DNA of 64,000 nucleotides from Ostrea edulis (Eukaryota): assembly GCF_947568905.1 (NCBI RefSeq), contig NC_079165.1, forward strand, positions 102,486,001-102,550,000, written 5' to 3'. How positions within the stretch are numbered: position 1 is the stretch's first letter; the number at the start of each line of letters is the position of its first letter. This document shows positions 1 to 64,000 of this stretch, piece by piece. Made by a program: the position numbers and the translations under genes. Under the pieces are notes generated by a model that saw only the letters and a list, made by a program, of their open reading frames with translations, had not been told where the DNA came from and made no database searches.

Positions 1-295
1 TTGAAGTTTCTCTCTGACTTTGCCTAATTTCTATAATTTCTAAAAAAAGATCTATTTCTATCCCGACCGGATGGCGGTACAAACTCTCTACACCATCGTC
101 TGTAGACACGCTTACAACAAAACCATTTTTCTCAATGCACTACATGTACATTATTGTAACATTCTTGTTAACGTAGATTATTAATATTTGTCGTATTGTC
201 ATGGTCATTTTCATTTGTCTTGAGGAAGGGTCAGGTCATCCCAAAAATGTCAATATATTTGTGTTGATTATTGTAATGCTTTATCAATCGATCGA

Positions 296-299
<4 letters not shown>

Positions 300-346
<47 letters not shown>
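300..346. repeat. (CT)n microsatellite
   Basis: Pure CT dinucleotide run; it explains the SLSLSL stretch of ORF 201..440. Confidence 0.95.
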
Positions 347-348
<2 letters not shown>

Positions 349-540
349 TTACCTATCTATCTGTCTGTCTGTATTACTACGTATCTACTATCAATCTATA
401 TATCCTGATATGCTACACTTCAATGAAAATATTTCCTTGAAGGATCACCATACATCGCATTTCCACTGGGTCAAACTCCTTCCTTGTTAGTATGGTAAAC
501 AGTCAAAACTGTACATTTTATATTTCAATAAGCTGTCATA

Positions 541-3500
541 ATGGGAGATAAAGCCTGCAACAGGTAAGCCCGTCTTATTCATAGTATATCACAGATTTTT
601 TAATGAATAGATACTTGTGGTAGCTTAAAGGTAACCAAGTAACTAGAACGTTGGGAAGTTGTGTGGTTTTTAATTCAGAAGCATCTAGTATTCAGATAGT
701 AAATACATTGTACAGGATACATATCTAAAGCTCTGTCTCTGATTCGTATTTCGATAGTTAAATGACCAGCAGATATACGGAACCGGGACATTTTCAAAAC
801 TTGATTTCTTCACAAAGGTCAAATTAGAGTACATCCTACACATTAATTCAAACATGTCAAATCAATTTGTTTCTTCTTCAAAATTATGCAAGTCTTCATC
901 TGTATCCTAACAAGCTTTAACTCATCTTTTACTCATTTTTTTTATCAATGTATGAACTATTGTCTATATCGCCGCGGTGGCTGAGAGGTTAGAGCGTTCG
1001 CCCCGCATGCGGAAGGCTAGGATTCGAATTCCGGTCGCGACAAACCTAAGTTGTTAAAACAGACAGTGACAGTTCCATCGCCAAACGCTCGGCATCAGGT
1101 GTGAATGTGACGGGTCCTCGGAGATGACCTTAAAAACGGATGACCCGTGTCACAGTAGGTGTAGCACGCTAAAGAACCCTCATTGCTCAATGGGCGTAAG
1201 TGCAGAGCATAGGCCTAAATTTGAAGCCATATATCTCCATACATCTCCATATGAGTGAAAAAATCTCGAGCGAGAAACATTAAGCAAGATACAATCAATC
1301 AAATGATCTTCTGTGTACTGAACTGGGTTTCCAAATGGAGACAATTCCGCTTCATGATTGTGTTTCTAATTACAAATAATTGAACGGATAATGCTTGTTT
1401 TCTTGTCTAGCAGGACATATACTGAAGGACTCGACTGTTGTGTAAATTATCTGTTTTCTTGTCTAACAGGACATATACTGAAGGACTCGACTGTTGTGTA
1501 AATTATATGTTTTCTTGTCTAACAGGACATATACTGAAGGACTCGACTGTTGTGTAAATTATTTATGTCTGTTTTCTTGTCTAGCAGGACATATACTGAA
1601 GGACTCGACTGTTGTGTAAATTATCTGTTTTCTTGTCTAACAGGACATATACTGAAGGACTCGACTGTTGTGTAAATTATTTATGTCTGTTTTCTTGTTT
1701 AACAGGACATATACTGAAGGACTCGACTGTTGTGTAAATTATTTATGTCTGTTTTCTTGTCTAACAGGACATATACTGAAGGACTCGACTGCTGTGTAAA
1801 TTATCTGTTTTGTTGTCTAGCAGGACATATACTGAAGGACTCGACTGTTGTGTAAATTATCTGTTTTCTTGTCTAGCAGGACATATACTGAAGGACTCGA
1901 CTGCTGTGTAAATTATCTGTTTTCTTGTCTAGCAGGACATATACTGAAGGACTCGACTGTTGTGTAAATTATCTGTTTTCTTGTCTAGCAGGACATATAC
2001 TGAAGGACTCGACTGTTGTGTAAATTATTTATGTCTGTTTTCTTGTCTAGCAGGACATATACTGAAGGACTCGACTGTTGTGTAAATTATTTATGTCTGA
2101 TTTCTTGTACAGCAGGACATATACTGAAGGACTCGACTGTTGTGTAAATTATTTATGTCTGTTTTCTTGTACAGCAGGACATATACTGAAGGACTCGACT
2201 GTTGTATAAATTATTTCCTACGAAACAAGAGTTGCCACCGTAAGTAATACACACACAATAACAATAATAATAGCAACAATAGTAATCACAACAACAACAA
2301 CAACAGCAATAGGTGTGTAACTATATAGTTATAGATACAACTGCTAGATTTTATAGAGATCCCAGTGAAGAAAAGCAATAACAGCAATAACAATAATAGT
2401 AATAACAACATCCATAAAAGAACAGCAATAACAAAAAACATAATAACAACATCAATAACAAAAACAATAATAATAACGACATCATCAACAACAACAATGA
2501 TAATAACAACATAAATAAAACAACAACAATAACAACAACATCATCAACAACAACAATAACAATAACATCAAGAAAAGAACAGTAACAACAATAGCAAGAA
2601 CAACAACATTAATAAAACAACAGTAATAATGACACGTATTTTAATCTACAGCAAATATTGCCACAAGAAAATGATGACAGGATTTGACTGTTTTTTTCTG
2701 CTGACACTAACTTCAACAAATATTATAATAGAAATACAGCCCCTTTTTTGACTAACACTGTAATGAATATTTACATTTAATAGCCTGTCAGCCGGGAACC
2801 TTTGGATTTAACTGCACTGACCACTGTTCACCTGGATCTTATGGGGATTTTTGCGGGCAAAACTGCACGGACTGTCTAAAGGAGGATTGTCACTACACTT
2901 ACGGATGTCCAAAAATGGGTGATTAAAAGTGCATGTTTTGAGACAACAGTTTTGATTATCAAGTCCGAATCTTCAAGAATGCATAAACTTGACTCGTCAA
3001 AATTGTAAAATGTTTTTATTTAGTTAGTTCTAATAACATTATAACAAGCTGCTTCGGGAAAAATTAAGCACTTTATTTTTTTCAAGGTACTGTAGTTAAA
3101 ACCAGCACAAAGTACTTCTGTTTGTTTTATTCTCTACAGTTTTTCAGTGTTTCCATTTTGAATGTTGAGATATTCATTGTCTTTGGAAGAGGTATTTCGA
3201 AAAGCAATATGAAATTACGATCTATTTTAAATGCATCACTTTAACACTCCCATTGTCTGTGTGTAAACAAGTTTCACACCTCTTGTTTACCAAAGCAGAA
3301 TAACTAAATGTATTGTACTTTGGATTGGAACCTTTGGATTCTAACCTCAGTAAGAAAACAATAATAAAGCCCGTTGTTCTGACAATGTTTGACTTTTGAA
3401 AACACAGAATTAGATGTAGAATCCGCCTCTTTCATATTTGTATCGTCCAATGTAAGATACAGAACCATAACTGATGGATGTTCGTAATCATTTATATTTC

Positions 3501-6500
3501 TAACATTTTAAAGGATAAGTGTGTATCCAAACCCACAGTTATTGCCTGAACCAAACTAACGCGGACCAGAACCTAAATTATAATTTGAAACCAAAATCAT
3601 AGGAATTTAGCGATCCAGCCAGAACGTTAAACTACCCGGAACCAAATTTATGCGATATTGATGTCCAGCATTCCACAAATCAAAAATGAGATGTCATGTT
3701 TGAAAATAGAAAATGAAAATATTCAATCGTTTGCGAACGATGAACACTGGTTGATGGTGGATAGGAAAGGTTATAACCTTGCTTTACATAACGACAAGAC
3801 ACACATTGGAACTGACTTTGTGACTCAAAATTGAACAATAGACATAAAGAACTATAGACACGTGAAAGCAATGCCCAACTCGTCGTCCTCTTCATGCACG
3901 CTCTACTACCCGGGAATGATAATGGCGATGCATACTATACCAAATATACCTCTAATTTCAAAGTTCTGTTTTGTGTAGCGTCTAAATACTATAGATAGGC
4001 TTGATATATCATATTTCTGTGTCACACATCGAGTTTACCTGAACTTCAACTTAAACAGTAAGAGATATATAAATGTAATTATGTATACTACATATACATG
4101 CAATAGCTGGTGAATGTGTTATTAGCAAAAATACCATGATAAACTATAATCTAGTGCATTGAGGAATTTACTTCTTGAGTTTTGAAAATAATGAAAAACG
4201 TTTGCTGCAAAAATTTTACAATCAAAAAAGCTTTGCTACTTTGATTTAACATACTAAACAGTCCGATAGGTTACAAATATGAAAAAACCTTTGACATTTT
4301 GACTTTTTTAAAAGAAAAAAAGTCAACCAAAACAACAGCAACAAAAACATAGGTCTATAGAAATGTTTGATTACTTATTTTTCTATCAGTGTATATAAGA
4401 TCTTGAAGAAAAATAAAAATGTTAATTTTAGAGTTATCTACCATGTCAATACCGGTAAACGTCAATTATTGATTTACAACAGAAAACTATCATTCAGTTT
4501 TGTTTCTGGTAGAGGAGTATTATTGTATTTAGAAAGACGTATGTTGTCAGAAAGGTTCTCAAATGTAAGCAAATATCATTTTGGTTTTTTTAAAATAAAA
4601 TGTACAAAGTAATAAAAAAAAACAATAAAAAAAAAAAAAAAAAAAAGAAAACGTGGCGATAACGAACGGTGATCAATCTGATTAATTCTATAAAATACGA
4701 AATTTAGAGCAGAGTGAACACGGACCAGTTGGGATTAGGTGTCTAGGATGAGTAAGCGTTCTTCTGTTGACGGGTCATATCCCCCGTGAGCTCTATATCT
4801 TGATCAGGTAAACGGAGTCATTCGTAGTTAAAATCAGTATGCAAAAAAAAAAAAAAAAAAAAAAAAAAACCCCAAAAAAAAAAACAACAACAAAAAACAA
4901 ACCGACACAATAGTTGGAATGAAACGCATTATATAGCATTTGAGCTATTAATAGGTTAAATAATTATAACGATCATGAAATTTGCCATTAACATTAATTT
5001 AGATATGAAACATACTCTGAGTAACATGACAGTGTTTGTCAGAAACACTAGCATCTGTATGAAACTGTTCACGACAATGTGTGGGTGAATTACGCTAATA
5101 AGATTAGAACTGCAGTGATAGGTCTTACTCACTTAAAGTGATCTACTGCTACCTATTGCACATACAATTCATAGCTAAAGATGGATTCTTGCCAAAATTC
5201 AGAAACACGAAAAGGTGGATTCTTGCCAAAATTCAGAAACACGAAAAGATGGATTCTTGCTAAAATTCAGAAACACGAAAAGGTGGATTCTTGCTAAAAT
5301 TTAGAAACATGAAAAGATGGATTCTTGCCAAAAATTCAGAAACACGAAAAGATAGATTCTTGCCAAAATTCAGAAGCATGAAAAGATGGATTTTGTTTTT
5401 GGATCCGTTTTCTTCAGTTAAGAAATATATATATATATAACATGATTCCAGTAGAAAAAATCGTTTTGACAAGAGATATTCAGTTCCATTTCCTATTGGA
5501 ATACATGTATATTGGGAAAAGCAGAAGAATATAGAAATTTGTTTATAATATTTTGAAGTTGCAATTCATCATGGAACAATTTCTCATTAGATCCGATACT
5601 CCTACTAAATTCCAAGGCATAATGTATATTATTGAATCAATGTTATCATATGAGAAAAGTCTAACCTCTATCAGTTTTGCAGAGATAAAAGTCAATGTGC
5701 AAATTTAAGTTCAAAGATTTTCTGAGGAAATTCGGTTAGTAGTTCTGCTTTGTAGAAAGACAAGAATATTCCTAAACATGCTGTGTATGATGGAAATGAG
5801 GAACATTTGAAATTAACCTTTGGGAGACACAACAGTGCACTGTAATGGAATATAAAGGTCATCGGGTATCATTAGATTGTGACCTTGAACTATCCACGAA
5901 GCAAAAGCAAGAACCTAGACATTCATTTTTATTGTGTCTAAACCATGCATGTATTCTATATCTTTTGCATGAAAAATGTCACGTTTCAACGTGTTTTATA
6001 CATATAAGAAGAATCCATCCTTAACGTTATATTTATGATTCAATACACCTGATTCATAATTGATACAAAAAGCTTCATAAATAGACTTATATTTTCAGTA
6101 ACAACAACTGAAATAGAAACAACTAATATTCCCTCAACTGTGTCATCGTCATTATCGAAATCGGTTGAAACTTTAGTGTCTACAACTGTAAAGGTTTTGC
6201 CAACAGTATTCACAAGAGAATTCACACAGCCACCGAATGTAGTATTAAAGGAACAGACTAATAACCTGTATATAGTACTGATAGGGGCAGGGGTCATCAT
6301 ATTTCTCCTACTTCTAATACTTCTTGCAGTATTGAGGAGATTGTGCGTTATACACACGCATAAAAACAATCCGAAAAATGAAATTGAATCGATTTTTGTA
6401 AAGAACGAAAACGAAGAGGACGAATACCAGGAAATTAACTTTGATGGCACTATGGTTAATCATGGCGATGTGTCGGGCAACCGTTACAATATCATAATGG

Positions 6501-6889
6501 AGGAGTTAACACGATCAAGAAGTACCAAGTATCAAGAAATCGGACCTAAAATAGATAAGGAAGGAAAGTCAGCCTATTCCCATTATCACGAAGTTGACAA
6601 TGAAAATAGTTCCTCAAATGAAAATAATGGAGGATATATAGAACCAGAATCACGAAGACCGACTCACTCCTATATAGAGGTGATAGAGCCTATGATACAT
6701 GCATCCGATCCTGCAAATAGTGACCAGGACGGGGGTAGCTCAGATAAATCTGACCACTTAGAGGAGTATCAAGATACTATGAATATAGAAACCAGTGATA
6801 AATCATGTTCAGATGATGTAAATGAGTCAAAACCTCACGATTCTAGCATGAGTGATACGTATCTCGACGTTGTGCACGGTTTGTCGTAA
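541..6889 (+). CDS. G1: mini Draper/MEGF10/SCARF-like EGF-TM-Tyr-motif receptor, spliced model 336 aa
   Basis: Exons 541-563 (MGDKACN|R, GTAAG donor), 2178-2239 (TYTEGLDCCINYFLRNKSCH, CAG/GTAAGT), 2784-2918 (CQPGTFGFNC...CHYTYGCPKM, TAG/GT) and 6099-6889 (Thr/Ser stalk, TM IVLIGAGVIIFLLLLILLAVL, Tyr-rich tail). They total 1011 nt, in frame with no stops. An upstream leader exon spliced to AG at 531-532 cannot be excluded. Confidence 0.8.
971..1302 (+). mobile_element. tRNA-derived SINE (family A, Meta/Mesc-like core)
   Basis: A box TGGCTGAGAGG, B box GGATTCGAATTCC, core CCCGTGTCACAGTAGGTGTAGCACGCTAAAGAACCCTC and (AATC)n tail; homologous copies at 47953 and 52444. Confidence 0.85.
1395..2215 (+). 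repeat. 56/62-bp minisatellite, 14 units, each a 3' splice site plus the 5' half of the G1 CC exon
   Basis: CAGGAC anchors at 1411, 1467, 1523, 1585, 1641, 1703, 1765, 1821, 1877, 1933, 1989, 2051, 2113 and 2175; unit TGTTTTCTTGTCTAGCAG|GACATATACTGAAGGACTCGACTGTTGTGTAAATTAT. Confidence 0.92.
2250..2630. repeat. Degenerate (ACA)n/(ATA)n low-complexity tract
   Basis: Imperfect AAC/AAT trinucleotide runs in G1 intron 2. Confidence 0.85.
4652..4842 (-). mobile_element. Naiad-type Penelope-like element, 3' end fragment
   Basis: Matches the recurring 3' terminus GGTGAAGATAACGAACAGTGATCAATC...ATCAGGTAAACGGAG seen throughout the window. Confidence 0.75.
5178..5395. repeat. 34-bp minisatellite, about 6.5 units
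   Basis: Unit AAAAGATGGATTCTTGCCAAAATTCAGAAACACG with a 34-nt period. Confidence 0.9.
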
Positions 6890-7619
6890 TTTATATCTAT
6901 TTCTTTTTAAAATAAAATCCTGTAGAACTTCCCTGTGAAGTCCCTGTGCATTCTATATAATATCGTTTCAGTTTAAGACAGTACAATTTACCCAATGGTT
7001 ACAATCTATGAACAAAATATCACCCATTACACGAATCCTGTTCTTCTTTTTTGGCAAAGTTCATCTTAAGGAGGAATATTACACGAGAGAAATTTGGTAT
7101 GGATGAAAAGTGAAACATATGTACAACAATATTTTGAAAATTTTCAAATGTAGTTGATTTAGTCAAAAAATGCAGTTTATGTAGAAAGTAATTTGGAAAA
7201 ACAAACTTTGTTGAATTCGAACCCACAATCTACAGTTCAGCTGCTATATGAAATCCTACTGAGCTACTCAGCTAGGCAATTGAATGTAAAAGAAATATAT
7301 AAAAATTGATGTTATCGATATTTTCATTCATTTTTCAAAAGGAAGTCCTTCATTATGACGATGTATTACATCTCCTTAATTAATATGATCTTACTTCTGA
7401 ACTGTATAAACGTAAATAATGGACAAGTATTTATGTACTTGAAAACCAGAGAAATAAATATCTCAGATTAAATATCAAAATCACACACAGACAGGTTAAT
7501 TTATTGAGAAAATTGTTTTCGCGGATATGAAATATTTTTGTGCAAAGTGGCGTTGCGATTAGCAATTGTGAATAAGAGTAGGAGCTGTGAGAAAGCTGGT
7601 ACGAATCCATCTAAAGGAA

Positions 7620-8358
7620 GCCGTGATCTTCATCTCATTGTATTCAATAAGAATTTTTGTTAGAGATGACTAATGTTGAAATTCCCATGGGCACAAATTC
7701 TGCTTCTTTATCAGATGATATGTTTTTGTATTCCTACGAGGCAGAATTTATTCAAAAGCTCTTACATAAGACAGAAAATATTTTGCTGTGTCCTTTAAGC
7801 CGACATTTATGTATATTAACGACATTCTATCATTTAACAATACTAATTTTCATACATATGTCTATTCGATTAAACTCGAAATAAAAGACACCATACAGTC
7901 TTGCAAATCTGCTCCATATTTGGATATTGTATCAATATAAATGTTAACGGTAAACTAACAACTCAACTTATGACAAACGAAATGACTTCATCGTCAACTT
8001 CCCATATTTATGTAACAATATTCCATTATTACCTACAGATGGTATTACTTGATCTCGTTTCAGCATTTTGCAAATTCTATGGTCATTATCATGATCTAAT
8101 TTCCACATACAACCTGTGATTAGGTTAAATGCTGTATGGCGTGTTAGGCCGTTCTTTCATACTGATTTTGGCTACGGATCACTCCGTTTACCTGATCAAG
8201 ATATAAGGGTCACGGTGAGTAATACCGGTCAACAGGGGATACGTAATTCTCCTAGGCATCTGATCCCACTTCTGGTTCACATGGATCCGTGCTTTCTCTA
8301 CCCTTAATTCTGCATTTCTATTGGATTTATGAAATTCATCATTGTTATCTTCACCTTA
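7620..8358 (+). mobile_element. Naiad-type Penelope-like retroelement, degenerate RT C-terminal half plus 3' UTR
   Basis: IPMGTN...FLYSYEAEFIQKLL motif followed by frameshifted RT/thumb sequence and the shared 3' terminus. Confidence 0.8.
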
Positions 8359-8711
8359 ACTGAGTACATCTGAAATATGAATGCGGAATTCCTACACTAA
8401 ATGGGTGCAATTTTATTTGACTATACCAAATTCACTAGGTTGTTTTTACGCTAAATCATCAAATATTTATTAAAACTTCTTGCTTTTGAAAAGCATGAGT
8501 AATTTTTTAACCTTTTATATTCCTTTAGATAACGTAAAGAATGTCTCAACTGTGACCCAAAAGAGGATTTTATGAAATTATGGAAGGGTGTCAACAGTTT
8601 AAATAAAGCATTTTGCAAATTCTACGGTCGTTTTAATTATCGTCTTTGCATTTTCAACCTAAACTAGAGGGAATGTTGCCTAATGTATGTAAAACGTATA
8701 CGATACCAATT

Positions 8712-8764
8712 TTGATGCACCAGATGCGCATTTTGACAAATAATGTCTCTTCAGTGATGCTCAA
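8712..8764 (-). ncRNA. Minimal type I hammerhead ribozyme, degenerate copy (GAAA to AAAA)
   Basis: Minus strand reads TTGAGCATCA-CTGAAGA-GACA TTATT TGTC-AAAA-TGCGCATC-TGGTGCATCAA. Stems I and II and the palindromic stem III (ATGCGCAT) are intact; catalytic G12 is mutated. It lies in a partial retrozyme copy at about 8690-8875. Confidence 0.7.
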
Positions 8765-9976
8765 CCGAAATGTTTGAAATCCAAAATAACTATGAAGTTT
8801 TGGAGCTAAATATAGCCAAAAACAGCGTGCCAAAAAAGTGGAGCCAAATTCGTCCAAGGATAAGAGCTATGCATATTTCATACCATTTGTTGGGCCGTTC
8901 TTTACAACTGATTTACATACTACAGACTACGTATTATTGTTTTAAGGGGTCCGTGTTTGCCTTGTTCTCCATTTTGTATTCTTTATTAGATCTATAACAT
9001 TGATCATTGTTCGTTATCTTCAACTTCTTTATTCCAGCATACATGGCTCCTATTTCTGAACATTTAATGGCAAGCAAAGACAAATCAAACGATTTTTTTC
9101 GCATTTCAAAGCTATAAAAACAAACAATATAAAATAAGGGAATAACTAAATGCTTCAGTTTTTGATGTTGTTTACTTTTAGATATTAGATATGTATAACT
9201 AAAATAATTCTACCACACGCAGAACTATTTTTTGTTTAAGTGAAAACAACCCATTCCTTCCTCAGGAGATGTTATTTAGATTTGGAAAACCCATGACAAA
9301 TTTATAAAACAGCCATATTTTACATTGAAGTAGCATAAGGTATTCTCTACGATAAACAACATGATTGATTTTAGCATTGGATACTTAACTTAACAAAACA
9401 TGTTCGATCAATTGGACATACTATTTTGGAACTCCAATTACTCCAGCGTAATTGTGGAAATGATGAACGAAAGTATGTGTGTAGATGGGTGGGTAGGTGG
9501 GAGAGAGAAAGAAAGAGGAGCAATTAAAAACATTCATCTAATGGACTATCAAATACAATAAGTCAATTACAATAAGTGGTTTTCAAAGAACACAATTGCC
9601 AAATTTATAACGATCTAGCTTGCTAATACAACCTATCATTGGGTCACATGCGGTATAACGTGTTTTGTATGTAGTGTTCCTCATATGTACACTCAGTTAT
9701 ATAATGATTCCAGAATGACTTTGAATGACGTACTGAATTCCAAAACTTTGCCTGTGGGTTTGACCGCATTAATGACTTACTGGGTTTTAGGATGTTTTGA
9801 CGGTCGTTGAATTCCGTGAGTCAGTAGTTAGAGTGATCACATACGGTGACCCTGAAATCATTCTAATGGTCTTTGTAGTGAGACGTTCATGTCTACAAGG
9901 ATAAAACAGAAATACTATCCTAATTTACAGAGGAAGAGTTCAAGACTTACTGTTTGTATTTCTTTTAACATTTTAG

Positions 9977-10377
9977 CCACCACGACAATATTTGAAGGAG
10001 ACAATGATTCTACTATGTTCACACATCCTGGATTTACTCATTCCATTGAACCAGTTACCTGTATGGATCGCCCGATACCCAATAAAGGAATGATTTCAAA
10101 AATGATCATAATTAACGGAAGCGTCATCATTGCTTTGCTTTTGGTGCTCATTATCACTATATCTATCAGAAAGTATTTGATGTTCCTGTACTGGAAAAGA
10201 AACGTGAAGTTAGATCATGCTCCACTAACCATGATTAATCCAGTTTATTCGGAAGCTGAAGGGGTGTCTGGAGATTATATCTATATAAAGCAAAACAAGC
10301 GAAATAACGAAGGTGATTCTAGAGGAAAACATCCGAGTTGTAGAGAGGAATTGGGGTTAATGTGTTTCAAAGTATGA
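9977..10377 (+). pseudogene. G2: receptor paralog terminal exon (stalk, TM, short tail with NPVY); upstream exons apparently decayed
   Basis: TTTTAG acceptor in phase 1, TM MIIINGSVIIALLLVLIITISI and tail INPVYSE. A possible frameshifted CC-exon relic (GFYEIMEGCQ) lies at about 8529-8595; no intact EGF exon was found. Confidence 0.55.
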
Positions 10378-10640
10378 ACCTTTGAAGAATAAATCACTAC
10401 TGCTCATCGAGATAATGTTTTAAAAGAAAACAAAGCAGACTCTAAGAAAAATACCCTAGAGGTAATGAAATAATTGACGATGATGTTATTTCAAACATTG
10501 TGTAAATCTATTTGTATCAGTCAGAGCATACTTACTAACGATGCAGCTGTATGATAATATAAACCATAGTTGTTATCTAGTAATATGGTACTTTTAACAG
10601 CATGGTTGGGGAAGTATTTCCTTAAACAAAATTTCGTACA

Positions 10641-10855
10641 AAATCTGTATATCTGTATGTATAGTGTTACCACTTCATTGACAACATTAAATATGTACAT
10701 CTGTATGTATAGCGTCACCACTTCATTGACAACATTAAATATATACATCTGTATGTATAGCGTCACCACGTCATTGACAACATTAAATCTGTATATCTGG
10801 ATATATAGTGTTATCACTTCATTGACAACATCAAATTTGTATATTTGTATGATAG
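10641..10855. repeat. 48-bp minisatellite, about 4.5 units
   Basis: Unit (C/A)TGTATATCTGTATGTATAGTGTTACCACTTCATTGACAACATTAAAT; accounts for ORFs 10521..10817 and 10570..10875. Confidence 0.9.
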
Positions 10856-11972
10856 ATGAGGATAACGAACAGTGATCAATATCATTATTCCTATAAGCAA
10901 TAATAAATAAAGAGTTGGAGAAAGATAGACCCCTGGACCCTTATTCACAAAACATCTTACGACTACACCGGAAAAAAAATTCTGTCTGATAATCAAATAC
11001 CGATCACAGGGTCAAAAGTATGTATTCAAGTTTTATAAACCATGGATGTACTTTACATATTGATTAAGAAATCTACAAGAAATGAAATATAAGATATTTA
11101 CAATGTTCATTAATTTTGATCTTAGTCGTACATGTAAGATATTTTGTGAATAAGGGCCCTGGACATACCAAAGGTGGGATCAGGTGCCTTAGAGAAATGA
11201 GATTCTCCTGTCGACCGGTCACATCCGCCGTGATTCTTATATCTTGGCCAAGTAAACGAAGGCATCCGTAGTCAAAATCTGTGTGCCAAGAATGGCTTGA
11301 CAATCGGCAATGAAACACGTCAGACAGCATTTGACCCAATGATAGGTTGTTTTGACGAACTAGATCGTTATAACGACCATAGAATTTGCAAAATGCTGAC
11401 TTTATTACAAAATGTTGAAGTTTTAACATCATCAACTTGTTTGTCAGTAACCTACTTCAATTTCAAAATTGATTATATGCAGAACAAGCTCTAGCGTATC
11501 GAATCAGTTGAGAGATATGAACACCATATGCACTGACAAACAAGTTGATGGTACAGGGATTTCAACAGTATCGATTGAAGTCAGCATTTCGCAAATTCTA
11601 TGGTCGTTATAACGATCTACTTCGTCAGTACAACCTCGAATTGGGTCAAATGCTGTTTGGCGTGTTTCATACCGATTGTTAAGCCGTTCTTGGCACACTG
11701 ATTTTGACTGCGGATAACTCCGTTTACCTGATCAGGATATATGGCTCACGGCGGGTGTGACCGGTCAACAGCGGATGTTTACTCCTCCTAGGCACCTGAT
11801 CCCACCTCTGGTGTGTCCAGGGGTCCGTGTTTACCCAACTATATATTTTGTATTGCTTATAGGAGTTATGAGATTGATCACTGTTCGTTATCTTCACCTT
11901 GCATATGCAGGTGATATATTGCTACATAAATATGGGAAGTTGACGATGGAGAAGCTGAAATCATCCCGTTGA
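10850..11972. mobile_element. Composite of Naiad-type PLE 3' fragments in inverted and tandem arrangement
   Basis: Minus copies at about 10850-10990 and 11157-11500, a plus copy at about 11560-11905 and short inverted pieces; all share the KFYGRYNDLVRQYNLSLGQMLSDVFH-coding segment or the 3' UTR. Confidence 0.8.
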
Positions 11973-13350
11973 CTTGCTAGTTTGCCGATAATATGTATGT
12001 TCAATAATGCAAATGTATTAACATGAATAATCAGTTGTTAATTTTCATTCATGTTAATCATTTGTTGTCTTCTTATATAGAAATATTGCATTGCACTTAT
12101 TTTAATACACAACTCTAATTCCTTATATTTTCGTTCCTGCAGCAATAGTTGAATTGTTCATAGGACATGGTAGGATTACTACTTGTAGAAATTGTAACTC
12201 ACTCCGTCTATTATAATAAAGATTTCTGGCCATGAGTACTGAAACTTAACTATTCAGTTACAGCATGAAAATATCATTGCATCAAAAAATTCGTATAACC
12301 CTAAAGAATTAAAGTAATTATGAAAGTTCCACATTCCCTGTATTGATCAAGGTTTCCAGAGCAAGCAGCAACCTATCATACTGTAGGTACAGTTATGATA
12401 ATGATCATAAAATTTATATAGCGCCTGATATAAAACAAATTACTCCAAGGCGCTTCATAAGGGTAAGAAGAGGAATGCAATAATAAAACACAATTAAATA
12501 AAATTCAATGACAATATGACATAAGATCTTATATTTGTAAAATTATCAAAATAAAACATTATAATTGAGATCAATAACTAAACCTTTCATTGTTTTGTTT
12601 GATTTAGAGCACTATGCAAAGTACTACAAATCAACGAAAAGATTAATTGAAAGTCAGGGAAGGCAATTCTTTTTAAAAAGTTGGTTTTGGTAGCTTTAAC
12701 ATGCTTTAGAAGGTCATACTACAAACTGGCTGCAACCCAGTTAAACGTGCGTACTCCAAAAGACTGTGTACGAATGTTTGACACAGTGATCGAGTCTCAG
12801 TGATGTTACACATCTTAGTGGTCATGATGGGAAATAAACGTTAATGAGTTCTTCTAAATATTCGGGAACACATCCCGCCAACGCGGAGAGGTTTTGCATT
12901 GTGGACGATACTGCACGAAAGCCAACGCAGCTGTACTAAGACTGAGGAAATATGATCCCGCGTCGTTGTCCTCGACACAAGCCTGGCTGTGGTGTTCTGT
13001 ACCTTCTGCAAGCGATCCAAAGTAGTCTTGCTGATTCCTAACAGAAGTTTTGATGGAACAAATGCATTGACAAGAGTTTTACATGCGTCTGATATTGCGA
13101 ATTCGACCAATATTACTAATATGAAAGTGGCAAGCCTTCAAAATAAAATGACACATGGTACTCAAAAGCGAGACAAGGATCGAAGTACACACCATGGAAC
13201 AGATATGTTGTTTTCTCCACCTTTAAGGTGGTGTAATGGAGTTTTTGCACATTATGTTTTGAAAAAAACAATGATCAACTCCGTTTTGTCCTGGCTTAGC
13301 TTCAACAGGTTTGTAGTCATCGATGTGCTAATTTCTACTATACAATCTTG

Positions 13351-13985
13351 AAAGGTGAAGATAACGAACAGCAATCAATCTCATAACTCCGATAAGCAAT
13401 ATAAAATAGAGACTTGGGCAAACACGGACCCCTGGATATACCAGAGGTGGGATCCGGTGCCCAGGAAGAGTAAGCATCCCCTGTCGATCGCTCATACCCG
13501 CCGTGATCCCTATATCTTGATCAGATAAACGAAGTTATCTGTAGTCAAAATCTAAGTGCCAAGCACGGCCTAACAATCGGTATGAAACATGTCAGACAGC
13601 ATTTGACCCAATGATATGTTGTATTGACGAACTAGATCGTTATAACGACCATAGAATTTGCAAAATACTGACTTTAAACGAGACTGTTGGAAGTCCTGCA
13701 CCATCAACTTGTTTGTCAGTAGCCTGCCTCAATTTAAAAAAAACTGACTATACGCAGAACAAGCTCTTGCGTATCAAATAAGTTGAGAGATATGAACACC
13801 ATATGCAGGTGATAATAGAATATTGCTACATAAATATGGGAAGTTGACGATGGAGAAGTTGAAATCATCCTGTTTGTCATAAAGTTGAGTGTTTAGTTTG
13901 CCGTTAATATCTAATTTCAATAAAATATCTAAGTATGAAGAGGAAGTGGACGACTCTGTGGTGTGTTTTAATTCGAGTTCTATGA
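13351..13985 (-). mobile_element. Naiad-type PLE 3' fragment nested in the L2 relic
   Basis: Full shared 3' UTR plus RT thumb coding sequence. Confidence 0.85.
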
Positions 13986-14029
13986 AATATACTGAGACGA
14001 CAAATGAATGAAAATTATTGTTGTTAATG

Positions 14030-14705
14030 TCGTCGATATATCTAAATATGGAATTGAAGGCGATATACTAAATCGACACATCAATGAAAATCATTGTTGG
14101 TAATAGATAATACGTCATCGATATATCTAAATATCGAATTGAAGACCAGAGGAAGAGACATTTTCTTCTCACGAAGAAGTTTGTGAATAAATTCTGCTTG
14201 ATAGGAATATAAAAACAGGTCAGCTATCAAAGGAGTACAATTCGTGCCCATGGGTATTCCAACAGATTGTTGGAAGACCTGATCACCATCGACCACAAGC
14301 TTTTAATCCTGAATAGTATTCATTATATCCTACTACAGGCTACTGACAAACATGTTGATGGTGCAGGAGTTTCAACAGTCTCATTTAAAGTCAGCATTTC
14401 GCAAATTATATGTCATTATAATGATCTAGTTTGCCAATACAACCTATCTTTGGGTCAAATACTGTCTGACGTTTTCATACCGGTTTTAGGACGTTCTTGG
14501 AACATTAATTTTGACTACGGATTACTTCGCTTATCTGATCAAGATATAGGCTCTCGGCAGATGTAGCCGTTTGACAGAGGATGCTTACTCTTTCTAGGCA
14601 CTGGATCCCACCTCTGATATATCCAGGTGTCTGTGTTTGCCCAACTCTCTATTTTGTACTGTTGATAGGATTTATGAGATTGATCATTGTTCGTTATCTT
14701 CATAT
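14030..14705. mobile_element. Naiad-type PLE fragment with 5' inversion
   Basis: Minus part encodes GIPMGTNCTPLIADLFLYSY...FRYIDDVL (RT motifs, ORF 14081..14296); the plus part 14330-14705 is the 3' end. Confidence 0.8.
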
Positions 14706-15639
14706 TTCATCCTTTCGTTGGTCGTTTTACAAGGTAAATTTGAGATTCATCCGCATAACTGTGGTAGTTTATCTCGTGTTGGCGACAGATGGTTCCAAAT
14801 GGTTTGGAAAACAGGCAGTAAAGTTTAGGCCCAAGAACATACCCTTGGAGAACGCGAAAAAAGGAATAACTCGTTCAGTGGATTAGACAGAGTTAATAGA
14901 TACAGATTGACGCCGCTCTTCTAAGTAAGAATGGATCCATTTTAAGACACCACCTATTATTCCATAAGCTACATCAAGTCTATTAAGTAAGATGCGATGG
15001 TCAGTGAAATCAAATGTAACAGACTACCAGTTATCTAATACCTGTGAAATATCATGATGGCGTTTTCTGTAGAATGCTACTTTTTTGTATGCTGATTGCA
15101 CAGAGACAATTCAAATTAAGATGTTCATCCAGTTTCTTAGCCACTACCTTTTCAAGTATTTTAGAGATAAATGGTAGATTGCTGACAGATCTGGAGTTTA
15201 TTTAGTCCTCGTTTCTTAAGCAGCAGTGTTATAACTGCCTACTTGAAGCTGGAAGGAACTGAATTTTCAGAGAGGGACACGTTAATTATAGATGCTATTG
15301 CAGAAAGAAGTATGAGCATCGTCTTATCAGATAGCTGTTCCACAATTACATCCCCATACCAATGTTTCTTAAGTGGAAGTTTTAAGCATTTTCCAAGGTA
15401 AGAAATTTACTCATGACTATATATATTCATGAGCAACTTTGCTCCGTGTGCAAAAGTAGATTTCTACGAATTGACATGTGATTTAAGTCAGTGTATATTC
15501 TGTTACTCTATTTATTTGTAATAATAGATTTCATATAAAAATGACTTCATTCAGGAGTAAGAGAATTCTTCTATTTGGTTTAAACATCGGAATTACAGTC
15601 GGGTGTTCTTATGGACCTGAAATTAGAAGAATTTGATGT

Positions 15640-15869
15640 TTTCCGCCACACTCAACAATTTTTTCATTTATCTGCTGGCGCCCAGTTTTTATTGATGGGA
15701 GAGAAAACCCAGGTACAATTTACCTGGGAAGAGACCACCGACCTTCCGAAAGTAAATTGGGAAACTGTCTCACTTACTGACGAGAGCGGGATTCGAACCC
15801 GCGCCGACAGAGGTGAGAGACCGTGTGATTTTGATCGCAATGCTCTAACCACTCGGCCACGGAGGCCCC
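15640..15869 (-). mobile_element. tRNA-derived SINE (family B, CORE-like body)
   Basis: Minus strand GGGGCCTCCGTGGCCGAGTGGTTAGAGC A box and GGTTCGAATCCC B box; second copy at 42652-42880. Confidence 0.8.
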
Positions 15870-16457
15870 TCCGAAAAGAAAAGAATATCTTCGTCCCTCT
15901 ATGAAATACCCGGCTTTTGTCAACAGGTATCATTTTAAAGCCAATTTTAAAGTAGCAGTGAACTCATGATATTTGTAAGGTCAAGAACATGTGATGAAAA
16001 TCACACAGATACAACATGTAATGCTGATACAATATGTTTGTGTTTATTCAACCAAATCGGTAAATAGAAACAGAAAATTTGCTTTCGCTGATGTGAGTAG
16101 AATTATTTGCATATATCCCAGATTAGGTGCGTGCGAAAATGCTTACATGAGTATTTTCTTTTCTGGTTATTATAGACAAACTCTGCATATGAGTAAAGCT
16201 CACCGAATAAACAAGGCTTAAGATGTTTTACATTTATTTCATACTTTTATTTCTATTGCCACATTAATTCTGCACGGGATTCTGTATAAAATGCACAAAC
16301 TTAATGGACACACGAATGTATTTTTATCTATTTGTGGCTAAAACAATTGTTGGTTGGCAGTTAGCATGCATACATCACTTTGTTGCGCTAAATATAAATA
16401 TGACGTGTCCCCGCTTTCCCAAGCATCCTCTCATTTGATTAATATTTCATCTCGGAA

Positions 16458-19400
16458 ATGACTGTTAAAACTTACGGTTGGTATTATAGTTCCCCATAAA
16501 GTTTTTAATACTAAAATGATATGTTTCATGTTATAGTTTACTGATCGTTTATAACATGCATGATATTGTTTTCTCTTCTGTTGAATTTAGGAGACTATCG
16601 CTGTTTTGCAAATTATTTCTGGAGCGACCCGGAGAATGGCTGTGTCGGTATGTAATGACATTTCTGTACACAATGAGAATGGCTGTGTCGGTTTATGTAC
16701 ACAATGAGAATGGTTGTGTCGGGTTATGTACACAATGAGAATGGCTGTGTCGGGTTATGTACACAATGAGAATGGTTGTGTCGGTATGTAATGACATTTA
16801 TGTACACAATGAGAATGGTTGTGTCGGTATGTAATGACATTTCTGTACACAATGAGAATGGTTGTGTCGGGTTATGTACACAATGAGAATGGTTGTGTTG
16901 CTATGTAAATTTATTTACATTCAGAAACGTATTACACATTGAGAATGCCTGTGTGGGTGTGAATGTACATCTGTACACATTAACAATGGCTGTGTCGGTA
17001 TGTTAAGGTATTTTTGTACACATGAGAATGGCTGTGTCGTTATGTAAAGGTATTGTTGTACATATGAGAATGGCTGTGTCGGTATGTAAAGGTATTTCTG
17101 TACACATGAGAATGACTGTGTCGGTATGTAAAGGTATATCTGTACACACGAGAATGGCTGTGTCGGTATGTATAAACGTATTGTTGTACACATGAAAATG
17201 GCTGTCTCGGTATCTAAAGGTATTGTTGTACACATGGGAATGGCTGTGTCGTTATGTAAAGGTATATCTGTACACATGAGAATGACTGTGTCGGTATGTA
17301 AAGGTATTTTTGTACACATGAGAATGACTGTGTCGTTATGTAAAGGTATATCTGTACACATGAGAATGGCTGTGTCGGTATGTAAAGGTATTTTTGTACA
17401 CATGAGAATGGCTGTGTCGGTATGTAAAGGTATTTTTGTACACATGAGAATGACTGTGTCGGTATGTAAAGGTATTGTTGTACACATGAGAATGACCGAG
17501 TTTGTTTGTACAAGTATTCATGTACACATTGAGAATGGTTGTGTCGGTATGTATAAACGTATTTATGTACTCAATGAGAATAGTTGTTTGGTAGGTAAAT
17601 CTATGTACACATTAAGAAAAGTATCTATTTACATATTGAGAATGCATGTGTGGATATGAGAATGTATTTATGTACACATTGACAGTGGTTGTGTGGGTAT
17701 GTAAGTGTTTTTAAAGTGCCCTGAAGTCATGGGTGCAAAAATGGTGAATAGGTTCAGAAATACCTTTGAATTAAGATATAAGAATGAAAACGTATGACCG
17801 TGCGTGCATTCAATACCGAAATATTCCACGTCGAAGTTAGCAATATTTTTGCACCTGCCAGAAATCAATCAACTGAACTTCCGGTTTTACTATATTTAGC
17901 CATAATGCCATTTGGCGTCACATCACATCAATTTCAAATATTCCATTAAACGCAAGCGATACCTGCACTTCTTCGAACGAAATCGACCTCCACATGTCAT
18001 TTGAAGCGTCTTCCTTTGAAGATTATCCCGACGAGGACGTGCAGGACATCTTCCCTTACCAATATGAGACAGATGCAACGGATTCTTACGATTCCGATGA
18101 GTTAAATGGAAAGAATGTTGAACCTGAACAACATCGCCTCGGAAACACGGAATGGTAGGGCGCTCTTAGACTGTAAATTTATAAAATAAATTATGGGAAA
18201 TACGAAATTGATCAATCAACTGTACATCATTCTTAATTACATCAATGATGAATTACAGATGTCAAATTGTCATATTACGCCGGGGTGGTATGGTATAGAC
18301 CCTTAATTATATTATTACAGACAAAATTACTGGTTTCGATGGTGTATATTGGTGTAGTTAATTACTTCAATGATAAAGTGCCGAAATACATTCTGTCCTC
18401 TTGTTCGATACCTCCTCTATAATAGTACATAACACTTCTATAAGATTTCTGTTTTAAATTATCATGTAATAGAGAATTATCTTTTTTTCTATTATTAAGT
18501 TTAACATTTCATTTGATTTCTTTATTCTTTCACAAATTTACATGGTTTACAAATCATATTATGTGTCAATGTGGATTTTGTACCAATATGCCAACTGCCA
18601 AGGAGAGTGTATGCTGCACCGAATTACCAGGGGTTGATGCGAAGAAGGAGTCATTCAACAAGGAACTGGCCTGTATTGCTGAACACCCCGACTTTTCACC
18701 AGTGTGTTCAGACGTGTATGTGCTCGAGACAGGACACTACCAATACCGATCCCAGTGTGGAGAAATGAGGGCAACAATTGAAGAGCACGTCATTTTTATT
18801 ATCCATTCAATCAAATAATATGATAATTCACATAGTCATTGGGTCAGATTGCAAGTTTATCATTAGTGAATAATTACAAACATTTCCTGGAATTACAGGC
18901 GGAACAGATACAGAGCATGCAGACAATTTGTTTGATGGTGCTTGGGATACCTAGGACACAAGGTGCGAGTCCCTCTACCGTCATGTGTTGCGATAAAGTT
19001 ACGGAATTCCTTTGTCTCTGAGGAGTATCAAGGATTCCATGCACCTGAGTGATGGTATGATTTTGATGAAGCAACTTTAAAAACAAATGTACGATTCATA
19101 GATGATGCATACAAAGAATTCAAGCACAATATTCTAACAGAAGTGGTCCAAAAATAATACATTTATGAACATATTGGTATCATAATATAATAATTATAAA
19201 TATACTAAACACTGGCAAAACAGAATATCACAAAATCAAAGTTTTAGAAAGCATCAGCCACACAAACAATATTTAAATAAAATGTTTCTGCACCCGGGAA
19301 CGAGACGAGGACCCTGCTCTCATGTTACCATCTTGTTTCTTTTCTTCCTTTCTTTTTTTTTTTATAGGTTTTATCATTTTTAACTCGGACTACTATTACA

Positions 19401-21933
19401 TATACTAAGATAATTCTACATATATAGGGGTTTCAACAGTCTCGATTGAAGTCAGCATTTCGCAAATTCTATGGTCGTTATAACGATCTAGTTCGTCAAT
19501 ACAACCTATCATTGGGTCAAATCCTGTCTGACGTGTTTCATACCGACTGTTAAGCCGTTCTTGGCACACTGATTTTGACTGCAGATAACTCTGTTTATCT
19601 GATCAGGATATAGGGCTCACGGCGGGTGTGACCGGTCAACAGGGGGTGCTTACTCCTCCTAGGCACCTGATCCCACCTCTGGTGTGTCCAGGTGTCCGTG
19701 TTTGCCCAACTATCTATTTTGTATTGCTTGTAGGAGTTATGAGATTGGTCACTGTTCTTTATCTTCACCTTGCATACTATGGTAATATTCCATAAACCAT
19801 TTACAAAAATACACTGTTACATGCAAGACCAAATACAGATTGTTACATAACTGTCAGACCCTATATCATGGTCGTCCCCAGTCCTTTTTTATTTGTAAAA
19901 ATTAACAAAACCAAAGATAAAGGTATTTCACGATGATTTAACATTTTTAACAAGATTGAAAAAGCTTCCATCTGTATGACAAACATATTGTTTTTATCCG
20001 TTTTGCAAGAATGTCCAAATACACTGTAAGTAGCATAACTTTTTTCACATTCACACAGATGTCCGTTCCGCCTGAACATCGATCTGAAATGTAGCACCAC
20101 TTCTTCTTTATAAGGATGGCAAAAGTTACTGCACAGTGGAGGCGGTTAAACTGGCAACAAGCATAGTAATGGATCGGATGACACCTGGAAGGTCAAACAC
20201 GTCTTCTTTATCAGGACTGATGCATAGTCTGGAATAAATGGACAATATTTGAAATGTTTTGTGTGCTTTATATCCTAACAAATAAATTGTTCTCTAGTAA
20301 ATATATTGTTGTTTCAATCCTACAATTTTATTGTGGTATGAATTATGATAGTGGGTTATCTTTAGAAGTACATTCTTACTAAATGTAGGATTGATAATGT
20401 ATTTATATACACATTGACATAGGTTGTATGGGTATATAAGCGTATTTAAGTACATATTGAGAATAACTATGTGGATATGTAGATGTATTTATGTACACCT
20501 GAAAATGTTTACGTGGGAGTGTAATAATATTTAATAGGTACTTGTATTTCCTAAAGGGCAGGGGTGTTTCTTATCACCGTGTCAGTATTTCAAGCATAAT
20601 TTCTATAATAGCTCACGATAATTTTGCAAATGAATTGTCTCATCAAGGATTTAGAACATCAGGTAAATGGTTTTTATTTAATTGAGAATTCATTCCTTAT
20701 CATCTAGCTTGCAAAGCAGGGAGCTACGGTACCAACTGCGAAAAGAATTGTCCACCCGGTCGTTATGGAAAATTCTGTGCATTGGAATGCGCTTGTCGAA
20801 CGAGTTATTACTGTGATAAGGCGAAGGGTTGCATATCTAGAGGTAATTCAGTCAATATTAGTATATTTTACTGCATAAGAATCATTTAACAAACAGTTAA
20901 ATATACGATCGATGTTTTAAAACTTTCTTTTCAAAGACATTGATGTAAAAGGGTTTTTAGTTATGAAATTGAGAGATCGGGAGAGAATGTCACTTTTGAT
21001 ATTAATCATATAATATATTATATGAATGTAATGTAGAATTTTGCACGTTAAGAACCTTTATACATGTATATACAAATAGTTAAACATTCCTACTATTGTT
21101 ATATTTCGTTTTCAGAAAGACCATTTAAACCCACAGCTTCTCTGCCACTATCATCATCAGCAACGTCAGCTAATTCATATTTGTTTTCGGAGGGTTGGAC
21201 ATCTGATGCTTCAACTTCAACGAAATCAAAGATAGGGTCTACAAGACCAGTAGTATCATCAACAACTACCCTGGGGTCTTCAACAACATCTAGCGAAATT
21301 ATCAATGCAGAAACCAATAATGATATCACTATTTTTTTCATGGGGGGAATTATTGGAATCCTCATAATCATTATATTTGTGATAATTTCAAGAAAACTTT
21401 GCGTCCTACACACAAATAGGAAATACCAGAAAAATTTAGAGGAAACAAAACATTTTACGGAAGGAAGACGGTCCGACGAGTACCAGGAAATAAACATAAA
21501 TGACATTGTAGATCAGGCAGAAGTATCTGCAAATTGGTACAATATCATAACCGAGGAAACTGCACAATCTCAGGGTTCCAATTATCAAGAGATTGTGTCT
21601 GAATTAAACAAGGAAGTAAAGTCGACCTACTTTCATCACGAATTCGACAATAGTACCTCATCAGGAAATAATGGAGGATATATAGAACCAGAATCACGAA
21701 GACCGACTCACTCTTATATAGAGGTTATAGAGCCTATGATACATGCGTCCGATCCTGCAAATAGTGACCAGGACGGGGGTAGCTCAGATAAATCTGACCA
21801 CTTAGAGGAGTATCAAGATACTATGAATATAGAGAAAAGTGATCAATCATGTTCAAATGAGGCAAAGGGGTCAAATCTCCATGAATTTAACTTAAATGAT
21901 ACGTATCTCGATGTTGTGCATAATTTATCCTAA
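16458..21933 (+). CDS. G3: receptor paralog closest to G1, spliced model 342 aa
   Basis: Tentative exon 16458-16476 (MTVKTY, GTTGGT donor), 16591-16647 (GDYRCFANYFWSDPENGCV, GTATGT donor), 20708-20842 (CKAGSYGTNC...CDKAKGCISR) and 21116-21933 (stalk, TM FFMGGIIGILIIIIFVIIS, tail). Total 1029 nt in frame. The last two exons are firm; the first is uncertain because the alternative donor at 16481 would frameshift. Confidence 0.65.
16632..17710 (+). repeat. 31/42/43-bp minisatellite, about 25 units, each the 3' end of the G3 CC exon plus a 5' splice site
   Basis: Unit GAGAATGGCTGTGTCG|GTATGTAAAGGTATTTTTGTACACAT; the first unit overlaps the true exon end at 16647. Degenerate units resume at about 20395-20520. 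Confidence 0.88.
17994..19052 (+). pseudogene. P2X7 C-terminal ballast-like Cys-rich protein (transposon-type), 3 exons, disabled
   Basis: Exon 1 ...FPYQYE...RLGNTEW, exon 2 CQCGFCTNMPTAKESVCCTE...CIAEHPDF (acceptor AG lost near 18562) and exon 3 YRACRQFV*WCLGYLGHKVRVPLPSC with a premature TGA at 18933. Confidence 0.75.
19425..19772 (+). mobile_element. Naiad-type PLE 3' fragment
   Basis: Near-consensus copy of the shared 3' region ending TTATCTTCACCT. Confidence 0.85.
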
Positions 21934-22009
21934 AAAAGGTATATTTTTAATAAAAAGTTTGCAGACCTCTTAACGAGTACATTTGTTATATAATCCTCTT
22001 TTCTTTTTT

Positions 22010-22967
22010 TAACTACGGATTACTCCGTTTATCTGATCAAGATATAGGGCTCGGGGAGGATATAACTGGTCAAAAGAGATGCTTACTCCTAGGCACTTAA
22101 TCCCACCTGTAGTGTGTCCATGGGTCCATGTTTGCACTACTCTCAATGAGTGCTTTATGAGAGTGATCACTTGTCTGTTATTCTTGGGGTTTTTTTGGGT
22201 TTTTTTTGTTTTTTTGTTTGTTTTTTTTTTTGTTTTTTTGTTTTTTACAAAAGTTCATGTTCATCATTTGATGCGCTTCGAATCATGATTTATACAAAAT
22301 CTTTACGAATACACTTATAGTTTTTGTAACACGAATTGAAAAAGCCACTAATATAAGTAATCTTTTCTCAAGAGTATTATCGTCAAAATCGATTGAAAAT
22401 TGGTGTCTACTCTTGTAAAGGCTCTGTCAACGCCATTTACACCATCTCCAAAATGAAGTACAAATCTACAAAAATTCATGTAAATATAGCGAATTAACAG
22501 TCGATACCCGTCTTGGGTTTACACGGGCTTGTAAATATAGTGAATTAACAGTCGATACCCGTCTTGGGTTTACACGGGCTTGGGAATCGAAAATCGAACC
22601 CTGGCTTGGATTTCTCGAAAATATCTCAATCTTAAGTTTGAGTTTTCTTTTAATCGACCATTCCAAATTTAAATAGGAGCTCAGACTTAAGTCAAAGTTT
22701 AGAAATCGAGGCCCCTCAAAAGCAAAGCGAGCGCCTCAACCACTACGCTACCGCAACCAGAAAGGTAAAGGTAATTTAGAAGACTTATGCAAGTTTTTCA
22801 TCGTTTACCTGATCAAGACATAGAGCTCACGGCGGGTGTGACAGGGAATGCTTACACCTCCAGGCACCCGATCCCACCTCTGGTGTCTGGTTTGTCCAGG
22901 AGCCCGTGTTTGTGCTACTCTGAATTTTGTATTCTTTATAGGAATTATGAGCGTTTTCTTCACCTTT
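22010..22967 (+). mobile_element. Two short Naiad-type 3' fragments (about 22010-22170 and 22795-22967)
   Basis: Shared 3' UTR motifs CCGTTTACCTGATCAAG and AGGCACCTGATCCCACCTCTGG. Confidence 0.75.
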
Positions 22968-23117
22968 ACATGTAACCCTACATCTGATTTATTCTTCGAA
23001 GCAATGAATTTTAAAAGAATATTGAAATAAACAGTCTTAGGAACTCGAGCACGTGGTGAGGAATTAGTACAGTTGGTAGAGCTTAGGACGTGTTGAATGT
23101 CGTAGGGTTACTGTTTG

Positions 23118-23750
23118 AAAGGTGAAGATAACAAGCAGTGATCAATCTGATAAATTTCATATTGATAAGCAATACAAAATAGATAGTTGGGCAAACACAG
23201 ACCCCTGGACACACCAGAGGTGGGATCAGGTGCCTAGGAGGAGTAAGCATCCCCTGTCGACCCGTCACATCCGCCGTGAGTCGTATATCTTGATCAGGTA
23301 AACGGAGTTATCCGTAGGCAAAATAAGTGTGCCACGAACGGTCTAACAATCGGTATGAAACACGTCAAACAGCATTTGACCCAATGATAGGTTGTATTGG
23401 CAAACTAGATCGTTATAACGACCATAGAATTTGCGATATGCTGACTTTGAACGAGACTGTTGAAACCCCTGTACGATCAACTTGTTTGTTAGTAACTTGC
23501 CTCGATTTAAAAACTGACTATACGCAGAACAAGCTCTTGCGTATCGAATCAGTTGAGAGATATCAACACCATATGCAGGTAATAATGGAATATTGCTACA
23601 TAAATATGGGAAACTGACGATGGGGAAGCTGAAATCATCCCGTTTGTCATACAGTTGAGTTGTTAGTTTGCCGTTAATATCTAATTCCAATAAAATATCT
23701 AAGTATGAAGCAGAAGTGGACGACTCTATGGTGTCTTTTATTTCGAGCTC
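23118..23750 (-). mobile_element. Naiad-type PLE 3' fragment with intact thumb-domain frame
   Basis: ORF 23343..23690 LYDKRDDFSFPIVSFPYLCSNIP..PAYGVDISQLIRYARAC...DVFHTDC* ends without a C-terminal GIY-YIG domain. Confidence 0.85.
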
Positions 23751-24539
23751 GCAGCGTTAATTAAGATAATGTCTGTCTTTTTTGCATGCCATCTAGCGTC
23801 AATTCAGTTAATGACTGTTGGTTTTGCATTGGTGATCGTTGGTTTTGCAACGGAGTCTACTGATTTTATTTGAAGCTGGTTTGTTTTGTTTTTCTGTATG
23901 TTTTTTAAAATAATTTGTTCGTTTTGCATTATTGTCTTTTTTTACCCTTTCCGCCGTCCATATTTTTGATGACCTGGTGTAAACAGAAAATGATTTCATA
24001 TCTCTGGGAGAGTATTCTAATCACACGTAAGACGAAATCATGGAAAAGTAATTAAACAGACATGAGAAATGTGATGGTGTGTTTTAACGAAGGTAGATCT
24101 GAAAACTGCCTACCTAAAAAACTACGATATTCCGCTTTTTCAAAAACGAAATCTTTAGACTTTGTCAAAAAATCATAAAAAAGTAATATGGTTGCAAAAG
24201 GAAAATCTTTTTCGTATTATTTATTGAAAATAACTTTTACGATGTTATTAAATGCATTTACTTCTACATAAAACAATGCAAAACCGAATAAACTTCGAAA
24301 TAAGAGACAGTGTTGTGTGATAATCTAATATGAATAATAGAAATATATTATTTTTTTTAAATGGATATATTCCTGTTTTTAGTTCGTTTGCGATTATGAG
24401 CTGCACGTGCACTTATCATATAAATTTCTATTTCTGATCTGTGCTATCATTAGATGAAATTCGATGAAAAAGACTTTACTGCGAATTAATTTATTTGTAT
24501 TGTGAACAAAATCGGGTTCCTATATTGGTTGTTTCCGTG

Positions 24540-26185
24540 TTAGAGAGTATATTACAACATGGTTTCCGTCCTTAATTGAGTATGCCATGGTTGTTGTATG
24601 GCGCGTCAAATTAGCAAAAACTAAATGTCTTTCATTATTTGAAGATATAATCAATTCATTTGATGCACGCAACAATTCAATTCAAGATTTCTTCAAATAG
24701 TTAATGAAATATTCAAATTTGAATTATTACGCACATTAATTGAATTGTTGGTAACATTGACAATAATCAGGATTATTTCATATTATATCAAATAGTCCAA
24801 ATTAATTTTGGGCACAGTGTTTACATCGTTACAATATTTAAATTAAATTTCCTATGCCTGGTCCGAGACTTATCGGTACGAACTAATCAATTATTACACA
24901 CCGGAAGTGACTTGCATCAACCCACATTGGGATACATTCACGCAGGCCTCTGTAGACATTTCTAAGCAGCCTTGACTTGAGATGAAACGCGAACAATTGG
25001 ACATTGATTAATATCTTGTATAGTGGGGTCAATTGTAAATGAACTCTTTCAAACAATAAGCAATGTAAGTAATTCTGGTTACTATTCACCCTGTCGCATT
25101 TCCTTTGGGGTTGGGGACTGTGGATACCGTTGCGGCAGGTTATGACTTTTTCTGCCCCCAAACCTGGTGTCTTCTTCCACCTGCCATTAAGGGGGGTGTG
25201 TGTATCATATGGTGTTTTGTATTGTGACGTCTAAAAGCCAAGTAGTTTAAATTGTTTTTACAAGTGGGGTTCACAGCTTCGAAATCGCTGGGGCACATTC
25301 ATTTCCCAAATCAAGGGTGGGGATGATACAGGCTAGTGCATGTTTCAGGCAAAGGTAGGGCGGCAATACTCATTTACCCTGTCCATGCTCACTCAAACCA
25401 GGTAGCATACAGGAGACGGGGGAGTAAAGGCCCTCCCTTAGAACGTGGTGACACGTTCAGGTCATTGTGGTCCTGGGTATCTTTGCCGAAATTGTGTCCC
25501 CTACATGGATAGTTAAATTGGGCTCACTGGTCGGCTCCATAGCTCCCCACAAAAAACTTTTCTATGCGGCCTTTACCACCAGTTTTTTCTGCATGATTAT
25601 GATTCAATAAAGTATAGACCTTAATCATGTTGTCAATCATACTACCAGAAGGTTGATGGTTTGAAAGGATGGCATTCATGCCTGCCTTAATTCTCAGGTC
25701 ATGTGTTCAACATTATTTCAATAATTAATTGAATTGTTGTTCTTTTGAAATGAATTAAATTTATAAACAATAAAATTGATGCACCCACTATTTCAATTGA
25801 AGAGAGCAATAATTCATTTAATGGGCACATCAATTGAATTAATACACGAATTAATACAATATTCAATTATTGTTCTTTTCAACGGAATTAATTATCTCTT
25901 TAATTGAATTGTCGTCTTTAAAAGAATTGATGCACGCATTAATTTCAATTACAAAATCATTGCAAATAATTGAAAATATCTTCCATTGAATTAAATAGAT
26001 CAGAGAGCAACAGTTGATTTGATACGCACATCAATTCAATTGCGATGAGCACATAAAATCAATTATTACTCTCATCAGTTGAATTAATACGGGAATGAAT
26101 TCAATTATATAATGAGATGCGCACCTTAGTTAAATGATGAGAACAATAATTGATTTGGTGTACGCATCAATTGAATAAAATTAAT
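24540..26185. repeat. AT-rich internally repetitive element (AATTGATGCACGCA-type motifs) interrupted by a GC-richer insert
   Basis: Recurrent TTGATGCACGCA/CATCAATTGAATT motifs at about 24560-24760 and 25710-26180; probably a MITE or foldback relic. Confidence 0.45.
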
Positions 26186-27171
26186 ATAACGCCTTATATA
26201 AAACAAATTACTCTAAGGCGCTTTACAAGGGTAAGAAGAGGAATGCAACGATAAAACACAATTAATAAAAGAATTGGCTTTATGACCATGTCCTGACCTA
26301 GGGTATGTTAAATTTACCTACAGAAGCCATTGTGCTAAAATAAACTTAATATACAGCACAACCAGCCGCAAGACATCTGACCTACTGCCCGAATTGAATA
26401 GTGACCTTAACCTAATATCTGAATAGACCAGTAGGTGTGTCGAAGCTTAACTGGCTGCCCTGTAATCCCTCATAGGCTGCTTATAAGCTGCAATGACAAG
26501 AGTGATACAAGTTTAATATTTATTAATTGGATCAGAAACAGGATGCAAATTTACATATATGGTGGAAAGGGTCGCATGCAAACTTTTTATGGGGAACTGG
26601 GGAGGCGGCCAGTGTGCCAGTTTGACTACCAAAGTAGGGGCAACACAGGGGGCCCTATGTGGACATAGGTGCCCGAACCTGAACGAGTCCCCACGTTCTA
26701 AGGGAGGTAGAGATATCTGCGCATCTCACCGGTCTCCTGAGTGCTACCTGGTTTAATTAACAAGTGCGGAGCAAGCTTGTAGACCCTCCTACAGTTGTCG
26801 CAACATGCACCAGCCTGTAGCATCCCCTCCCTTAGTAGGAGGTGGATGTGGCCCCAGCTATGAACTAGCTGAGAGCCCCACGAATTAAACTTTAGCAACT
26901 TATGCAAGAAATTAGTATTTTCTATGAATATCCACTGACCCTTGACCTAGTCTAATGGTCGTCTGGAGGGTACACGTGAAATACCTGCCCCCTGCTTTAG
27001 TAGTAGGTGGGAGGAGAGCCGGTTTTGGCGCAGAATTAGTGATCAATTACCCCTACGCACTCCCCAGTCCGCCACAGACATGGAACAATGTCCCCCACAA
27101 AAATTTATATTTGTATGTATGTTTTTCCTTTTTTATTTATGCATACTTGAAATTGGAGGCACTTAAACAGT

Positions 27172-27810
27172 GGGGTGGGCGACGTGCACCCTCGTCGTCG
27201 CCCAGGGCCCGCAGGCGCGAGGGGAGAGCATCTATCTCTATGCTCCCCTCTCCGAACTCCCTGTGCACTCTCAAGCAATGGTTACTAAGACCAAGTTATC
27301 ACCAATTGACACATTTCGGTAATCGCTCTCAACTTGAAGATTACCTGCATTTCCTGTAATTTTCGTGGGAATATTTAAGACTTACAGGATTTCCGACCAG
27401 TAATTAGATTGAATTCTGAAGTTGATCATTGCAAAAAGTGTAACCTCGAAGGTAATAAATTAACAAGGTCATCTCAATTCTTCGGGGTGGGCGACATGCA
27501 CTCTCGTCCGTCACCCAGGCCCTCTGGAGGCACAATGGGAGAGCGTTTTTCTCTATGCTATCCCCTTCGAACCCCCTTGCGTACTCTCAGCAATGGTGAC
27601 TTAACCAAGAGGTCACTGGTATCACCAAATTGACACATTTTGATAGAGATTATGAAGTTGTTAATTATTTGAATTTCCTGGATTTTTCAAGGGAATAGCT
27701 AAAACTTCAGGATTCCTGACCAAAATTAGACTGAATTCTGAAATGACCATTTCAAAATGTGTAATCTCAAAGGTGACGTAAGATTAACAACAAAGTGGTC
27801 GCAGTTCAGG
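27172..27810. repeat. Diverged tandem duplication with ~312-bp period and GC-rich hairpins
   Basis: Copies start with GGGGTGGGCGAC at 27172 and 27484 and stay alignable over the whole unit. Confidence 0.8.
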
Positions 27811-29744
27811 AGGACTATAAGACTTGTCAGCTCTGAATAACTCCTATGATGGAAAGCAAAAATTGGACAAAATTTCCTAACACCAATTTAGTAAACCATC
27901 CCCCAGTCCTACTGGAGGAAAATTACGTCCCTTAACTGAAACTGGTATACCTCTAAAGGATTCCGATTGATTCTGAAGAGTTTCAGCAGAAAATTCTAGA
28001 ATAATTTTGAAGTCTGAATTCCGTCAAAAAAGATCTAACTACAAGTCCCAAAACTTCCATAAAAAACTAAGGTAATGATAGCAGAATGGCACATTGCTAA
28101 ATACCATTTTCGACGATTCCTAAGATAAAACAATAAACTGTAATGGATCAAACTTTTTCGACCGGAAATTCCTCATAAATTCGTCAAACTAATCCAAACG
28201 TTCCAGAGCCAGTGAGAATTAACCCAAACTCAGCTAAGAATTAAAATTAAGACCGATTACTCTAGCCAAAATACGAAAATTACCCAGCCCATTAACACCC
28301 CTAAGCCTCTACCCTCAAAGCCACACCTCCTCGGAAAAAGTTGGATAACAAAACATGACACTTCCTGACGTGGTTTCTCGACTGCTGGAACCATACAAAC
28401 TCTAATAAATGCCTATTGAATGAATTATGGAAAGAAAAATTCAACGCCGAATACATCTGAGACAAAACCAGTCAATTATTTACATGAAAATGGAATGGAG
28501 TGGGATTGACTTAAAGTTAACTAAACAATAACTTTTGGTTAGGCTTGACATTGAGAATAAACAACAACGAACCGATCAACAATCTGCAAGTCCGAACTGA
28601 AATTGAGATTGTGGATAATTATCGGAAACAAAAACTGCAATTAAATGCAACTAATGATATGGAACTAGGGTCTCTGTGCTATGGAAAGTGCTAAATATCC
28701 AAAGAACGACAAGGTGAGAATATACTTCAACTCGTACGCTGTGATGCTGGTTCTAGCACAAACCTGAAAAGTGTGTACGAAATAGCATATAGCGCTCCAC
28801 GTCACGTACGTTGTCGGAATCAGTAAACTATATAAAATAAAAAGAGGCAAATTGCTGAAATAGCAAGAATACCACGTAATTGCATAGGGATGTTAATAAT
28901 AGATAAGTACTATGAAGTTAATAACTCTGCATAAATTGACCGGTGAGGTCCTTGGTACCTAAAATTGTGATCGTGCGTAGTAAAAACCCGTGAACCCCTG
29001 TGGCCGTGAATAGCAATGCCTACCCTGAAACTTGGGCCCAATAATGCCTACCAAGTAAACCTAGCGAGATAATGTAGTGGTTGGCCACATTACAAATTGA
29101 ACCTTGTGGTAGGTTGAGGTCCGAGCCCCTGGTCTATGCAGTGCCGACATGGCACAATCAGGTATACCTGAACGTTATCCAGGTTCACCTGTGTATGACA
29201 TGTAAATGAATAAATACAAGTAACGCGACATAATGAACTGATTACAGAATGGGACGAATTAAGAGTAAGCAAGCCTTGGAATTGTAACATGATCTGACTA
29301 TCTGGTGCCCTTTGCTTGACCGACTTGCTAGCCATGCCTATGAAAGGTCATGAAACCTACGTTAACCAAGTACCTTGAATCATAAATTATGGCATTTTGG
29401 CCAAATAGATACAATCAAAATTGTTCTATAGGTTTGCCATTGGGATACATAATAATAGAGCACCGGCAATGCTAGGTATATTAGGTGGTGTAGGACATGA
29501 CCAGGATATGAATTTACATATGGCGGCTGCCAGAAGATACATACAGAAACTAAGTCTGAGCATGGTATCGCCCTATGGGCTAGGTTGTGCGAGTGCTTAC
29601 GACAGCCGGTAGAATTTGAACTAAGTGAATATTAAGGAATATCAAATAAATGCAGCGACTCACCATGTTGACACTGAGAAGGGATGGTAGCCTTCATCAG
29701 GGATTAGACGACTATCGCCGGCTGATTAGGTACCTCCTGCCTTC

Positions 29745-30290
29745 AGGGGAGGGGGAGGACCAGCGTTGTCGTGCTTCACTGCCTGGCTGGTATGCCGTCC
29801 TTGTCTCGAGCTCCAGTCCCGTGGAGATCCCGGTTAGAAAGGTCCGTATAGGGTGGCACGATAAAAATCGCTCCCCGCAAAGCGGCCGAGCACAGGCCAA
29901 AATTTGGACACCCATCGCCGACAGTGGTGACGATTCTATTCAGGTTGACCTTAAGAGGTGAGTAGCGTTCGCCCGGGATTAAACCTCCATCACCGGCTGA
30001 ATGGGTACCTCCTGCATTTAAAAGAGGGGGGGGGGGTGACCATAATGTTGCCGTGCTTCACTGCCTTGCCCTCCTAGTCTCGGACTCAAGTCCCGTGGGG
30101 ATCCAGGTTAGAAAGGTCCACAGCACCCATCGCAGTTGTAACTGGCCGTCAAATTAAACCACGGGTCCGAGTCACAGGTGGCACGATGAAAATCGCTGAG
30201 GCTGAGGCTCCCCGCTAAGCGGCCGAGAAAACGCCTAACTCAGGCCAAAGTTTAGCAACCCATCGCCGACAGTGGTGACGATTCCATTGT
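29745..30290 (+). mobile_element. Two degenerate Meta-domain SINE-like copies
   Basis: GGTTAGAAAGGTCC...GGTGGCACGAT(A/G)AAAATC...GGCCGAG...AGGCCAAA...GGTGACGATT parallels the body of SINE family A. Confidence 0.55.
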
Positions 30291-31210
30291 TGGAAGAGAT
30301 GTTTTATTGTATTGCTTATAGGAATTAGATAGGTCACAGTTCGTTATCTTCACCATGGACAAAACAAATCAAAAACCAATCGATCGGTATTGCTTCTATC
30401 TGTCCCTTTTTTTTTGTCTTCATCCTGTTGCTGCACTGGTAAAGGATTGTTTGGCTGCGTATGCGATTGCACGATGTTAATAAATTAGCTCGATGGCAAT
30501 GGATTGTCATTAAGAAAAACATTTTTCACAATGTTTGAATCTAAGGTTTCTGCAGAATGAAAAGTAAACTCGTTCCCCGACAGGCGGAATTGTAAGGGGC
30601 AAGATAGTTCGAACCAGGTTTATTTCGTAAACGGTACGAACTGTATTAGCCAATCTTAATTAATTGTGGACTATTTGATATGTATCAAATAATCTTAATT
30701 AAATGAAATTCATCGACAGTATGACATAAGATCTTATATCTGTAAAATTATCAAAATAAAACACTATAATTAAGAACGATAGCTAAAAGTTGTTTTTTTT
30801 TTAAATCAATTATATCATCAATTATTTGAGTTTATGTTAATTTGGCGCTCCATATTGTTGAAGTTGTATTGTCGAATACCAGCACACGCATTGTGATCGA
30901 TAACTTATTTGTTATGCATCACATCAATTTCAGAATGTTAGTTTTATAATTTGATAATTTTCTCGTCAAGTTTAGAAACTGAAGCAGTATTGACACTGAT
31001 ATGAATGCCTGCAATATAACAACATTCGCATGTTTTTTGAAATGCTCACCTAAAGGAATCGATCATTGCCAGTGAAATGTTTTAAACATCATGAATATTT
31101 GTTCTGGTCTTTAATTTTAAATCAGGGTAAGAATGAAATTATGTTAATTCATTGATACTGAATAGATAAAACTTTTCTGGCTACCAGTGCTTATCAAATG
31201 ATACCTGCCG

Positions 31211-31225
31211 TTTATAGCTCACCTT

Positions 31226-31261
<36 letters not shown>

Positions 31262-31312
31262 TGTCCGTTGTCTGTCCGTCTGTAAACTTTTTATATTTTC
31301 GACTTCTTCTCG

Positions 31313-31345
<33 letters not shown>

Positions 31346-32477
31346 CAAAAGCATCCTTGGGTGAAGGACTTTTAAGTTTGTCCAAATGAAGGGCCATGTC
31401 CCTTTCAAAGGGGAGATAATCACAAAAATGCAAAATAGAGTGGGGTCATTTAAAAATATTATTCTCAAGAACCACTGGACCAGAAAAGCTGCGATTTACA
31501 TGAAAGCTTCCTGATATAGTGCAGATTCAGGTTTGTTAAAATCATGGTCTCCGGGGGTTGGATGGTGCCACAATAGGGGATCAAATTTTACATTCAAATA
31601 TATAGGAAAAATCTTTTAAAATCTTCTTCTCAAGAACCACTGAGCCAGAAAAGCTTATATTTACATGAAAGCTTTCTAGCATAGTGCAGATTTAAGTTTG
31701 TTCAACTCATGGCCCCCGGGGGTATTATAGGACCACAATAGGGGATAAAAGTCTTACATACAAATATATAGGGAAATCTTCTCAAGAACCACTGAGCCAG
31801 AAAATCTAATACACTGTATTTACATGAAAGCTTCCTGACATAGTGCAGATTCAAGTTTGTTCAAATCATGGCCCCGGGTGTAGGATGGGGCAACAAGGGG
31901 GATAAAAAATTTATATACAAATATAGGAAAATCTTCTCAAAAACCAATGAGCCAGAAGAGCTGAGGTTTACATGAAAGCTTTCTGACACAGTGCTGATTC
32001 AAGTTTGTTCAAATCATGGCCCTCGGTGTTAGGTTAAAGCCACAATAGGGGATCAAAGTTTTACATAGATATATATAGAAAAAATCTTTAAAAATATTCT
32101 TCTGATGAACCAATGAGTTAGAAGAGCTGAGATTTACATGAAAGCTTCCTGACATAGTGCAGATACAAGTTTGTTCAAAGTATGGGCCCCGGGGGTAGGT
32201 TGGGTCACAATAGGGGATGAAAAGTTTTACATAGAAATATATAGGAAAAATGTTTAAAAATCTTATTCTCAAGAACCATTGGGCCAAAGAAGTTGACATT
32301 TACGTGAAAGCTTTCTGACATAGTACAGATTCAAGTTTGTAAAAATCATAGCCTCCAGGGGTAGGTCGGGGCCACAATAGGGACCAAGGTTTTACATGCA
32401 AATATATATGGAGGGTCTTCAGATATGGGCCAAGGTGACTCAGGTGAGGGATGTGGCGCGTGGGCCTCTTGTTGTTT
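31211..32477 (+). mobile_element. pearl/CvA-like non-autonomous Helentron-type element (HINE) with internal satellite array
   Basis: 5' TAGCTCACCTTAGCTGAAAGCTCAAGTGAGC, (GTCC/GTCT)n microsatellite, about 7 units of 152-166 bp (several carrying AAGCTT), 3' subterminal inverted repeat CTCAGGTGAG and terminal hairpin. Confidence 0.85.
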
Positions 32478-32669
32478 ACACTAGAATGGAAGAACATTCA
32501 ATTGTAATTGGAGCGTTTCATCGAGGATCGTATCATTTCACGGAAAGTTCGCGTTTAGAAATAACCCAAAATGCCCGAGCATTAAAAGCAAAATCACTTT
32601 TGAGATACAAAACACAAAATTCTACTAGCATCCTTAGAAGTAAAAGATAAACATTAACATATATATTTC

Positions 32670-33225
32670 AATGAAAGTAGACATAACGGCAAACTAACAA
32701 CTCAAATTTATGACAAACGGGATGATTTCAGCTTCTCCATCGTCAACTTCCCATATTTATATGTTATGTAGCAATATTCCTTTATCACCTGCATATGGTG
32801 TTGATATCTCTCAACTGATTCAATACACAAGAGCTTGTTCTGCGTATGGTCAGTTTTTAAATCGAGGCAGGCTACTGACAAACAAGTTTCGCAAATTATA
32901 TGGTCGCTATAACGATCTAGTTTGCTAATACAACCTATCATAGGGTCAAATGCTGTCTGACGTGTTTCATACCGATTGTTAGACTGTTCGTGACACACTG
33001 ATTTTGATTACAGATAACTCCGTTTACCTGATCAAGATATAGGGTTTACGGCGAGTGTTGACCGGTCGAGAGGGGACGCTTACTCCTCCTATGCACCTGA
33101 TCACACCTCTGGTGTTTCCAGGGGTCCGTGTTTGTATGATCCCACCTCTGGTGTGTCCAGGGGTCCGTGTTTTCCAAACTATCTATTTTGCATTGCTTAT
33201 GGGATTTATGAGAATGTATCAGATT
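32670..33225 (+). mobile_element. Naiad-type PLE 3' fragment directly upstream of G4
   Basis: SNIPLSPAYGVDISQLIQYTRAC coding remnant plus 3' UTR with a small internal duplication. Confidence 0.85.
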
Positions 33226-33394
33226 CATATTCCTTTCATACATGTATTAATCTCCAGATAAATTCGTTTAATTTCAGAAACGCCCCTTTTAAAAACAAAA
33301 CAACAAATCATCTGTGCATCACATCAAAACTTCCGTGCATATCATAGTTTCATTCATATTTGTTTTATTTCCCCCTTTTAATTGCAATCCAAAT

Positions 33395-35024
33395 ATGCAG
33401 CCTGGAGTCTGTTCAAAGTAAGATAATGATACAATATTACTGTAATAGAAGTATTCTAAATTGTAATTTTCTTGTCTTCTATGATATTTTCAGCAGTGAA
33501 GTGAAGGATGAAAGCATATCCCGTTGCTGTTTAGGTTTCCAGTTCATCAATGGCGCTTGTCAGCGTAAGTCCCTGAGCAGTGTTTTATTTGAAATATCTT
33601 AAAATGGTTTTTTTTTAATACACCTTGCAGACTATACTGGTGAAATATAGAAAGGATCAATGAAAGCCGTGATTATGTGACACATTTTAAATAAAGCTTT
33701 TGTGAATTTTAATTGAAATACTATTTAAAATTTATACATTTATAAACGTTCCTAAACTAATCCAGATTTTGTTTTACTTTAGACGAATCGTGTAGGGGCA
33801 AACATTGGTTTCTTTAAATGAGGAAATTGTGTTTCCCTGATTAAAGTGCATATCATAGACGTGTTATGAGAAAACATGTGTAATTCCCAATATCAATTAT
33901 CCAACTGGATATATAACCGATTTTGTTTTACCTTTGTCATTAGTAAAAAACATTTCTGTTTACGACAATTCTATTAGTAATTATTATGAACATCATTCTA
34001 AAGATTGTCCAGATGGCCAGTATGGACAGGGCTGTACGGAACCTTGCCCTAAAGGGCGGTTTGGGGCACAGTGTGCAGGGGAATGTGAATGTTTACCGGA
34101 AGACTGCGATACATACCTAGGATGTCCAAAGCACACACCGTCAATATCCGGTATATCGTCAATTACTGAAGAAATAATTAAACGATCGCACGTTTTAAGT
34201 ATAGTTCATTTTATAATCACTTTATCAAGTGTTACTTACTCAAAACATACACTGGTTGAATTAATATGCAGAAAATCATTCGTCATATTGCAGAGGCTGT
34301 GCACGACAGCATAACAGGAGTGACGTATTCAGGCACATCATCGTTCTCAGCGCCAAGATGGCCACCAACGCTTCATTCTTCGACTCGACCGTCAATCTCA
34401 ACATCCTCTTCACTGGTGATATCCACAGGAACCCTAACCTCGGGAACTACCCAGTATTTGTCAAAACATTGGTCTACTTCACAGTTTGGCTTACCCAACC
34501 AGGAGACAAATTCCAAAAGCAACATTTTGATAGTATTAGGAATGGGGGCTGGAATGGTGCTCATGGTGATCGTAATTCTTGTGTTATTAGCACAAAGATT
34601 TATGAGGAAGACATTGAGACATTACAATAAAACAAATGATGTAGAGATTACGAATGAAAATGGGCAAGGCGTGCCTGGTGTATATCAAGACATCAATTAT
34701 GACTTGATGGAAGAATCAAGGAATGGCAGACAGTTGGAAAAAGATAACAAACGATATGAACCCGTCGACAAGGAAATCACTGCTTCAGAACGCGAGGGGC
34801 TCCAAATACGCGATGGTAATGACCTAAGCCAGTGTAGGTCAACTTATCTCAACGTTCAAACAACCAACGCTTCTTCGCCTCATTATTCAGTAGGATATTT
34901 GGAGCCCATACAAATGACTAAACAAAGAAACAACTCCTATGTAGAAATGATAGAATCTTCGGTCCAAATAAACAGCAACGTATCTGCAAAAGTATACGAG
35001 AACAGTGTTCCCATGAAAGTGTAG
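33395..35024 (+). CDS. G4: receptor paralog, spliced model 323 aa
   Basis: Exons 33395-33417 (MQPGVCS, GTAAGA), 33494-33564 (SEVKDESISRCCLGFQFINGACQ, NAGNAG acceptor, GTAAGT), 34004-34150 (CPDGQYGQGC...CDTYLGCP) and 34294-35024 (stalk, TM ILIVLGMGAGMVLMVIVILVLLA, tail). Total 972 nt in frame. Confidence 0.82.
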
Positions 35025-36589
35025 TGTTTCTTTACTACGATATAACTATAAGAGATGGAAGAAACAAGGGCGTTGAAAGCTCCGAAACTAAGTTGCCCCT
35101 TTCCAATGAAACACAATGTATATATTTTATTGTAATGTCTGTTCAACCAATAAACTTCAACTGTATATATCAAGCAAGGAGAAATGAATTTTTTATATAT
35201 TGTCTTAAAATGCTCAAATGACACACAAGACAATGTAGTTTTTATTGGTCCGACCTCTCTTACCAAAATATAAGCCCTATGACACACAATTGCAGCAACT
35301 ATTGCGGCACATTTGCAGCAAGTATATTTTTCTATCCTTTACTCTGTGGAACTTTGTAGTATAGTTGCCACAGCGTTCTGATGCATTTTCTGCACACAGT
35401 AGTAACCTTTTATATTAATTTTCGTCACGTTTCCGGCAATTGCTGTACATAGTCTGCTGTAAAGCGATTGTACATAAATTACAGTTATAAAGAAGTAATT
35501 AGTTTAATTCATAATCATGTACTTTCATGAACAGTGACATTGCAAGTCATCTTTAACATTTCAGATATTACAAGTCAAAACAAAACAAATATTATATAAA
35601 TATATAACAATGAAAAGGGTAAAGATAACGAGTGATGAGCTATATAAAAACTCCCATAAAGAATACGGAATCAAAAGCATGCCATAGAAACACCAGAGGT
35701 AGGATCCGGTTCTGAGAAAAAGTAAGTATCTATTTTGATAATGAAAAAAAGAAAGGTCAGACGCGACCGTAAGAACAGGACTAGAGAAGAAAATTTACCG
35801 TTTGGTCACAAACTTGCTGCACAAAATATCTTTTGCATTATTCAATATTACACTTCTCCTCACTATCGTCCCTCGCTTGCCATGATACAGTGTAGTATGT
35901 TGTATTTCAAAGGAAACCTATAAAAAGTTCCCCTAACATTCTAAAGCAAAAAATATCAGAAAGGGTTTTTCTTATCAAACAACCATACTTTATTTCTTCG
36001 TTATCTCTGTTTAGAAGGAGACAGGGTTCTTAATGTGAAAAAAAGAAGAAAAAAGACAGGAATCACCAGTGATTACAATGTTGAAAAATAGCACATTTTT
36101 GACAACACAGAGAAGGGCGAATTAGCATGCGAAAACCTAGCAAGTGCTATACTCCAACTAGGCACCTGACGCTACCTCTGGTATATTGAGGGTTGTGCGT
36201 TTGCCCTACTCTTAAATTTGTATTCTGTATAAGAGTTATGAGATTGATCACTTTATGTTATCTTCACCTTTCCATATTGATGATACTAGTAGTTGAATTG
36301 TGTATACAATTATGACAAAACCATATGTATGTTCCATAGTCTTTGTATGTATCGAGGGAAATTTGGTTTGTATAAAATTTTAATTTGATAACTTCAGAGA
36401 CATGCATAATCATCTACAAAGTGTACACTTCCATATTAATTTTGTCATAAATGACATAATTCACGTGCATTTCAGTACCATGATCTTAATGGGTTTCAAT
36501 TGGATGTTACTCATGTTCCTATTCAGTACGCAGAACAAACTGTATAGTAGAGAAAAAGGGACACTGATTTTATTACCAACTATATTGTG

Positions 36590-36900
36590 ATAACCTCGAC
36601 TGTGAGTGCGTGGGGGTCATCGACAACTCTCGGACAAACACAAAAAATGTACTTTTATAAAAAGTTACGACCTGACCCATCAAAAGGTTCTCTGCCAATG
36701 TAACCGCAAGAAAATGTACAACAACGTGAGATAGGTGAACACGTGAATTCCTTTATCCTAACGACTGTAGACCAGGACAATTTTTATTAACTTCGAAAAT
36801 CCACAAAGAAGACATGCCAGGCCGTCCAAAAGTCAGAACCATCGGACACCCCACGGAGAAAATATCTAAATTTATAGATTTACAAAAACGAGATATACGT
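36590..36900 (+). mobile_element. Canonical Penelope/Poseidon-like RT N-terminal fragment
   Basis: Frameshifted ...CRPGQF...[11 protein letters not shown]...[12 protein letters not shown], typical of PLE RT motifs 1-2. Confidence 0.65.
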
Positions 36901-37717
36901 TATCTACAATGTATCAATATACTTCTCTTAACAAATTCACCAATACGTGTGCCATCTTCTATACATGTCTACAGAAATCGTCATCTCTGTAGTTTATACT
37001 GAGCAGAATTAGCCTTATCTTTATATCGTCGTCTTTGTGTCAGCTTTCTACTACACACCTGATCCCACCCCTGCTTTGTCTAGGGGTATGTGTTTGTCCT
37101 TCTCTTAATTTTGCATTATCTGATGGACTTATGAGACTGATCACTGTTTGTTACCAATAATAACCTGCATAAAGCAATGAAGGAATTGAACATTCAAGAA
37201 ATACAAATGAGATACCGGAAGTTCAGTCCACAGGCACTTATGTATATATCCACTAACGAAATGCTTTTTATACATGTAGGTAAACAAGTAAGAAATGTTT
37301 TTCACATTTATGCTTAGAATTGGAGACAAGCAGACATCCGTTTGAACTAGAAATAAGCAGGATTATTATTTTTGCAAAAGGTGAACCAGCATTATTAATA
37401 GCCCTTATGCAGGTCAATTATCTTCTGTGAGCAAACGAAGTATAAAGCATAGGCCAATTTTCACTATATACGAAATAATTAATTGTAAACCCTGTAAAGA
37501 TAAAGTATTTTTGTACTACATGATTCTTAAGTGGACTTCAAGTGTAACTGCTTAAATTGTAAAGAACGCGAATTGATGTAATGAAAAAAAAATGACAATA
37601 GATTTGCTGAAGTTCTGCTACAGGGAATAGAATTCGGAAAACAGCAACTTCAACTTCAAACACATCCTTTGCAGCATTGTCAGCCAACTAGAAGTCGTTA
37701 TTAAAGTATTAAACGAA

Positions 37718-37872
37718 AGGCGAAGATAAAGAACAGTGATCAATCTCATGACTCCTATACGCAATACAAAATAGAGAGTTGGGCAAACACGGACTCCTGG
37801 ATATACCAGAGGTGGGATCAGGTGCCTAGGAGGAGTAAGCATCCTCTGTCGACCGGTCACACCCGCCATGAG
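37718..37872 (-). mobile_element. Naiad-type PLE 3' fragment
   Basis: Near-consensus shared 3' UTR. Confidence 0.8.
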
Positions 37873-38341
37873 CCCTAAATGTGACGTAATCTCGAAAAAA
37901 AATTATTTGATAATTTAAGCCACTGAATTGCATTTTTATCATGGTGGAAGAACAACAACCCTTACATAAAAATCTGTTAATGATAAATCCGATCCTGAAC
38001 ATCCTCATTCCAACATGTACCATCTACGTCAAACTGGCCTTTCGAAAATGCGGAAATATCGTCCTATATTCGAATTGTAATCTCAAAAGTCAAAACGTTA
38101 ACCTTTTTAATAATAACAACATTTCCTAGAAAGTCTTAATGCAAGGTGAAGATAACGAACAGTGATCAATCTCATTGTAAACAAATTGAAAGAATGCATC
38201 TATACTACAGTAAGTTAGATGGAAATAATTACAGTTTACATGAAAATAACTTCCTTTTATTATATTCATCACGTTTTATTTATAGACCCCCGCCATTATG
38301 GAATATGTTGCACGACTTTAACTTTCCTGTAACCAAACAAA

Positions 38342-40564
38342 ATGGATAATTCCGGAATTTGCGCCAGGTATTATAATAATTTTATTATACATTATACCCT
38401 TGTTAATCAATATTAGAGATGAAAATATAAGTATATGCCTTGTCCTCTCTAGATCCAAGGATGGCAGTATAAAATGCTGTGTAAACCATTATTTGAAAGA
38501 AAATTCCTGTGTAGGTGAGTTGAACATTGAGAAGGTCAGAAATAGAATCAATGATGAAAAGACAGGTTACAACCATTTTTGTCTCATCTCTTCAGAATGC
38601 CCGCTCGGATCTTTTGGTTGGGGTTGTAAAACTCTTTGCCCTGCTGGAAGTTACGGTTGGTTGTGCTCAAACCAATGCAATTGTCTGGATCATGTTTGTG
38701 ACTACGTCAAAGGTTGTACAACAAAGAACAGAACGGCTAGTACCATTCTGCCTGCTACGACATCGAGAATTCCCACAGGTTCCAGATCAGACATTCAAAG
38801 CACGTCAGGTGATAGTTCCACTGGTAAGTTTCTTCGCCAATATGCGATGTTGTCTTCAATTTAGAGATTTGACAAAGTAAACGAGGAATCCTTTTATTCC
38901 CTTACCACGTGATAGGTTTAGATAAATGATATAAACCATTCTGAGACAGAAAATAGTCAGCATCCCGATGGTCATAAGGTGATACGAATTTGGTAAACTA
39001 TTCATCTGACTATATTGTGTGCCCAGGGTCCTTGCTTGCCCTACTCCTAAATTTGTATTCTTTGTAAGCATCATGAGATTGCTCATTTGCAGAACCGAAT
39101 AAACAAACAGCATGTGTTAGGAATAAGTTTTTAAAGCATACACAAACTTTCTTTGACTCAATTATTAACAATGAAATGGACTAATACTGACAAAAGTTAT
39201 CATACATTGACCTGTCACATGAACTGAAGATGACGTACGGCAGTAAATACCGATGTCTGACTTTGATCAAAACATGACTCACAGCATTTGGTAACATGTA
39301 ATATGACATTATTGGAACAATTAACAATACACAAGACATTCTTAAGACAATAATGCATAAACATATTTCACAAAGCAGTTGGATCAGATATGATTGTGTA
39401 CATAATACTGATAAAGCATTTAAACACATTTGAAACGTTTCGAATCTCTTTAAAAGGTTTCCACATATCATTAACTATATACGATCAAAAGTCGACGCAG
39501 ATCTCTATTCTATATCACATTTCAAAATTTTAATACCAAAATTTAACAATGAATTATTAATATGCAATTGAACACACTTTTGGTTTTTTTAGGAAGATCC
39601 AATCAGCAAATATTTGTAGAGACAAAAAATACTAGACTAAGTATCACAATCAATAAACTCTCAGCGAACAGAAACATTTTTACCATTCTTTCTATAAACA
39701 CATCTTGTTGAAGGCTAGTATGGACTAGTATAGTCATCAGCAGTTAATCATCTTTGTCCATTTGTTGTCGTTCATTCTCCAGAAACGCTGTATACATTTT
39801 CTACAGGCTTTATCATGAAGATATGAGAAGGGTTATATAATATTTCATTTATATTGTTTTATTCAGGTTTGGGGTTGAAATCCACAATGCAACCAATATT
39901 TACATCACCAACATTATCAATATCGAATATTATACAGTCAACGTCGACAATCTTAATATCGACAATGACCAAAACAGCTGGGGTGAAACCTGATAAACCC
40001 GCGTCCGATTTTGCCATTTTTCTTGTTCCTATTGGGATTATCATTGTAATACTACTTATCGTGATTATCCTACTTATTGCTTGGAAACTCAATTTAGTTC
40101 AACGTCACAATCAGATTTTGACTTCAGAGGTAGCTACTTTAAAGAAGATACCTGCAACCGATATAGAATCAGCGAACTATGAGGAAATCAACACTGTATC
40201 AGATCGGATTGGAGTTAAGGAAAGCTATCGAAATTTTCACACGATATCTGAGCCAGATGTTTATCAGTTATCGCTCTCTAAGTACCAGGAAATTAATGCA
40301 GAGGAAGAGAAAATCACAGAACATTCAACAATGGAAAATGAAGCTGAGATAAACACCTCGGTCATGTATCTCTTACCCACGACAGCTACATCAAAACACA
40401 CCTATATTGACATTGTAGAATCCTCCCCCGAGATCAGCGAGACGTGGAAAAGAAATAGTGATGATAGTGAGACAGTTTCAGTAACAGAGAAATATGATGA
40501 TACCATCTGCTCTCCGTATTATGAGTGCATATCATCCGAAAACATGTACTTACACCCCATTTAA
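38342..40564 (+). CDS. G5: receptor paralog, spliced model 337 aa
   Basis: Exons 38342-38367 (MDNSGICA|R), 38453-38514 (SKDGSIKCCVNHYLKENSCV, GTGAGT), 38596-38823 (ECPLGSFGWGC...CDYVKGC plus Thr/Ser stalk, GTAAGT) and 39867-40564 (TM FAIFLVPIGIIIVILLIVIILLIAW, tail). Total 1014 nt in frame. Confidence 0.82.
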
Positions 40565-40664
40565 AAATTATAATATACGATCGCGAAAAGATGTATATTT
40601 AAATATCATCTAGGATAATCAATGTAAAAAGAATAGAAATGTGTTTATAGATTTACCTTACGCG

Positions 40665-41030
40665 AGTCGAATCAGTTGAGAGACGTAAATATTATATGCA
40701 GGCAATAATGGAATATTGCTACATAAATATGGGAAGTTGACGATGACGAAGCTGAAGTCACACCGTTTTTTCAAAAGACTAAGTTGTTGCTTTGTCTTTT
40801 ATGTCTATGTTCAATACAATTTCCAAATCTGAAGCGGATGTAGAAGACTCTGTGGTATCTTATTTCGAGTTAACAAGGAAATATCGAATCGACATATGAA
40901 AGTGAATAATGTTAATAGATAACAGAAGTATCTAAATGTCGAGTTGAAGGCTACAACAAGAGATTTTTTCTTCTCATGTAAAAGCTTTTGAATAAATTTT
41001 GCCTCCTATGAATACAAAAACCGGTCAGTA
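40665..41030 (-). mobile_element. Naiad-type PLE RT fragment, degenerate
   Basis: Similar to the 13700-14250 copies (thumb and FLYSYEA-type region). Confidence 0.65.
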
Positions 41031-42151
41031 TTAAACATAATAATAATAGGTAAGCGGCCCCACACCCCATATCTCAGATTTTTTTTTCAAGCTCGTCTGA
41101 ACTGAAATCATGGATCCGCCCATGCTTAAAAGGTAATTTGCATTTAAGAAGCTATATTGATTTATAAAATATTGAAATGCCATCATGATGGTATGCAAAT
41201 CAGGCAGATATGTAAATTATTAGATTTCGAATTGCAGAAACCAAACATGCTTCAGAATCTTGGTTAATATGATTTATATTTTAACTTGAAACCCTTAGTT
41301 AAGACCTCACCAAATGCCAACGTGCCTGACCTCTAAGGATACCTACTCAGATGATTGCTGATTCAATCAAATATTGGGGAAACATCCAAATCCCATGGCT
41401 TTGCTTGAGGTTTGGGGTATCATGTTATGATTGACTGTTGTTGGCTGAGCACTGGCGCAGTATAAAGCAAGGTGCATGTTTTATTTCAAGCAACGATATA
41501 GATATTGACATTGGTTTCACTGACAAATGCTCTATAATTATAACCATAGCATTAGCAATAGGTGTAAGCTTATCATTTAATTTGCTGTAGAGGTTGGGGT
41601 CATGTATACAAGCTAGAGCTCCTAATCAATGCTCCCACCACCAATAATTATACGGATTAATGGCCATTCTTGAACGATACTATTCATCATAAGTAACCCA
41701 ACCTCTAGCCTTTTCTGCTTCCACGCGAATGTCAAATAAATGAGAAATTTGTCATTCCAAGCGTCTATTGAAGAAATTTTGGAGGTTAGCATAGGCTGTG
41801 CCACAAGTTGGTTCAGTGTATTCAATGATAAAGAAGATGACTTGTCTTATCAATATAATAGCGAAGCGAATGTTGTGTAGAGTTGGGCAAAAGGGGTTGG
41901 ATTTACTGGGTCGACAAGGTACCAGTGTTATCCGGTAAATCGGTATTAACATTGTTGACTTGCCGTACCTTGAGATGTTGACATTTGTTCGTTCTTCGTA
42001 GCTGTTCCCTTGGCCTGCACATTAAGAATGAGTACCGGAGTCACCGTTTGTGAGTTTGGCTGTTCCGGTGGCACAATACTGACAATAGTTCAAAATATTT
42101 CAATTTTAATGGCTGAATTGATGTTTTGCACCAAACTTATCTTATACATGA

Positions 42152-42440
42152 AAGGTGAAGATAACAAACAGTGATCAATCTCATAACTCCTAAAAGCTAT
42201 ACAAAATAAAGAGTTGGGCAAACACGGACCCCTGGATATACCAGAGGTGGGATCAGGTGCTTAGGAGGAGTAAGCGTCCCCTGTCGACCGGTCCAATCCG
42301 CCGTAAGCTCTATATTTTCATCAGGTAAACGGAGTTATCCGTAGTCAAAATCAGTGTGCCAAGAACGGTCTAACAATCGGTATTTGACCCATTGAAAGGT
42401 TGCAATGGCAAACAACCATATAATTTGCGATATGCTGACT
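42152..42440 (-). mobile_element. Naiad-type PLE 3' fragment
   Basis: Shared terminus AAAGGTGAAGATAAC onward. Confidence 0.8.
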
Positions 42441-42651
42441 TGGTAGAACATTTACTGGATCCAGCAATGTATCTTTGCTTGTAAAGGTTTTTATGAAGTT
42501 TAGGAATGCGGTATAGGTACGGTAACTCATATTCATCCGACCCTTTTGGGTTTTGAAGAATTTCATCTTTTGAAAGGGCAGTTTGAGTATAATTACGATT
42601 ACCAAAAGAGGAATTAATGCCAAGTTCGTTAAAAATACAGTTGTAATAATG

Positions 42652-42880
42652 ATTAATTGATTGATTGATTGATTGATTGATTGATATTTTCTGTCACACT
42701 CAACATTTTTTCAGTTATTTGGTGGCGCCCAGTTAGTATTGGGAAGAGACCACCGACCTTCCGAAAGTAAACTGGGAAATTTTCTCTTACCGGTGCGAGC
42801 TGGATTCAAACCCACGCCGACAGAGGTGAGAGGCCGTGGGATTTTGAGCGCGATGCTCTAACCACTCAGCCACAGAGGCT
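42652..42880 (-). mobile_element. tRNA-derived SINE family B copy with (GATT)n tail
   Basis: Homologous to 15640-15869. Confidence 0.8.
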
Positions 42881-43184
42881 TACAAACACAGACAGTGTTT
42901 TAACAAGCTTTGTCTGCTGGAATCAAAACATATTCTTCGTGTAATCTGTCTAATTCTTTTATCACTTCTGATATACTAAACACAGAAGGATAGATGGTAT
43001 GTACTTTTGTTTTGATGTGTCTCATGCGGGATTTTGATATTCCTCCTATACTTTTAATACATTCTGACAATGTATCAAGTTTTTTTCTTCATATTTAGCC
43101 AATCGTCTGGCATAATCGTTGACAGAATTCATAGCAGAGATAATGTTCTGTCGCCAATTGAAAGACCGAGGTTCTCTGTATTTA

Positions 43185-43450
43185 GCATCACCGGTAATGA
43201 CATGTTCAGCTGGACTATATCAACATCACCAGTAACGACATGTCCATCTGGACTATATCAACATCACCAGTAATGACATGTTCAGCTGGACTATATATCA
43301 ACATCACCAGTAATGACATGTCCAGCTGGACTATATCTACATCACCAGTAATGACATGTCCAGCTGGTCTATATCAACATCACCAGTAATGACATGTCCA
43401 GCTGGTTTATATCAACATCACCAGTAATGACATGTTCAGCTGGACTATAG
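43185..43450. repeat. 38-bp minisatellite, about 6.5 units
   Basis: Unit CATGTTCAGCTGGACTATATCAACATCACCAGTAATGA, ending next to the retrozyme left end. Confidence 0.9.
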
Positions 43451-43693
43451 TTGATTGGTGCATTAAAATTGGTACCGTATAAGTTTTCCATTGTGACCCC
43501 TGGGTCGAGGCCTCTGCTGGTGGACTGTTAGTCCCCGAGGGTCTCTACAGCCCAGTAGCGAAGTACTTCGTTACTAGCTTGAAAATACGGATGTATATTT
43601 AATTGCTGTGATAAAATTTAGAAATTCATTTCAAAATTAAAGATTATCTCCCTCATGCAAAACTCTTATCCTTAGACGAATTTTGCTCCACTT

Positions 43694-44712
43694 TTTAGTT
43701 TCAAGTGTTTTGAATTATGGTAGTGAAATTTGGGGTTTTAACCCAGGTAACGATGTTGAAAAGGTACATGTGGACTTTTGTAAGCGAATTTTACATGTAA
43801 AGAAGTGCACTCCAAATTATATGGTTTACGGGGAACTTGGTCGTGTGCCAATGTATAATTTACGTATGATAAAAATTATCAAATATTGGTTGAAAGTTAT
43901 CAAAACCGACAATTGTATCCTTCAATCTATATATGATGACATGTTGATTTGCAATCACAAGAACTGTAATTGGCGCTGCCAAGTTAAGCATTTATTATTA
44001 TCGAAAGGATTTGGTGATGTATGGTTTAACCACTATGTTAATAATGAAGTTTTATTTCTAGAATGTCTCAAACAGCGTTTAACTGACAACTTCATGCAGT
44101 CACGAGATGAATTTTTTGTTAATTCACCCAAATGTATTCTGTATAGACACCTTATTGATAATGTTACCATTCAATTTTACTTGACAAAATCTATTCCGGA
44201 AAATCTTATTAATCTTTTAGCAAAATTTAGATTGTCTGCTCACCAGCTTAGAATTGAACAAGGTAGATATAATGGCACAGCAAGACAAGATCGATTGTGT
44301 GAATTTTGTAATTTGAACGAAGTTGAGGACGAATATCATTTTATTTTAATATGTCCTTTGTACAAAAACCTCAGATCTGCATATATAAAAAAATATTATT
44401 GGTCGCATGCTTCTATGTTTAAACTGGTACAATTGATGTCAATTCATAATAGAAAACAAATCTGTAATCTGGGTAAATTTTTAAAAGGTGCTTTACTCTT
44501 ACGATCTAGCCAAACTATCGTCTAATGTATATGCTGGTTTTTGTTGGTTTCTTTTTTATGTAAACTTGTCTTATAACTCTCTTCATGTATGTCCATCCTC
44601 TAATATTCACTCCACTTTTCATACTGTATACATCTTTTTTGTTTATACTTTGTAATTGAATATGTATTATGCTGATGAGCCGTAAGGCTTAAAGCCAATA
44701 AACAATACAATA
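43694..44712 (+). mobile_element. 5'-truncated non-LTR retrotransposon, RTE-X-like (RT C-terminus plus CCHC-type domain)
   Basis: Open frame 43683..44525 with NYGSEIWG, VYGELGRVP, FRLSAHQLRIEQGRY and RLCEFC..EDEYHFILICPLY; 3' stem-loop GAGCC-GTAA-GGCTT, AATAAA and (CAATA)n tail. Confidence 0.8.
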
Positions 44713-44778
44713 CAGCACAGTTTTTCCCTATAATAGTTCTAGCAAGTTTATCGTTATTTCGGATTTCAAACATTTCGG

Positions 44779-44831
44779 TTGAGCATCACTGAAGAGACAT
44801 TATTTGTCGAAATGCACATCTGGTGCATCAA
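44779..44831 (+). ncRNA. Minimal type I hammerhead ribozyme with intact catalytic core
   Basis: Stem I TTGAGCATCA / TGGTGC(A)TCAA, CTGAAGA at 44789, stem II GACA-TTATT-TGTC, GAAA at 44809, short stem III ATG-CA-CAT and AUC cleavage triplet ending at 44820. Confidence 0.8.
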
Positions 44832-44859
44832 AATTGGTACCGTATAAGTTTTACATTGA

Positions 44860-45590
44860 AAGAAGACGGAAATTAAGTACATGCAGGTGGATTAAGCATA
44901 TTAAGATGGTCGATATCTAAGCACTGCAAAATTTGTTTATAATTATAAAGTTTGTATGCAATAGTAGAAGTATATTTGTAGGAAATACAGGGTGTAGACT
45001 TGAAATTGAAGTATGTTGGAACACAAGACTGAACCCTTTTATGACGAAGAATGTTGCTCATGCTGACGACATCTATTCCTTTGTTTGTAAATTTAAGCAT
45101 AAGGAACTGGTGGCATGGCTCGGGAGGAACATCATCCATGACCCGCGGTGGTTTAAAAAGCCTGTGATTGGCAACATCCATAATCATAGAGTTCAGTCTA
45201 TATTCTGGTGTTGAAAAATTCAGGTATAGACTAGCTTTGGTTTCTTCAAATAACGTATTAAAACTCTTAATGGAACAGAGTAAATTTTTGTGCGAATATG
45301 ATGTGGAGCTAATTGTCTGTTGACGTAAGGCAAAAGTGACATCATGTATACTTGGTCTTTTATATATACGATGTCCATGACTGCGTTTTCGTCTTTGAGT
45401 AGTTGGAAAGAGCCTCATCACATTCACGTTATTTCCTTGTGGACTGGTCAAATTTCCTACATCGTATACATTATCATTGCATCCATATGGAAATGCAGTA
45501 CCTAGAGTCCTGATCCAATGATCTTCTCCTTGTCTATGAAAAGGGGTACTTAATGTTGGATTATTTGTGTTTTTCTAAAACCCTGACCTT
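44860..45590 (-). mobile_element. Naiad-type PLE N-terminal region: GIY-YIG endonuclease C-terminal motif and linker
   Basis: Minus strand RQGEDHWIRTLGTAFPYGCND (GIY-YIG E..WI..L.T..P.G.N motif) upstream of ORF 44873..45451, which ends PPACT at the probable CxC linker. Confidence 0.7.
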
Positions 45591-45899
45591 TATGGATTTT
45601 GACAGTTTTCCTTTTCAATGAGGATGTTCACTCTACTAATGACATGGTCGCACCTCTGGTGTTCCCAGCAGGCAGTTTACGTGTTTGCTCTAACTTATTT
45701 TAATATTAAATAAGACGGATCGTTGTTCATTATCTTCACCTACACACGCACAAATATATACAATCATAACGCCGACGATTGAATACTTCCTTCGTTCCCC
45801 GATGGAGAAAGAAACTAGTTGAGTATATTCAATTCAATAATTTCTGATAATTTTATTATATTACTACTTGTGTGGATTTTTCTATATTTATGTCTAGCC

Positions 45900-46345
45900 C
45901 TACAATCAGGGCCGGGACAGTGAGGGATCTTTAACGTATCAACATAGCAGTGAGGGATCTTTAACGTGTCAACATTGCAGTGAGGGGTCTCTAACGTGTC
46001 AACATGGCAGTGAGGGGTCTCTAACGTGTCAACATGGCAGTGAGGGATATTTAACGTGTCAACATAGCAGTGAGGGATCTTTAACGTGTCAACATTGCAG
46101 TGAGGGGTCTCTAACGTGTCAACATTGCAGTGAGGGGTCTCTAACGTGTCAACATGGCAGTGAGGGGTCTCTAACGTGTTAATGCCTGCTGCGACATGTA
46201 ATCTCCGGTTTTCAGGTCATATCCCGTGATTGTCAAGCGTTTAGCAAAGTAACAATTACTACCTTTTTGACATGGCATGAACGGGTTCGAACTCACGACC
46301 TCCCGGTTACGAAGTGAATGATCTACCGCTGACTTACCTCAGCTG
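45900..46345 (-). mobile_element. tRNA-derived SINE whose core has expanded into 8 x 30-bp tandem units (45918-46160)
   Basis: B box GAGTTCGAACCC on the minus strand near 46285; the reverse complement of the unit (GACACGTTAAAGATCCCTCACTG) matches the SINE core GGCACGCTAAAGAACCCTCACTG. Confidence 0.7.
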
Positions 46346-47952
46346 GCGTGTTCTTTTATTGAAACTATAGGTCTGTAAAAACAGGGTCAAATTCTTCTAC
46401 GATTTCATAATTTCCGAATTAAATACAGACTAGCACATATCCTCATTGACCGCATTTCAGTTATTTTTGATTACTTTGAACCATATCTTTTTCCATAATT
46501 TCCGAAAGAGTACCGATTAGAACATAACCTCATTAACTGCATTTCATCTATTATTGGTTACTATAATTATATATATAGTGTTTACATCAAAACTGTCACC
46601 GATATATAAAATATAATTTCATAATTAATCATGAAACACTTGAATAATTACATAACATTTGAATGTTTGTCATTTGATTCCATGTAGGTGAAGCTTAGCG
46701 AGTACTATTATTACACACCTAAAATAAACATAATGTATGTATATAGGTCAAGTTACCTACGTAATTGGAACACATCATTGTGAATCTCAGTGTAAGTGAA
46801 TATGGCACATTTGTTTCCAAGATCAGAAAATAATAAACTTCATATTTTGAATAACATTGTATTTTTCTCTTTTTAATTTCACACAATCACCTTATAGACA
46901 TTTTGAATCACATTGAAAATTTAATTATTCAGACAAATTAAATACATATACATGTAATATGCGTCATATGTGCGTGCATTTTATTCAGTTATGAACCACA
47001 TAAATAATGGAGTCACATTACTCTTTCTGATTTACAGATGCACATAACACTGAACGCTAAACTTGGTAATTGGGAACTTGGCTTTTAGGGGGACTATATT
47101 TTTTCGTTAATCAACGACGTAGTCACTTTATTACCTCATTAAAAGAATGAAATATAATTGAATTTTGTTTTCAGTAGAACGAAATCAAAACAAGAGATTT
47201 TCTAAACTATGGGAATAAATCGTAAATGACTTTATAATTTATAACGTGTCGTGTGATTGGTCCGCGAATAATCCCGAGACCCTTCGGATGATCCCGAGAC
47301 TAAGCAATGTCTTTGCGAACCAATCACACGGCGTGTACAACAAATTCGTAGTCTGTGACCTCCTTTTTGGCTGCCAGTGGAAGAGATGAAGCCCTGTCCG
47401 ATCAATGCACGCAAGATTGTGTCAAATAAAAGAGATGAGATGGGTTTTGAGTTGAAGAGACTTGTAGTATGACATCTCCCCGACCTGCCGCTCGTCAAAA
47501 TTCCTTAGGTAACGCTGTAATTACTTGGAAAATGTGCCCGGAAACGGGGACCCCCTGTTTGTTTACAAATTTTTGTTTCTTACCTTGTGTATTTTATTAT
47601 ACCGGTAGAAGGCCAATCTTTAAAGCTTACAAAAAGCGTGAAACGATTACATGAATCGAAAGAGGGATGAGATAGACTGGGAATTCATACATTTCAGAGA
47701 AATTATTGCCACCAAAAAAAAAATTATGAAAAAGGGGGGGGGGGTAGTAATATCCATACTTCAGGTGCCTGTGATAACGATGGGTGGGTGAGTGGGACTT
47801 GTTTTGTTGTCGTTGTTCTCTGATAAAGTAATATCGTCTCAAGAATCACCCATGACAGGTAGCAAAAAACAAAAAACAAAAAAAAACAAAAACCGTCCAG
47901 ACTGCACGAGAAAGAGCCATAAAATGGCTTTACTTGTATGAAATACCTTACA

Positions 47953-48205
47953 CGTTCGCCCCGCATGCGGGATGCCGGGGTTCGAATCCCGGCCTCGACA
48001 GACCGAAGTCGTTAAAACAGGTAGTGACCTTAAAAACGGATGACCCGTGCCACAGTAGGTGTGGCACGCTAAAGAACCCTCACTGCTCAATGGCCATAAG
48101 CGCCGAGCATAGGCCTAAATTTGAAGCCCTTCATCGGTCTTGGTGACGTCTCTATATGAGTGAAAAATTCTCAAGCGAGACGTTAAGCAAGAATCAATCA
48201 ATCAA
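47953..48205 (+). mobile_element. SINE family A copy, 5'-truncated with internal deletion
   Basis: Aligns to 971-1302 with a deletion between two GTGAC/ATGAC motifs. Confidence 0.85.
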
Positions 48206-49263
48206 TACACGGGCCCTAACTGCCCGTACTATGAATATCAATGTTACCAGACAAGGTGACCATGGTAACAGCCAGTAGATGGTAATAAAAGACAAACACG
48301 TACACGTATTCCCAAGAGTATCGTCAATACATACATTTATTGTGTTGGATCATTTCTACACTTTGTACATGGAATCAATATTATGGAGCATAATAACATT
48401 TATGTTTAAAGCGTATATATATATGTCAGTTATCCCATTTGGGACCTCGCAGAGTTTTACCTCATTGAGGGCCTCTAGTTTTTGTAGCCAATCGCTGGCT
48501 TGGACACGCGTTAACTGTTGCATATACATGGGATTTTGTTAACACAATTTTTTGGAAGTCAATCTAAGTTCTTTCAATTTGTTCAAACCTCCACCACCCC
48601 AACTTTTCATCCTCAATTTTAAAGAATAATCCGGTGTTACGCAACCCTCTATATACATTTAATGTGGGTTAGTGATGCTATGCAATGTGTTCAGATGTTG
48701 ATTTTACATGTTTGTTTTATTACTTGGTCATGATAAGAGATGATTTTAGATAATTTTTGTTTATTTGTCATTTGATAAAGTTATATTTTTTGTGATAGCC
48801 TTATTTGTTCGCCATAGTTTTCTTATCTATTGTCAACTCAAGATATGAAAATATTAAGAAATTTCTGTGTTTTTATTTCTCATATTTTTGAGATTGTCTG
48901 TTCTTCGTAATTGTTCTTCTGCTACCTCTTAAACGTATTACTATTATGTTTATTTATACATACATTGTATTTTATGTTCCCCTCTGGTATCTAAGAAAGT
49001 TGCATTGTTCCATATACGAACCTCTGACGATTTTTCTTGCATGTATTTTATTTCTTGTACATCATGTACCGTTTAACATGGTTTGAGCAAATAAATTGAA
49101 TTGCATTGCATCATTTTCGATAGTTTGTCTTCTTTGGGGGACATCAGACTTTTAGCTTTGCAAGTACTTTGATGTAGAATTGCATTAGTTGATTTCCCCC
49201 AGAATCTTCTGTTGAAGATGGTAAGTAATAAATGACACAATTTTCAATCTCAATCACTCTTAT

Positions 49264-49298
<35 letters not shown>

Positions 49299-49999
49299 CA
49301 GATATTGATGACAGCAAAAACGAGCTACGGTGAGCAGAGTTTGGGTAATAGAAGCTTATAAACAAAAAATATTAGATATTTGTTTTAAAATTATCACCGC
49401 CTTGCCATTAAATGGTGATTTTTATTATCGTATAGCGTAATTTTCATTATACCACCGACGTTTCACGTTTTCTATTAAATCACATATCTTAATTTCATTG
49501 GTTGAGGCACGCATGCAAGGGGTGGGGTGGGGGTGGGGGGGGGTTAACCCACCAACTATGGGCTAGGAAGAAAGTGAATACTTGTATATTTGACTATTTG
49601 TAGGCATTTGCAGTTGTAAAATGCCACATGTTTTAGTCCATAGTTTCAATTGGACCCCTAAAAATGCATGGAGTGAAACCCACTTCCCTGGGGAGAATTT
49701 ATATAGATCCGCTCATATGCATGTGGCTTGCTCTTACGGGTAGCTCCATCAACATATTAATCAGCTATAGTTGTTCTCTTATACATTTGATACAGTAACG
49801 AAGGAAAACTTGGCTATGCACCGATTGACCTTTACCTAACCCCACAAAAGGGGATAATTCAAATTGCCGTTTGATACGTGTAGGTTTATTATTGTCAATA
49901 ATATTCATTGATATAATTTTCGTGTTTGTTGATTTATTTTCGATCTCTCATCAATACATGTCGACCACAATCGACCCGGGGTCGGTTGAAAAATAGGAT

Positions 50000-50200
50000 G
50001 TGGGTTGTCCGGGTAGTACATCTCACCGCTACGACCCAAGTTCGATCCTGAGGATTAACAGTGGTTAAATTATGCGAGAGGGTATTGTGGTCATCCACTT
50101 GGACACGTGGGTTTCCACCAGGTATTCCGATTCCAATGACTCCTTCTCTACTGAGACGACGAGAGGAAAACGTCTTTGTTAATCGTTTAAGCATTTATAT
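50000..50200 (+). mobile_element. CORE-like SINE (family C); reverse copy at about 52790-52985
   Basis: GTTCGATCC B box followed by GTGGGTTTCCACCAGGTATTCCGATTCC CORE-like block. Confidence 0.6.
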
Positions 50201-50493
50201 TATTAATCAATGGAAGTAATCAAAAGAAATTAAATTCATTACAAAATTGATAATTTAATTAAGATACAAAGAGAAAATAAGTGAAAATTTCCCTTTAATT
50301 TTTTTTTATATCTTCCTCCGAAGTATGGGTACCGTCAAAACAGGAAATAATTTCAGTGTATTTTACAATTCTAATTATAGATTGCATGTAATCGTTTAAA
50401 GATGACCTGATGTTGGAATGATTTCCTGACCGGATACTGATTAATAAGCACACTTGAAATGTTAAAAAGCACAAAGTTAATCTGCGGTCTGAT

Positions 50494-52026
50494 ATGGATT
50501 TCGGAAGATGTAACAGGTATGAAAATAAAAAATAAGAGAATGAAATCGATTCCAAGATGATTCTGGAAAAAAAAAATCAAAATTTGATATGGACATGACT
50601 TGAAGTAATTGCGAAATATAAATTGTCTTCTCTTTTTTTTTTTTTTTTTTAATCAGCTCCTTGAGCAGTAGGATTGTATGTTGCTCTAACTTTTATTTGG
50701 AGGGAGGTGTTTGTAAACGTAAGTATTTTATTAACAAAAATAAGAATCAACATTAAAGATATACTTTTATCAAACTGGAAATAACTCAAAATCATTTAAA
50801 ATTGTTCTTCACATTTCGAATCAATTAAGTATCATTAGAAACAAATGGCAAAGATCTGTTATGTTATATTTACTTCCTATTTACACGGCTCCTCTGACGT
50901 GGAGATTTTTTTTACAGCGTGTCCAGGCGGGACGTACGGGGTGAACTGTTCCCAGCGCTGTCCCACTGGTTTGTATGGTGAACGCTGCGGTTACTTCTGT
51001 AAGTGTCCACCAGAACAATGCATTGCTGCTACTGGGTGCATCACAACATCGCCGGCAGCATCTTCTCAAATGACAACAGGTGTGGTTTTAATGAATGAAA
51101 ATAAATAGCGTGACTACAATAGTATCTGATAAAAAAGATTCACATATGTTTAGATAAATTTTATTGTGAACTAAATATTATCATTTTTAAAAAAAGTACA
51201 ATTTTTTTTAAATGAATGCGAATTTATACTGCGTGTATATCCATATGATTGAGTGACGATGTATTCTATTGAATTTTCAGAAACAACCATGACGGTATAC
51301 GCACATGAAACATCTACAGGAAGCAGTCTGAAAACAACTGATTTACTTGATTCAACAGTGAGGAATGGTATTTTTTCTATGCAAGAGGAGACCGAGCCTT
51401 TCCCATATAAAATGATTATGGTAGGAATGGGTGCTGTTATACTCTGTTTTTTAGTTTTCTCATTGATTCAAATATGCTCCAAAGTGCGGTCCAAACGCAA
51501 ACGTAAGAGAGTCACACCATCTGAAGAGAGTGGCACTTATCATGAAATCCCAGCAGCAGGTGAAATAGCACCACTGGAGATCGCAAGACATTACAATGAA
51601 ATAACAGAGCACAGTGACGGCGGATACAAAGAAATCCAACAACAAAAGAGACAGCAGGAAATGCAGCAAGTTGGACTCTATCGGGAGCTGATATCTGACG
51701 ATATCAAACTGGAAAACATTGATACACTACATGAAACTATTTCCCAAAATATGTACCTAACAGTCGACAACGCAACAAGAGACGAGGAAAACGCAAGTTC
51801 TGATGACGAAAATAGAGAATCGTACCTAGAACCTTCCTCCAAAAAAGAAAAACACCTTTACACCGACATTTTGGAATCTTCATATGACGTCACTTCCGAT
51901 ACGGGTACTGGAGGAGATGGCATTCTGTCGTGTTCAGATGATGGACGAGATGATAGCGTGTCAACAGATTCAGCAGGCAGAAGTGGATCAGTGCAACAAA
52001 ATGACATTTACTTGGACGTCATTTGA
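50494..52026 (+). CDS. G6: receptor paralog with a canonical ITAM-spaced motif, spliced model 330 aa
   Basis: Exons 50494-50516 (MDFGRCN|S), 50657-50718 (SLSSRIVCCSNFYLEGGVCK, GTAAGT), 50918-51079 (CPGGTYGVNC...CIAATGC) and 51281-52026 (TM MIMVGMGAVILCFLVFSLIQIC, tail). Total 993 nt in frame. Confidence 0.83.
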
Positions 52027-52443
52027 TTCTACGTGGTTTGATCGTTTTGTAGAAAAATAAATGTGTAAATTATAAAGAAAGTATTTTATGTATCTTTGAT
52101 TCTGTGGCTTTGTAGTAAACGTACATCTCAAAAGAAATATCACTAAAATAACCAGAGTTAACTGTAGTTTTAAAAAATCAATATCATGAAACACGATTTG
52201 ATTTGGAAGATGGTTAACGTTATTGAAACAATGCTCCAAAGTACAATTAAGGACAACAGACTTGGTTCATTTCTTCATTACATTAAACAAAATGGAAATT
52301 ATAGGGTAACTTTACTATGAGTACACAAAAAAGATACAAGTTAACTAGGACATATATATGTATTTACATGGATCGTATGAAAATTGGGAAAATATTTTCC
52401 AATGTACTGTTTAAGAATGTTTACACTATCCGTTTACGTAACC

Positions 52444-52781
52444 ACCACGGTGGTCTAGAGGTAGAGCGTTCGGCCCGCATACGGAAGGTCGGGGTTCGAA
52501 TCCCGGCCGCAACAAACCTAAGTCGTTAAAGCAGGTAGTGACAGTTCCATCGCCATACGCTCGGCATGAAGGTGTGAATGACACGAGTCCTCGGAGAGTA
52601 CCTTCAAAACGGATGTCCCGTGTCACAGTAGATGTGGCACCCTAAAGGCCCTTCATTGTTTAATGACCGTAAGCGCAGAACACAGGCCTAAATTAGAAGC
52701 CCTTCACCGGTATTCATGATGTTTTCGTATGAGTGAAAAATTCTGGAGAGGGACGTTAAACAAGATAAAATCAATCGATCA
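52444..52781 (+). mobile_element. SINE family A copy
   Basis: A and B boxes, body and tail homologous to 971-1302; a further 3' fragment lies at about 54076-54145. Confidence 0.85.
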
Positions 52782-54783
52782 ATATTGGTATACGTTAACA
52801 GAGAAGTTCTACGACTTAATTGTATTCGTGCAAGGGGGTTATTGCTGTAGATGGAAACCGGAATGCCTGGAGGAAACCCGAGTGAGCGACCACAATACCC
52901 TCTCACACACATACACTGCTGATCCTAAGGACCGAACTCTGGTGGCAGAGGTGAAAAGCGATTGTTTTACATGTGTCCACTATACTGACCGGACATCGTC
53001 GTAACTGTAGAAGAATGTTCCGGGGGAAATTATACAGAGAATGCTTTTACTCAAAATCTTTAGACATTCTATAAAAAATATTGAAGTCACATATGTATCT
53101 AATAATACAGTGTTCCACCGAAATTGAATATCCAATAAAATCACTGCATGATTGCGTCAATGGGGTTATCGGGGATTTCATACTTGACGACATGTGCTTT
53201 TGATTGTACGTCTCCTGAGAGGGAAACTGTACTTTGTCCGTGTTACAAACACTACCGAAGTAGAATAAACATAAATACATGTACCTCCACGCTAGAATTA
53301 TTGAAGAAGATATTCTTGACCTCGACATATTGCTGGGAAATAAAAACCAATCCCGAAGGTTTTTCCAACAAAAATATCTTGGCCTCATAGGGGATTACTT
53401 TTCAATAAATTCTTTCTACACGTTAATTTCTGAAATGTAATGTTAAGCATTTTGGCCTCAGGGGGTATTCTTGAACAAAATCTTTGTACGCGTGAATTTC
53501 TGAAATACAATGTTGAACTATCTTTAATCATTGTAAGTGAAGAGGGATAATAAAGTGTTATTAATATCAGTAATTTCATTTCCAGAAAAAACTTCCCATC
53601 CTTCGATACATCGACATGTGTCACTTGAAAAAAGAACGATAAAAACCACCACTAATGTATTAAGGAAGAATTGTTCATGTCGATAGTTTGATAATATATT
53701 ACTGCACATTATTAAATTGACTGAAAATGATTTCAGAACCACCATTAGCTAATCAAAATTTCCTAATTGATGATAGATTCAGACCTGAAAAAATGATTGC
53801 TATCTATCCTACCATCACTTGCTTTTATTATCATGAGCTTAGATAATACTGTAATCTACGAAATATACTAGCGTGTAACATACAAAACCTTTGATGCTTG
53901 TAAAGTGCAAAAAATATATTGGTATCGCACTTTTCATGATAACCCCTTTTCAATAAAATGATATTGAAAATAAGTTTCTAGAGGTGAAACCATTGAAGTG
54001 ACTTGCAGTATGATATATTTCCTGCAATATAAATCGTGATATGTTTAAGTTGTGTAGGTTTTTTGTAGATAAAAAGAGAACGTCTCCATATGAGTGGAAT
54101 ATTCTCGTGAAAGACGTTAAACAATATAAAATTAATCAATCAATAACAAGAGAGCACTTATGTGGTGTAGTGTGTTGTTTACAGTCGTGCGCTATTTCAC
54201 AGCCAAACAACGTCCTATACCTTAACAGTATCCACAGCGGCGGGATTAGCTATTCTGTTTGATGATTTCGACGAATATAATCTTGAAGAGAAAATATATT
54301 GAAAAACGCCAGTGTGTTTGATTCATAGAATTGGAACCGTCCATCTCTACTCGGTGGCAGGTATACTATGTGGAATATTGAACTTGTACTGACGGTGAAT
54401 GTTGACAAATCATAAGTTATGAAGAAATTAATCTAGTGTATATTGTTATTTTACTGCCAACTCTTTCAATACAATGTATATGCGTTTTAAACTCAAAATA
54501 GAATGGCATCTATTTCATACATGTAACATTGAATTTTGTTCGAGATGAATAACCTTGTATAAACAGTTGTCTGATATGTAATCCGTCTGAATGGCCGCTT
54601 GATGATAGGAGAAATTTAATATTACTCAAATGCAATGTGTATAACAATGTGATATTATTTGATGAAAATTTGAATTTGTTTAGAATTGATCAGATTGGTA
54701 TTTCGAAAGGATTTTTTTTCTTCAACTTTTTCCCCATACATTCACTGTAGTTATAACATAACTCTGTTATATCATGTATACAT

Positions 54784-54995
54784 AAAAGGTGAAGATAACG
54801 AACAGTGGTCAATCTCATAAATCCCATAAGCAATGCAAAATAGATAGTTGGGCAAACATGAACCACTGGACACACCAAAGGTAGGATCAGGTGCCTAGGA
54901 GGAGTAAGCATCCCCTGTCGACCCGTCACACCCGCCGTGAGGAGTAAGCATCCCCTGTCGACCCGTCACACCCGCCGTGACCCCTATATCATGTC
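54784..54995 (-). mobile_element. Naiad-type PLE 3' fragment with ~40-bp internal duplication, just upstream of the G7 acceptor
   Basis: Shared terminus plus duplicated GGAGTAAGCATCCCCTGTCGACCCGTCACACCCGCCGTGA. Confidence 0.8.
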
Positions 54996-55026
54996 ACATC
55001 TAAATTAAAACTTTTCTTTTTTCCAG

Positions 55027-55733
55027 TTGACAGAATGTTTACGAGACAGGAAGTGCATTCATTGAATGGAAGTAAAGATGATGTTGAAAGATTGAATTCA
55101 TCACAAACTACAATACGTTCAGTGAAAAATACTGTCGAAATAATCGAACATGTACTTACCACGAGTCCAGAAAGTATTCAAAATGATGAGATGTGTAATT
55201 GTTATAATCTGTTCCTTGCCCTGCTTATATTGGGGGTCATTGTGTTGTGCCTACTAACAACAGTCTTAGTTTTGATTTACGAACTAAGAATTAATCATAA
55301 AACATATTTCTGTGTTAAAAATTCTACCGACATCCTGCAGAAAAATGTGCCGAAACGAAACAATGTGTCGAAACGAAATAATGTATCGAAACGAAACAAT
55401 GTGTCGAAAAGTACGAGGTCCAGAAACAAGAAAAGGCACTTTGGAAGAGCTGATCGTCCAGTTTCCTTCGACTCACAGATGGCCGATCATGAGGAAAACG
55501 ATTTATCCGAGGATTCCGACGGATATGTCAGACCGGAGAACCAAGACGAAAAGTACGAGTATGCAGAGGTTTTGTCTGATCTTGACGATACTGTAAATGA
55601 ACGAAATGCTTCTGAAAATCCCGTTCTGGAGTGTTCACGTTCTCAGTACTACAATTCAAAGTGCGTTGAGGAACACATCGAAGATCAAACCCCAATATAT
55701 CTTAATGTGAATTGTGGAGAATATAATGCATAA
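55027..55733 (+). CDS. G7: receptor paralog terminal exon (stalk, TM, Tyr tail); upstream exons not found
   Basis: Strong TTTTCTTTTTTCCAG acceptor in phase 1, open for 235 codons; TM LFLALLILGVIVLCLLTTVLVLIY, YVRP-x8-YAEV and C-terminal YLNV. Confidence 0.65.
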
Positions 55734-58344
55734 CATATACCCATTATTGAAACGAATTTCGAAATATGCACGATTCAAGATGTATACTTGATGATTTTTA
55801 AGCACATTTATGAAGAAACATTCCATTCTACCAATGATACATCGTCGGAAACCCACGGTTGATTACGTTGGAGAGAGGAACGAAGCGTAATCAACCGTAC
55901 GTTTCCGACGATGTCAATGATATGGTATATATTCCAAATGACACGACGCACGCGTATCTCCTAGAGATCGAAGGTCAGGGGCATATGGTCTTGACTTGAT
56001 TTCTAGAGACAACCAATGAAATATACAGAAACTATATTGGAAACATGGACTTATTTTACATCATTACGCTCCCCTCTCAATCTCTCAAGTAGCATTGAAA
56101 TACACACGTGTACGTCAGAGTACATTATCTGATGCAAACATTTCATTCGATACGTTCGCAATAAAATTGATATTTTTGATTATTTTAAAAACATTATGGA
56201 TTGAACAGGCATGATCATTTGAAAATGTGACGTCACAATTTCATTGATGACGAGAGACAGTTTTTCCCGTATGATGAGTTCATTTGTTTTTGATTGGGTT
56301 TTTTTCTGTTTTTGTTTTTTGGTTTGGTGTCGTAGTTACAATTTTGTCTATATGTCACCTTGACTGCCTACAACAGCAAGGTCTATCATACATGTAACAT
56401 TAGAATTATACCAGATGAAGACTTTCTTAAAGGTCTAGGTCAAAGCTATGACATATAAAGGTCAAATTCATTGATTAAGGTCAAATGTACCACAATAGAA
56501 CATGGCCAAACTCGGTATGTCTACTACAAACAGTATGGATTTTCTATATTATGGTTCTAATGATAGATTAATTGTTAAAAAAAATATGTCCAGTTAAGAA
56601 TATTATTTCTGCTTGTACATAAAGAAACATACCTAATTTTGTATATCAAGTATAATTATACTTTTAAACGACATCGGATAATACATGTGTTAATATAGGT
56701 TACTTCACACCAGTGACAGCATATCCAGATTTTTTTTTTTATAAAGGGTATTGCGAATCTAAATAATACCCTTTCTGTCCCTAAAGGAGGAATGTAAACC
56801 CATAGTGACACAAAATGATTATTTTTATCGCAAACAAATTTTCAAGCAAAGGGGGTTGGTTAGGAACCCTGTTGAAACCCTGTATATCTGCCATTGCTTT
56901 GCGCAAGGCAAGCATATGAAAAATAAAATGAAGAGAGCACAAAATAAAATAACCAGTGATATTTGAAAATGCTATGACCAAGAAACAGTTTGTTCCCCTT
57001 ATCAATGAAATCAACATGTAGATGAACACCAATTGACACTATCCTAATTTTAAAACATGCATCAGATTTTATATCATTAATTAAGTAATTGATATACTGT
57101 GCAGGATATTTTGCTACGGTTAATTTCCCTTAGAGGACCGACCCCACCCCATTTTCCCACAGCAAATACTTATTCATGCCAAAATACGACGACAAGCAGA
57201 ATCAAGCAACATTGCATAATAATTCAATGATGAATACTGTTTTTATGCAACAGTATCTGCATGATCCTTTCCTCCACAATTTTCTACCGAAGGAGAGAGT
57301 GGGCGAATGGAATTATGGGTATGGGACAAGACTAATTAATGCAAAGTGAACAGAAATAACCATATTGATATCCGGAATGGAGTGAAATACACTCATATGC
57401 GGAAGAAAATCATCCATATTGCTAGATATTTTGATTGTTTTTGAAAATTTATGTACTGAAAACCACCACATGGAATTCAATACAACAATATTTACATTGT
57501 TAACAAGTAAATTTGTAAAAGTTAGAAGTACAACCCAACATGTCACCTTCGTGTCGAAGTGGGGCAGAAAGAGAAATGAACGTTATTGTAGTTTTGAAAT
57601 TGTAAATTGAAGACGACTTTCATTATATTTCAGAATGTAAAGCATAGTGAAGATTTTTTTAACCTGGTCCAAACATTACGAAATTTTGTGAAATTATGCA
57701 TAGATCTTGTAGTGATTCGATTTTTATTAATAAGCTATGAATGTTTCTTTTCCAAATATGTTCTCCACATGTACTATCTGTTTCACCCATATCAACGTCA
57801 TTGTATATATGTACGTATGTTTTCATGTACCATGACATGGTTTACTGAGTGAATAAACTGACCTGACTTTCCTAATTATATACATGTATATACGTAACAA
57901 TGTGTACATCATTTCCCCGTATGCAGTTTCAGGGGGCTTTGTCCCTCGGGCCACCATCAAGGTTTCCACCACTGGAGGCCTCAAGACAATCTTCAGACAC
58001 TCAGGCGTTTACTACCCCCTCCCACCCTGTTCAGAAACTTCTGGATCCGCCTCTGTGTGAGTCTCACCTGCAGGTGGTCAGGTTATCACCTTTGGGGAAA
58101 ATCCGGTGTAAAAACTAAAATCCTACAGACGCCTATTCAGGTTGTGAGGTCTGTAAATGATGACCTGTATCAGCAACTTTGGTTTACTTGAGAAGTTATA
58201 ATTGGGTGGAAGCAATGACACAGTGACTTTAATCTTAGTAAAATTATCTAGGAATTCAGATCGGAAACCTTGACTTTGGAAGATTTCACTTTGTTATTGT
58301 GTGAATGGATCCAGGGTTTGGTTCTAAGTTAAGGTGTACAAGAA

Positions 58345-58668
58345 ATGGTATCAGGAGAACTCGTATCCAGGAGAACCCGTATCCAGGAGAACTCTTACCC
58401 AGATTTTTATGACAAAAATGACAATTTTTTTCTGTAGGAGAACTCGTACCCAGATTTATCCGATAAAATGACTATGTTTTTTCTCCGGGAGAACTCGTAC
58501 TCAGATTTTTATAATACAATTGACAAGTTTTTTCTTTGGGAGAACCCGTACCTACATTTCTATCTGATAAAATGACAAAGTTTTTCTCCAGGAGAACTCG
58601 TACCCAAATTTCTGGGTAGGAGTTCTCCTGGGTACGGGTTCTCCTGGGTACGAGTTCTCCAGAAGTCC
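58345..58668. mobile_element. Foldback/MITE-like element of GGAGAACTCGTACCCA subrepeats
   Basis: About 8 direct copies followed by 3 inverted copies (TGGGTACGAGTTCTCC). Confidence 0.65.
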
Positions 58669-58835
58669 AAGAAATGACATTGGAAGGTAAAATAAAAAAT
58701 CAACACGACAGCATCCAAACTGAAATATCCATTATCCTACTCCCTGTTTAATGAGACGGCTGTATGCATAACATTCAAGGAAGCAACATTTTGAGAAAAT
58801 CATTGAACTTTAACGAATCGTGTACAATCTACATA

Positions 58836-61625
58836 ATGAAATTTCACGACATGGATTTCCTTGTTATTTACAGTTTTCTTTTGTGTTTGATTTTTTCTGT
58901 TATACAGGCCACAGGAAAGTGTAACACGGGACAAATTGGTGAAGACAAAAAGTGAGTATTCACTGCTGATGTGAACGTTTAACATGGTTTATTGCATGCT
59001 CGGACTGTTGTTACCTTGTCGAGATACTGCCATACATGTACATGTAATTTCATTTAGTACCACCTGTCTGTGTAATCATTACCAAATATGGAGCGTCATC
59101 AAGGTCAAAGGGTGCGTTGGCTGTTCTGTCAACGTAACGAATGGGTCAACCATGTCATATTTTAGAACTTAAATCTAGTTTATTTTTTAGAACAATACAT
59201 AAAAATAAAAACATAAACAAAAACAATAAAATGTCTTTCTTTGTTGTTTCATCGGGTGATGAAGGTAGCAAGCATTGCAGAAAAAATTTGCATAATCCGC
59301 TTACGCGAGTTATACATTTTTCTGCGATGCTAGCTACAGTGTCCATTCATCACCCGATGAAACAACAAAGAAAGCAGTTTATTGTTTAAATGAAGAAAAA
59401 TGTTCATCTGAGAAGCATTAAATATTTTAAACAAAGATAAGATTTTGTTGGCATTACCAAGATGCCACAATCGAGAATGGAATTTAGAAATGCAATGTTA
59501 ATTCTATCAAAACCTCCTTACGCAGATGTGCATTGGTATGACCTGCCACTTAGTATTAATAAATATGCATTGCTTCAAGCTCATTTGTTTTACCGCTCGC
59601 GGTAGGTCAGTGGCAGAGCGTTAGCTTCGATGAAGAGCTAATAATTTACCAATGAGAGCGCGTCTTCCAATTTGGGTAATAGTTGAAACGTTTCTGTGTT
59701 TCAAAAACGATAGAAAATGCATTGTTTCTTCCTATATATTGTCGGTGCAAACCGATATTAGGTAATTTTACAAGCTATGATATTTCCCCGATCTATTGAG
59801 ACATGGACTGCGTTGTAACATTTAACGTCCAAAGTATAAAAAGGAGACGAATGGAAATTTGATGTTACAAGTTTTGGGATCCCTGATTTCCCCGTGGTGT
59901 AAATATAGAATAGATGGTGTCAAATTTTTATTAGACAAAAAGTTACTAGTCCCGTGTTGCGGCAGGCGTTTGCATGTTAAAAAACCCTCACTAATATCGT
60001 CACGAGCGTTAAGCATAGGTCCAGATTAAATTTGTGGCACTTCTTGATAGGACGTAAAACTACCAATCAATTTTTGTTTTAATCGGACTTCTTTATTCCG
60101 CTCAATAAACCATTTACTGAGAAAATACAATAAATCCGATTGTATTGCGATTGTGCAATGCAGAAAAGCAAACCTAACTAAAAATAATACATATTTTGAA
60201 TGCATATAATGATGTATAATAGATGATTGACTAAATAATATGTTTACATTTATGATAAAATCATGCATATATTTTCATAACATTATATCTACTGTATATG
60301 TCAACAGGATACTGCTAGATTTACTGAATAAGGATCCTATGAACCGCATTGCCATTCTTTAACAAAACAATATCTTGTGGACTTGTAATTTTACAATATT
60401 ATTGTATAAATTGTATTTCACTCAATCTTTTACATGAATATTACTTCCAGGTTTCCTTGCTGTACAAACTATTTTCCTGTTGAAGGAGTATGCAAAGGTA
60501 CATGTATATCTGGTGCATTCTTATAATTATTCAATCTACAAGTATATTCTATTAGTTTGATGATTTATTTAAGGAATGATTTCGAGGTGAAAATAATGCC
60601 GATATCAGATTTGTTTGGAATATGAAGACCAAATCTTACCAGAGGGGCTTGTCTTCCGGATTGTGGAAAATAAATAAAAATATGAATCCTCTTTAAAAGT
60701 ACAGTCATTCTGATAGATATGCCGAGTTTTGGCGATTAATTCATTTTCATCTTTTAATTAAACCCCCTGCACGTGGTATCACATTAATACAAGGGACGAA
60801 AGCCGCTATCTTAGAAAAAATACTTCCATTTTGTTCGGACTGCGAATCATACGGGTTCTGTTTGAATTATAAGTGGATATATAAGAATAAAATAATGTAA
60901 AGATCCTAAAACACGTTTATAAGTATGGACTATTCAAATTTCCGTGTATTTAATATATTTGTGCAAGATTATGTTTTCAATGTCGACTAAGACGATATTT
61001 TAGATATTCTATCTAATACAATCTAATACCTTAATTGATAGATTTGTAGTCTTTGGATAGGGTATTATATACGGAGATATATAGAAAAAAATATCCACTT
61101 CGTGATCAGTCGTACTTCAAACAGCTTTAACTATTGTGAATGTTTACCAATAATTCTGTCAAATATCGAGCAAAGTCTTTACAACCTGGCCAAATTTTAT
61201 TTCTGAACCTTTTTAATGCATGTATTTTTTATCAGCGTGTCCGCCTGGATTATTTGGAAATAACTGTTCCGTTCCTTGTCCACATCCTTCTTATGGTATT
61301 CGGTGCATGGGCGTGTGTAAGTGTGATAGATCACTGTGTGACGTCATCACTGGATGTCCGGACAATAACATAGACAACACAACAGGGAAAGGTATATGTA
61401 CCAGCGCTGGCCCTAACGGAACACCGTCAATATGTCATTTTGTTAGTCATTTGTTAAATATTCTCTCTCTTTTTTCAGCGTGTCCGCCTGGATTATTTGG
61501 AGGTAACTGTTCCTTTCCCTGTCGATATCCTTATTTTGGTATTCTGTGTATGGACGAGTGTAAGTGTGATAGATCACTGTGTGACGTCATCACTGGGTGT
61601 CCGGAAAAACCCACAACAGTGAAAG
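58836..61625 (+). CDS. G8: receptor paralog with signal peptide and two EGF exons; 3' exon not identified in the window
   Basis: Exons 58836-58951 (MKFHDMDFLVIYSFLLCLIFSVIQA-TGKCNTGQIGEDK, GTGAGT), 60451-60497 (FPCCTNYFPVEGVCK), 61236-61391 and 61479-61625 (CPPGLFG.NC...CDVITGCP), all in compatible phases. Confidence 0.78.
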
Positions 61626-63000
61626 GTAAATAATGTCAAATACTAATCATTAAAGCATGCATCTGATAAACATATTTACACCTCAATCAAGTTTATCTCA
61701 CACATCTATAAAGAGCAGGCTTCTACATGGTCCAATAACTTGTTATCCTTCACTCAATTTTCATTCATTTACTTTAAGATACAAATGATGATTCAAACTG
61801 GGATTCTTCGATACAAATGCTTTCATATACCGACCTTTAACGTCTACACATAATCATGCAAACTTGTTTATTACATAGGCACGAGTCACAAGTTTTCTCG
61901 CACAACACACCAGCATGTGGATGGAAGTCAAATCGAGAAAATGGGAAACATAAAGAAAAAGGGTTTGTTACATGTAACTTAAAGAATAAATACAGTTGTT
62001 GATTGATTAATAAGGGGATTCTTGGGGATGTTATTCAATGCATTACATTTTGAATGCCTTGTACAGAACGATGAGAGGTTGAGATTCCGTTAAAGATAAC
62101 ATAAACTAAAATTAAACCAAATTCAGGTCTTACTTTTTTAAAGTGTCTATTACAGCTGTTTCTGTTTTGTTTATCTACAAAACCGAAGAACAAAAATCGC
62201 AAATGAATCATTATTGAAACAACGATGTTTTGCTTAGAGAAAGCAAAACAATAAGAGGCGTACTAGACAGAAAACTCGCGAGATAGATCGCGATCGCTGT
62301 GATGTTAGACATCTGGCTCACGCAACAGAGGACAGGAGCGGATTCAGAACATTTTCAAACCAGGTTGCAAACCAGGTTTGTACCTTTTCTATCCCTAATG
62401 GGGTCGTTGAAGACCTTAAAATTGCAAAAAAAATATCATTGTTGTCAAAAATATTCAACATAATTGGAAAGGGAGTTGCAATCCTCGGAACTCCGCCATT
62501 TGAGGAGTGTACAGGTATGTACATGTGAAGTTATTGTTACTAGTTTACAATAACAGAACTCCTCTTCTAAAGTGAGTACAAAGCATGAGATGATCTTATT
62601 TTCATTCAGGTGACTGCTTGTCTTCAGAATTTTCTTTATACCTGACACCAATGTATGGTCCCATAATGGATGGTAGAGGAGTCAGGCTATGTATAAAAGG
62701 ATTGTTTTGTTTGAGATTTCAATGATACATGTACACTACATCTGAGAGAGAAGCCTATGGATCGAAAGAAAGTCAACCACTTTCAATTTTCATTAATGAA
62801 AATTCAAACTAGAATCCTTTGATACATATTTTTGTGGAATTATGAATATGACATTGGTTGATAATATCATAAATATGATTTATTTATAGTTTTTGTTCTT
62901 CGGGGAATTGGACATGCTGTAGATGGAGGTGGCAAATTGTTGAAGTACTACATGGATCATTGAGAAAGTGTTTGATATATTGGATATGTGACGGTTATGT

Positions 63001-63432
63001 GTTAATCAGTCTGAGCGCTTCTCCTCCTATCCTATACAATGCGTTGTTTTATGTGTTAATCAGTCTGAGCGCTTCTCCTCCTATCCTATACAATGCGTTG
63101 TTTTATGTGTTAATCAGTCTGAGCGCTTCTCCTCCTATCCTATACAATGCGTTGTTTTATGTGTTAATCAGTCTGAGCACTTCTCCTCCTATCCTATACA
63201 ATGCGTTGTTTTATGTGTTAATCAGTTTGAGCGCTTCTCCTCCTATCCTATACAATGCGTTGTTTTATGTGTTAATCAGTCTGAGCGCTTCTCCTCCTAT
63301 CCTATACAATGCGTTGTTTTATGTGTTAATCAGTCTGAGCGCTTCTCCTCCTATCCTATACAATGCGTTTTTTTATGTGTTAATCAGTCTGAGCGCTTCT
63401 CCTCCTATCCTATACAATGCGTTGTTTTATGT
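63001..63432. repeat. 54-bp minisatellite, 8 near-identical units
   Basis: Unit GTTAATCAGTCTGAGCGCTTCTCCTCCTATCCTATACAATGCGTTGTTTTATGT; explains ORF 62960..63442. Confidence 0.95.
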
Positions 63433-63600
63433 GGTAAATTGAGTGTTCAAAACGAATGAACATTCATCTCTTCTTGTTTTGGCTTTGTTCTAATGGAAAC
63501 AAAAATCAATGCTTTCATTTTCGTCAGTGAGGTAATAAAGCGAGTACGCCGCTGATTCACCAAAAATATTGCCCTCGTATAATCCAATCTCCTCAAACCT

Positions 63601-64000
63601 AATGTTACATGTAGTGTCCAATGTTACATGTAGTGTTCAATGTTACATGTAGTGTTCAATGTTACATGTAGTGTTCAATGTTACATGTAGTGTTCAATGT
63701 TACATGTAGTGTTCAATGTTACATGTAGTGTTCAATGTTACATGTAGTGTTCAATGTTACATGTAGTGTTCAATGTTACATGTAGTGTTCAATGTTACAT
63801 GTAGTGTCCAATGTTACATGTAGTGTTCAATGTTACATGTGTTCAATGTTACATGTCGTGTCCAATGTTACATGTCGTGTCCAATGTTACATGTAGTGTT
63901 CAATGTTAAATGTCGTGTTCAATGTTACATGTCGTGTCCAATGTTACATGTGGTGTTCAATGTTACATGTCGTGTTCAATGTTACATGTGTTCAATGTTA
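63601..64000. repeat. 19-bp minisatellite, about 21 units, running off the window end
   Basis: Unit AATGTTACATGTAGTGT(T/C)C. Confidence 0.95.

What the first reader, a model, noticed from the sequence alone, without database searches (positions are those of the whole stretch)
541..61625. Tandem array of eight hyper-diversified miniature Draper/CED-1-like receptors: candidate immune or allorecognition receptor complex
Seen in sequence: eight co-oriented units share exon phases and a fixed Cys skeleton (C-x9/12-CC-x-[NG]-aromatic...C, then CxxGx[YF]GxxCx3CxxGx[YF]GxxCx3C...GC), followed by a mucin-like stalk, one TM helix and a Tyr-rich tail. The CC exon is exactly 62 nt in G1, G5 and G6, yet the non-Cys ectodomain residues are nearly all different between copies. 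Established knowledge: CCxG[YF] followed by EGF-like repeats marks the Draper/CED-1/MEGF10/Nimrod phagocytic receptors, which normally have many EGF repeats. Inference: a one-module version that is undergoing birth and death (two apparent relics, one exon duplication) resembles paired-receptor or allorecognition loci. Databases probably label these loosely as MEGF10-like or SCARF-like, so the new part is the architecture and cluster behaviour rather than the domain.
Basis: partly seen in the sequence, partly recalled or inferred. Interest (0 to 1): 0.85.

Follow-up and report, generated by a model that had tools for sequence, protein, structure and literature searches.

The report
Oyster mini scavenger-receptor gene array
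A 61-kb stretch of the flat oyster (Ostrea edulis) genome holds a conserved row of small genes for cut-down SCARF/MEGF10/Draper-type receptors, at least one with two alternative signalling tails; the family is real and barely annotated, but the proposed hyper-diversification and allorecognition role are not shown.

Summary
On the + strand of Ostrea edulis OX387705.1 (~102.49 Mb) lie six genes (G1, G3, G4, G5, G6, G8), all built from exons in the same phase. Each has a 7-8-codon first exon (M-x4-5-C), a 57-68-nt "CC" exon, one 8-Cys EGF exon, and a last exon coding for a Ser/Thr stalk, a TM helix and a Tyr-rich tail.

The two "relics" are intact tail exons. T2 is the short-tail alternative last exon of G1; NCBI annotates both isoforms in near-identical paralogues 62-95 kb upstream. 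T7 is an open ORF conserved at the syntenic place in Saccostrea.

The EGF module matches SCARF1 and Tie2 by sequence profile. There is no EMI domain, no Pfam hit, no repeat array and no signal peptide in the models.

A profile of the tails finds only 51 clusters among 1.84 billion proteins. All the named ones are from Ostreidae and most are called "uncharacterized".

G4, G5 and G6 have 1:1 Saccostrea orthologues in the same gene order, so the array is old. Only the G1/G3 block shows recent duplication, tail swapping and gene conversion.

dN/dS is high everywhere, not just in the ectodomain. An immune role is plausible, since a C. virginica homologue is expressed in haemocytes, but untested. 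Similar arrays were noted elsewhere in this genome by this scan.

The parts
541..563 (+). G1 exon 1 (M-G-D-K-A-C-N plus 2 nt); no signal peptide
   Evidence: Exact match to the start of RefSeq P0002. There is an in-frame stop 3 codons upstream and the donor is AG|GTAAGC.
1396..2215 (+). 56-nt minisatellite of 14 copies. Each copy holds the 3' end of intron 1 plus the first ~41 nt of the G1 CC exon. The last copy is the real exon.
   Evidence: TRF and listing of the copies. The paralogue U1 has a single copy.
2178..2239 (+). G1 CC exon, 62 nt (65 nt if the first AG of the NAGNAG acceptor is used)
2784..2918 (+). G1 EGF exon (8 Cys), phase 1-1
6099..6889 (+). G1 long-tail last exon T1: stalk, TM helix and 184-aa Tyr-rich tail. 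It contains a gene-conversion tract shared with G3 at about 6620-6800.
9977..10377 (+).
   Evidence: Phase-1 acceptor and open ORF. RefSeq P0002 uses this exon. Copies 93-95% identical are the last exon of the 207-aa and 203-aa isoforms P0099 and P0100 upstream.
16458..16476 (+). G3 exon 1 (MTVKTY plus 1 nt) as in RefSeq LOC125680946
16591..16647 (+). G3 CC-like exon (C-F instead of C-C; the first Cys is also lost)
20708..20842 (+). G3 EGF exon
21116..21933 (+). G3 long-tail last exon T3
33395..33417 (+). G4 exon 1 (MQPGVCS plus 2 nt)
   Evidence: The gene call starts at this position.
33497..33564 (+). G4 CC exon, 68 nt
34004..34198 (+). G4 EGF exon. The donor at 34198 reproduces the annotated 338-aa product; an alternative donor at 34150 gives 322 aa.
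34294..35024 (+). G4 tail exon
38342..38367 (+). G5 exon 1 (MDNSGICA plus 2 nt)
   Evidence: The spliced model is identical to RefSeq P0060, LOC125680951.
38453..38514 (+). G5 CC exon, 62 nt
38596..38823 (+). G5 EGF exon plus the start of the stalk
39867..40564 (+). G5 tail exon
50494..50516 (+). G6 exon 1 (MDFGRCN plus 2 nt)
   Evidence: A gene call with a 330-aa product starts here.
50657..50718 (+). G6 CC exon, 62 nt
50918..51079 (+). G6 EGF exon
51281..52026 (+). G6 tail exon
55027..55733 (+). It is either an alternative last exon of G6 or a separate gene without an ectodomain.
   Evidence: An intact 219-codon counterpart lies at the syntenic place downstream of the G6 orthologue in Saccostrea cucullata. 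No EGF exon lies upstream in either species.
60451..60497 (+). G8 CC exon, 47 nt. The 5' end of the gene is unresolved; an in-frame ATG lies at 60434.
61236..61391 (+). G8 EGF exon a
61479..61625 (+). G8 EGF exon b. It is a tandem duplicate of exon a (88% nt identity), separated by an 87-nt intron that stays in frame. The G8 tail exon lies beyond the window.

Best explanation
The window is part of a larger (at least 160 kb) tandem array in Ostrea edulis. The array encodes an oyster-specific subfamily of miniature class-F-scavenger / MEGF10-type single-pass receptors.

Each protein is about 320-340 aa and is laid out as follows:
- a short N-terminal cap, C-x8-12-CC-x-N-[YF]-x6-C;
- one SCARF/Tie2-type double EGF module, giving 12 Cys in all;
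- a 60-85-aa O-glycan-type stalk;
- one TM helix with a strongly basic cytoplasmic flank;
- a 145-185-aa acidic tail.

The tail carries three conserved phosphotyrosine-type motifs:
- [ED]-x-Y-[QHE]-E-I, 20-33 residues after the TM helix. This resembles the Src-family SH2 ligand pYEEI.
- S-Y-[LIV]-x-P-x8-10-Y-[IVT]-x-[VI]-[ILV].
- A C-terminal Y-L-[DE]-V.

Inferred mechanism: the small Cys-rich head binds a ligand, polyanionic, microbial or apoptotic by analogy with SCARF1, MEGF10 and Draper. Clustering then leads to tyrosine phosphorylation of the tail and recruitment of SH2 or PTB adaptors in haemocytes.

G1-type genes carry two alternative last exons. The same head can therefore be joined to the long multi-Tyr tail or to a different TM helix with a short tail (NPVY/YIYI in O. 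edulis). This is a splicing-made receptor pair.

The array is old. G4, G5, G6 and T7 are orthologous and syntenic between Ostrea and Saccostrea, and they evolve fast throughout. The G1/G3 block is still being duplicated, recombined (tail swaps) and partly homogenised by gene conversion.

Shown: gene structures, family limits, homology of the EGF module, synteny, duplications, alternative isoforms as annotated.
Inferred: ligand type, phosphotyrosine signalling, haemocyte function, N-out topology without a signal peptide.
For: Gene models:
- Exon phases and splice sites are consistent.
- The spliced G5 model equals P0060, and the first 333 aa of G1 equal P0002.
- Annotated calls for G3, G4 and G6 fit in position and length.

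Homology of the head:
- The EGF-exon profile hits SCARF1 residues 58-97 at E 6.7e-8 and the Tie2 EGF region at about 1e-5.
- The whole-ectodomain profile hits Tie2 residues 266-308 at E 2e-8 and SCARF1 at 4e-6.
- The AF2 model has pLDDT 88. Its best Foldseek matches are the SCARF1 N-terminal fragment 8hn0, then SCARF2, MEGF10/11, PEAR1, CED-1, Tie2 and Draper.

Family limits:
- The tail profile finds 51 representatives at E <= 1e-3 among 1.84e9 proteins, 16 of them at E <= 1e-10.
- All named members come from O. edulis, Saccostrea cucullata, S. echinata, Magallana gigas, M. angulata or Crassostrea virginica.
- The first and third tail motifs are each found in 26 of 28 family sequences and the middle one in 25.

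Age of the array:
- The pairs G4-P0011, G5-P0008 and G6-P0012 have 100% support in the tree.
- The order G1/3-type, G4, G5, G6, T7-like is the same on one S. cucullata contig.

Alternative tails:
- LOC125680950 has a 337-aa and a 207-aa product from one start, ending at the long-tail exon and the short-tail exon respectively.
- A second upstream gene has 337-aa and 222-aa products.
- P0100 is a G3-type head, 86% identical to G3, joined to the short tail.
- The window's T2 is in the right phase to follow the G1 EGF exon and would give the same junction as P0099.

Recent dynamics:
- Segmental duplicates are 93-97.5% identical.
- A tract of about 180 nt in the G1 and G3 tails is 95-100% identical within a 60-70% background.

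Topology: the flank after the TM helix is basic (RRL, SRKL, SKVRSKRKRKR) and the flank before it is acidic or neutral.

Haemocytes: the family member LOC111105266 of C. virginica (P0085) is listed among genes higher in circulating agranulocytes (PMC13070813).
Against: - There are no expression, binding or phosphorylation data for these genes.
- Pfam recognises neither the head nor the tail.
- The structural matches are weak: Foldseek E 0.009 at best across the two searches, TM below 0.5, VIA Z below 4.
- The annotated proteins lack a signal peptide, which is unusual for a disulfide-rich ectodomain of ~130-155 residues. The 5' ends could be incomplete. The distant paralogue LOC125682385 encodes a leader in the homologous first exon.
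- The tail motifs are not canonical ITAM, ITIM or NPxY. The NPVY of the short tail is not conserved in Saccostrea.
- The RefSeq model for the window's own G1 joins T1 to T2, giving a two-TM product of 466/467 aa, rather than showing a clean EGF-to-T2 isoform.
Confidence: 0.6

Rival explanations
1. This is a hyper-diversified immune or allorecognition receptor complex. Its ectodomains are under diversifying selection and the locus turns over quickly by birth and death, like paired-receptor or allorecognition loci.
For: - In the recently duplicated G1/G3 block the heads differ more than the tails. For G3 vs U3, ectodomain dN is 0.082 against tail dN 0.019. For G1 vs U1 the figures are 0.097 against 0.028. 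For G3 vs U2 there are 9 nonsynonymous changes to 1 synonymous.
- The same head occurs with different tails.
- Segmental duplicates, an exon duplication and gene conversion are all present.
- Clusters of SCARF-like single-pass genes lie under schistosome-resistance peaks in Biomphalaria (PMC13712769).
Against: - G4, G5, G6 and T7 have 1:1 counterparts in the same order in Saccostrea.
- In the recent duplicates dS is also 2-5 times higher in the heads, so the contrast fits mosaic age or conversion of the tails rather than selection on the heads.
- Omega is 0.41-0.73 in three of four ectodomain comparisons, and the 9:1 count is not beyond the roughly 4:1 site ratio.
- Orthologue identity in the head's non-Cys/Gly positions is about equal to that of the tail.
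- Among paralogues the head is more conserved than the tail.
- No polymorphism data were available.
- From general knowledge, oysters are solitary and have no known allorecognition system.
Confidence: 0.15
2. These are housekeeping engulfment or adhesion receptors with no role in pathogen recognition. Examples would be clearance of apoptotic cells, tissue remodelling or cell-matrix contact. They are kept as an old multigene array because each copy has its own tissue or stage.
For: - Ancient orthologous lineages lie in conserved synteny.
- The nearest known proteins (SCARF1, MEGF10, Draper, CED-1) are best known for clearing apoptotic cells and for adhesion (established knowledge; SCARF1 structure paper PMC11563577).
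- The C. virginica homologue was listed under the efferocytosis pathway, although that label follows from its MEGF annotation.
Against: - Sequence evolution is fast everywhere: orthologues are 34-66% identical and omega is 0.3-0.8 in recent copies. That is unusual for housekeeping receptors.
- The family is lineage-restricted.
- The G1/G3 block is still being duplicated.
Confidence: 0.2
3. Much of the apparent architecture comes from gene prediction. The missing signal peptides, the two-tail isoforms and the tail-only units would be artefacts, and several units would be pseudogenes.
For: - RefSeq models for G1 fuse T1 to T2 into an implausible two-TM protein.
- T7 is not annotated in either species.
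- Some paralogues do have leaders.
- No transcript data could be examined here.
Against: - All exons keep open frames and consensus splice sites in the same phase in genes that are only 20-40% identical.
- The initiator ATG sits 4-5 codons before the first Cys in four paralogues. All four have a purine at -3, and in G1, G5 and G6 the frame upstream is closed by a stop within 13 codons.
- The 250-codon open frame holding T7 would stay open by chance with probability of about 1e-8 at this base composition (my estimate). It also has an intact counterpart in Saccostrea.
- The short-tail isoforms are annotated independently in three O. edulis genes, and a 202-aa gene in S. cucullata carries a short-tail exon of the same kind.
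Confidence: 0.05

Closest known systems
Class F scavenger receptors SCARF1/SREC-I and SCARF2 (crystal structures 8hn0 and 8hna; PMC11563577)
   Same: - Best sequence-profile match with the EGF-exon profile (Tie2 scores better with the whole-ectodomain profile) and best Foldseek match among solved structures.
- The module C-x2-G-x-F-G-x2-C-x3-C-x2-G-x-[YW]-G-x2-C-x3-C-x-C-x4-5-C-x4-5-G-C aligns to SCARF1 residues 58-99.
- The Foldseek hit to the human SCARF1 model covers its N-terminus, residues 28-116.
- Single-pass layout with a long cytoplasmic tail.
   Different: - One module here, against a run of repeats in SCARF1; the 210-residue SCARF1 fragment alone gave five further weak repeat matches to the profile.
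- A mucin-like stalk takes the place of the rest of the EGF rod.
- No signal peptide in the models.
- The tail is unrelated.
- The family is restricted to oysters.
MEGF10 / MEGF11 / PEAR1 / Draper / CED-1 engulfment receptors
   Same: - The same type of EGF repeat.
- A CC-x-[GN]-aromatic motif before the first repeat.
- Tyrosine-based tail signalling.
- One O. edulis short-tail paralogue is named 'protein draper-like', and two Crassostrea/Magallana members are named 'MEGF10_11' or 'MEGF11'.
- These proteins fill the Foldseek list.
   Different: - No EMI domain: Pfam gives no hit, and only about 25 residues precede the EGF module.
- One module instead of a long repeat array.
- The long tails have no NPxY and no canonical ITAM.
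- NPVY occurs only in the O. edulis short tail and is not conserved in Saccostrea.
Tie2 (angiopoietin-1 receptor) EGF-like domains 2-3
   Same: Best PDB hit of the whole-ectodomain profile (E 2e-8). Tie2 residues 266-308 have the identical Cys spacing and also end in G-C.
   Different: Tie2 embeds these repeats between Ig domains and has a kinase domain. Here the module stands alone and there is no catalytic domain.
'Potential scavenger class F-like' single-pass receptor clusters of Biomphalaria glabrata (LG5R region; PMC13712769)
   Same: Molluscan clusters of single-pass genes with Tie2/SCARF-type signatures, a TM helix and a domain-less cytosolic part, proposed as pathogen-interaction genes. 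Earlier notes of this scan describe lectin-EGF and lectin-EGF-phosphatase relatives elsewhere in this oyster genome. These parallel subgroups 1B and 1C of that paper.
   Different: - A gastropod, and no sequence orthology was shown here.
- Those proteins are described with signal peptides and mostly small cytosolic parts.
- No conserved three-motif Tyr tail, alternative tail exons or one-module head is described there.
Vertebrate paired receptors (e.g. KIR, Ly49, SIRP, by general knowledge)
   Same: Near-identical heads occur with different signalling tails. P0100 and G3 are 86% identical in the head. LOC125680950 has long-tail and short-tail isoforms.
   Different: - The pairing is made largely by alternative last exons that also swap the TM helix.
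- There is no charged TM residue in the short form and no canonical ITIM/ITAM division.
- The fold is EGF, not Ig or lectin.
Neuregulin-1-type membrane proteins (N-out, no cleavable signal peptide; general knowledge)
   Same: An EGF-bearing N-terminal ectodomain apparently translocated without a signal peptide. A TM helix with a basic cytoplasmic flank serves as the only topogenic signal.
   Different: There is no sequence relationship, and the topology here is inferred, not shown.

Membership tests
Class F scavenger receptor / MEGF10 / Draper / CED-1 superfamily (InterPro 'MEGF10/SREC1/2-like') | EGF-like repeats of the SCARF/MEGF/Tie2 type (C-x2-G-x-aromatic-G-x2-C-x3-C ...) | tested here: met
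   Profiles of the EGF exons and of whole ectodomains hit SCARF1 (E 6.7e-8 and 4e-6) and Tie2 (about 1e-5 and 2e-8), with all Cys aligned.
Class F scavenger receptor / MEGF10 / Draper / CED-1 superfamily | A long array of such repeats forming the ectodomain | tested here: not met
   There is exactly one EGF exon per gene, and two in G8. The rest of the ectodomain is a Ser/Thr/Pro stalk.
Draper / CED-1 / MEGF10 subgroup | N-terminal EMI domain | tested here: not met
   No Pfam EMI hit even at E 10. Only a cap of about 25 residues, C-x8-12-CC-x-N-[YF]-x6-C, is present. The cap resembles the C-terminal end of an EMI domain by pattern only.
Draper / CED-1 / MEGF10 subgroup | Cytoplasmic NPxY (PTB adaptor site) plus YxxL or ITAM | tested here: inconclusive
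   The long tails have no NPxY. They have Y-x-x-P-x8-10-Y-x-x-[VI], which is not a canonical ITAM. The short tail T2 has NPVY and YIYI in O. edulis. One copy has DPVY, and the Saccostrea short tail has no NPxY.
Class F scavenger receptor / MEGF10 / Draper / CED-1 superfamily | Type I topology with a cleavable signal peptide | tested here: not met
   The models start M-x4-5-C with no hydrophobic leader. In-frame stops lie 3, 4 and 13 codons upstream in G1, G5 and G6. The paralogue LOC125682385 has the leader in the homologous exon. Transcript 5' ends could not be checked.
Class F scavenger receptor / MEGF10 / Draper / CED-1 superfamily | Binding of polyanionic or apoptotic ligands and a role in engulfment | not testable with these tools
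   There is only indirect evidence: a C. virginica family member is listed among haemocyte (agranulocyte) transcripts (PMC13070813).
Nimrod (NIM-repeat) receptors | NIM repeats (C-x-P-x-C-x3-C-x-N-G-x-C-x2-P-x2-C-x-C-x2-G-[YF]; consensus recalled from general knowledge) after a CCxGY motif | tested here: not met
   The CC-x-[NG]-aromatic motif is present, but the following module has the SCARF/Tie2 spacing and no C-x-P-x-C ... N-G-x-C pattern (alignments).
Paired activating/inhibitory receptors | Closely similar ectodomains combined with different signalling tails | tested here: met
   P0100 against G3: the heads are 86% identical, one with the short tail and one with the long tail. LOC125680950 has 337-aa and 207-aa isoforms from one start.
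Paired activating/inhibitory receptors | Canonical ITIM in one partner; a charged TM residue recruiting an ITAM adaptor in the other | tested here: not met
   The T2 TM helix has no charged residue. The conserved tail tyrosines do not sit in [SIVL]-x-Y-x-x-[ILV] contexts, apart from occasional S-x-Y-Q-E-I or T-x-Y-Q-E-I.
Oyster three-motif-tail family (defined here) | Tail with [ED]-x-Y-[QHE]-E-I near the membrane, S-Y-x-x-P-x8-10-Y-x-x-[VI], and a C-terminal Y-L-[DE]-V | tested here: met
   G1, G3, G5 and G6 have all three motifs. G4 lacks the C-terminal one. T7 has divergent versions. The first and third motifs are each found in 26 of 28 family sequences and the middle one in 25.

The most novel reading that the evidence does not exclude
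Oysters keep an ancient, syntenic array of signal-peptide-less (N-out, type III) one-module SCARF-like receptors. In it, alternative last exons couple one ligand-binding head to two different TM-plus-tail cassettes. This would be an invertebrate counterpart of paired activating/inhibitory receptors, made by splicing and reshuffled by unequal crossing-over. T7 would be either a third cassette or a head-less transmembrane tyrosine adaptor.
Probability: 0.3. Interest if true: 0.7.

Novelty: new variant of a known kind. Interest (0 to 1): 0.5.

Why it matters
Bivalve genomes carry hundreds of 'MEGF10/draper-like' genes. These appear in nearly every haemocyte transcriptome but are treated as one undifferentiated mass.

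This locus defines a clean subfamily restricted to oysters. It has a recognisable head, a diagnostic three-motif tyrosine tail and conserved synteny. It therefore gives named, testable units: orthologues of G4, G5 and G6 exist in Saccostrea, and more distant members of the family in Crassostrea and Magallana.

If confirmed, the alternative long and short tails would show how an invertebrate can wire one recognition module to two signalling outputs.

The contrast between ancient conserved members and a still-duplicating G1/G3 block offers a built-in comparison for studying how innate receptor repertoires evolve. The G1/G3 block shows tail swaps, a gene-conversion tract and minisatellites derived from exon-intron junctions.

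The apparent loss of the signal peptide is a concrete cell-biological puzzle.

For aquaculture, these are candidate haemocyte surface receptors in a species whose main parasite lives inside haemocytes (general knowledge). No link to disease was tested here.

Tried and rejected
1. Pfam scans of single exons and of 13 full-length family proteins gave no EGF, EMI or tail family above threshold. There was only a sub-threshold DUF7198 hit (18-19 bits against a cut-off of 27) on the G3 tail, not reproduced in other members. It was dropped.

2. Word-indexed protein searches with a tail exon and with the tail alignment returned only 2-3 proteins. The exhaustive profile search was needed.

3. I first searched for signal-peptide first exons with the wrong phase. 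The real first exons are 7-8 codons with two extra bases. A good-looking leader exon at 58851-58938 upstream of G8 is out of phase with the G8 CC exon and was not used.

4. A regex and tblastn search found no EGF or CC exons upstream of T2 or T7, in either species.

5. DNA self-comparison found gene-derived similarity only between the G1 and G3 tails. All other repeats are transposon fragments.

6. Structure comparison gave only weak scores (Foldseek E 0.009 at best, VIA Z below 4), so I do not lean on it.

7. dN/dS between Ostrea and Saccostrea was not attempted because divergence is too deep (34-66% protein identity). Only recent paralogues were used, and the counts are small.

8. Pfam on the large non-family ORFs of the window gave nothing.

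9. A literature search by LOC numbers found one paper. Searches for an oyster MEGF10/draper-like family study found none on this subfamily.

Full report
**Where the window lies**

A tail-exon query returned a 100% identical RefSeq protein of Ostrea edulis (LOC125680946). Its gene lies on OX387705.1. The window corresponds to about 102,486,001-102,550,000 of that 109-Mb chromosome. The window has no N runs and is 32-40% G+C.

**Checking the observation**

A six-frame scan for C-x2-G-x-[YFW]-G-x2-C-x3-C finds seven sites, all on the + strand: 2786, 20710, 34006, 38598, 50920, 61238 and 61481. Relaxed patterns add none.

Each site lies in an exon with a polypyrimidine/AG acceptor two bases before the first Cys codon and a GT donor one base after a codon. 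All EGF exons are therefore phase 1-1.

Upstream of each lies a short exon carrying CC-x-[NG]-aromatic ... C in the same phase scheme. It is 68 nt in G4, 57 nt in G3 (where CC has become C-F) and 47 nt in G8.

Downstream lies a long last exon with a phase-1 acceptor that codes for the stalk, the TM helix and the tail.

The first exons are only 7-8 codons, M-x4-5-C, plus two bases and an AG|GTA donor. They sit at 541, 33395, 38342 and 50494.

Splicing these exons reproduces RefSeq P0060 (G5) exactly and the first 333 residues of P0002 (G1). Annotated gene calls of 338 aa and 330 aa start and end where my G4 and G6 models do.

The ectodomain has 12 Cys. The stalks are 41-49% S+T+P. The tails have 9-10 Tyr and 14-21% acidic residues.

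**The two 'relics'**

T2 (9977-10374) and T7 (55027-55730) have no EGF or CC exon of their own. Both do have strong phase-1 acceptors and open frames.

T2 is 93-95% identical to the last exon of two annotated O. edulis proteins. P0099 (207 aa) has a G1-type head. P0100 (203 aa, named 'protein draper-like') has a G3-type head.

Their genes lie 62-95 kb upstream of the window, in a segmental duplicate of the window's G1-G3 block that is 93-97.5% identical to it.

In that duplicate, one gene (LOC125680950) has two products from the same start. A 337-aa form ends at the long-tail exon. A 207-aa form ends at the short-tail exon 3.7 kb further on. A neighbouring gene has 337-aa and 222-aa products.

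The window's G1 has the same layout: T1 is followed 3.1 kb later by T2. T2 is in phase with the G1 EGF donor and would give the same junction as P0099. I therefore read T2 as the alternative last exon of G1.

The RefSeq model for this copy instead splices a weak donor near the end of T1 to T2, giving 466/467 aa and two TM helices. That looks like read-through.

T7 lies in a 250-codon open frame. At this base composition I estimate the chance of that at about 1e-8. An intact 219-codon counterpart, 34% identical, lies downstream of the G6 orthologue in Saccostrea cucullata, again without an EGF exon upstream. T7 is therefore conserved coding sequence. It may be a second last exon of G6 or a head-less gene. 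Neither annotation includes it, so this stays open.

**What the head is**

Pfam recognises nothing.

A profile of the seven window EGF exons and one Saccostrea sequence hits human SCARF1 residues 58-97 (E 6.7e-8) and the Tie2 EGF region. A profile of 14 whole ectodomains hits Tie2 residues 266-308 (E 2e-8) and SCARF1 (E 4e-6). Every Cys is aligned, including the terminal G-C.

An AlphaFold model of the G5 head built on that alignment is confident (pLDDT 88). Its best Foldseek matches are the SCARF1 N-terminal crystal fragment, then SCARF2, MEGF11, MEGF10, PEAR1, CED-1, Tie2 and Draper. The scores are weak (E 0.009-0.3, TM below 0.5, VIA Z below 4), as is usual for small disulfide rods.

The head is therefore a single SCARF/MEGF/Tie2-type module under a short CC cap. 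It has no EMI domain and no repeat array.

**What the tail is**

The tails align poorly overall, 17-50% identical. Two Tyr, one Pro and one Asn are invariant among the seven aligned tails.

Across 28 family sequences three motifs recur:
- an acidic [ED]-x-Y-[QHE]-E-I, 20-33 residues after the TM helix;
- S-Y-[LIV]-x-P-x8-10-Y-[IVT]-x-[VI]-[ILV];
- Y-L-[DE]-V near the C-terminus.

The first resembles the Src-family SH2 ligand pYEEI (established knowledge), and G5 has YEEI itself. None of the motifs is a canonical ITAM, ITIM or NPxY.

The short tail has NPVY and YIYI in O. edulis. One copy has DPVY, and the Saccostrea short tail has no NPxY. I do not lean on that motif.

**Family limits**

A profile of the tails, scored against 1.84 billion representative proteins, gives only 51 hits at E <= 1e-3 and 16 at E <= 1e-10.

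Every member with a name is from Ostreidae: O. edulis, Saccostrea cucullata, S. echinata, Magallana gigas, M. angulata or Crassostrea virginica. Almost all are called 'uncharacterized protein'. Two records say MEGF10_11 or MEGF11.

At least twelve annotated O. edulis genes belong to the family, all on the same chromosome.

The ESM Atlas lists about 20 further mollusc clusters of similar size without Pfam domains (feature scores up to 0.95), followed by MEGF10-named clusters. A wider molluscan superfamily is therefore likely.

**Age and dynamics**

In a maximum-likelihood tree G4, G5 and G6 each pair with a Saccostrea protein at 100% support. G1 and G3 group with two Saccostrea proteins.

One S. 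cucullata contig carries, in the same orientation and order:
- a 202-aa short-tail gene;
- a G1/3-type gene;
- a G4 orthologue;
- a G5 orthologue;
- a G6 orthologue;
- the T7-like ORF.

Most of the array therefore predates the split between Ostrea and Saccostrea.

The orthologues are nevertheless only 41-66% identical in the head and 34-52% in the tail. The non-Cys/Gly head positions (30-54%) are no more diverged than the tail.

Among the window's paralogues the head is better conserved (37-44%) than the tails of the older paralogues, which are 17-22% identical to the G3 tail; the G1 tail is 50% identical to it.

The G1/G3 block behaves differently:
- It has been duplicated two or three times recently.
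- One copy has lost the long-tail exon and joins a G3-type head to a short tail.
- The G1 and G3 tails share a tract of about 180 nt at 95-100% identity inside 60-70% background. This is a gene-conversion tract over the central tyrosine motif.

Nei-Gojobori estimates for the recent copies:

| Comparison | Region | omega | Nonsyn:syn changes |
|---|---|---|---|
| U2 vs U3 | head | 0.41 | 5:3 |
| G1 vs U1 | head | 0.46 | 14:7 |
| G3 vs U3 | head | 0.73 | 12:4 |
| G3 vs U2 | head | 2.3 | 9:1 |
| four pairs | long tails (T1, T3) | 0.27-0.83 | 12:4 to 21:15 |
| three pairs | short tail (T2) | 0.8-1.6 | 6:1 to 11:2 |

The head dN is 3-4 times the tail dN, but the head dS is higher too. This fits mosaic ages, with tails homogenised or recombined, at least as well as selection on the head. 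Constraint is weak throughout. Positive selection is not demonstrated.

**Signal peptide**

Twelve of 17 annotated family proteins start a few residues before the first Cys with no hydrophobic leader.

In the window the ATG sits 4-5 codons before that Cys in four otherwise very divergent paralogues, each with a purine at -3. The frame upstream is closed by stops 3, 4 and 13 codons away in G1, G5 and G6.

A distant paralogue (LOC125682385, at 61.8 Mb) encodes a hydrophobic leader and the homologous G-x-x-G-I-C in one first exon. The leader therefore appears to have been lost in this subfamily.

The TM flanks are acidic or neutral on the N-side and strongly basic on the C-side. By the positive-inside rule they predict N-out insertion, as in neuregulin-type proteins. 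This is inference, and an unannotated upstream exon is not excluded. In G4 the in-frame sequence upstream of the ATG is hydrophobic but has no ATG.

**Function**

There are no direct data.

The closest characterised proteins bind modified lipoproteins, microbial ligands or apoptotic cells and drive engulfment (SCARF1 structure paper PMC11563577; general knowledge for MEGF10, Draper and CED-1).

A C. virginica member of this tail family, LOC111105266, is listed among genes higher in circulating agranular haemocytes (PMC13070813; membership checked).

In the snail Biomphalaria glabrata, clusters of 'scavenger class F-like' single-pass genes with Tie2-type signatures lie under a schistosome-resistance peak (PMC13712769).

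My best reading is a haemocyte scavenger or engulfment-type receptor family that signals through tail tyrosines, with long-tail and short-tail versions of at least the G1-type and G3-type heads. I put this at about 0.6. Of that, the structural and evolutionary part is near 0.85 and the functional part near 0.5.

**Novelty**

The kind of thing is known: molluscan expansions and clusters of SCARF/MEGF10-like single-pass receptors. I found none of the following described in the searched literature:
- this delimited oyster subfamily;
- its one-module head;
- its three-motif tail;
- its alternative TM-plus-tail cassettes;
- its conserved synteny;
- its apparent lack of a leader.

Earlier notes of this scan report similar 'minimal EGF receptor' arrays at other places in this genome. 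This locus is one of several.

Noticed in passing
window 1396-2215: A 56-nt minisatellite of 14 copies. Each copy holds the polypyrimidine/AG end of intron 1 plus the first ~41 nt of the G1 CC exon. The 13 upstream copies read TGT-TGT|GTAAAT, a donor-like site. The last copy is the real exon and reads ATAAAT there, so it lacks that donor. The paralogue 62-95 kb upstream has one copy only.
   Followed up: partly
window 16661-16785 and 16933-17599: Minisatellites of 31 nt and 42 nt just after the G3 CC-like exon. Their consensus contains the last bases of that exon plus its GTATGTAA donor (compare). This mirrors the G1 case. It is also present in the upstream duplicates.
   Followed up: partly
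window ~6620-6800 and ~21664-21844: A gene-conversion tract between the G1 and G3 tail exons. About 180 nt are 95-100% identical inside 60-70% background. The tract covers the S/G-Y-I-E-P ... Y-I-E-V-I motif and the acidic stretch after it.
   Followed up: yes
L002 and L003 (OX387705.1 102,390,636-102,439,292): A recent segmental duplicate (93-97.5% identical) of the window's G1-G3 block. It carries at least four more family genes, including a G3-type head joined directly to the short-tail exon after loss of the long-tail exon.
   Followed up: yes
window 11532-11903, 13349-13720, 19423-19776, 23116-23493, 32887-33134, 37715-37877, 42148-42383, 54785-54941: A repeated element of about 350 nt, present in at least 8 copies in both orientations and 80-93% identical. 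It fills much of the intergenic and intronic space. One copy lies directly upstream of T7. It was not classified.
   Followed up: no
window 58851-58938: A convincing leader-like ORF piece (M-D-F-L-V-I-Y-S-F-L-L-C-L-I-F-S-V-I-Q-A ...) with a GT donor, 1.5 kb upstream of the G8 CC exon. It is out of phase with that exon. The 5' end of G8 stays unresolved.
   Followed up: partly
window 33290-33394: The frame of G4 exon 1 stays open for about 35 codons upstream of the ATG. It codes for a hydrophobic stretch (I-I-V-S-F-I-F-V-L-F) without any ATG. This may be the remnant of a lost signal peptide.
   Followed up: no
window 43641-44522 (+) and 44876-45574 (-): Two long ORFs of 294 and 233 codons between G5 and G6 with no Pfam match. 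They are probably parts of mobile elements. A 38-nt tandem repeat lies at 43186-43449 and a 30-nt one at 45918-46179.
   Followed up: partly
L005 5695-5985 (Saccostrea cucullata JAVVLV010013036.1): An extra, unannotated EGF-type exon (8 Cys, then a Thr/Ser run) between the G5 and G6 orthologues of Saccostrea. It has no counterpart in the O. edulis window.
   Followed up: no

Follow-up and report, generated by a model that had tools for sequence, protein, structure and literature searches.

Disordered tails are the usual setting for linear motifs, and tandem SH2 domains are served by the ITAM, YxxL/I-x6-8-YxxL/I in its classical form and with a spacer of x6-12 in the broad one. Phosphotyrosine pairs in receptor tyrosine kinases and docking proteins serve SHP2, NCK, PLCgamma or RasGAP: the Gab1 BTAM for SHP2 has its sites about 30 residues apart, BTAM and ITIM-ITSM pairs in general have sites about 20-30 residues apart with a hydrophobic residue or Thr at -2 and L/I/V at +3, the RasGAP partners p190RhoGAP and Dok1 have YxxP at both sites, and PDGFR-beta carries Y1009 and Y1021 as YTAV-x8-YIIP, the mirror order of the oyster pair described here at equal spacing. 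Phosphorylated Y1009 of PDGFR-beta binds SHP2/NCK (PMC6110853) and the pY1021 peptide, pYIIP, binds the C-SH2 domain of PLCgamma1, tandem SH2 proteins being known to bind doubly phosphorylated motifs (PMC7337045). The oyster receptor CgIgR has a classical ITAM, YTEL-x7-YEKL, and binds CgSyk (PMC6994640). According to one report (bioRxiv 10.1101/198986), Draper has an ITAM and about 10 other functional tyrosines, phosphorylated by Src42A, and the non-ITAM tyrosines contribute as well.

Receptor genes in the Ostrea edulis window

The window, a stretch of 64,000 nt of the Ostrea edulis genome (NC_079165.1:102486001-102550000), contains tandem paralogues of a family of small EGF-type membrane receptors, which are single-pass type-I proteins. 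The predicted proteins (320-430 aa) have a short 'CC' leader, CCxN[YH][YF], followed by one EGF module of the Tie2/SCARF1/MEGF type (two in G8), a mucin stalk and a TM helix. The cytoplasmic tail is disordered, about 150-190 residues long, acidic and Ser/Asn-rich, and contains about 10 Tyr (mean about 9.9). Structure prediction of the tail gave no secondary structure beyond a juxtamembrane helix (pTM 0.19), and a juxtamembrane Cys was found in 17 of 28 family tails. In a comparison with PDB, the ectodomain family profile matched Tie2 EGF repeats (E 3.5e-8) and SCARF1 (E 6e-7), and Tie2 also gave the best Foldseek matches to the family ectodomain, while a Pfam search for the EGF ectodomain returned no match. 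The architecture is similar to that of Draper, CED-1, MEGF10 and Jedi-1, type-I single-pass proteins with MEGF/SREC/Tie-type EGF modules after a CC-containing leader, and some family members have been automatically named MEGF10 by NCBI/UniProt. Unlike Draper, CED-1 and MEGF10, the oyster genes lack an EMI domain and the long EGF array (about 15 repeats). Homologues of the tail were detected in oysters only, and our literature search found no paper naming these receptor genes.

All features are on the + strand. EGF-like exons are located at 2786..2917 in G1 (assigned to the Tie2/SCARF1/MEGF type by the family profile against PDB), 20704..20841 in G3, 34000..34155 in G4 and 50918..51079 in G6, where the 3' part is present in transcripts; the CC leader and EGF-like exon(s) of G5 lie within 38451..38825. 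The terminal exon of G1, encoding stalk, TM and tail, spans 6098..6886 (tail from 6329) and that of G3 21079..21930 (tail from 21388), as placed by tblastn of P0002 and P0001, respectively, and the TM/tail split; G3 corresponds to LOC125680946 (P0001), with 100% identity across the query region. The terminal exon of G4 (34299..35021, tail from 34581) stops short of the C-terminal YLDV of the family (compare P0027), and that of G5 (39875..40561, tail from 40079) has an orthologue in Saccostrea, P0015 (47%). In G6 the terminal exon (51281..52023, tail from 51469) follows a GT..AG intron at 51080-51280, with an in-frame junction in spliced contigs from runs X1/X2. The terminal exon of G7 (55027..55730, tail from 55278) is seen in X1/X2 contig pieces joining 54357 and 55024; its upstream exon, from 54182 or before to 54360, is non-coding, and in translation the ORF begins at a Met within the terminal exon, with an in-frame stop upstream. 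Of an extracellular part, the G7 product has only a short N-terminal stretch, followed by the TM helix, a juxtamembrane Cys and the tail with its Tyr motifs. These features would fit a transmembrane adaptor (LAT, PAG/Cbp, SIT type), although most oyster members retain a folded EGF ectodomain, and no sequence relationship of the family to vertebrate adaptors was found.

G6 and G7 are expressed and spliced in a close relative, about 95% identical, from which the spliced contigs of both genes in X1/X2 derive; these runs are tagged as RNA by guess only, and a search for runs recorded as RNA of O. edulis itself found none.

Conservation of the YxxP…Yx[DE][VI] pair

A first-pass annotation had noted a tandem tyrosine motif in six tails, with a spacer of eight residues in five of them and ten in G4. 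A six-frame regex scan of the window bore this out, with six occurrences of the pair, on the + strand only: YIEP-ESRRPTHS-YIEV in G1 (6635..6682) and G3 (21679..21726), YLEP-x10-YVEM in G4 (34896..34949), YLLP-TTATSKHT-YIDI in G5 (40367..40414), YLEP-SSKKEKHL-YTDI in G6 (51823..51870) and YVRP-ENQDEKYE-YAEV in G7 (55524..55571). A strict pattern matched G1, G3, G5, G6 and G7 and nothing else in the six-frame translation of the window. In a comparison with shuffled controls, the strict pattern had P = 1e-4 to 6.5e-4 per residue-shuffled tail and a loose pattern P = 2e-3 to 5e-3. The instances owe their matching positions to common descent, so conservation and not chance occurrence is the proper test, and the pair passes it. 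The literature search returned no description of the motif.

Conservation was assessed in 32 tails of the family, drawn from Ostrea, Crassostrea/Magallana and Saccostrea, with 164 alignment columns ranked. The tails of the window, previously considered otherwise unalignable, can be aligned end to end at 17-24% identity and share several conserved blocks. The Pro at +3 of the first Tyr is present in all 32 and is the top-ranked column, the first Tyr in 31 (rank 3) and the second Tyr in 30 (rank 8). The +3 position of the second Tyr is V/I in 28 tails (Val in 25, Ile in three, including G5 and G6) and Met in G4. In an alignment of nine tails just three columns were invariant, namely the two Tyr and the Pro of the pair. 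The family consensus is S-Y-L-[KE]-P for the first half and [HR]-S-Y-[IVL]-[DE]-V for the second, S(-1), [KE](+2) and [HR]S beside the motif tyrosines being likewise conserved. Tyr-majority columns have a mean identity of 0.75 vs. 0.40 elsewhere (Mann-Whitney p = 2e-5), and in the tail family the pair is one of six or more Tyr motifs that are conserved to the same degree. In the terminal exon of G6, 21 of the 30 listed differences from the close relative are non-synonymous; the motif block has three, all synonymous, so that its protein sequence is unchanged in the spliced contigs, and all Tyr motifs are intact. Strong purifying selection acts on the pair across the three oyster genera.

Spacing and other tyrosine motifs

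The spacer of eight residues is not fixed but only the mode: lengths of 7, 8 and 9 occur in 8, 15 and 7 tails, with outliers of 10 (G4) and 21 (P0027). The Tyr-to-Tyr distance is 11-13 in 30 of 32 tails, within the ITAM range, but because the remaining inter-Tyr distances are about equally constrained (CV 0.08-0.19), the spacing argument is unspecific. A basic character of the spacer is conserved. In Crassostrea P0008, P0060 and P0062 the entire pair, including a spacer of 7, is duplicated as a unit, and halves of duplicated copies decay separately, P0013 lacking only the second Tyr and P0005 having only Pro replaced by Gln. Besides distance and spacer length, the pair resembles a classical ITAM in the acidic/polar residues that precede it and the aliphatic +3 of the second half; it differs in the first +3, Pro instead of L/I, and in the second, which is mostly Val.

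Upstream of this pair, a second and distinct pair matches the ITAM consensus YxxL/I-x7-12-YxxL/I in 21 of 32 tails, vs. 1-7% expected in shuffled tails. Its usual form is KY[YF]EL-x10/11-PYxxI, with a Tyr-to-Tyr distance of 12-18, mostly 14-16, similar to the long-spaced ITAM-consensus pair in the multi-tyrosine tail of Draper (Y934/Y949, 15 apart). In the window it is represented by YNII-x11-YQEI in G1 (6485..6541) and G3 (21538..21594) and YNEI-x7-YKEI in G6 (51592..51636), all on the + strand, and is absent from the tails of G4, G5 and G7. Two further motifs noted earlier were recovered, Y[QEH][ED]I near the membrane (G1, G3, G4, G5, G6) and YL[DNH][VP] at the C-terminus (G1, G3, G5, G6, G7). 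The corresponding family sites are EETYQEIN, similar to the Src SH2 optimum pYEEI (PMC7337045), and YLDV; neither these nor the YxxP…YxEV pair were found in Draper in the literature consulted. Crassostrea-type tails have a further YxDP downstream (SQY[LI]DP), 41-50 residues past the first YxxP in single-module tails. The second half of the pair and several other tail motifs also match the YxxPhi endocytic signal. Unlike Draper, CED-1 and MEGF10, the family has no NPxY (CED-6/GULP site) in any of the 32 tails. The tail of G2, unrelated to the family, has NPVY.

Alternative interpretations

One possible explanation for the conservation is that it merely reflects recent duplications and gene conversion events in the cluster, the motif itself being unselected. 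This applies to G1 and G3, which are not independent instances: their motif block is shared via a 168-nt tract (6622..6789 and 21666-21833, + strand), interpreted as gene conversion because 165 of 168 nt (98%) are identical, including synonymous sites, vs. only about 65% in the flanks; the three differences are all synonymous. The tails of G4, G5, G6 and G7, however, retain Y, P and Y at only 17-24% identity to G1/G3 and to each other, and the pair is retained in proteins of Crassostrea/Magallana and Saccostrea. G4 and G5 have separate closest relatives in other genera (P0027 and P0015, respectively, Saccostrea-type or Crassostrea-type), so the paralogues are older than the genus split. For the family as a whole this explanation is extremely improbable and is considered refuted. 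It is also unlikely that the block is a phospho-independent linear motif, e.g. for trafficking, combining YxxPhi for AP adaptor mu subunits with a Pro-containing element. YIEV, YIDI, YVDV, YLDV, YQEI and YFEL all match YxxPhi, the flanking residues are conserved too, and in the family sequence P0026 both motif tyrosines are replaced, by His and Phe, in an otherwise retained block; but P0026 is a fragment of 108 residues, YxxP falls outside YxxPhi although no residues of the tail are better conserved than its Tyr and Pro, and eight conserved Tyr, an acidic disordered tail, the ITAM-consensus pair and EETYQEI form the signature of a tyrosine-kinase substrate.

The first-pass annotation had proposed an ITAM-like bidentate unit for one protein with tandem SH2 domains, such as Syk/Shark, SHP2 or RasGAP, for which the spacer length would be required; PLCgamma is a further candidate. 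The location in the tail, the conservation, the distance of 11-13 and the duplication of the module as a whole in three Crassostrea proteins agree with this, as do the basic spacer and the [HR]-S before the second Tyr. PDGFR-beta has comparable halves in reverse order, and the two halves of the oyster pair match published preferences of the two SH2 domains of PLCgamma (PMC7337045), in part those reportedly described by Songyang et al. in 1993. In all tandem-SH2 families avidity is greatest for phosphotyrosines that lie close together (PMC12132298; PMC7337045), and oysters possess Syk as well as a classical ITAM receptor that is functional (PMC6994640). Against it stand the variable spacer (7, 8, 9, 10 and 21), equal constraint on other inter-Tyr distances and the independent decay of halves in P0013 and P0005, and we regard a bidentate unit as possible but doubtful. 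Judged from the motifs, Syk/Shark is an unlikely ligand of the pair: Pro at +3 breaks the YxxL/I rule in every tail, and since 21 of the 32 offer a separate ITAM-consensus pair upstream, there is no need to seek the Syk/Shark site here.

A putative docking module in oyster receptor tails

We consider it probable that the pair is a conserved linear-motif module that provides a separate phosphotyrosine docking site in these oyster-specific receptor tails. Because many tails have a regular ITAM-type pair upstream, it is most likely one docking site among several and not a modified ITAM. It resembles pairs of the PDGFR-beta/Gab1/p190RhoGAP type in having closely spaced tyrosines with differing +1 to +3 residues. 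Unlike PDGFR-beta, the halves are in opposite order and the receptor has no kinase domain; unlike the SHP2 BTAM and ITIM-ITSM, the second Tyr has H/R/N/Q at -2, +3 of the first site is Pro and the tyrosines are 11-13 apart; and unlike the tandem YxxP of RasGAP partners, Pro is found in the first half only.

Ligand-driven clustering of the receptors may lead to phosphorylation of the tail by a Src-family kinase, whereupon the first and second Tyr would form two SH2 docking sites of differing specificity. The first, pY-hydrophobic-x-P, would fit the PLCgamma C-SH2 / SHP2 N-SH2 / RasGAP / Crk-Nck class and the second, pY-[IV]-[DE]-V, the PLCgamma N-SH2 / SHP2 / Src class, an assignment that leans on vertebrate specificities, in part those reportedly given by Songyang et al., and not on oyster SH2 domains. 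Phosphorylation and all binding partners are accordingly predictions from the tail sequences. The pair would work alongside, not in place of, the upstream ITAM-consensus pair, which is the likelier Syk/Shark site, and alongside the membrane-proximal EETYQEIN and C-terminal YLDV sites, so that the whole tail may function in the manner of the multi-tyrosine tail of Draper.

Organization of the receptor gene array

Paralogous genes lie in a tandem array on the + strand of the window, which is from Ostrea edulis. The product of G3 is the NCBI entry 'uncharacterized protein LOC125680946', identical across the query region, and LOC130046444 is the counterpart of G1. A short exon encodes a leader of the CCxN[YF][YF] type, a further exon one Cys-rich EGF-like module (C-x2-G-x-[FY]-G-x2-C-x3-C-x2-G-x-Y-G-x2-C-x3-C-x-C…G-C), and the terminal exon a Ser/Thr-rich stalk, a transmembrane (TM) helix (Kyte-Doolittle mean 2.7-3.7) and the tail. 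Terminal exons were found at 6098-6886 (G1), 21079-21930 (G3), 34299-35021 (G4), 39875-40561 (G5), 51281-52023 (G6) and 55027-55730 (G7), all on the + strand. The family members show a receptor-like topology. Their tails in the window comprise 147-186 residues with 9-10 Tyr and an Asp plus Glu content of 14-21%, and are predicted to be disordered, which fits a role for short linear motifs.

A PDB search with a profile of the family ectodomain matched EGF-like repeats in both Tie2 (E = 3.5e-8) and the scavenger receptor SCARF1 (E = 6e-7), and Tie2 also gave the best Foldseek matches, with weak E-values, to an AlphaFold model of the ectodomain (pLDDT 76). The G5 EGF exon alone returned nothing useful in a PDB sequence search. 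No Pfam family exceeded its threshold in a scan of all exon translations and full-length family proteins, the best result being a sub-threshold match of DUF7198 to G3 (E ~1e-3, 18-19 bits vs. a cut-off of 27). A feature search of the ESM Atlas with the G5 tail brought up low-scoring look-alikes only (<=0.81), among them the poxvirus membrane protein A36R, which carries Tyr motifs; this was taken as a likeness in composition and rejected as homology.

Two putative RNA runs contain contigs of a ~95%-identical relative, and these inform on splicing but not on level, tissue or strand. They support the G6 intron at 51080-51280 (GT..AG, in frame), and both G6 and G7 are spliced in the transcript contigs; DNA runs have no such contigs. 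None of the runs recorded as RNA contains the stretch of the window.

In NCBI isoform X2 of LOC130046444 (protein P0002), the transcript leaves G1 within its final codons (downstream of YLDVVH; 6880-6886) and continues in the G2 exon, so that the protein has two TM helices. The G2 exon, within 9856-10374 (spliced part 9970-10374), has its own stalk and TM helix, and its tail is short, differs from the others and contains NPVY-x10-YIYI, the NPxY being of the CED-1/Draper-like kind; ectodomain exons of its own were not found in the window. At its 3' end (34995-35024) G4 has a stop soon after its YENS motif, and so is without the C-terminal YLDV that occurs in its closest relative P0027 and in nearly all members. 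An in-frame stop in the upstream exon of G7 (54182-54360) leaves an ORF whose first Met lies within the terminal exon; it has neither signal peptide nor EGF module and is a remnant resembling a transmembrane adaptor. The G7 tail has lost the membrane-proximal motifs, retains YLNV and the tyrosine pair described below, and contains a triple KRNNVS repeat (about 55353-55406). Very high-copy repeats lie between G6 and G7 (52470-52823, 54063-54239, 54771-55124 and 55833-56000), one of them immediately preceding the terminal exon of G7; contig depth there in DNA runs is 1e4-4e6 vs. about 40 in the flanks. G8, a family-like gene at 60410-60523 and 61217-61630, encodes a CC leader as well as two EGF modules; no stalk, TM or tail exon was found in the rest of the window, whose last part (62879-64000) is taken up by minisatellites. 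Between G5 and G6 there are two long open stretches, one at 43641-44522 (+, 294 aa; no match in the Pfam scan) and one at 44876-45574 (-, 233 aa).

A conserved tyrosine pair in the tails

The first-pass annotation had listed six instances of a YxxP…Yx[DE][VI] pair, and a regular expression run on the six-frame translation returned exactly these strings at these places. Five matches to the strict pattern Y..P.{8}Y.[DE][VI] occur in the whole window, all among them. Residue shuffles of each tail gave P = 1e-4 to 6.5e-4 for the strict pattern and 0.002-0.005 for a loose version, and chance was rejected as an explanation on this ground. The tails are not, as had been supposed, unalignable: a MAFFT alignment covers them in full (17-24% identity) and contains several common blocks, and the instances of the pair are positionally homologous, so that the question is one of conservation rather than of coincidence. 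Nor can G1 and G3 be counted as separate cases. A tract of 168 nt (6622-6789 and 21666-21833) that spans the pair and the YQDT site after it has 165 identities and three differences, all synonymous, against about 65% identity in the tail DNA outside it. This tract is a gene-conversion patch; as a general explanation of the pair gene conversion was rejected, being valid for G1/G3 only.

Word-index protein searches gave 4, 3 and 27 matches and under-sampled the family, and we therefore ran an exhaustive profile search with an alignment of nine tails, which yielded 29 representatives (E <= 1e-3) among 1.84 billion proteins. All named members are from oysters, namely Magallana/Crassostrea gigas, C. 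angulata, C. virginica, Saccostrea echinata, S. cucullata and O. edulis, and some carry the automatic name 'multiple EGF-like domains protein 10'. A profile built from 27 tails added members from the same taxa only, and non-ostreid members appeared in none of the protein or profile searches. The pair is found in nearly all members, with the family consensus S-Y-L-[KE]-P, a mostly basic stretch of 7-9 residues with [HR]-S at its end, and Y-[IVL]-[DE]-V-[ILV]-[DE]-S.

Conservation was assessed over the 164 well-occupied columns of a 32-tail alignment. The +3 Pro is the top conserved column (32/32), the first Tyr of the pair ranks third (31/32) and the second Tyr eighth (30/32), and Val or Ile stands at +3 of the second Tyr in 28 of the 32 tails. 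Columns with a Tyr majority have a mean conservation of 0.75 vs. 0.40 for the rest (p = 2e-5). The nearest relatives of G4 and G5 belong to other genera (P0027 and P0015, respectively), which makes the paralogues old and their conservation one of long standing. On a shorter time scale, 21 of the 30 listed best-supported differences between the G6 terminal exon and the ~95%-identical relative change the protein; the three listed in the motif block are all silent, and all nine Tyr contexts of the G6 tail are intact in the spliced contigs of that relative. These data show strong selection on the Tyr residues and their +3 partners within a disordered acidic tail.

Some members depart from the common form. 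P0026 keeps the block with both Tyr replaced, by His and Phe. P0011 from S. echinata is predicted to combine two adjacent complete units in one fused protein, suggesting that tandem arrays occur in other oysters too. A juxtamembrane Cys (alignment column 71, context Q-x-C-x-K-L) is present in 17 of 28 tails, e.g. RRLCV in G1, RKLCV in G3, QICSK in G6 and YFCVK in G7, and by analogy with raft-associated adaptors may be a palmitoylation site.

Other tyrosine motifs

At least six tyrosine motifs, the pair among them, are conserved in the family tails. The others include the membrane-proximal EE-x-Y-Q-E-I-N (Tyr and Ile 97% each), K-Y-[YF]-E-L, P-Y-x-x-I, Y-Q-E-I, S-Q-Y-[LI]-D-[PT] and the C-terminal Y-L-D-V (Tyr 100%). 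Together, K-Y-[YF]-E-L and P-Y-x-x-I match the ITAM consensus YxxL/I-x6-12-YxxL/I, in 21 of the 32 tails and mostly with a spacer of 10-11 residues; shuffled tails yield such a match in 1-7% of trials. In the window it takes the form YNII-x11-YQEI in G1 (6485-6541) and G3 (21538-21594) and YNEI-x7-YKEI in G6 (51592-51636). The ITAM tyrosines of Draper, Y934 and Y949, are 15 apart, and Src42A also phosphorylates other Draper tyrosines with a role in engulfment (bioRxiv 10.1101/198986). Oysters possess Syk and a classical-ITAM receptor recruiting it (PMC6994640). Given this precedent, a Syk/Shark site is better sought at the upstream ITAM-consensus pair, and we consider Syk or Shark a most improbable reader of the YxxP pair.

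Possible readers of the pair

Clustering of the receptors would lead to phosphorylation of the tail by a Src-family kinase, whereupon the first Tyr could act as a pY-hydrophobic-x-Pro site and the second as a docking site (pY-[IV]-[DE]-V) for the class of PLCgamma-N, SHP2 or Src. Pro-tolerant readers include SHP2 N-SH2, RasGAP and Crk/Nck besides the C-SH2 domain of PLCgamma1. The latter binds pY-I-I-P of PDGFR (PMC7337045), and closely spaced pTyr pairs bring a large gain in avidity for tandem SH2 proteins (PMC12132298, PMC7337045). A single tandem-SH2 enzyme might accordingly engage both halves, a reading that we regard as rather unlikely. The Tyr-to-Tyr distance is 11 in 8 tails, 12 in 15, 13 in 7, 14 in G4 and 25 in P0027, a spacing compatible with bidentate binding. 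In Crassostrea members the module has been doubled as a unit, including a 7-residue spacer. An internal duplication of about 80 residues has given five Crassostrea-type proteins (P0008, P0060, P0062, P0005 and P0013) two copies of the pair. The halves decay separately in the duplicated copies, P0013 having lost the second Tyr only and P0005 having changed only Pro to Gln, and the remaining inter-Tyr distances are similarly constrained (CV 0.08-0.19). Spacing was therefore rejected as proof of bidentate binding, since it fits a bidentate site and two neighbouring sites alike. It is also possible that the second half serves as an endocytic YxxPhi signal, but this would leave the invariant Pro unexplained.

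The pair does not coincide with known tandem motifs. The first-pass annotation had proposed ITAM-like bidentate docking; the spacing agrees with that of an ITAM, but the +3 positions of both halves fall outside its definition. The pair likewise fits neither the BTAM/ITIM-ITSM pattern of SHP2 nor the double YxxP of RasGAP. A lineage-specific 'hetero-ITAM', pY-L-x-P plus pY-I-[DE]-V, 11-13 apart and read jointly, as a bidentate unit, by one tandem-SH2 enzyme such as PLCgamma or SHP2, seems quite unlikely. If true, it would make the protein a small receptor with two tandem-SH2 docking units, one of ITAM type for Syk and the pair, and hence give it a compact tail with two signalling channels, of a kind not known from any animal.

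In its workings the family may be likened to a miniature version of Draper/MEGF10; it differs in its single EGF module, the lack of an EMI array and the absence of NPxY (0/32 tails). Our literature search found no publication on these genes and none naming the LOC identifiers, none combining 'ITAM-like' with 'YxxP', and no YxxP…YxEV pair in the motif literature searched; the oyster MEGF10 papers that it returned are transcriptome lists.

Significance for oyster receptors

The pair can be placed among the tyrosine-based docking motifs of receptor tails; it is real, well conserved and lineage-restricted, and its docking role is putative. Oysters have expanded innate receptor families, few of which have a known signalling route. 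The receptor family defined here is confined to oysters and was hitherto uncharacterised. Its tail is like that of a miniature Draper and combines an ITAM-consensus pair with five or more other conserved tyrosine motifs, of which the YxxP…YxEV pair is the best conserved. If the two halves are merely independent SH2 sites, the pair would be an ordinary, though well-conserved, trait of a new receptor family. If it is a real docking unit, it would offer a testable entry into the phosphotyrosine signalling of molluscan cells and a natural example of the diversification of tandem tyrosine motifs.
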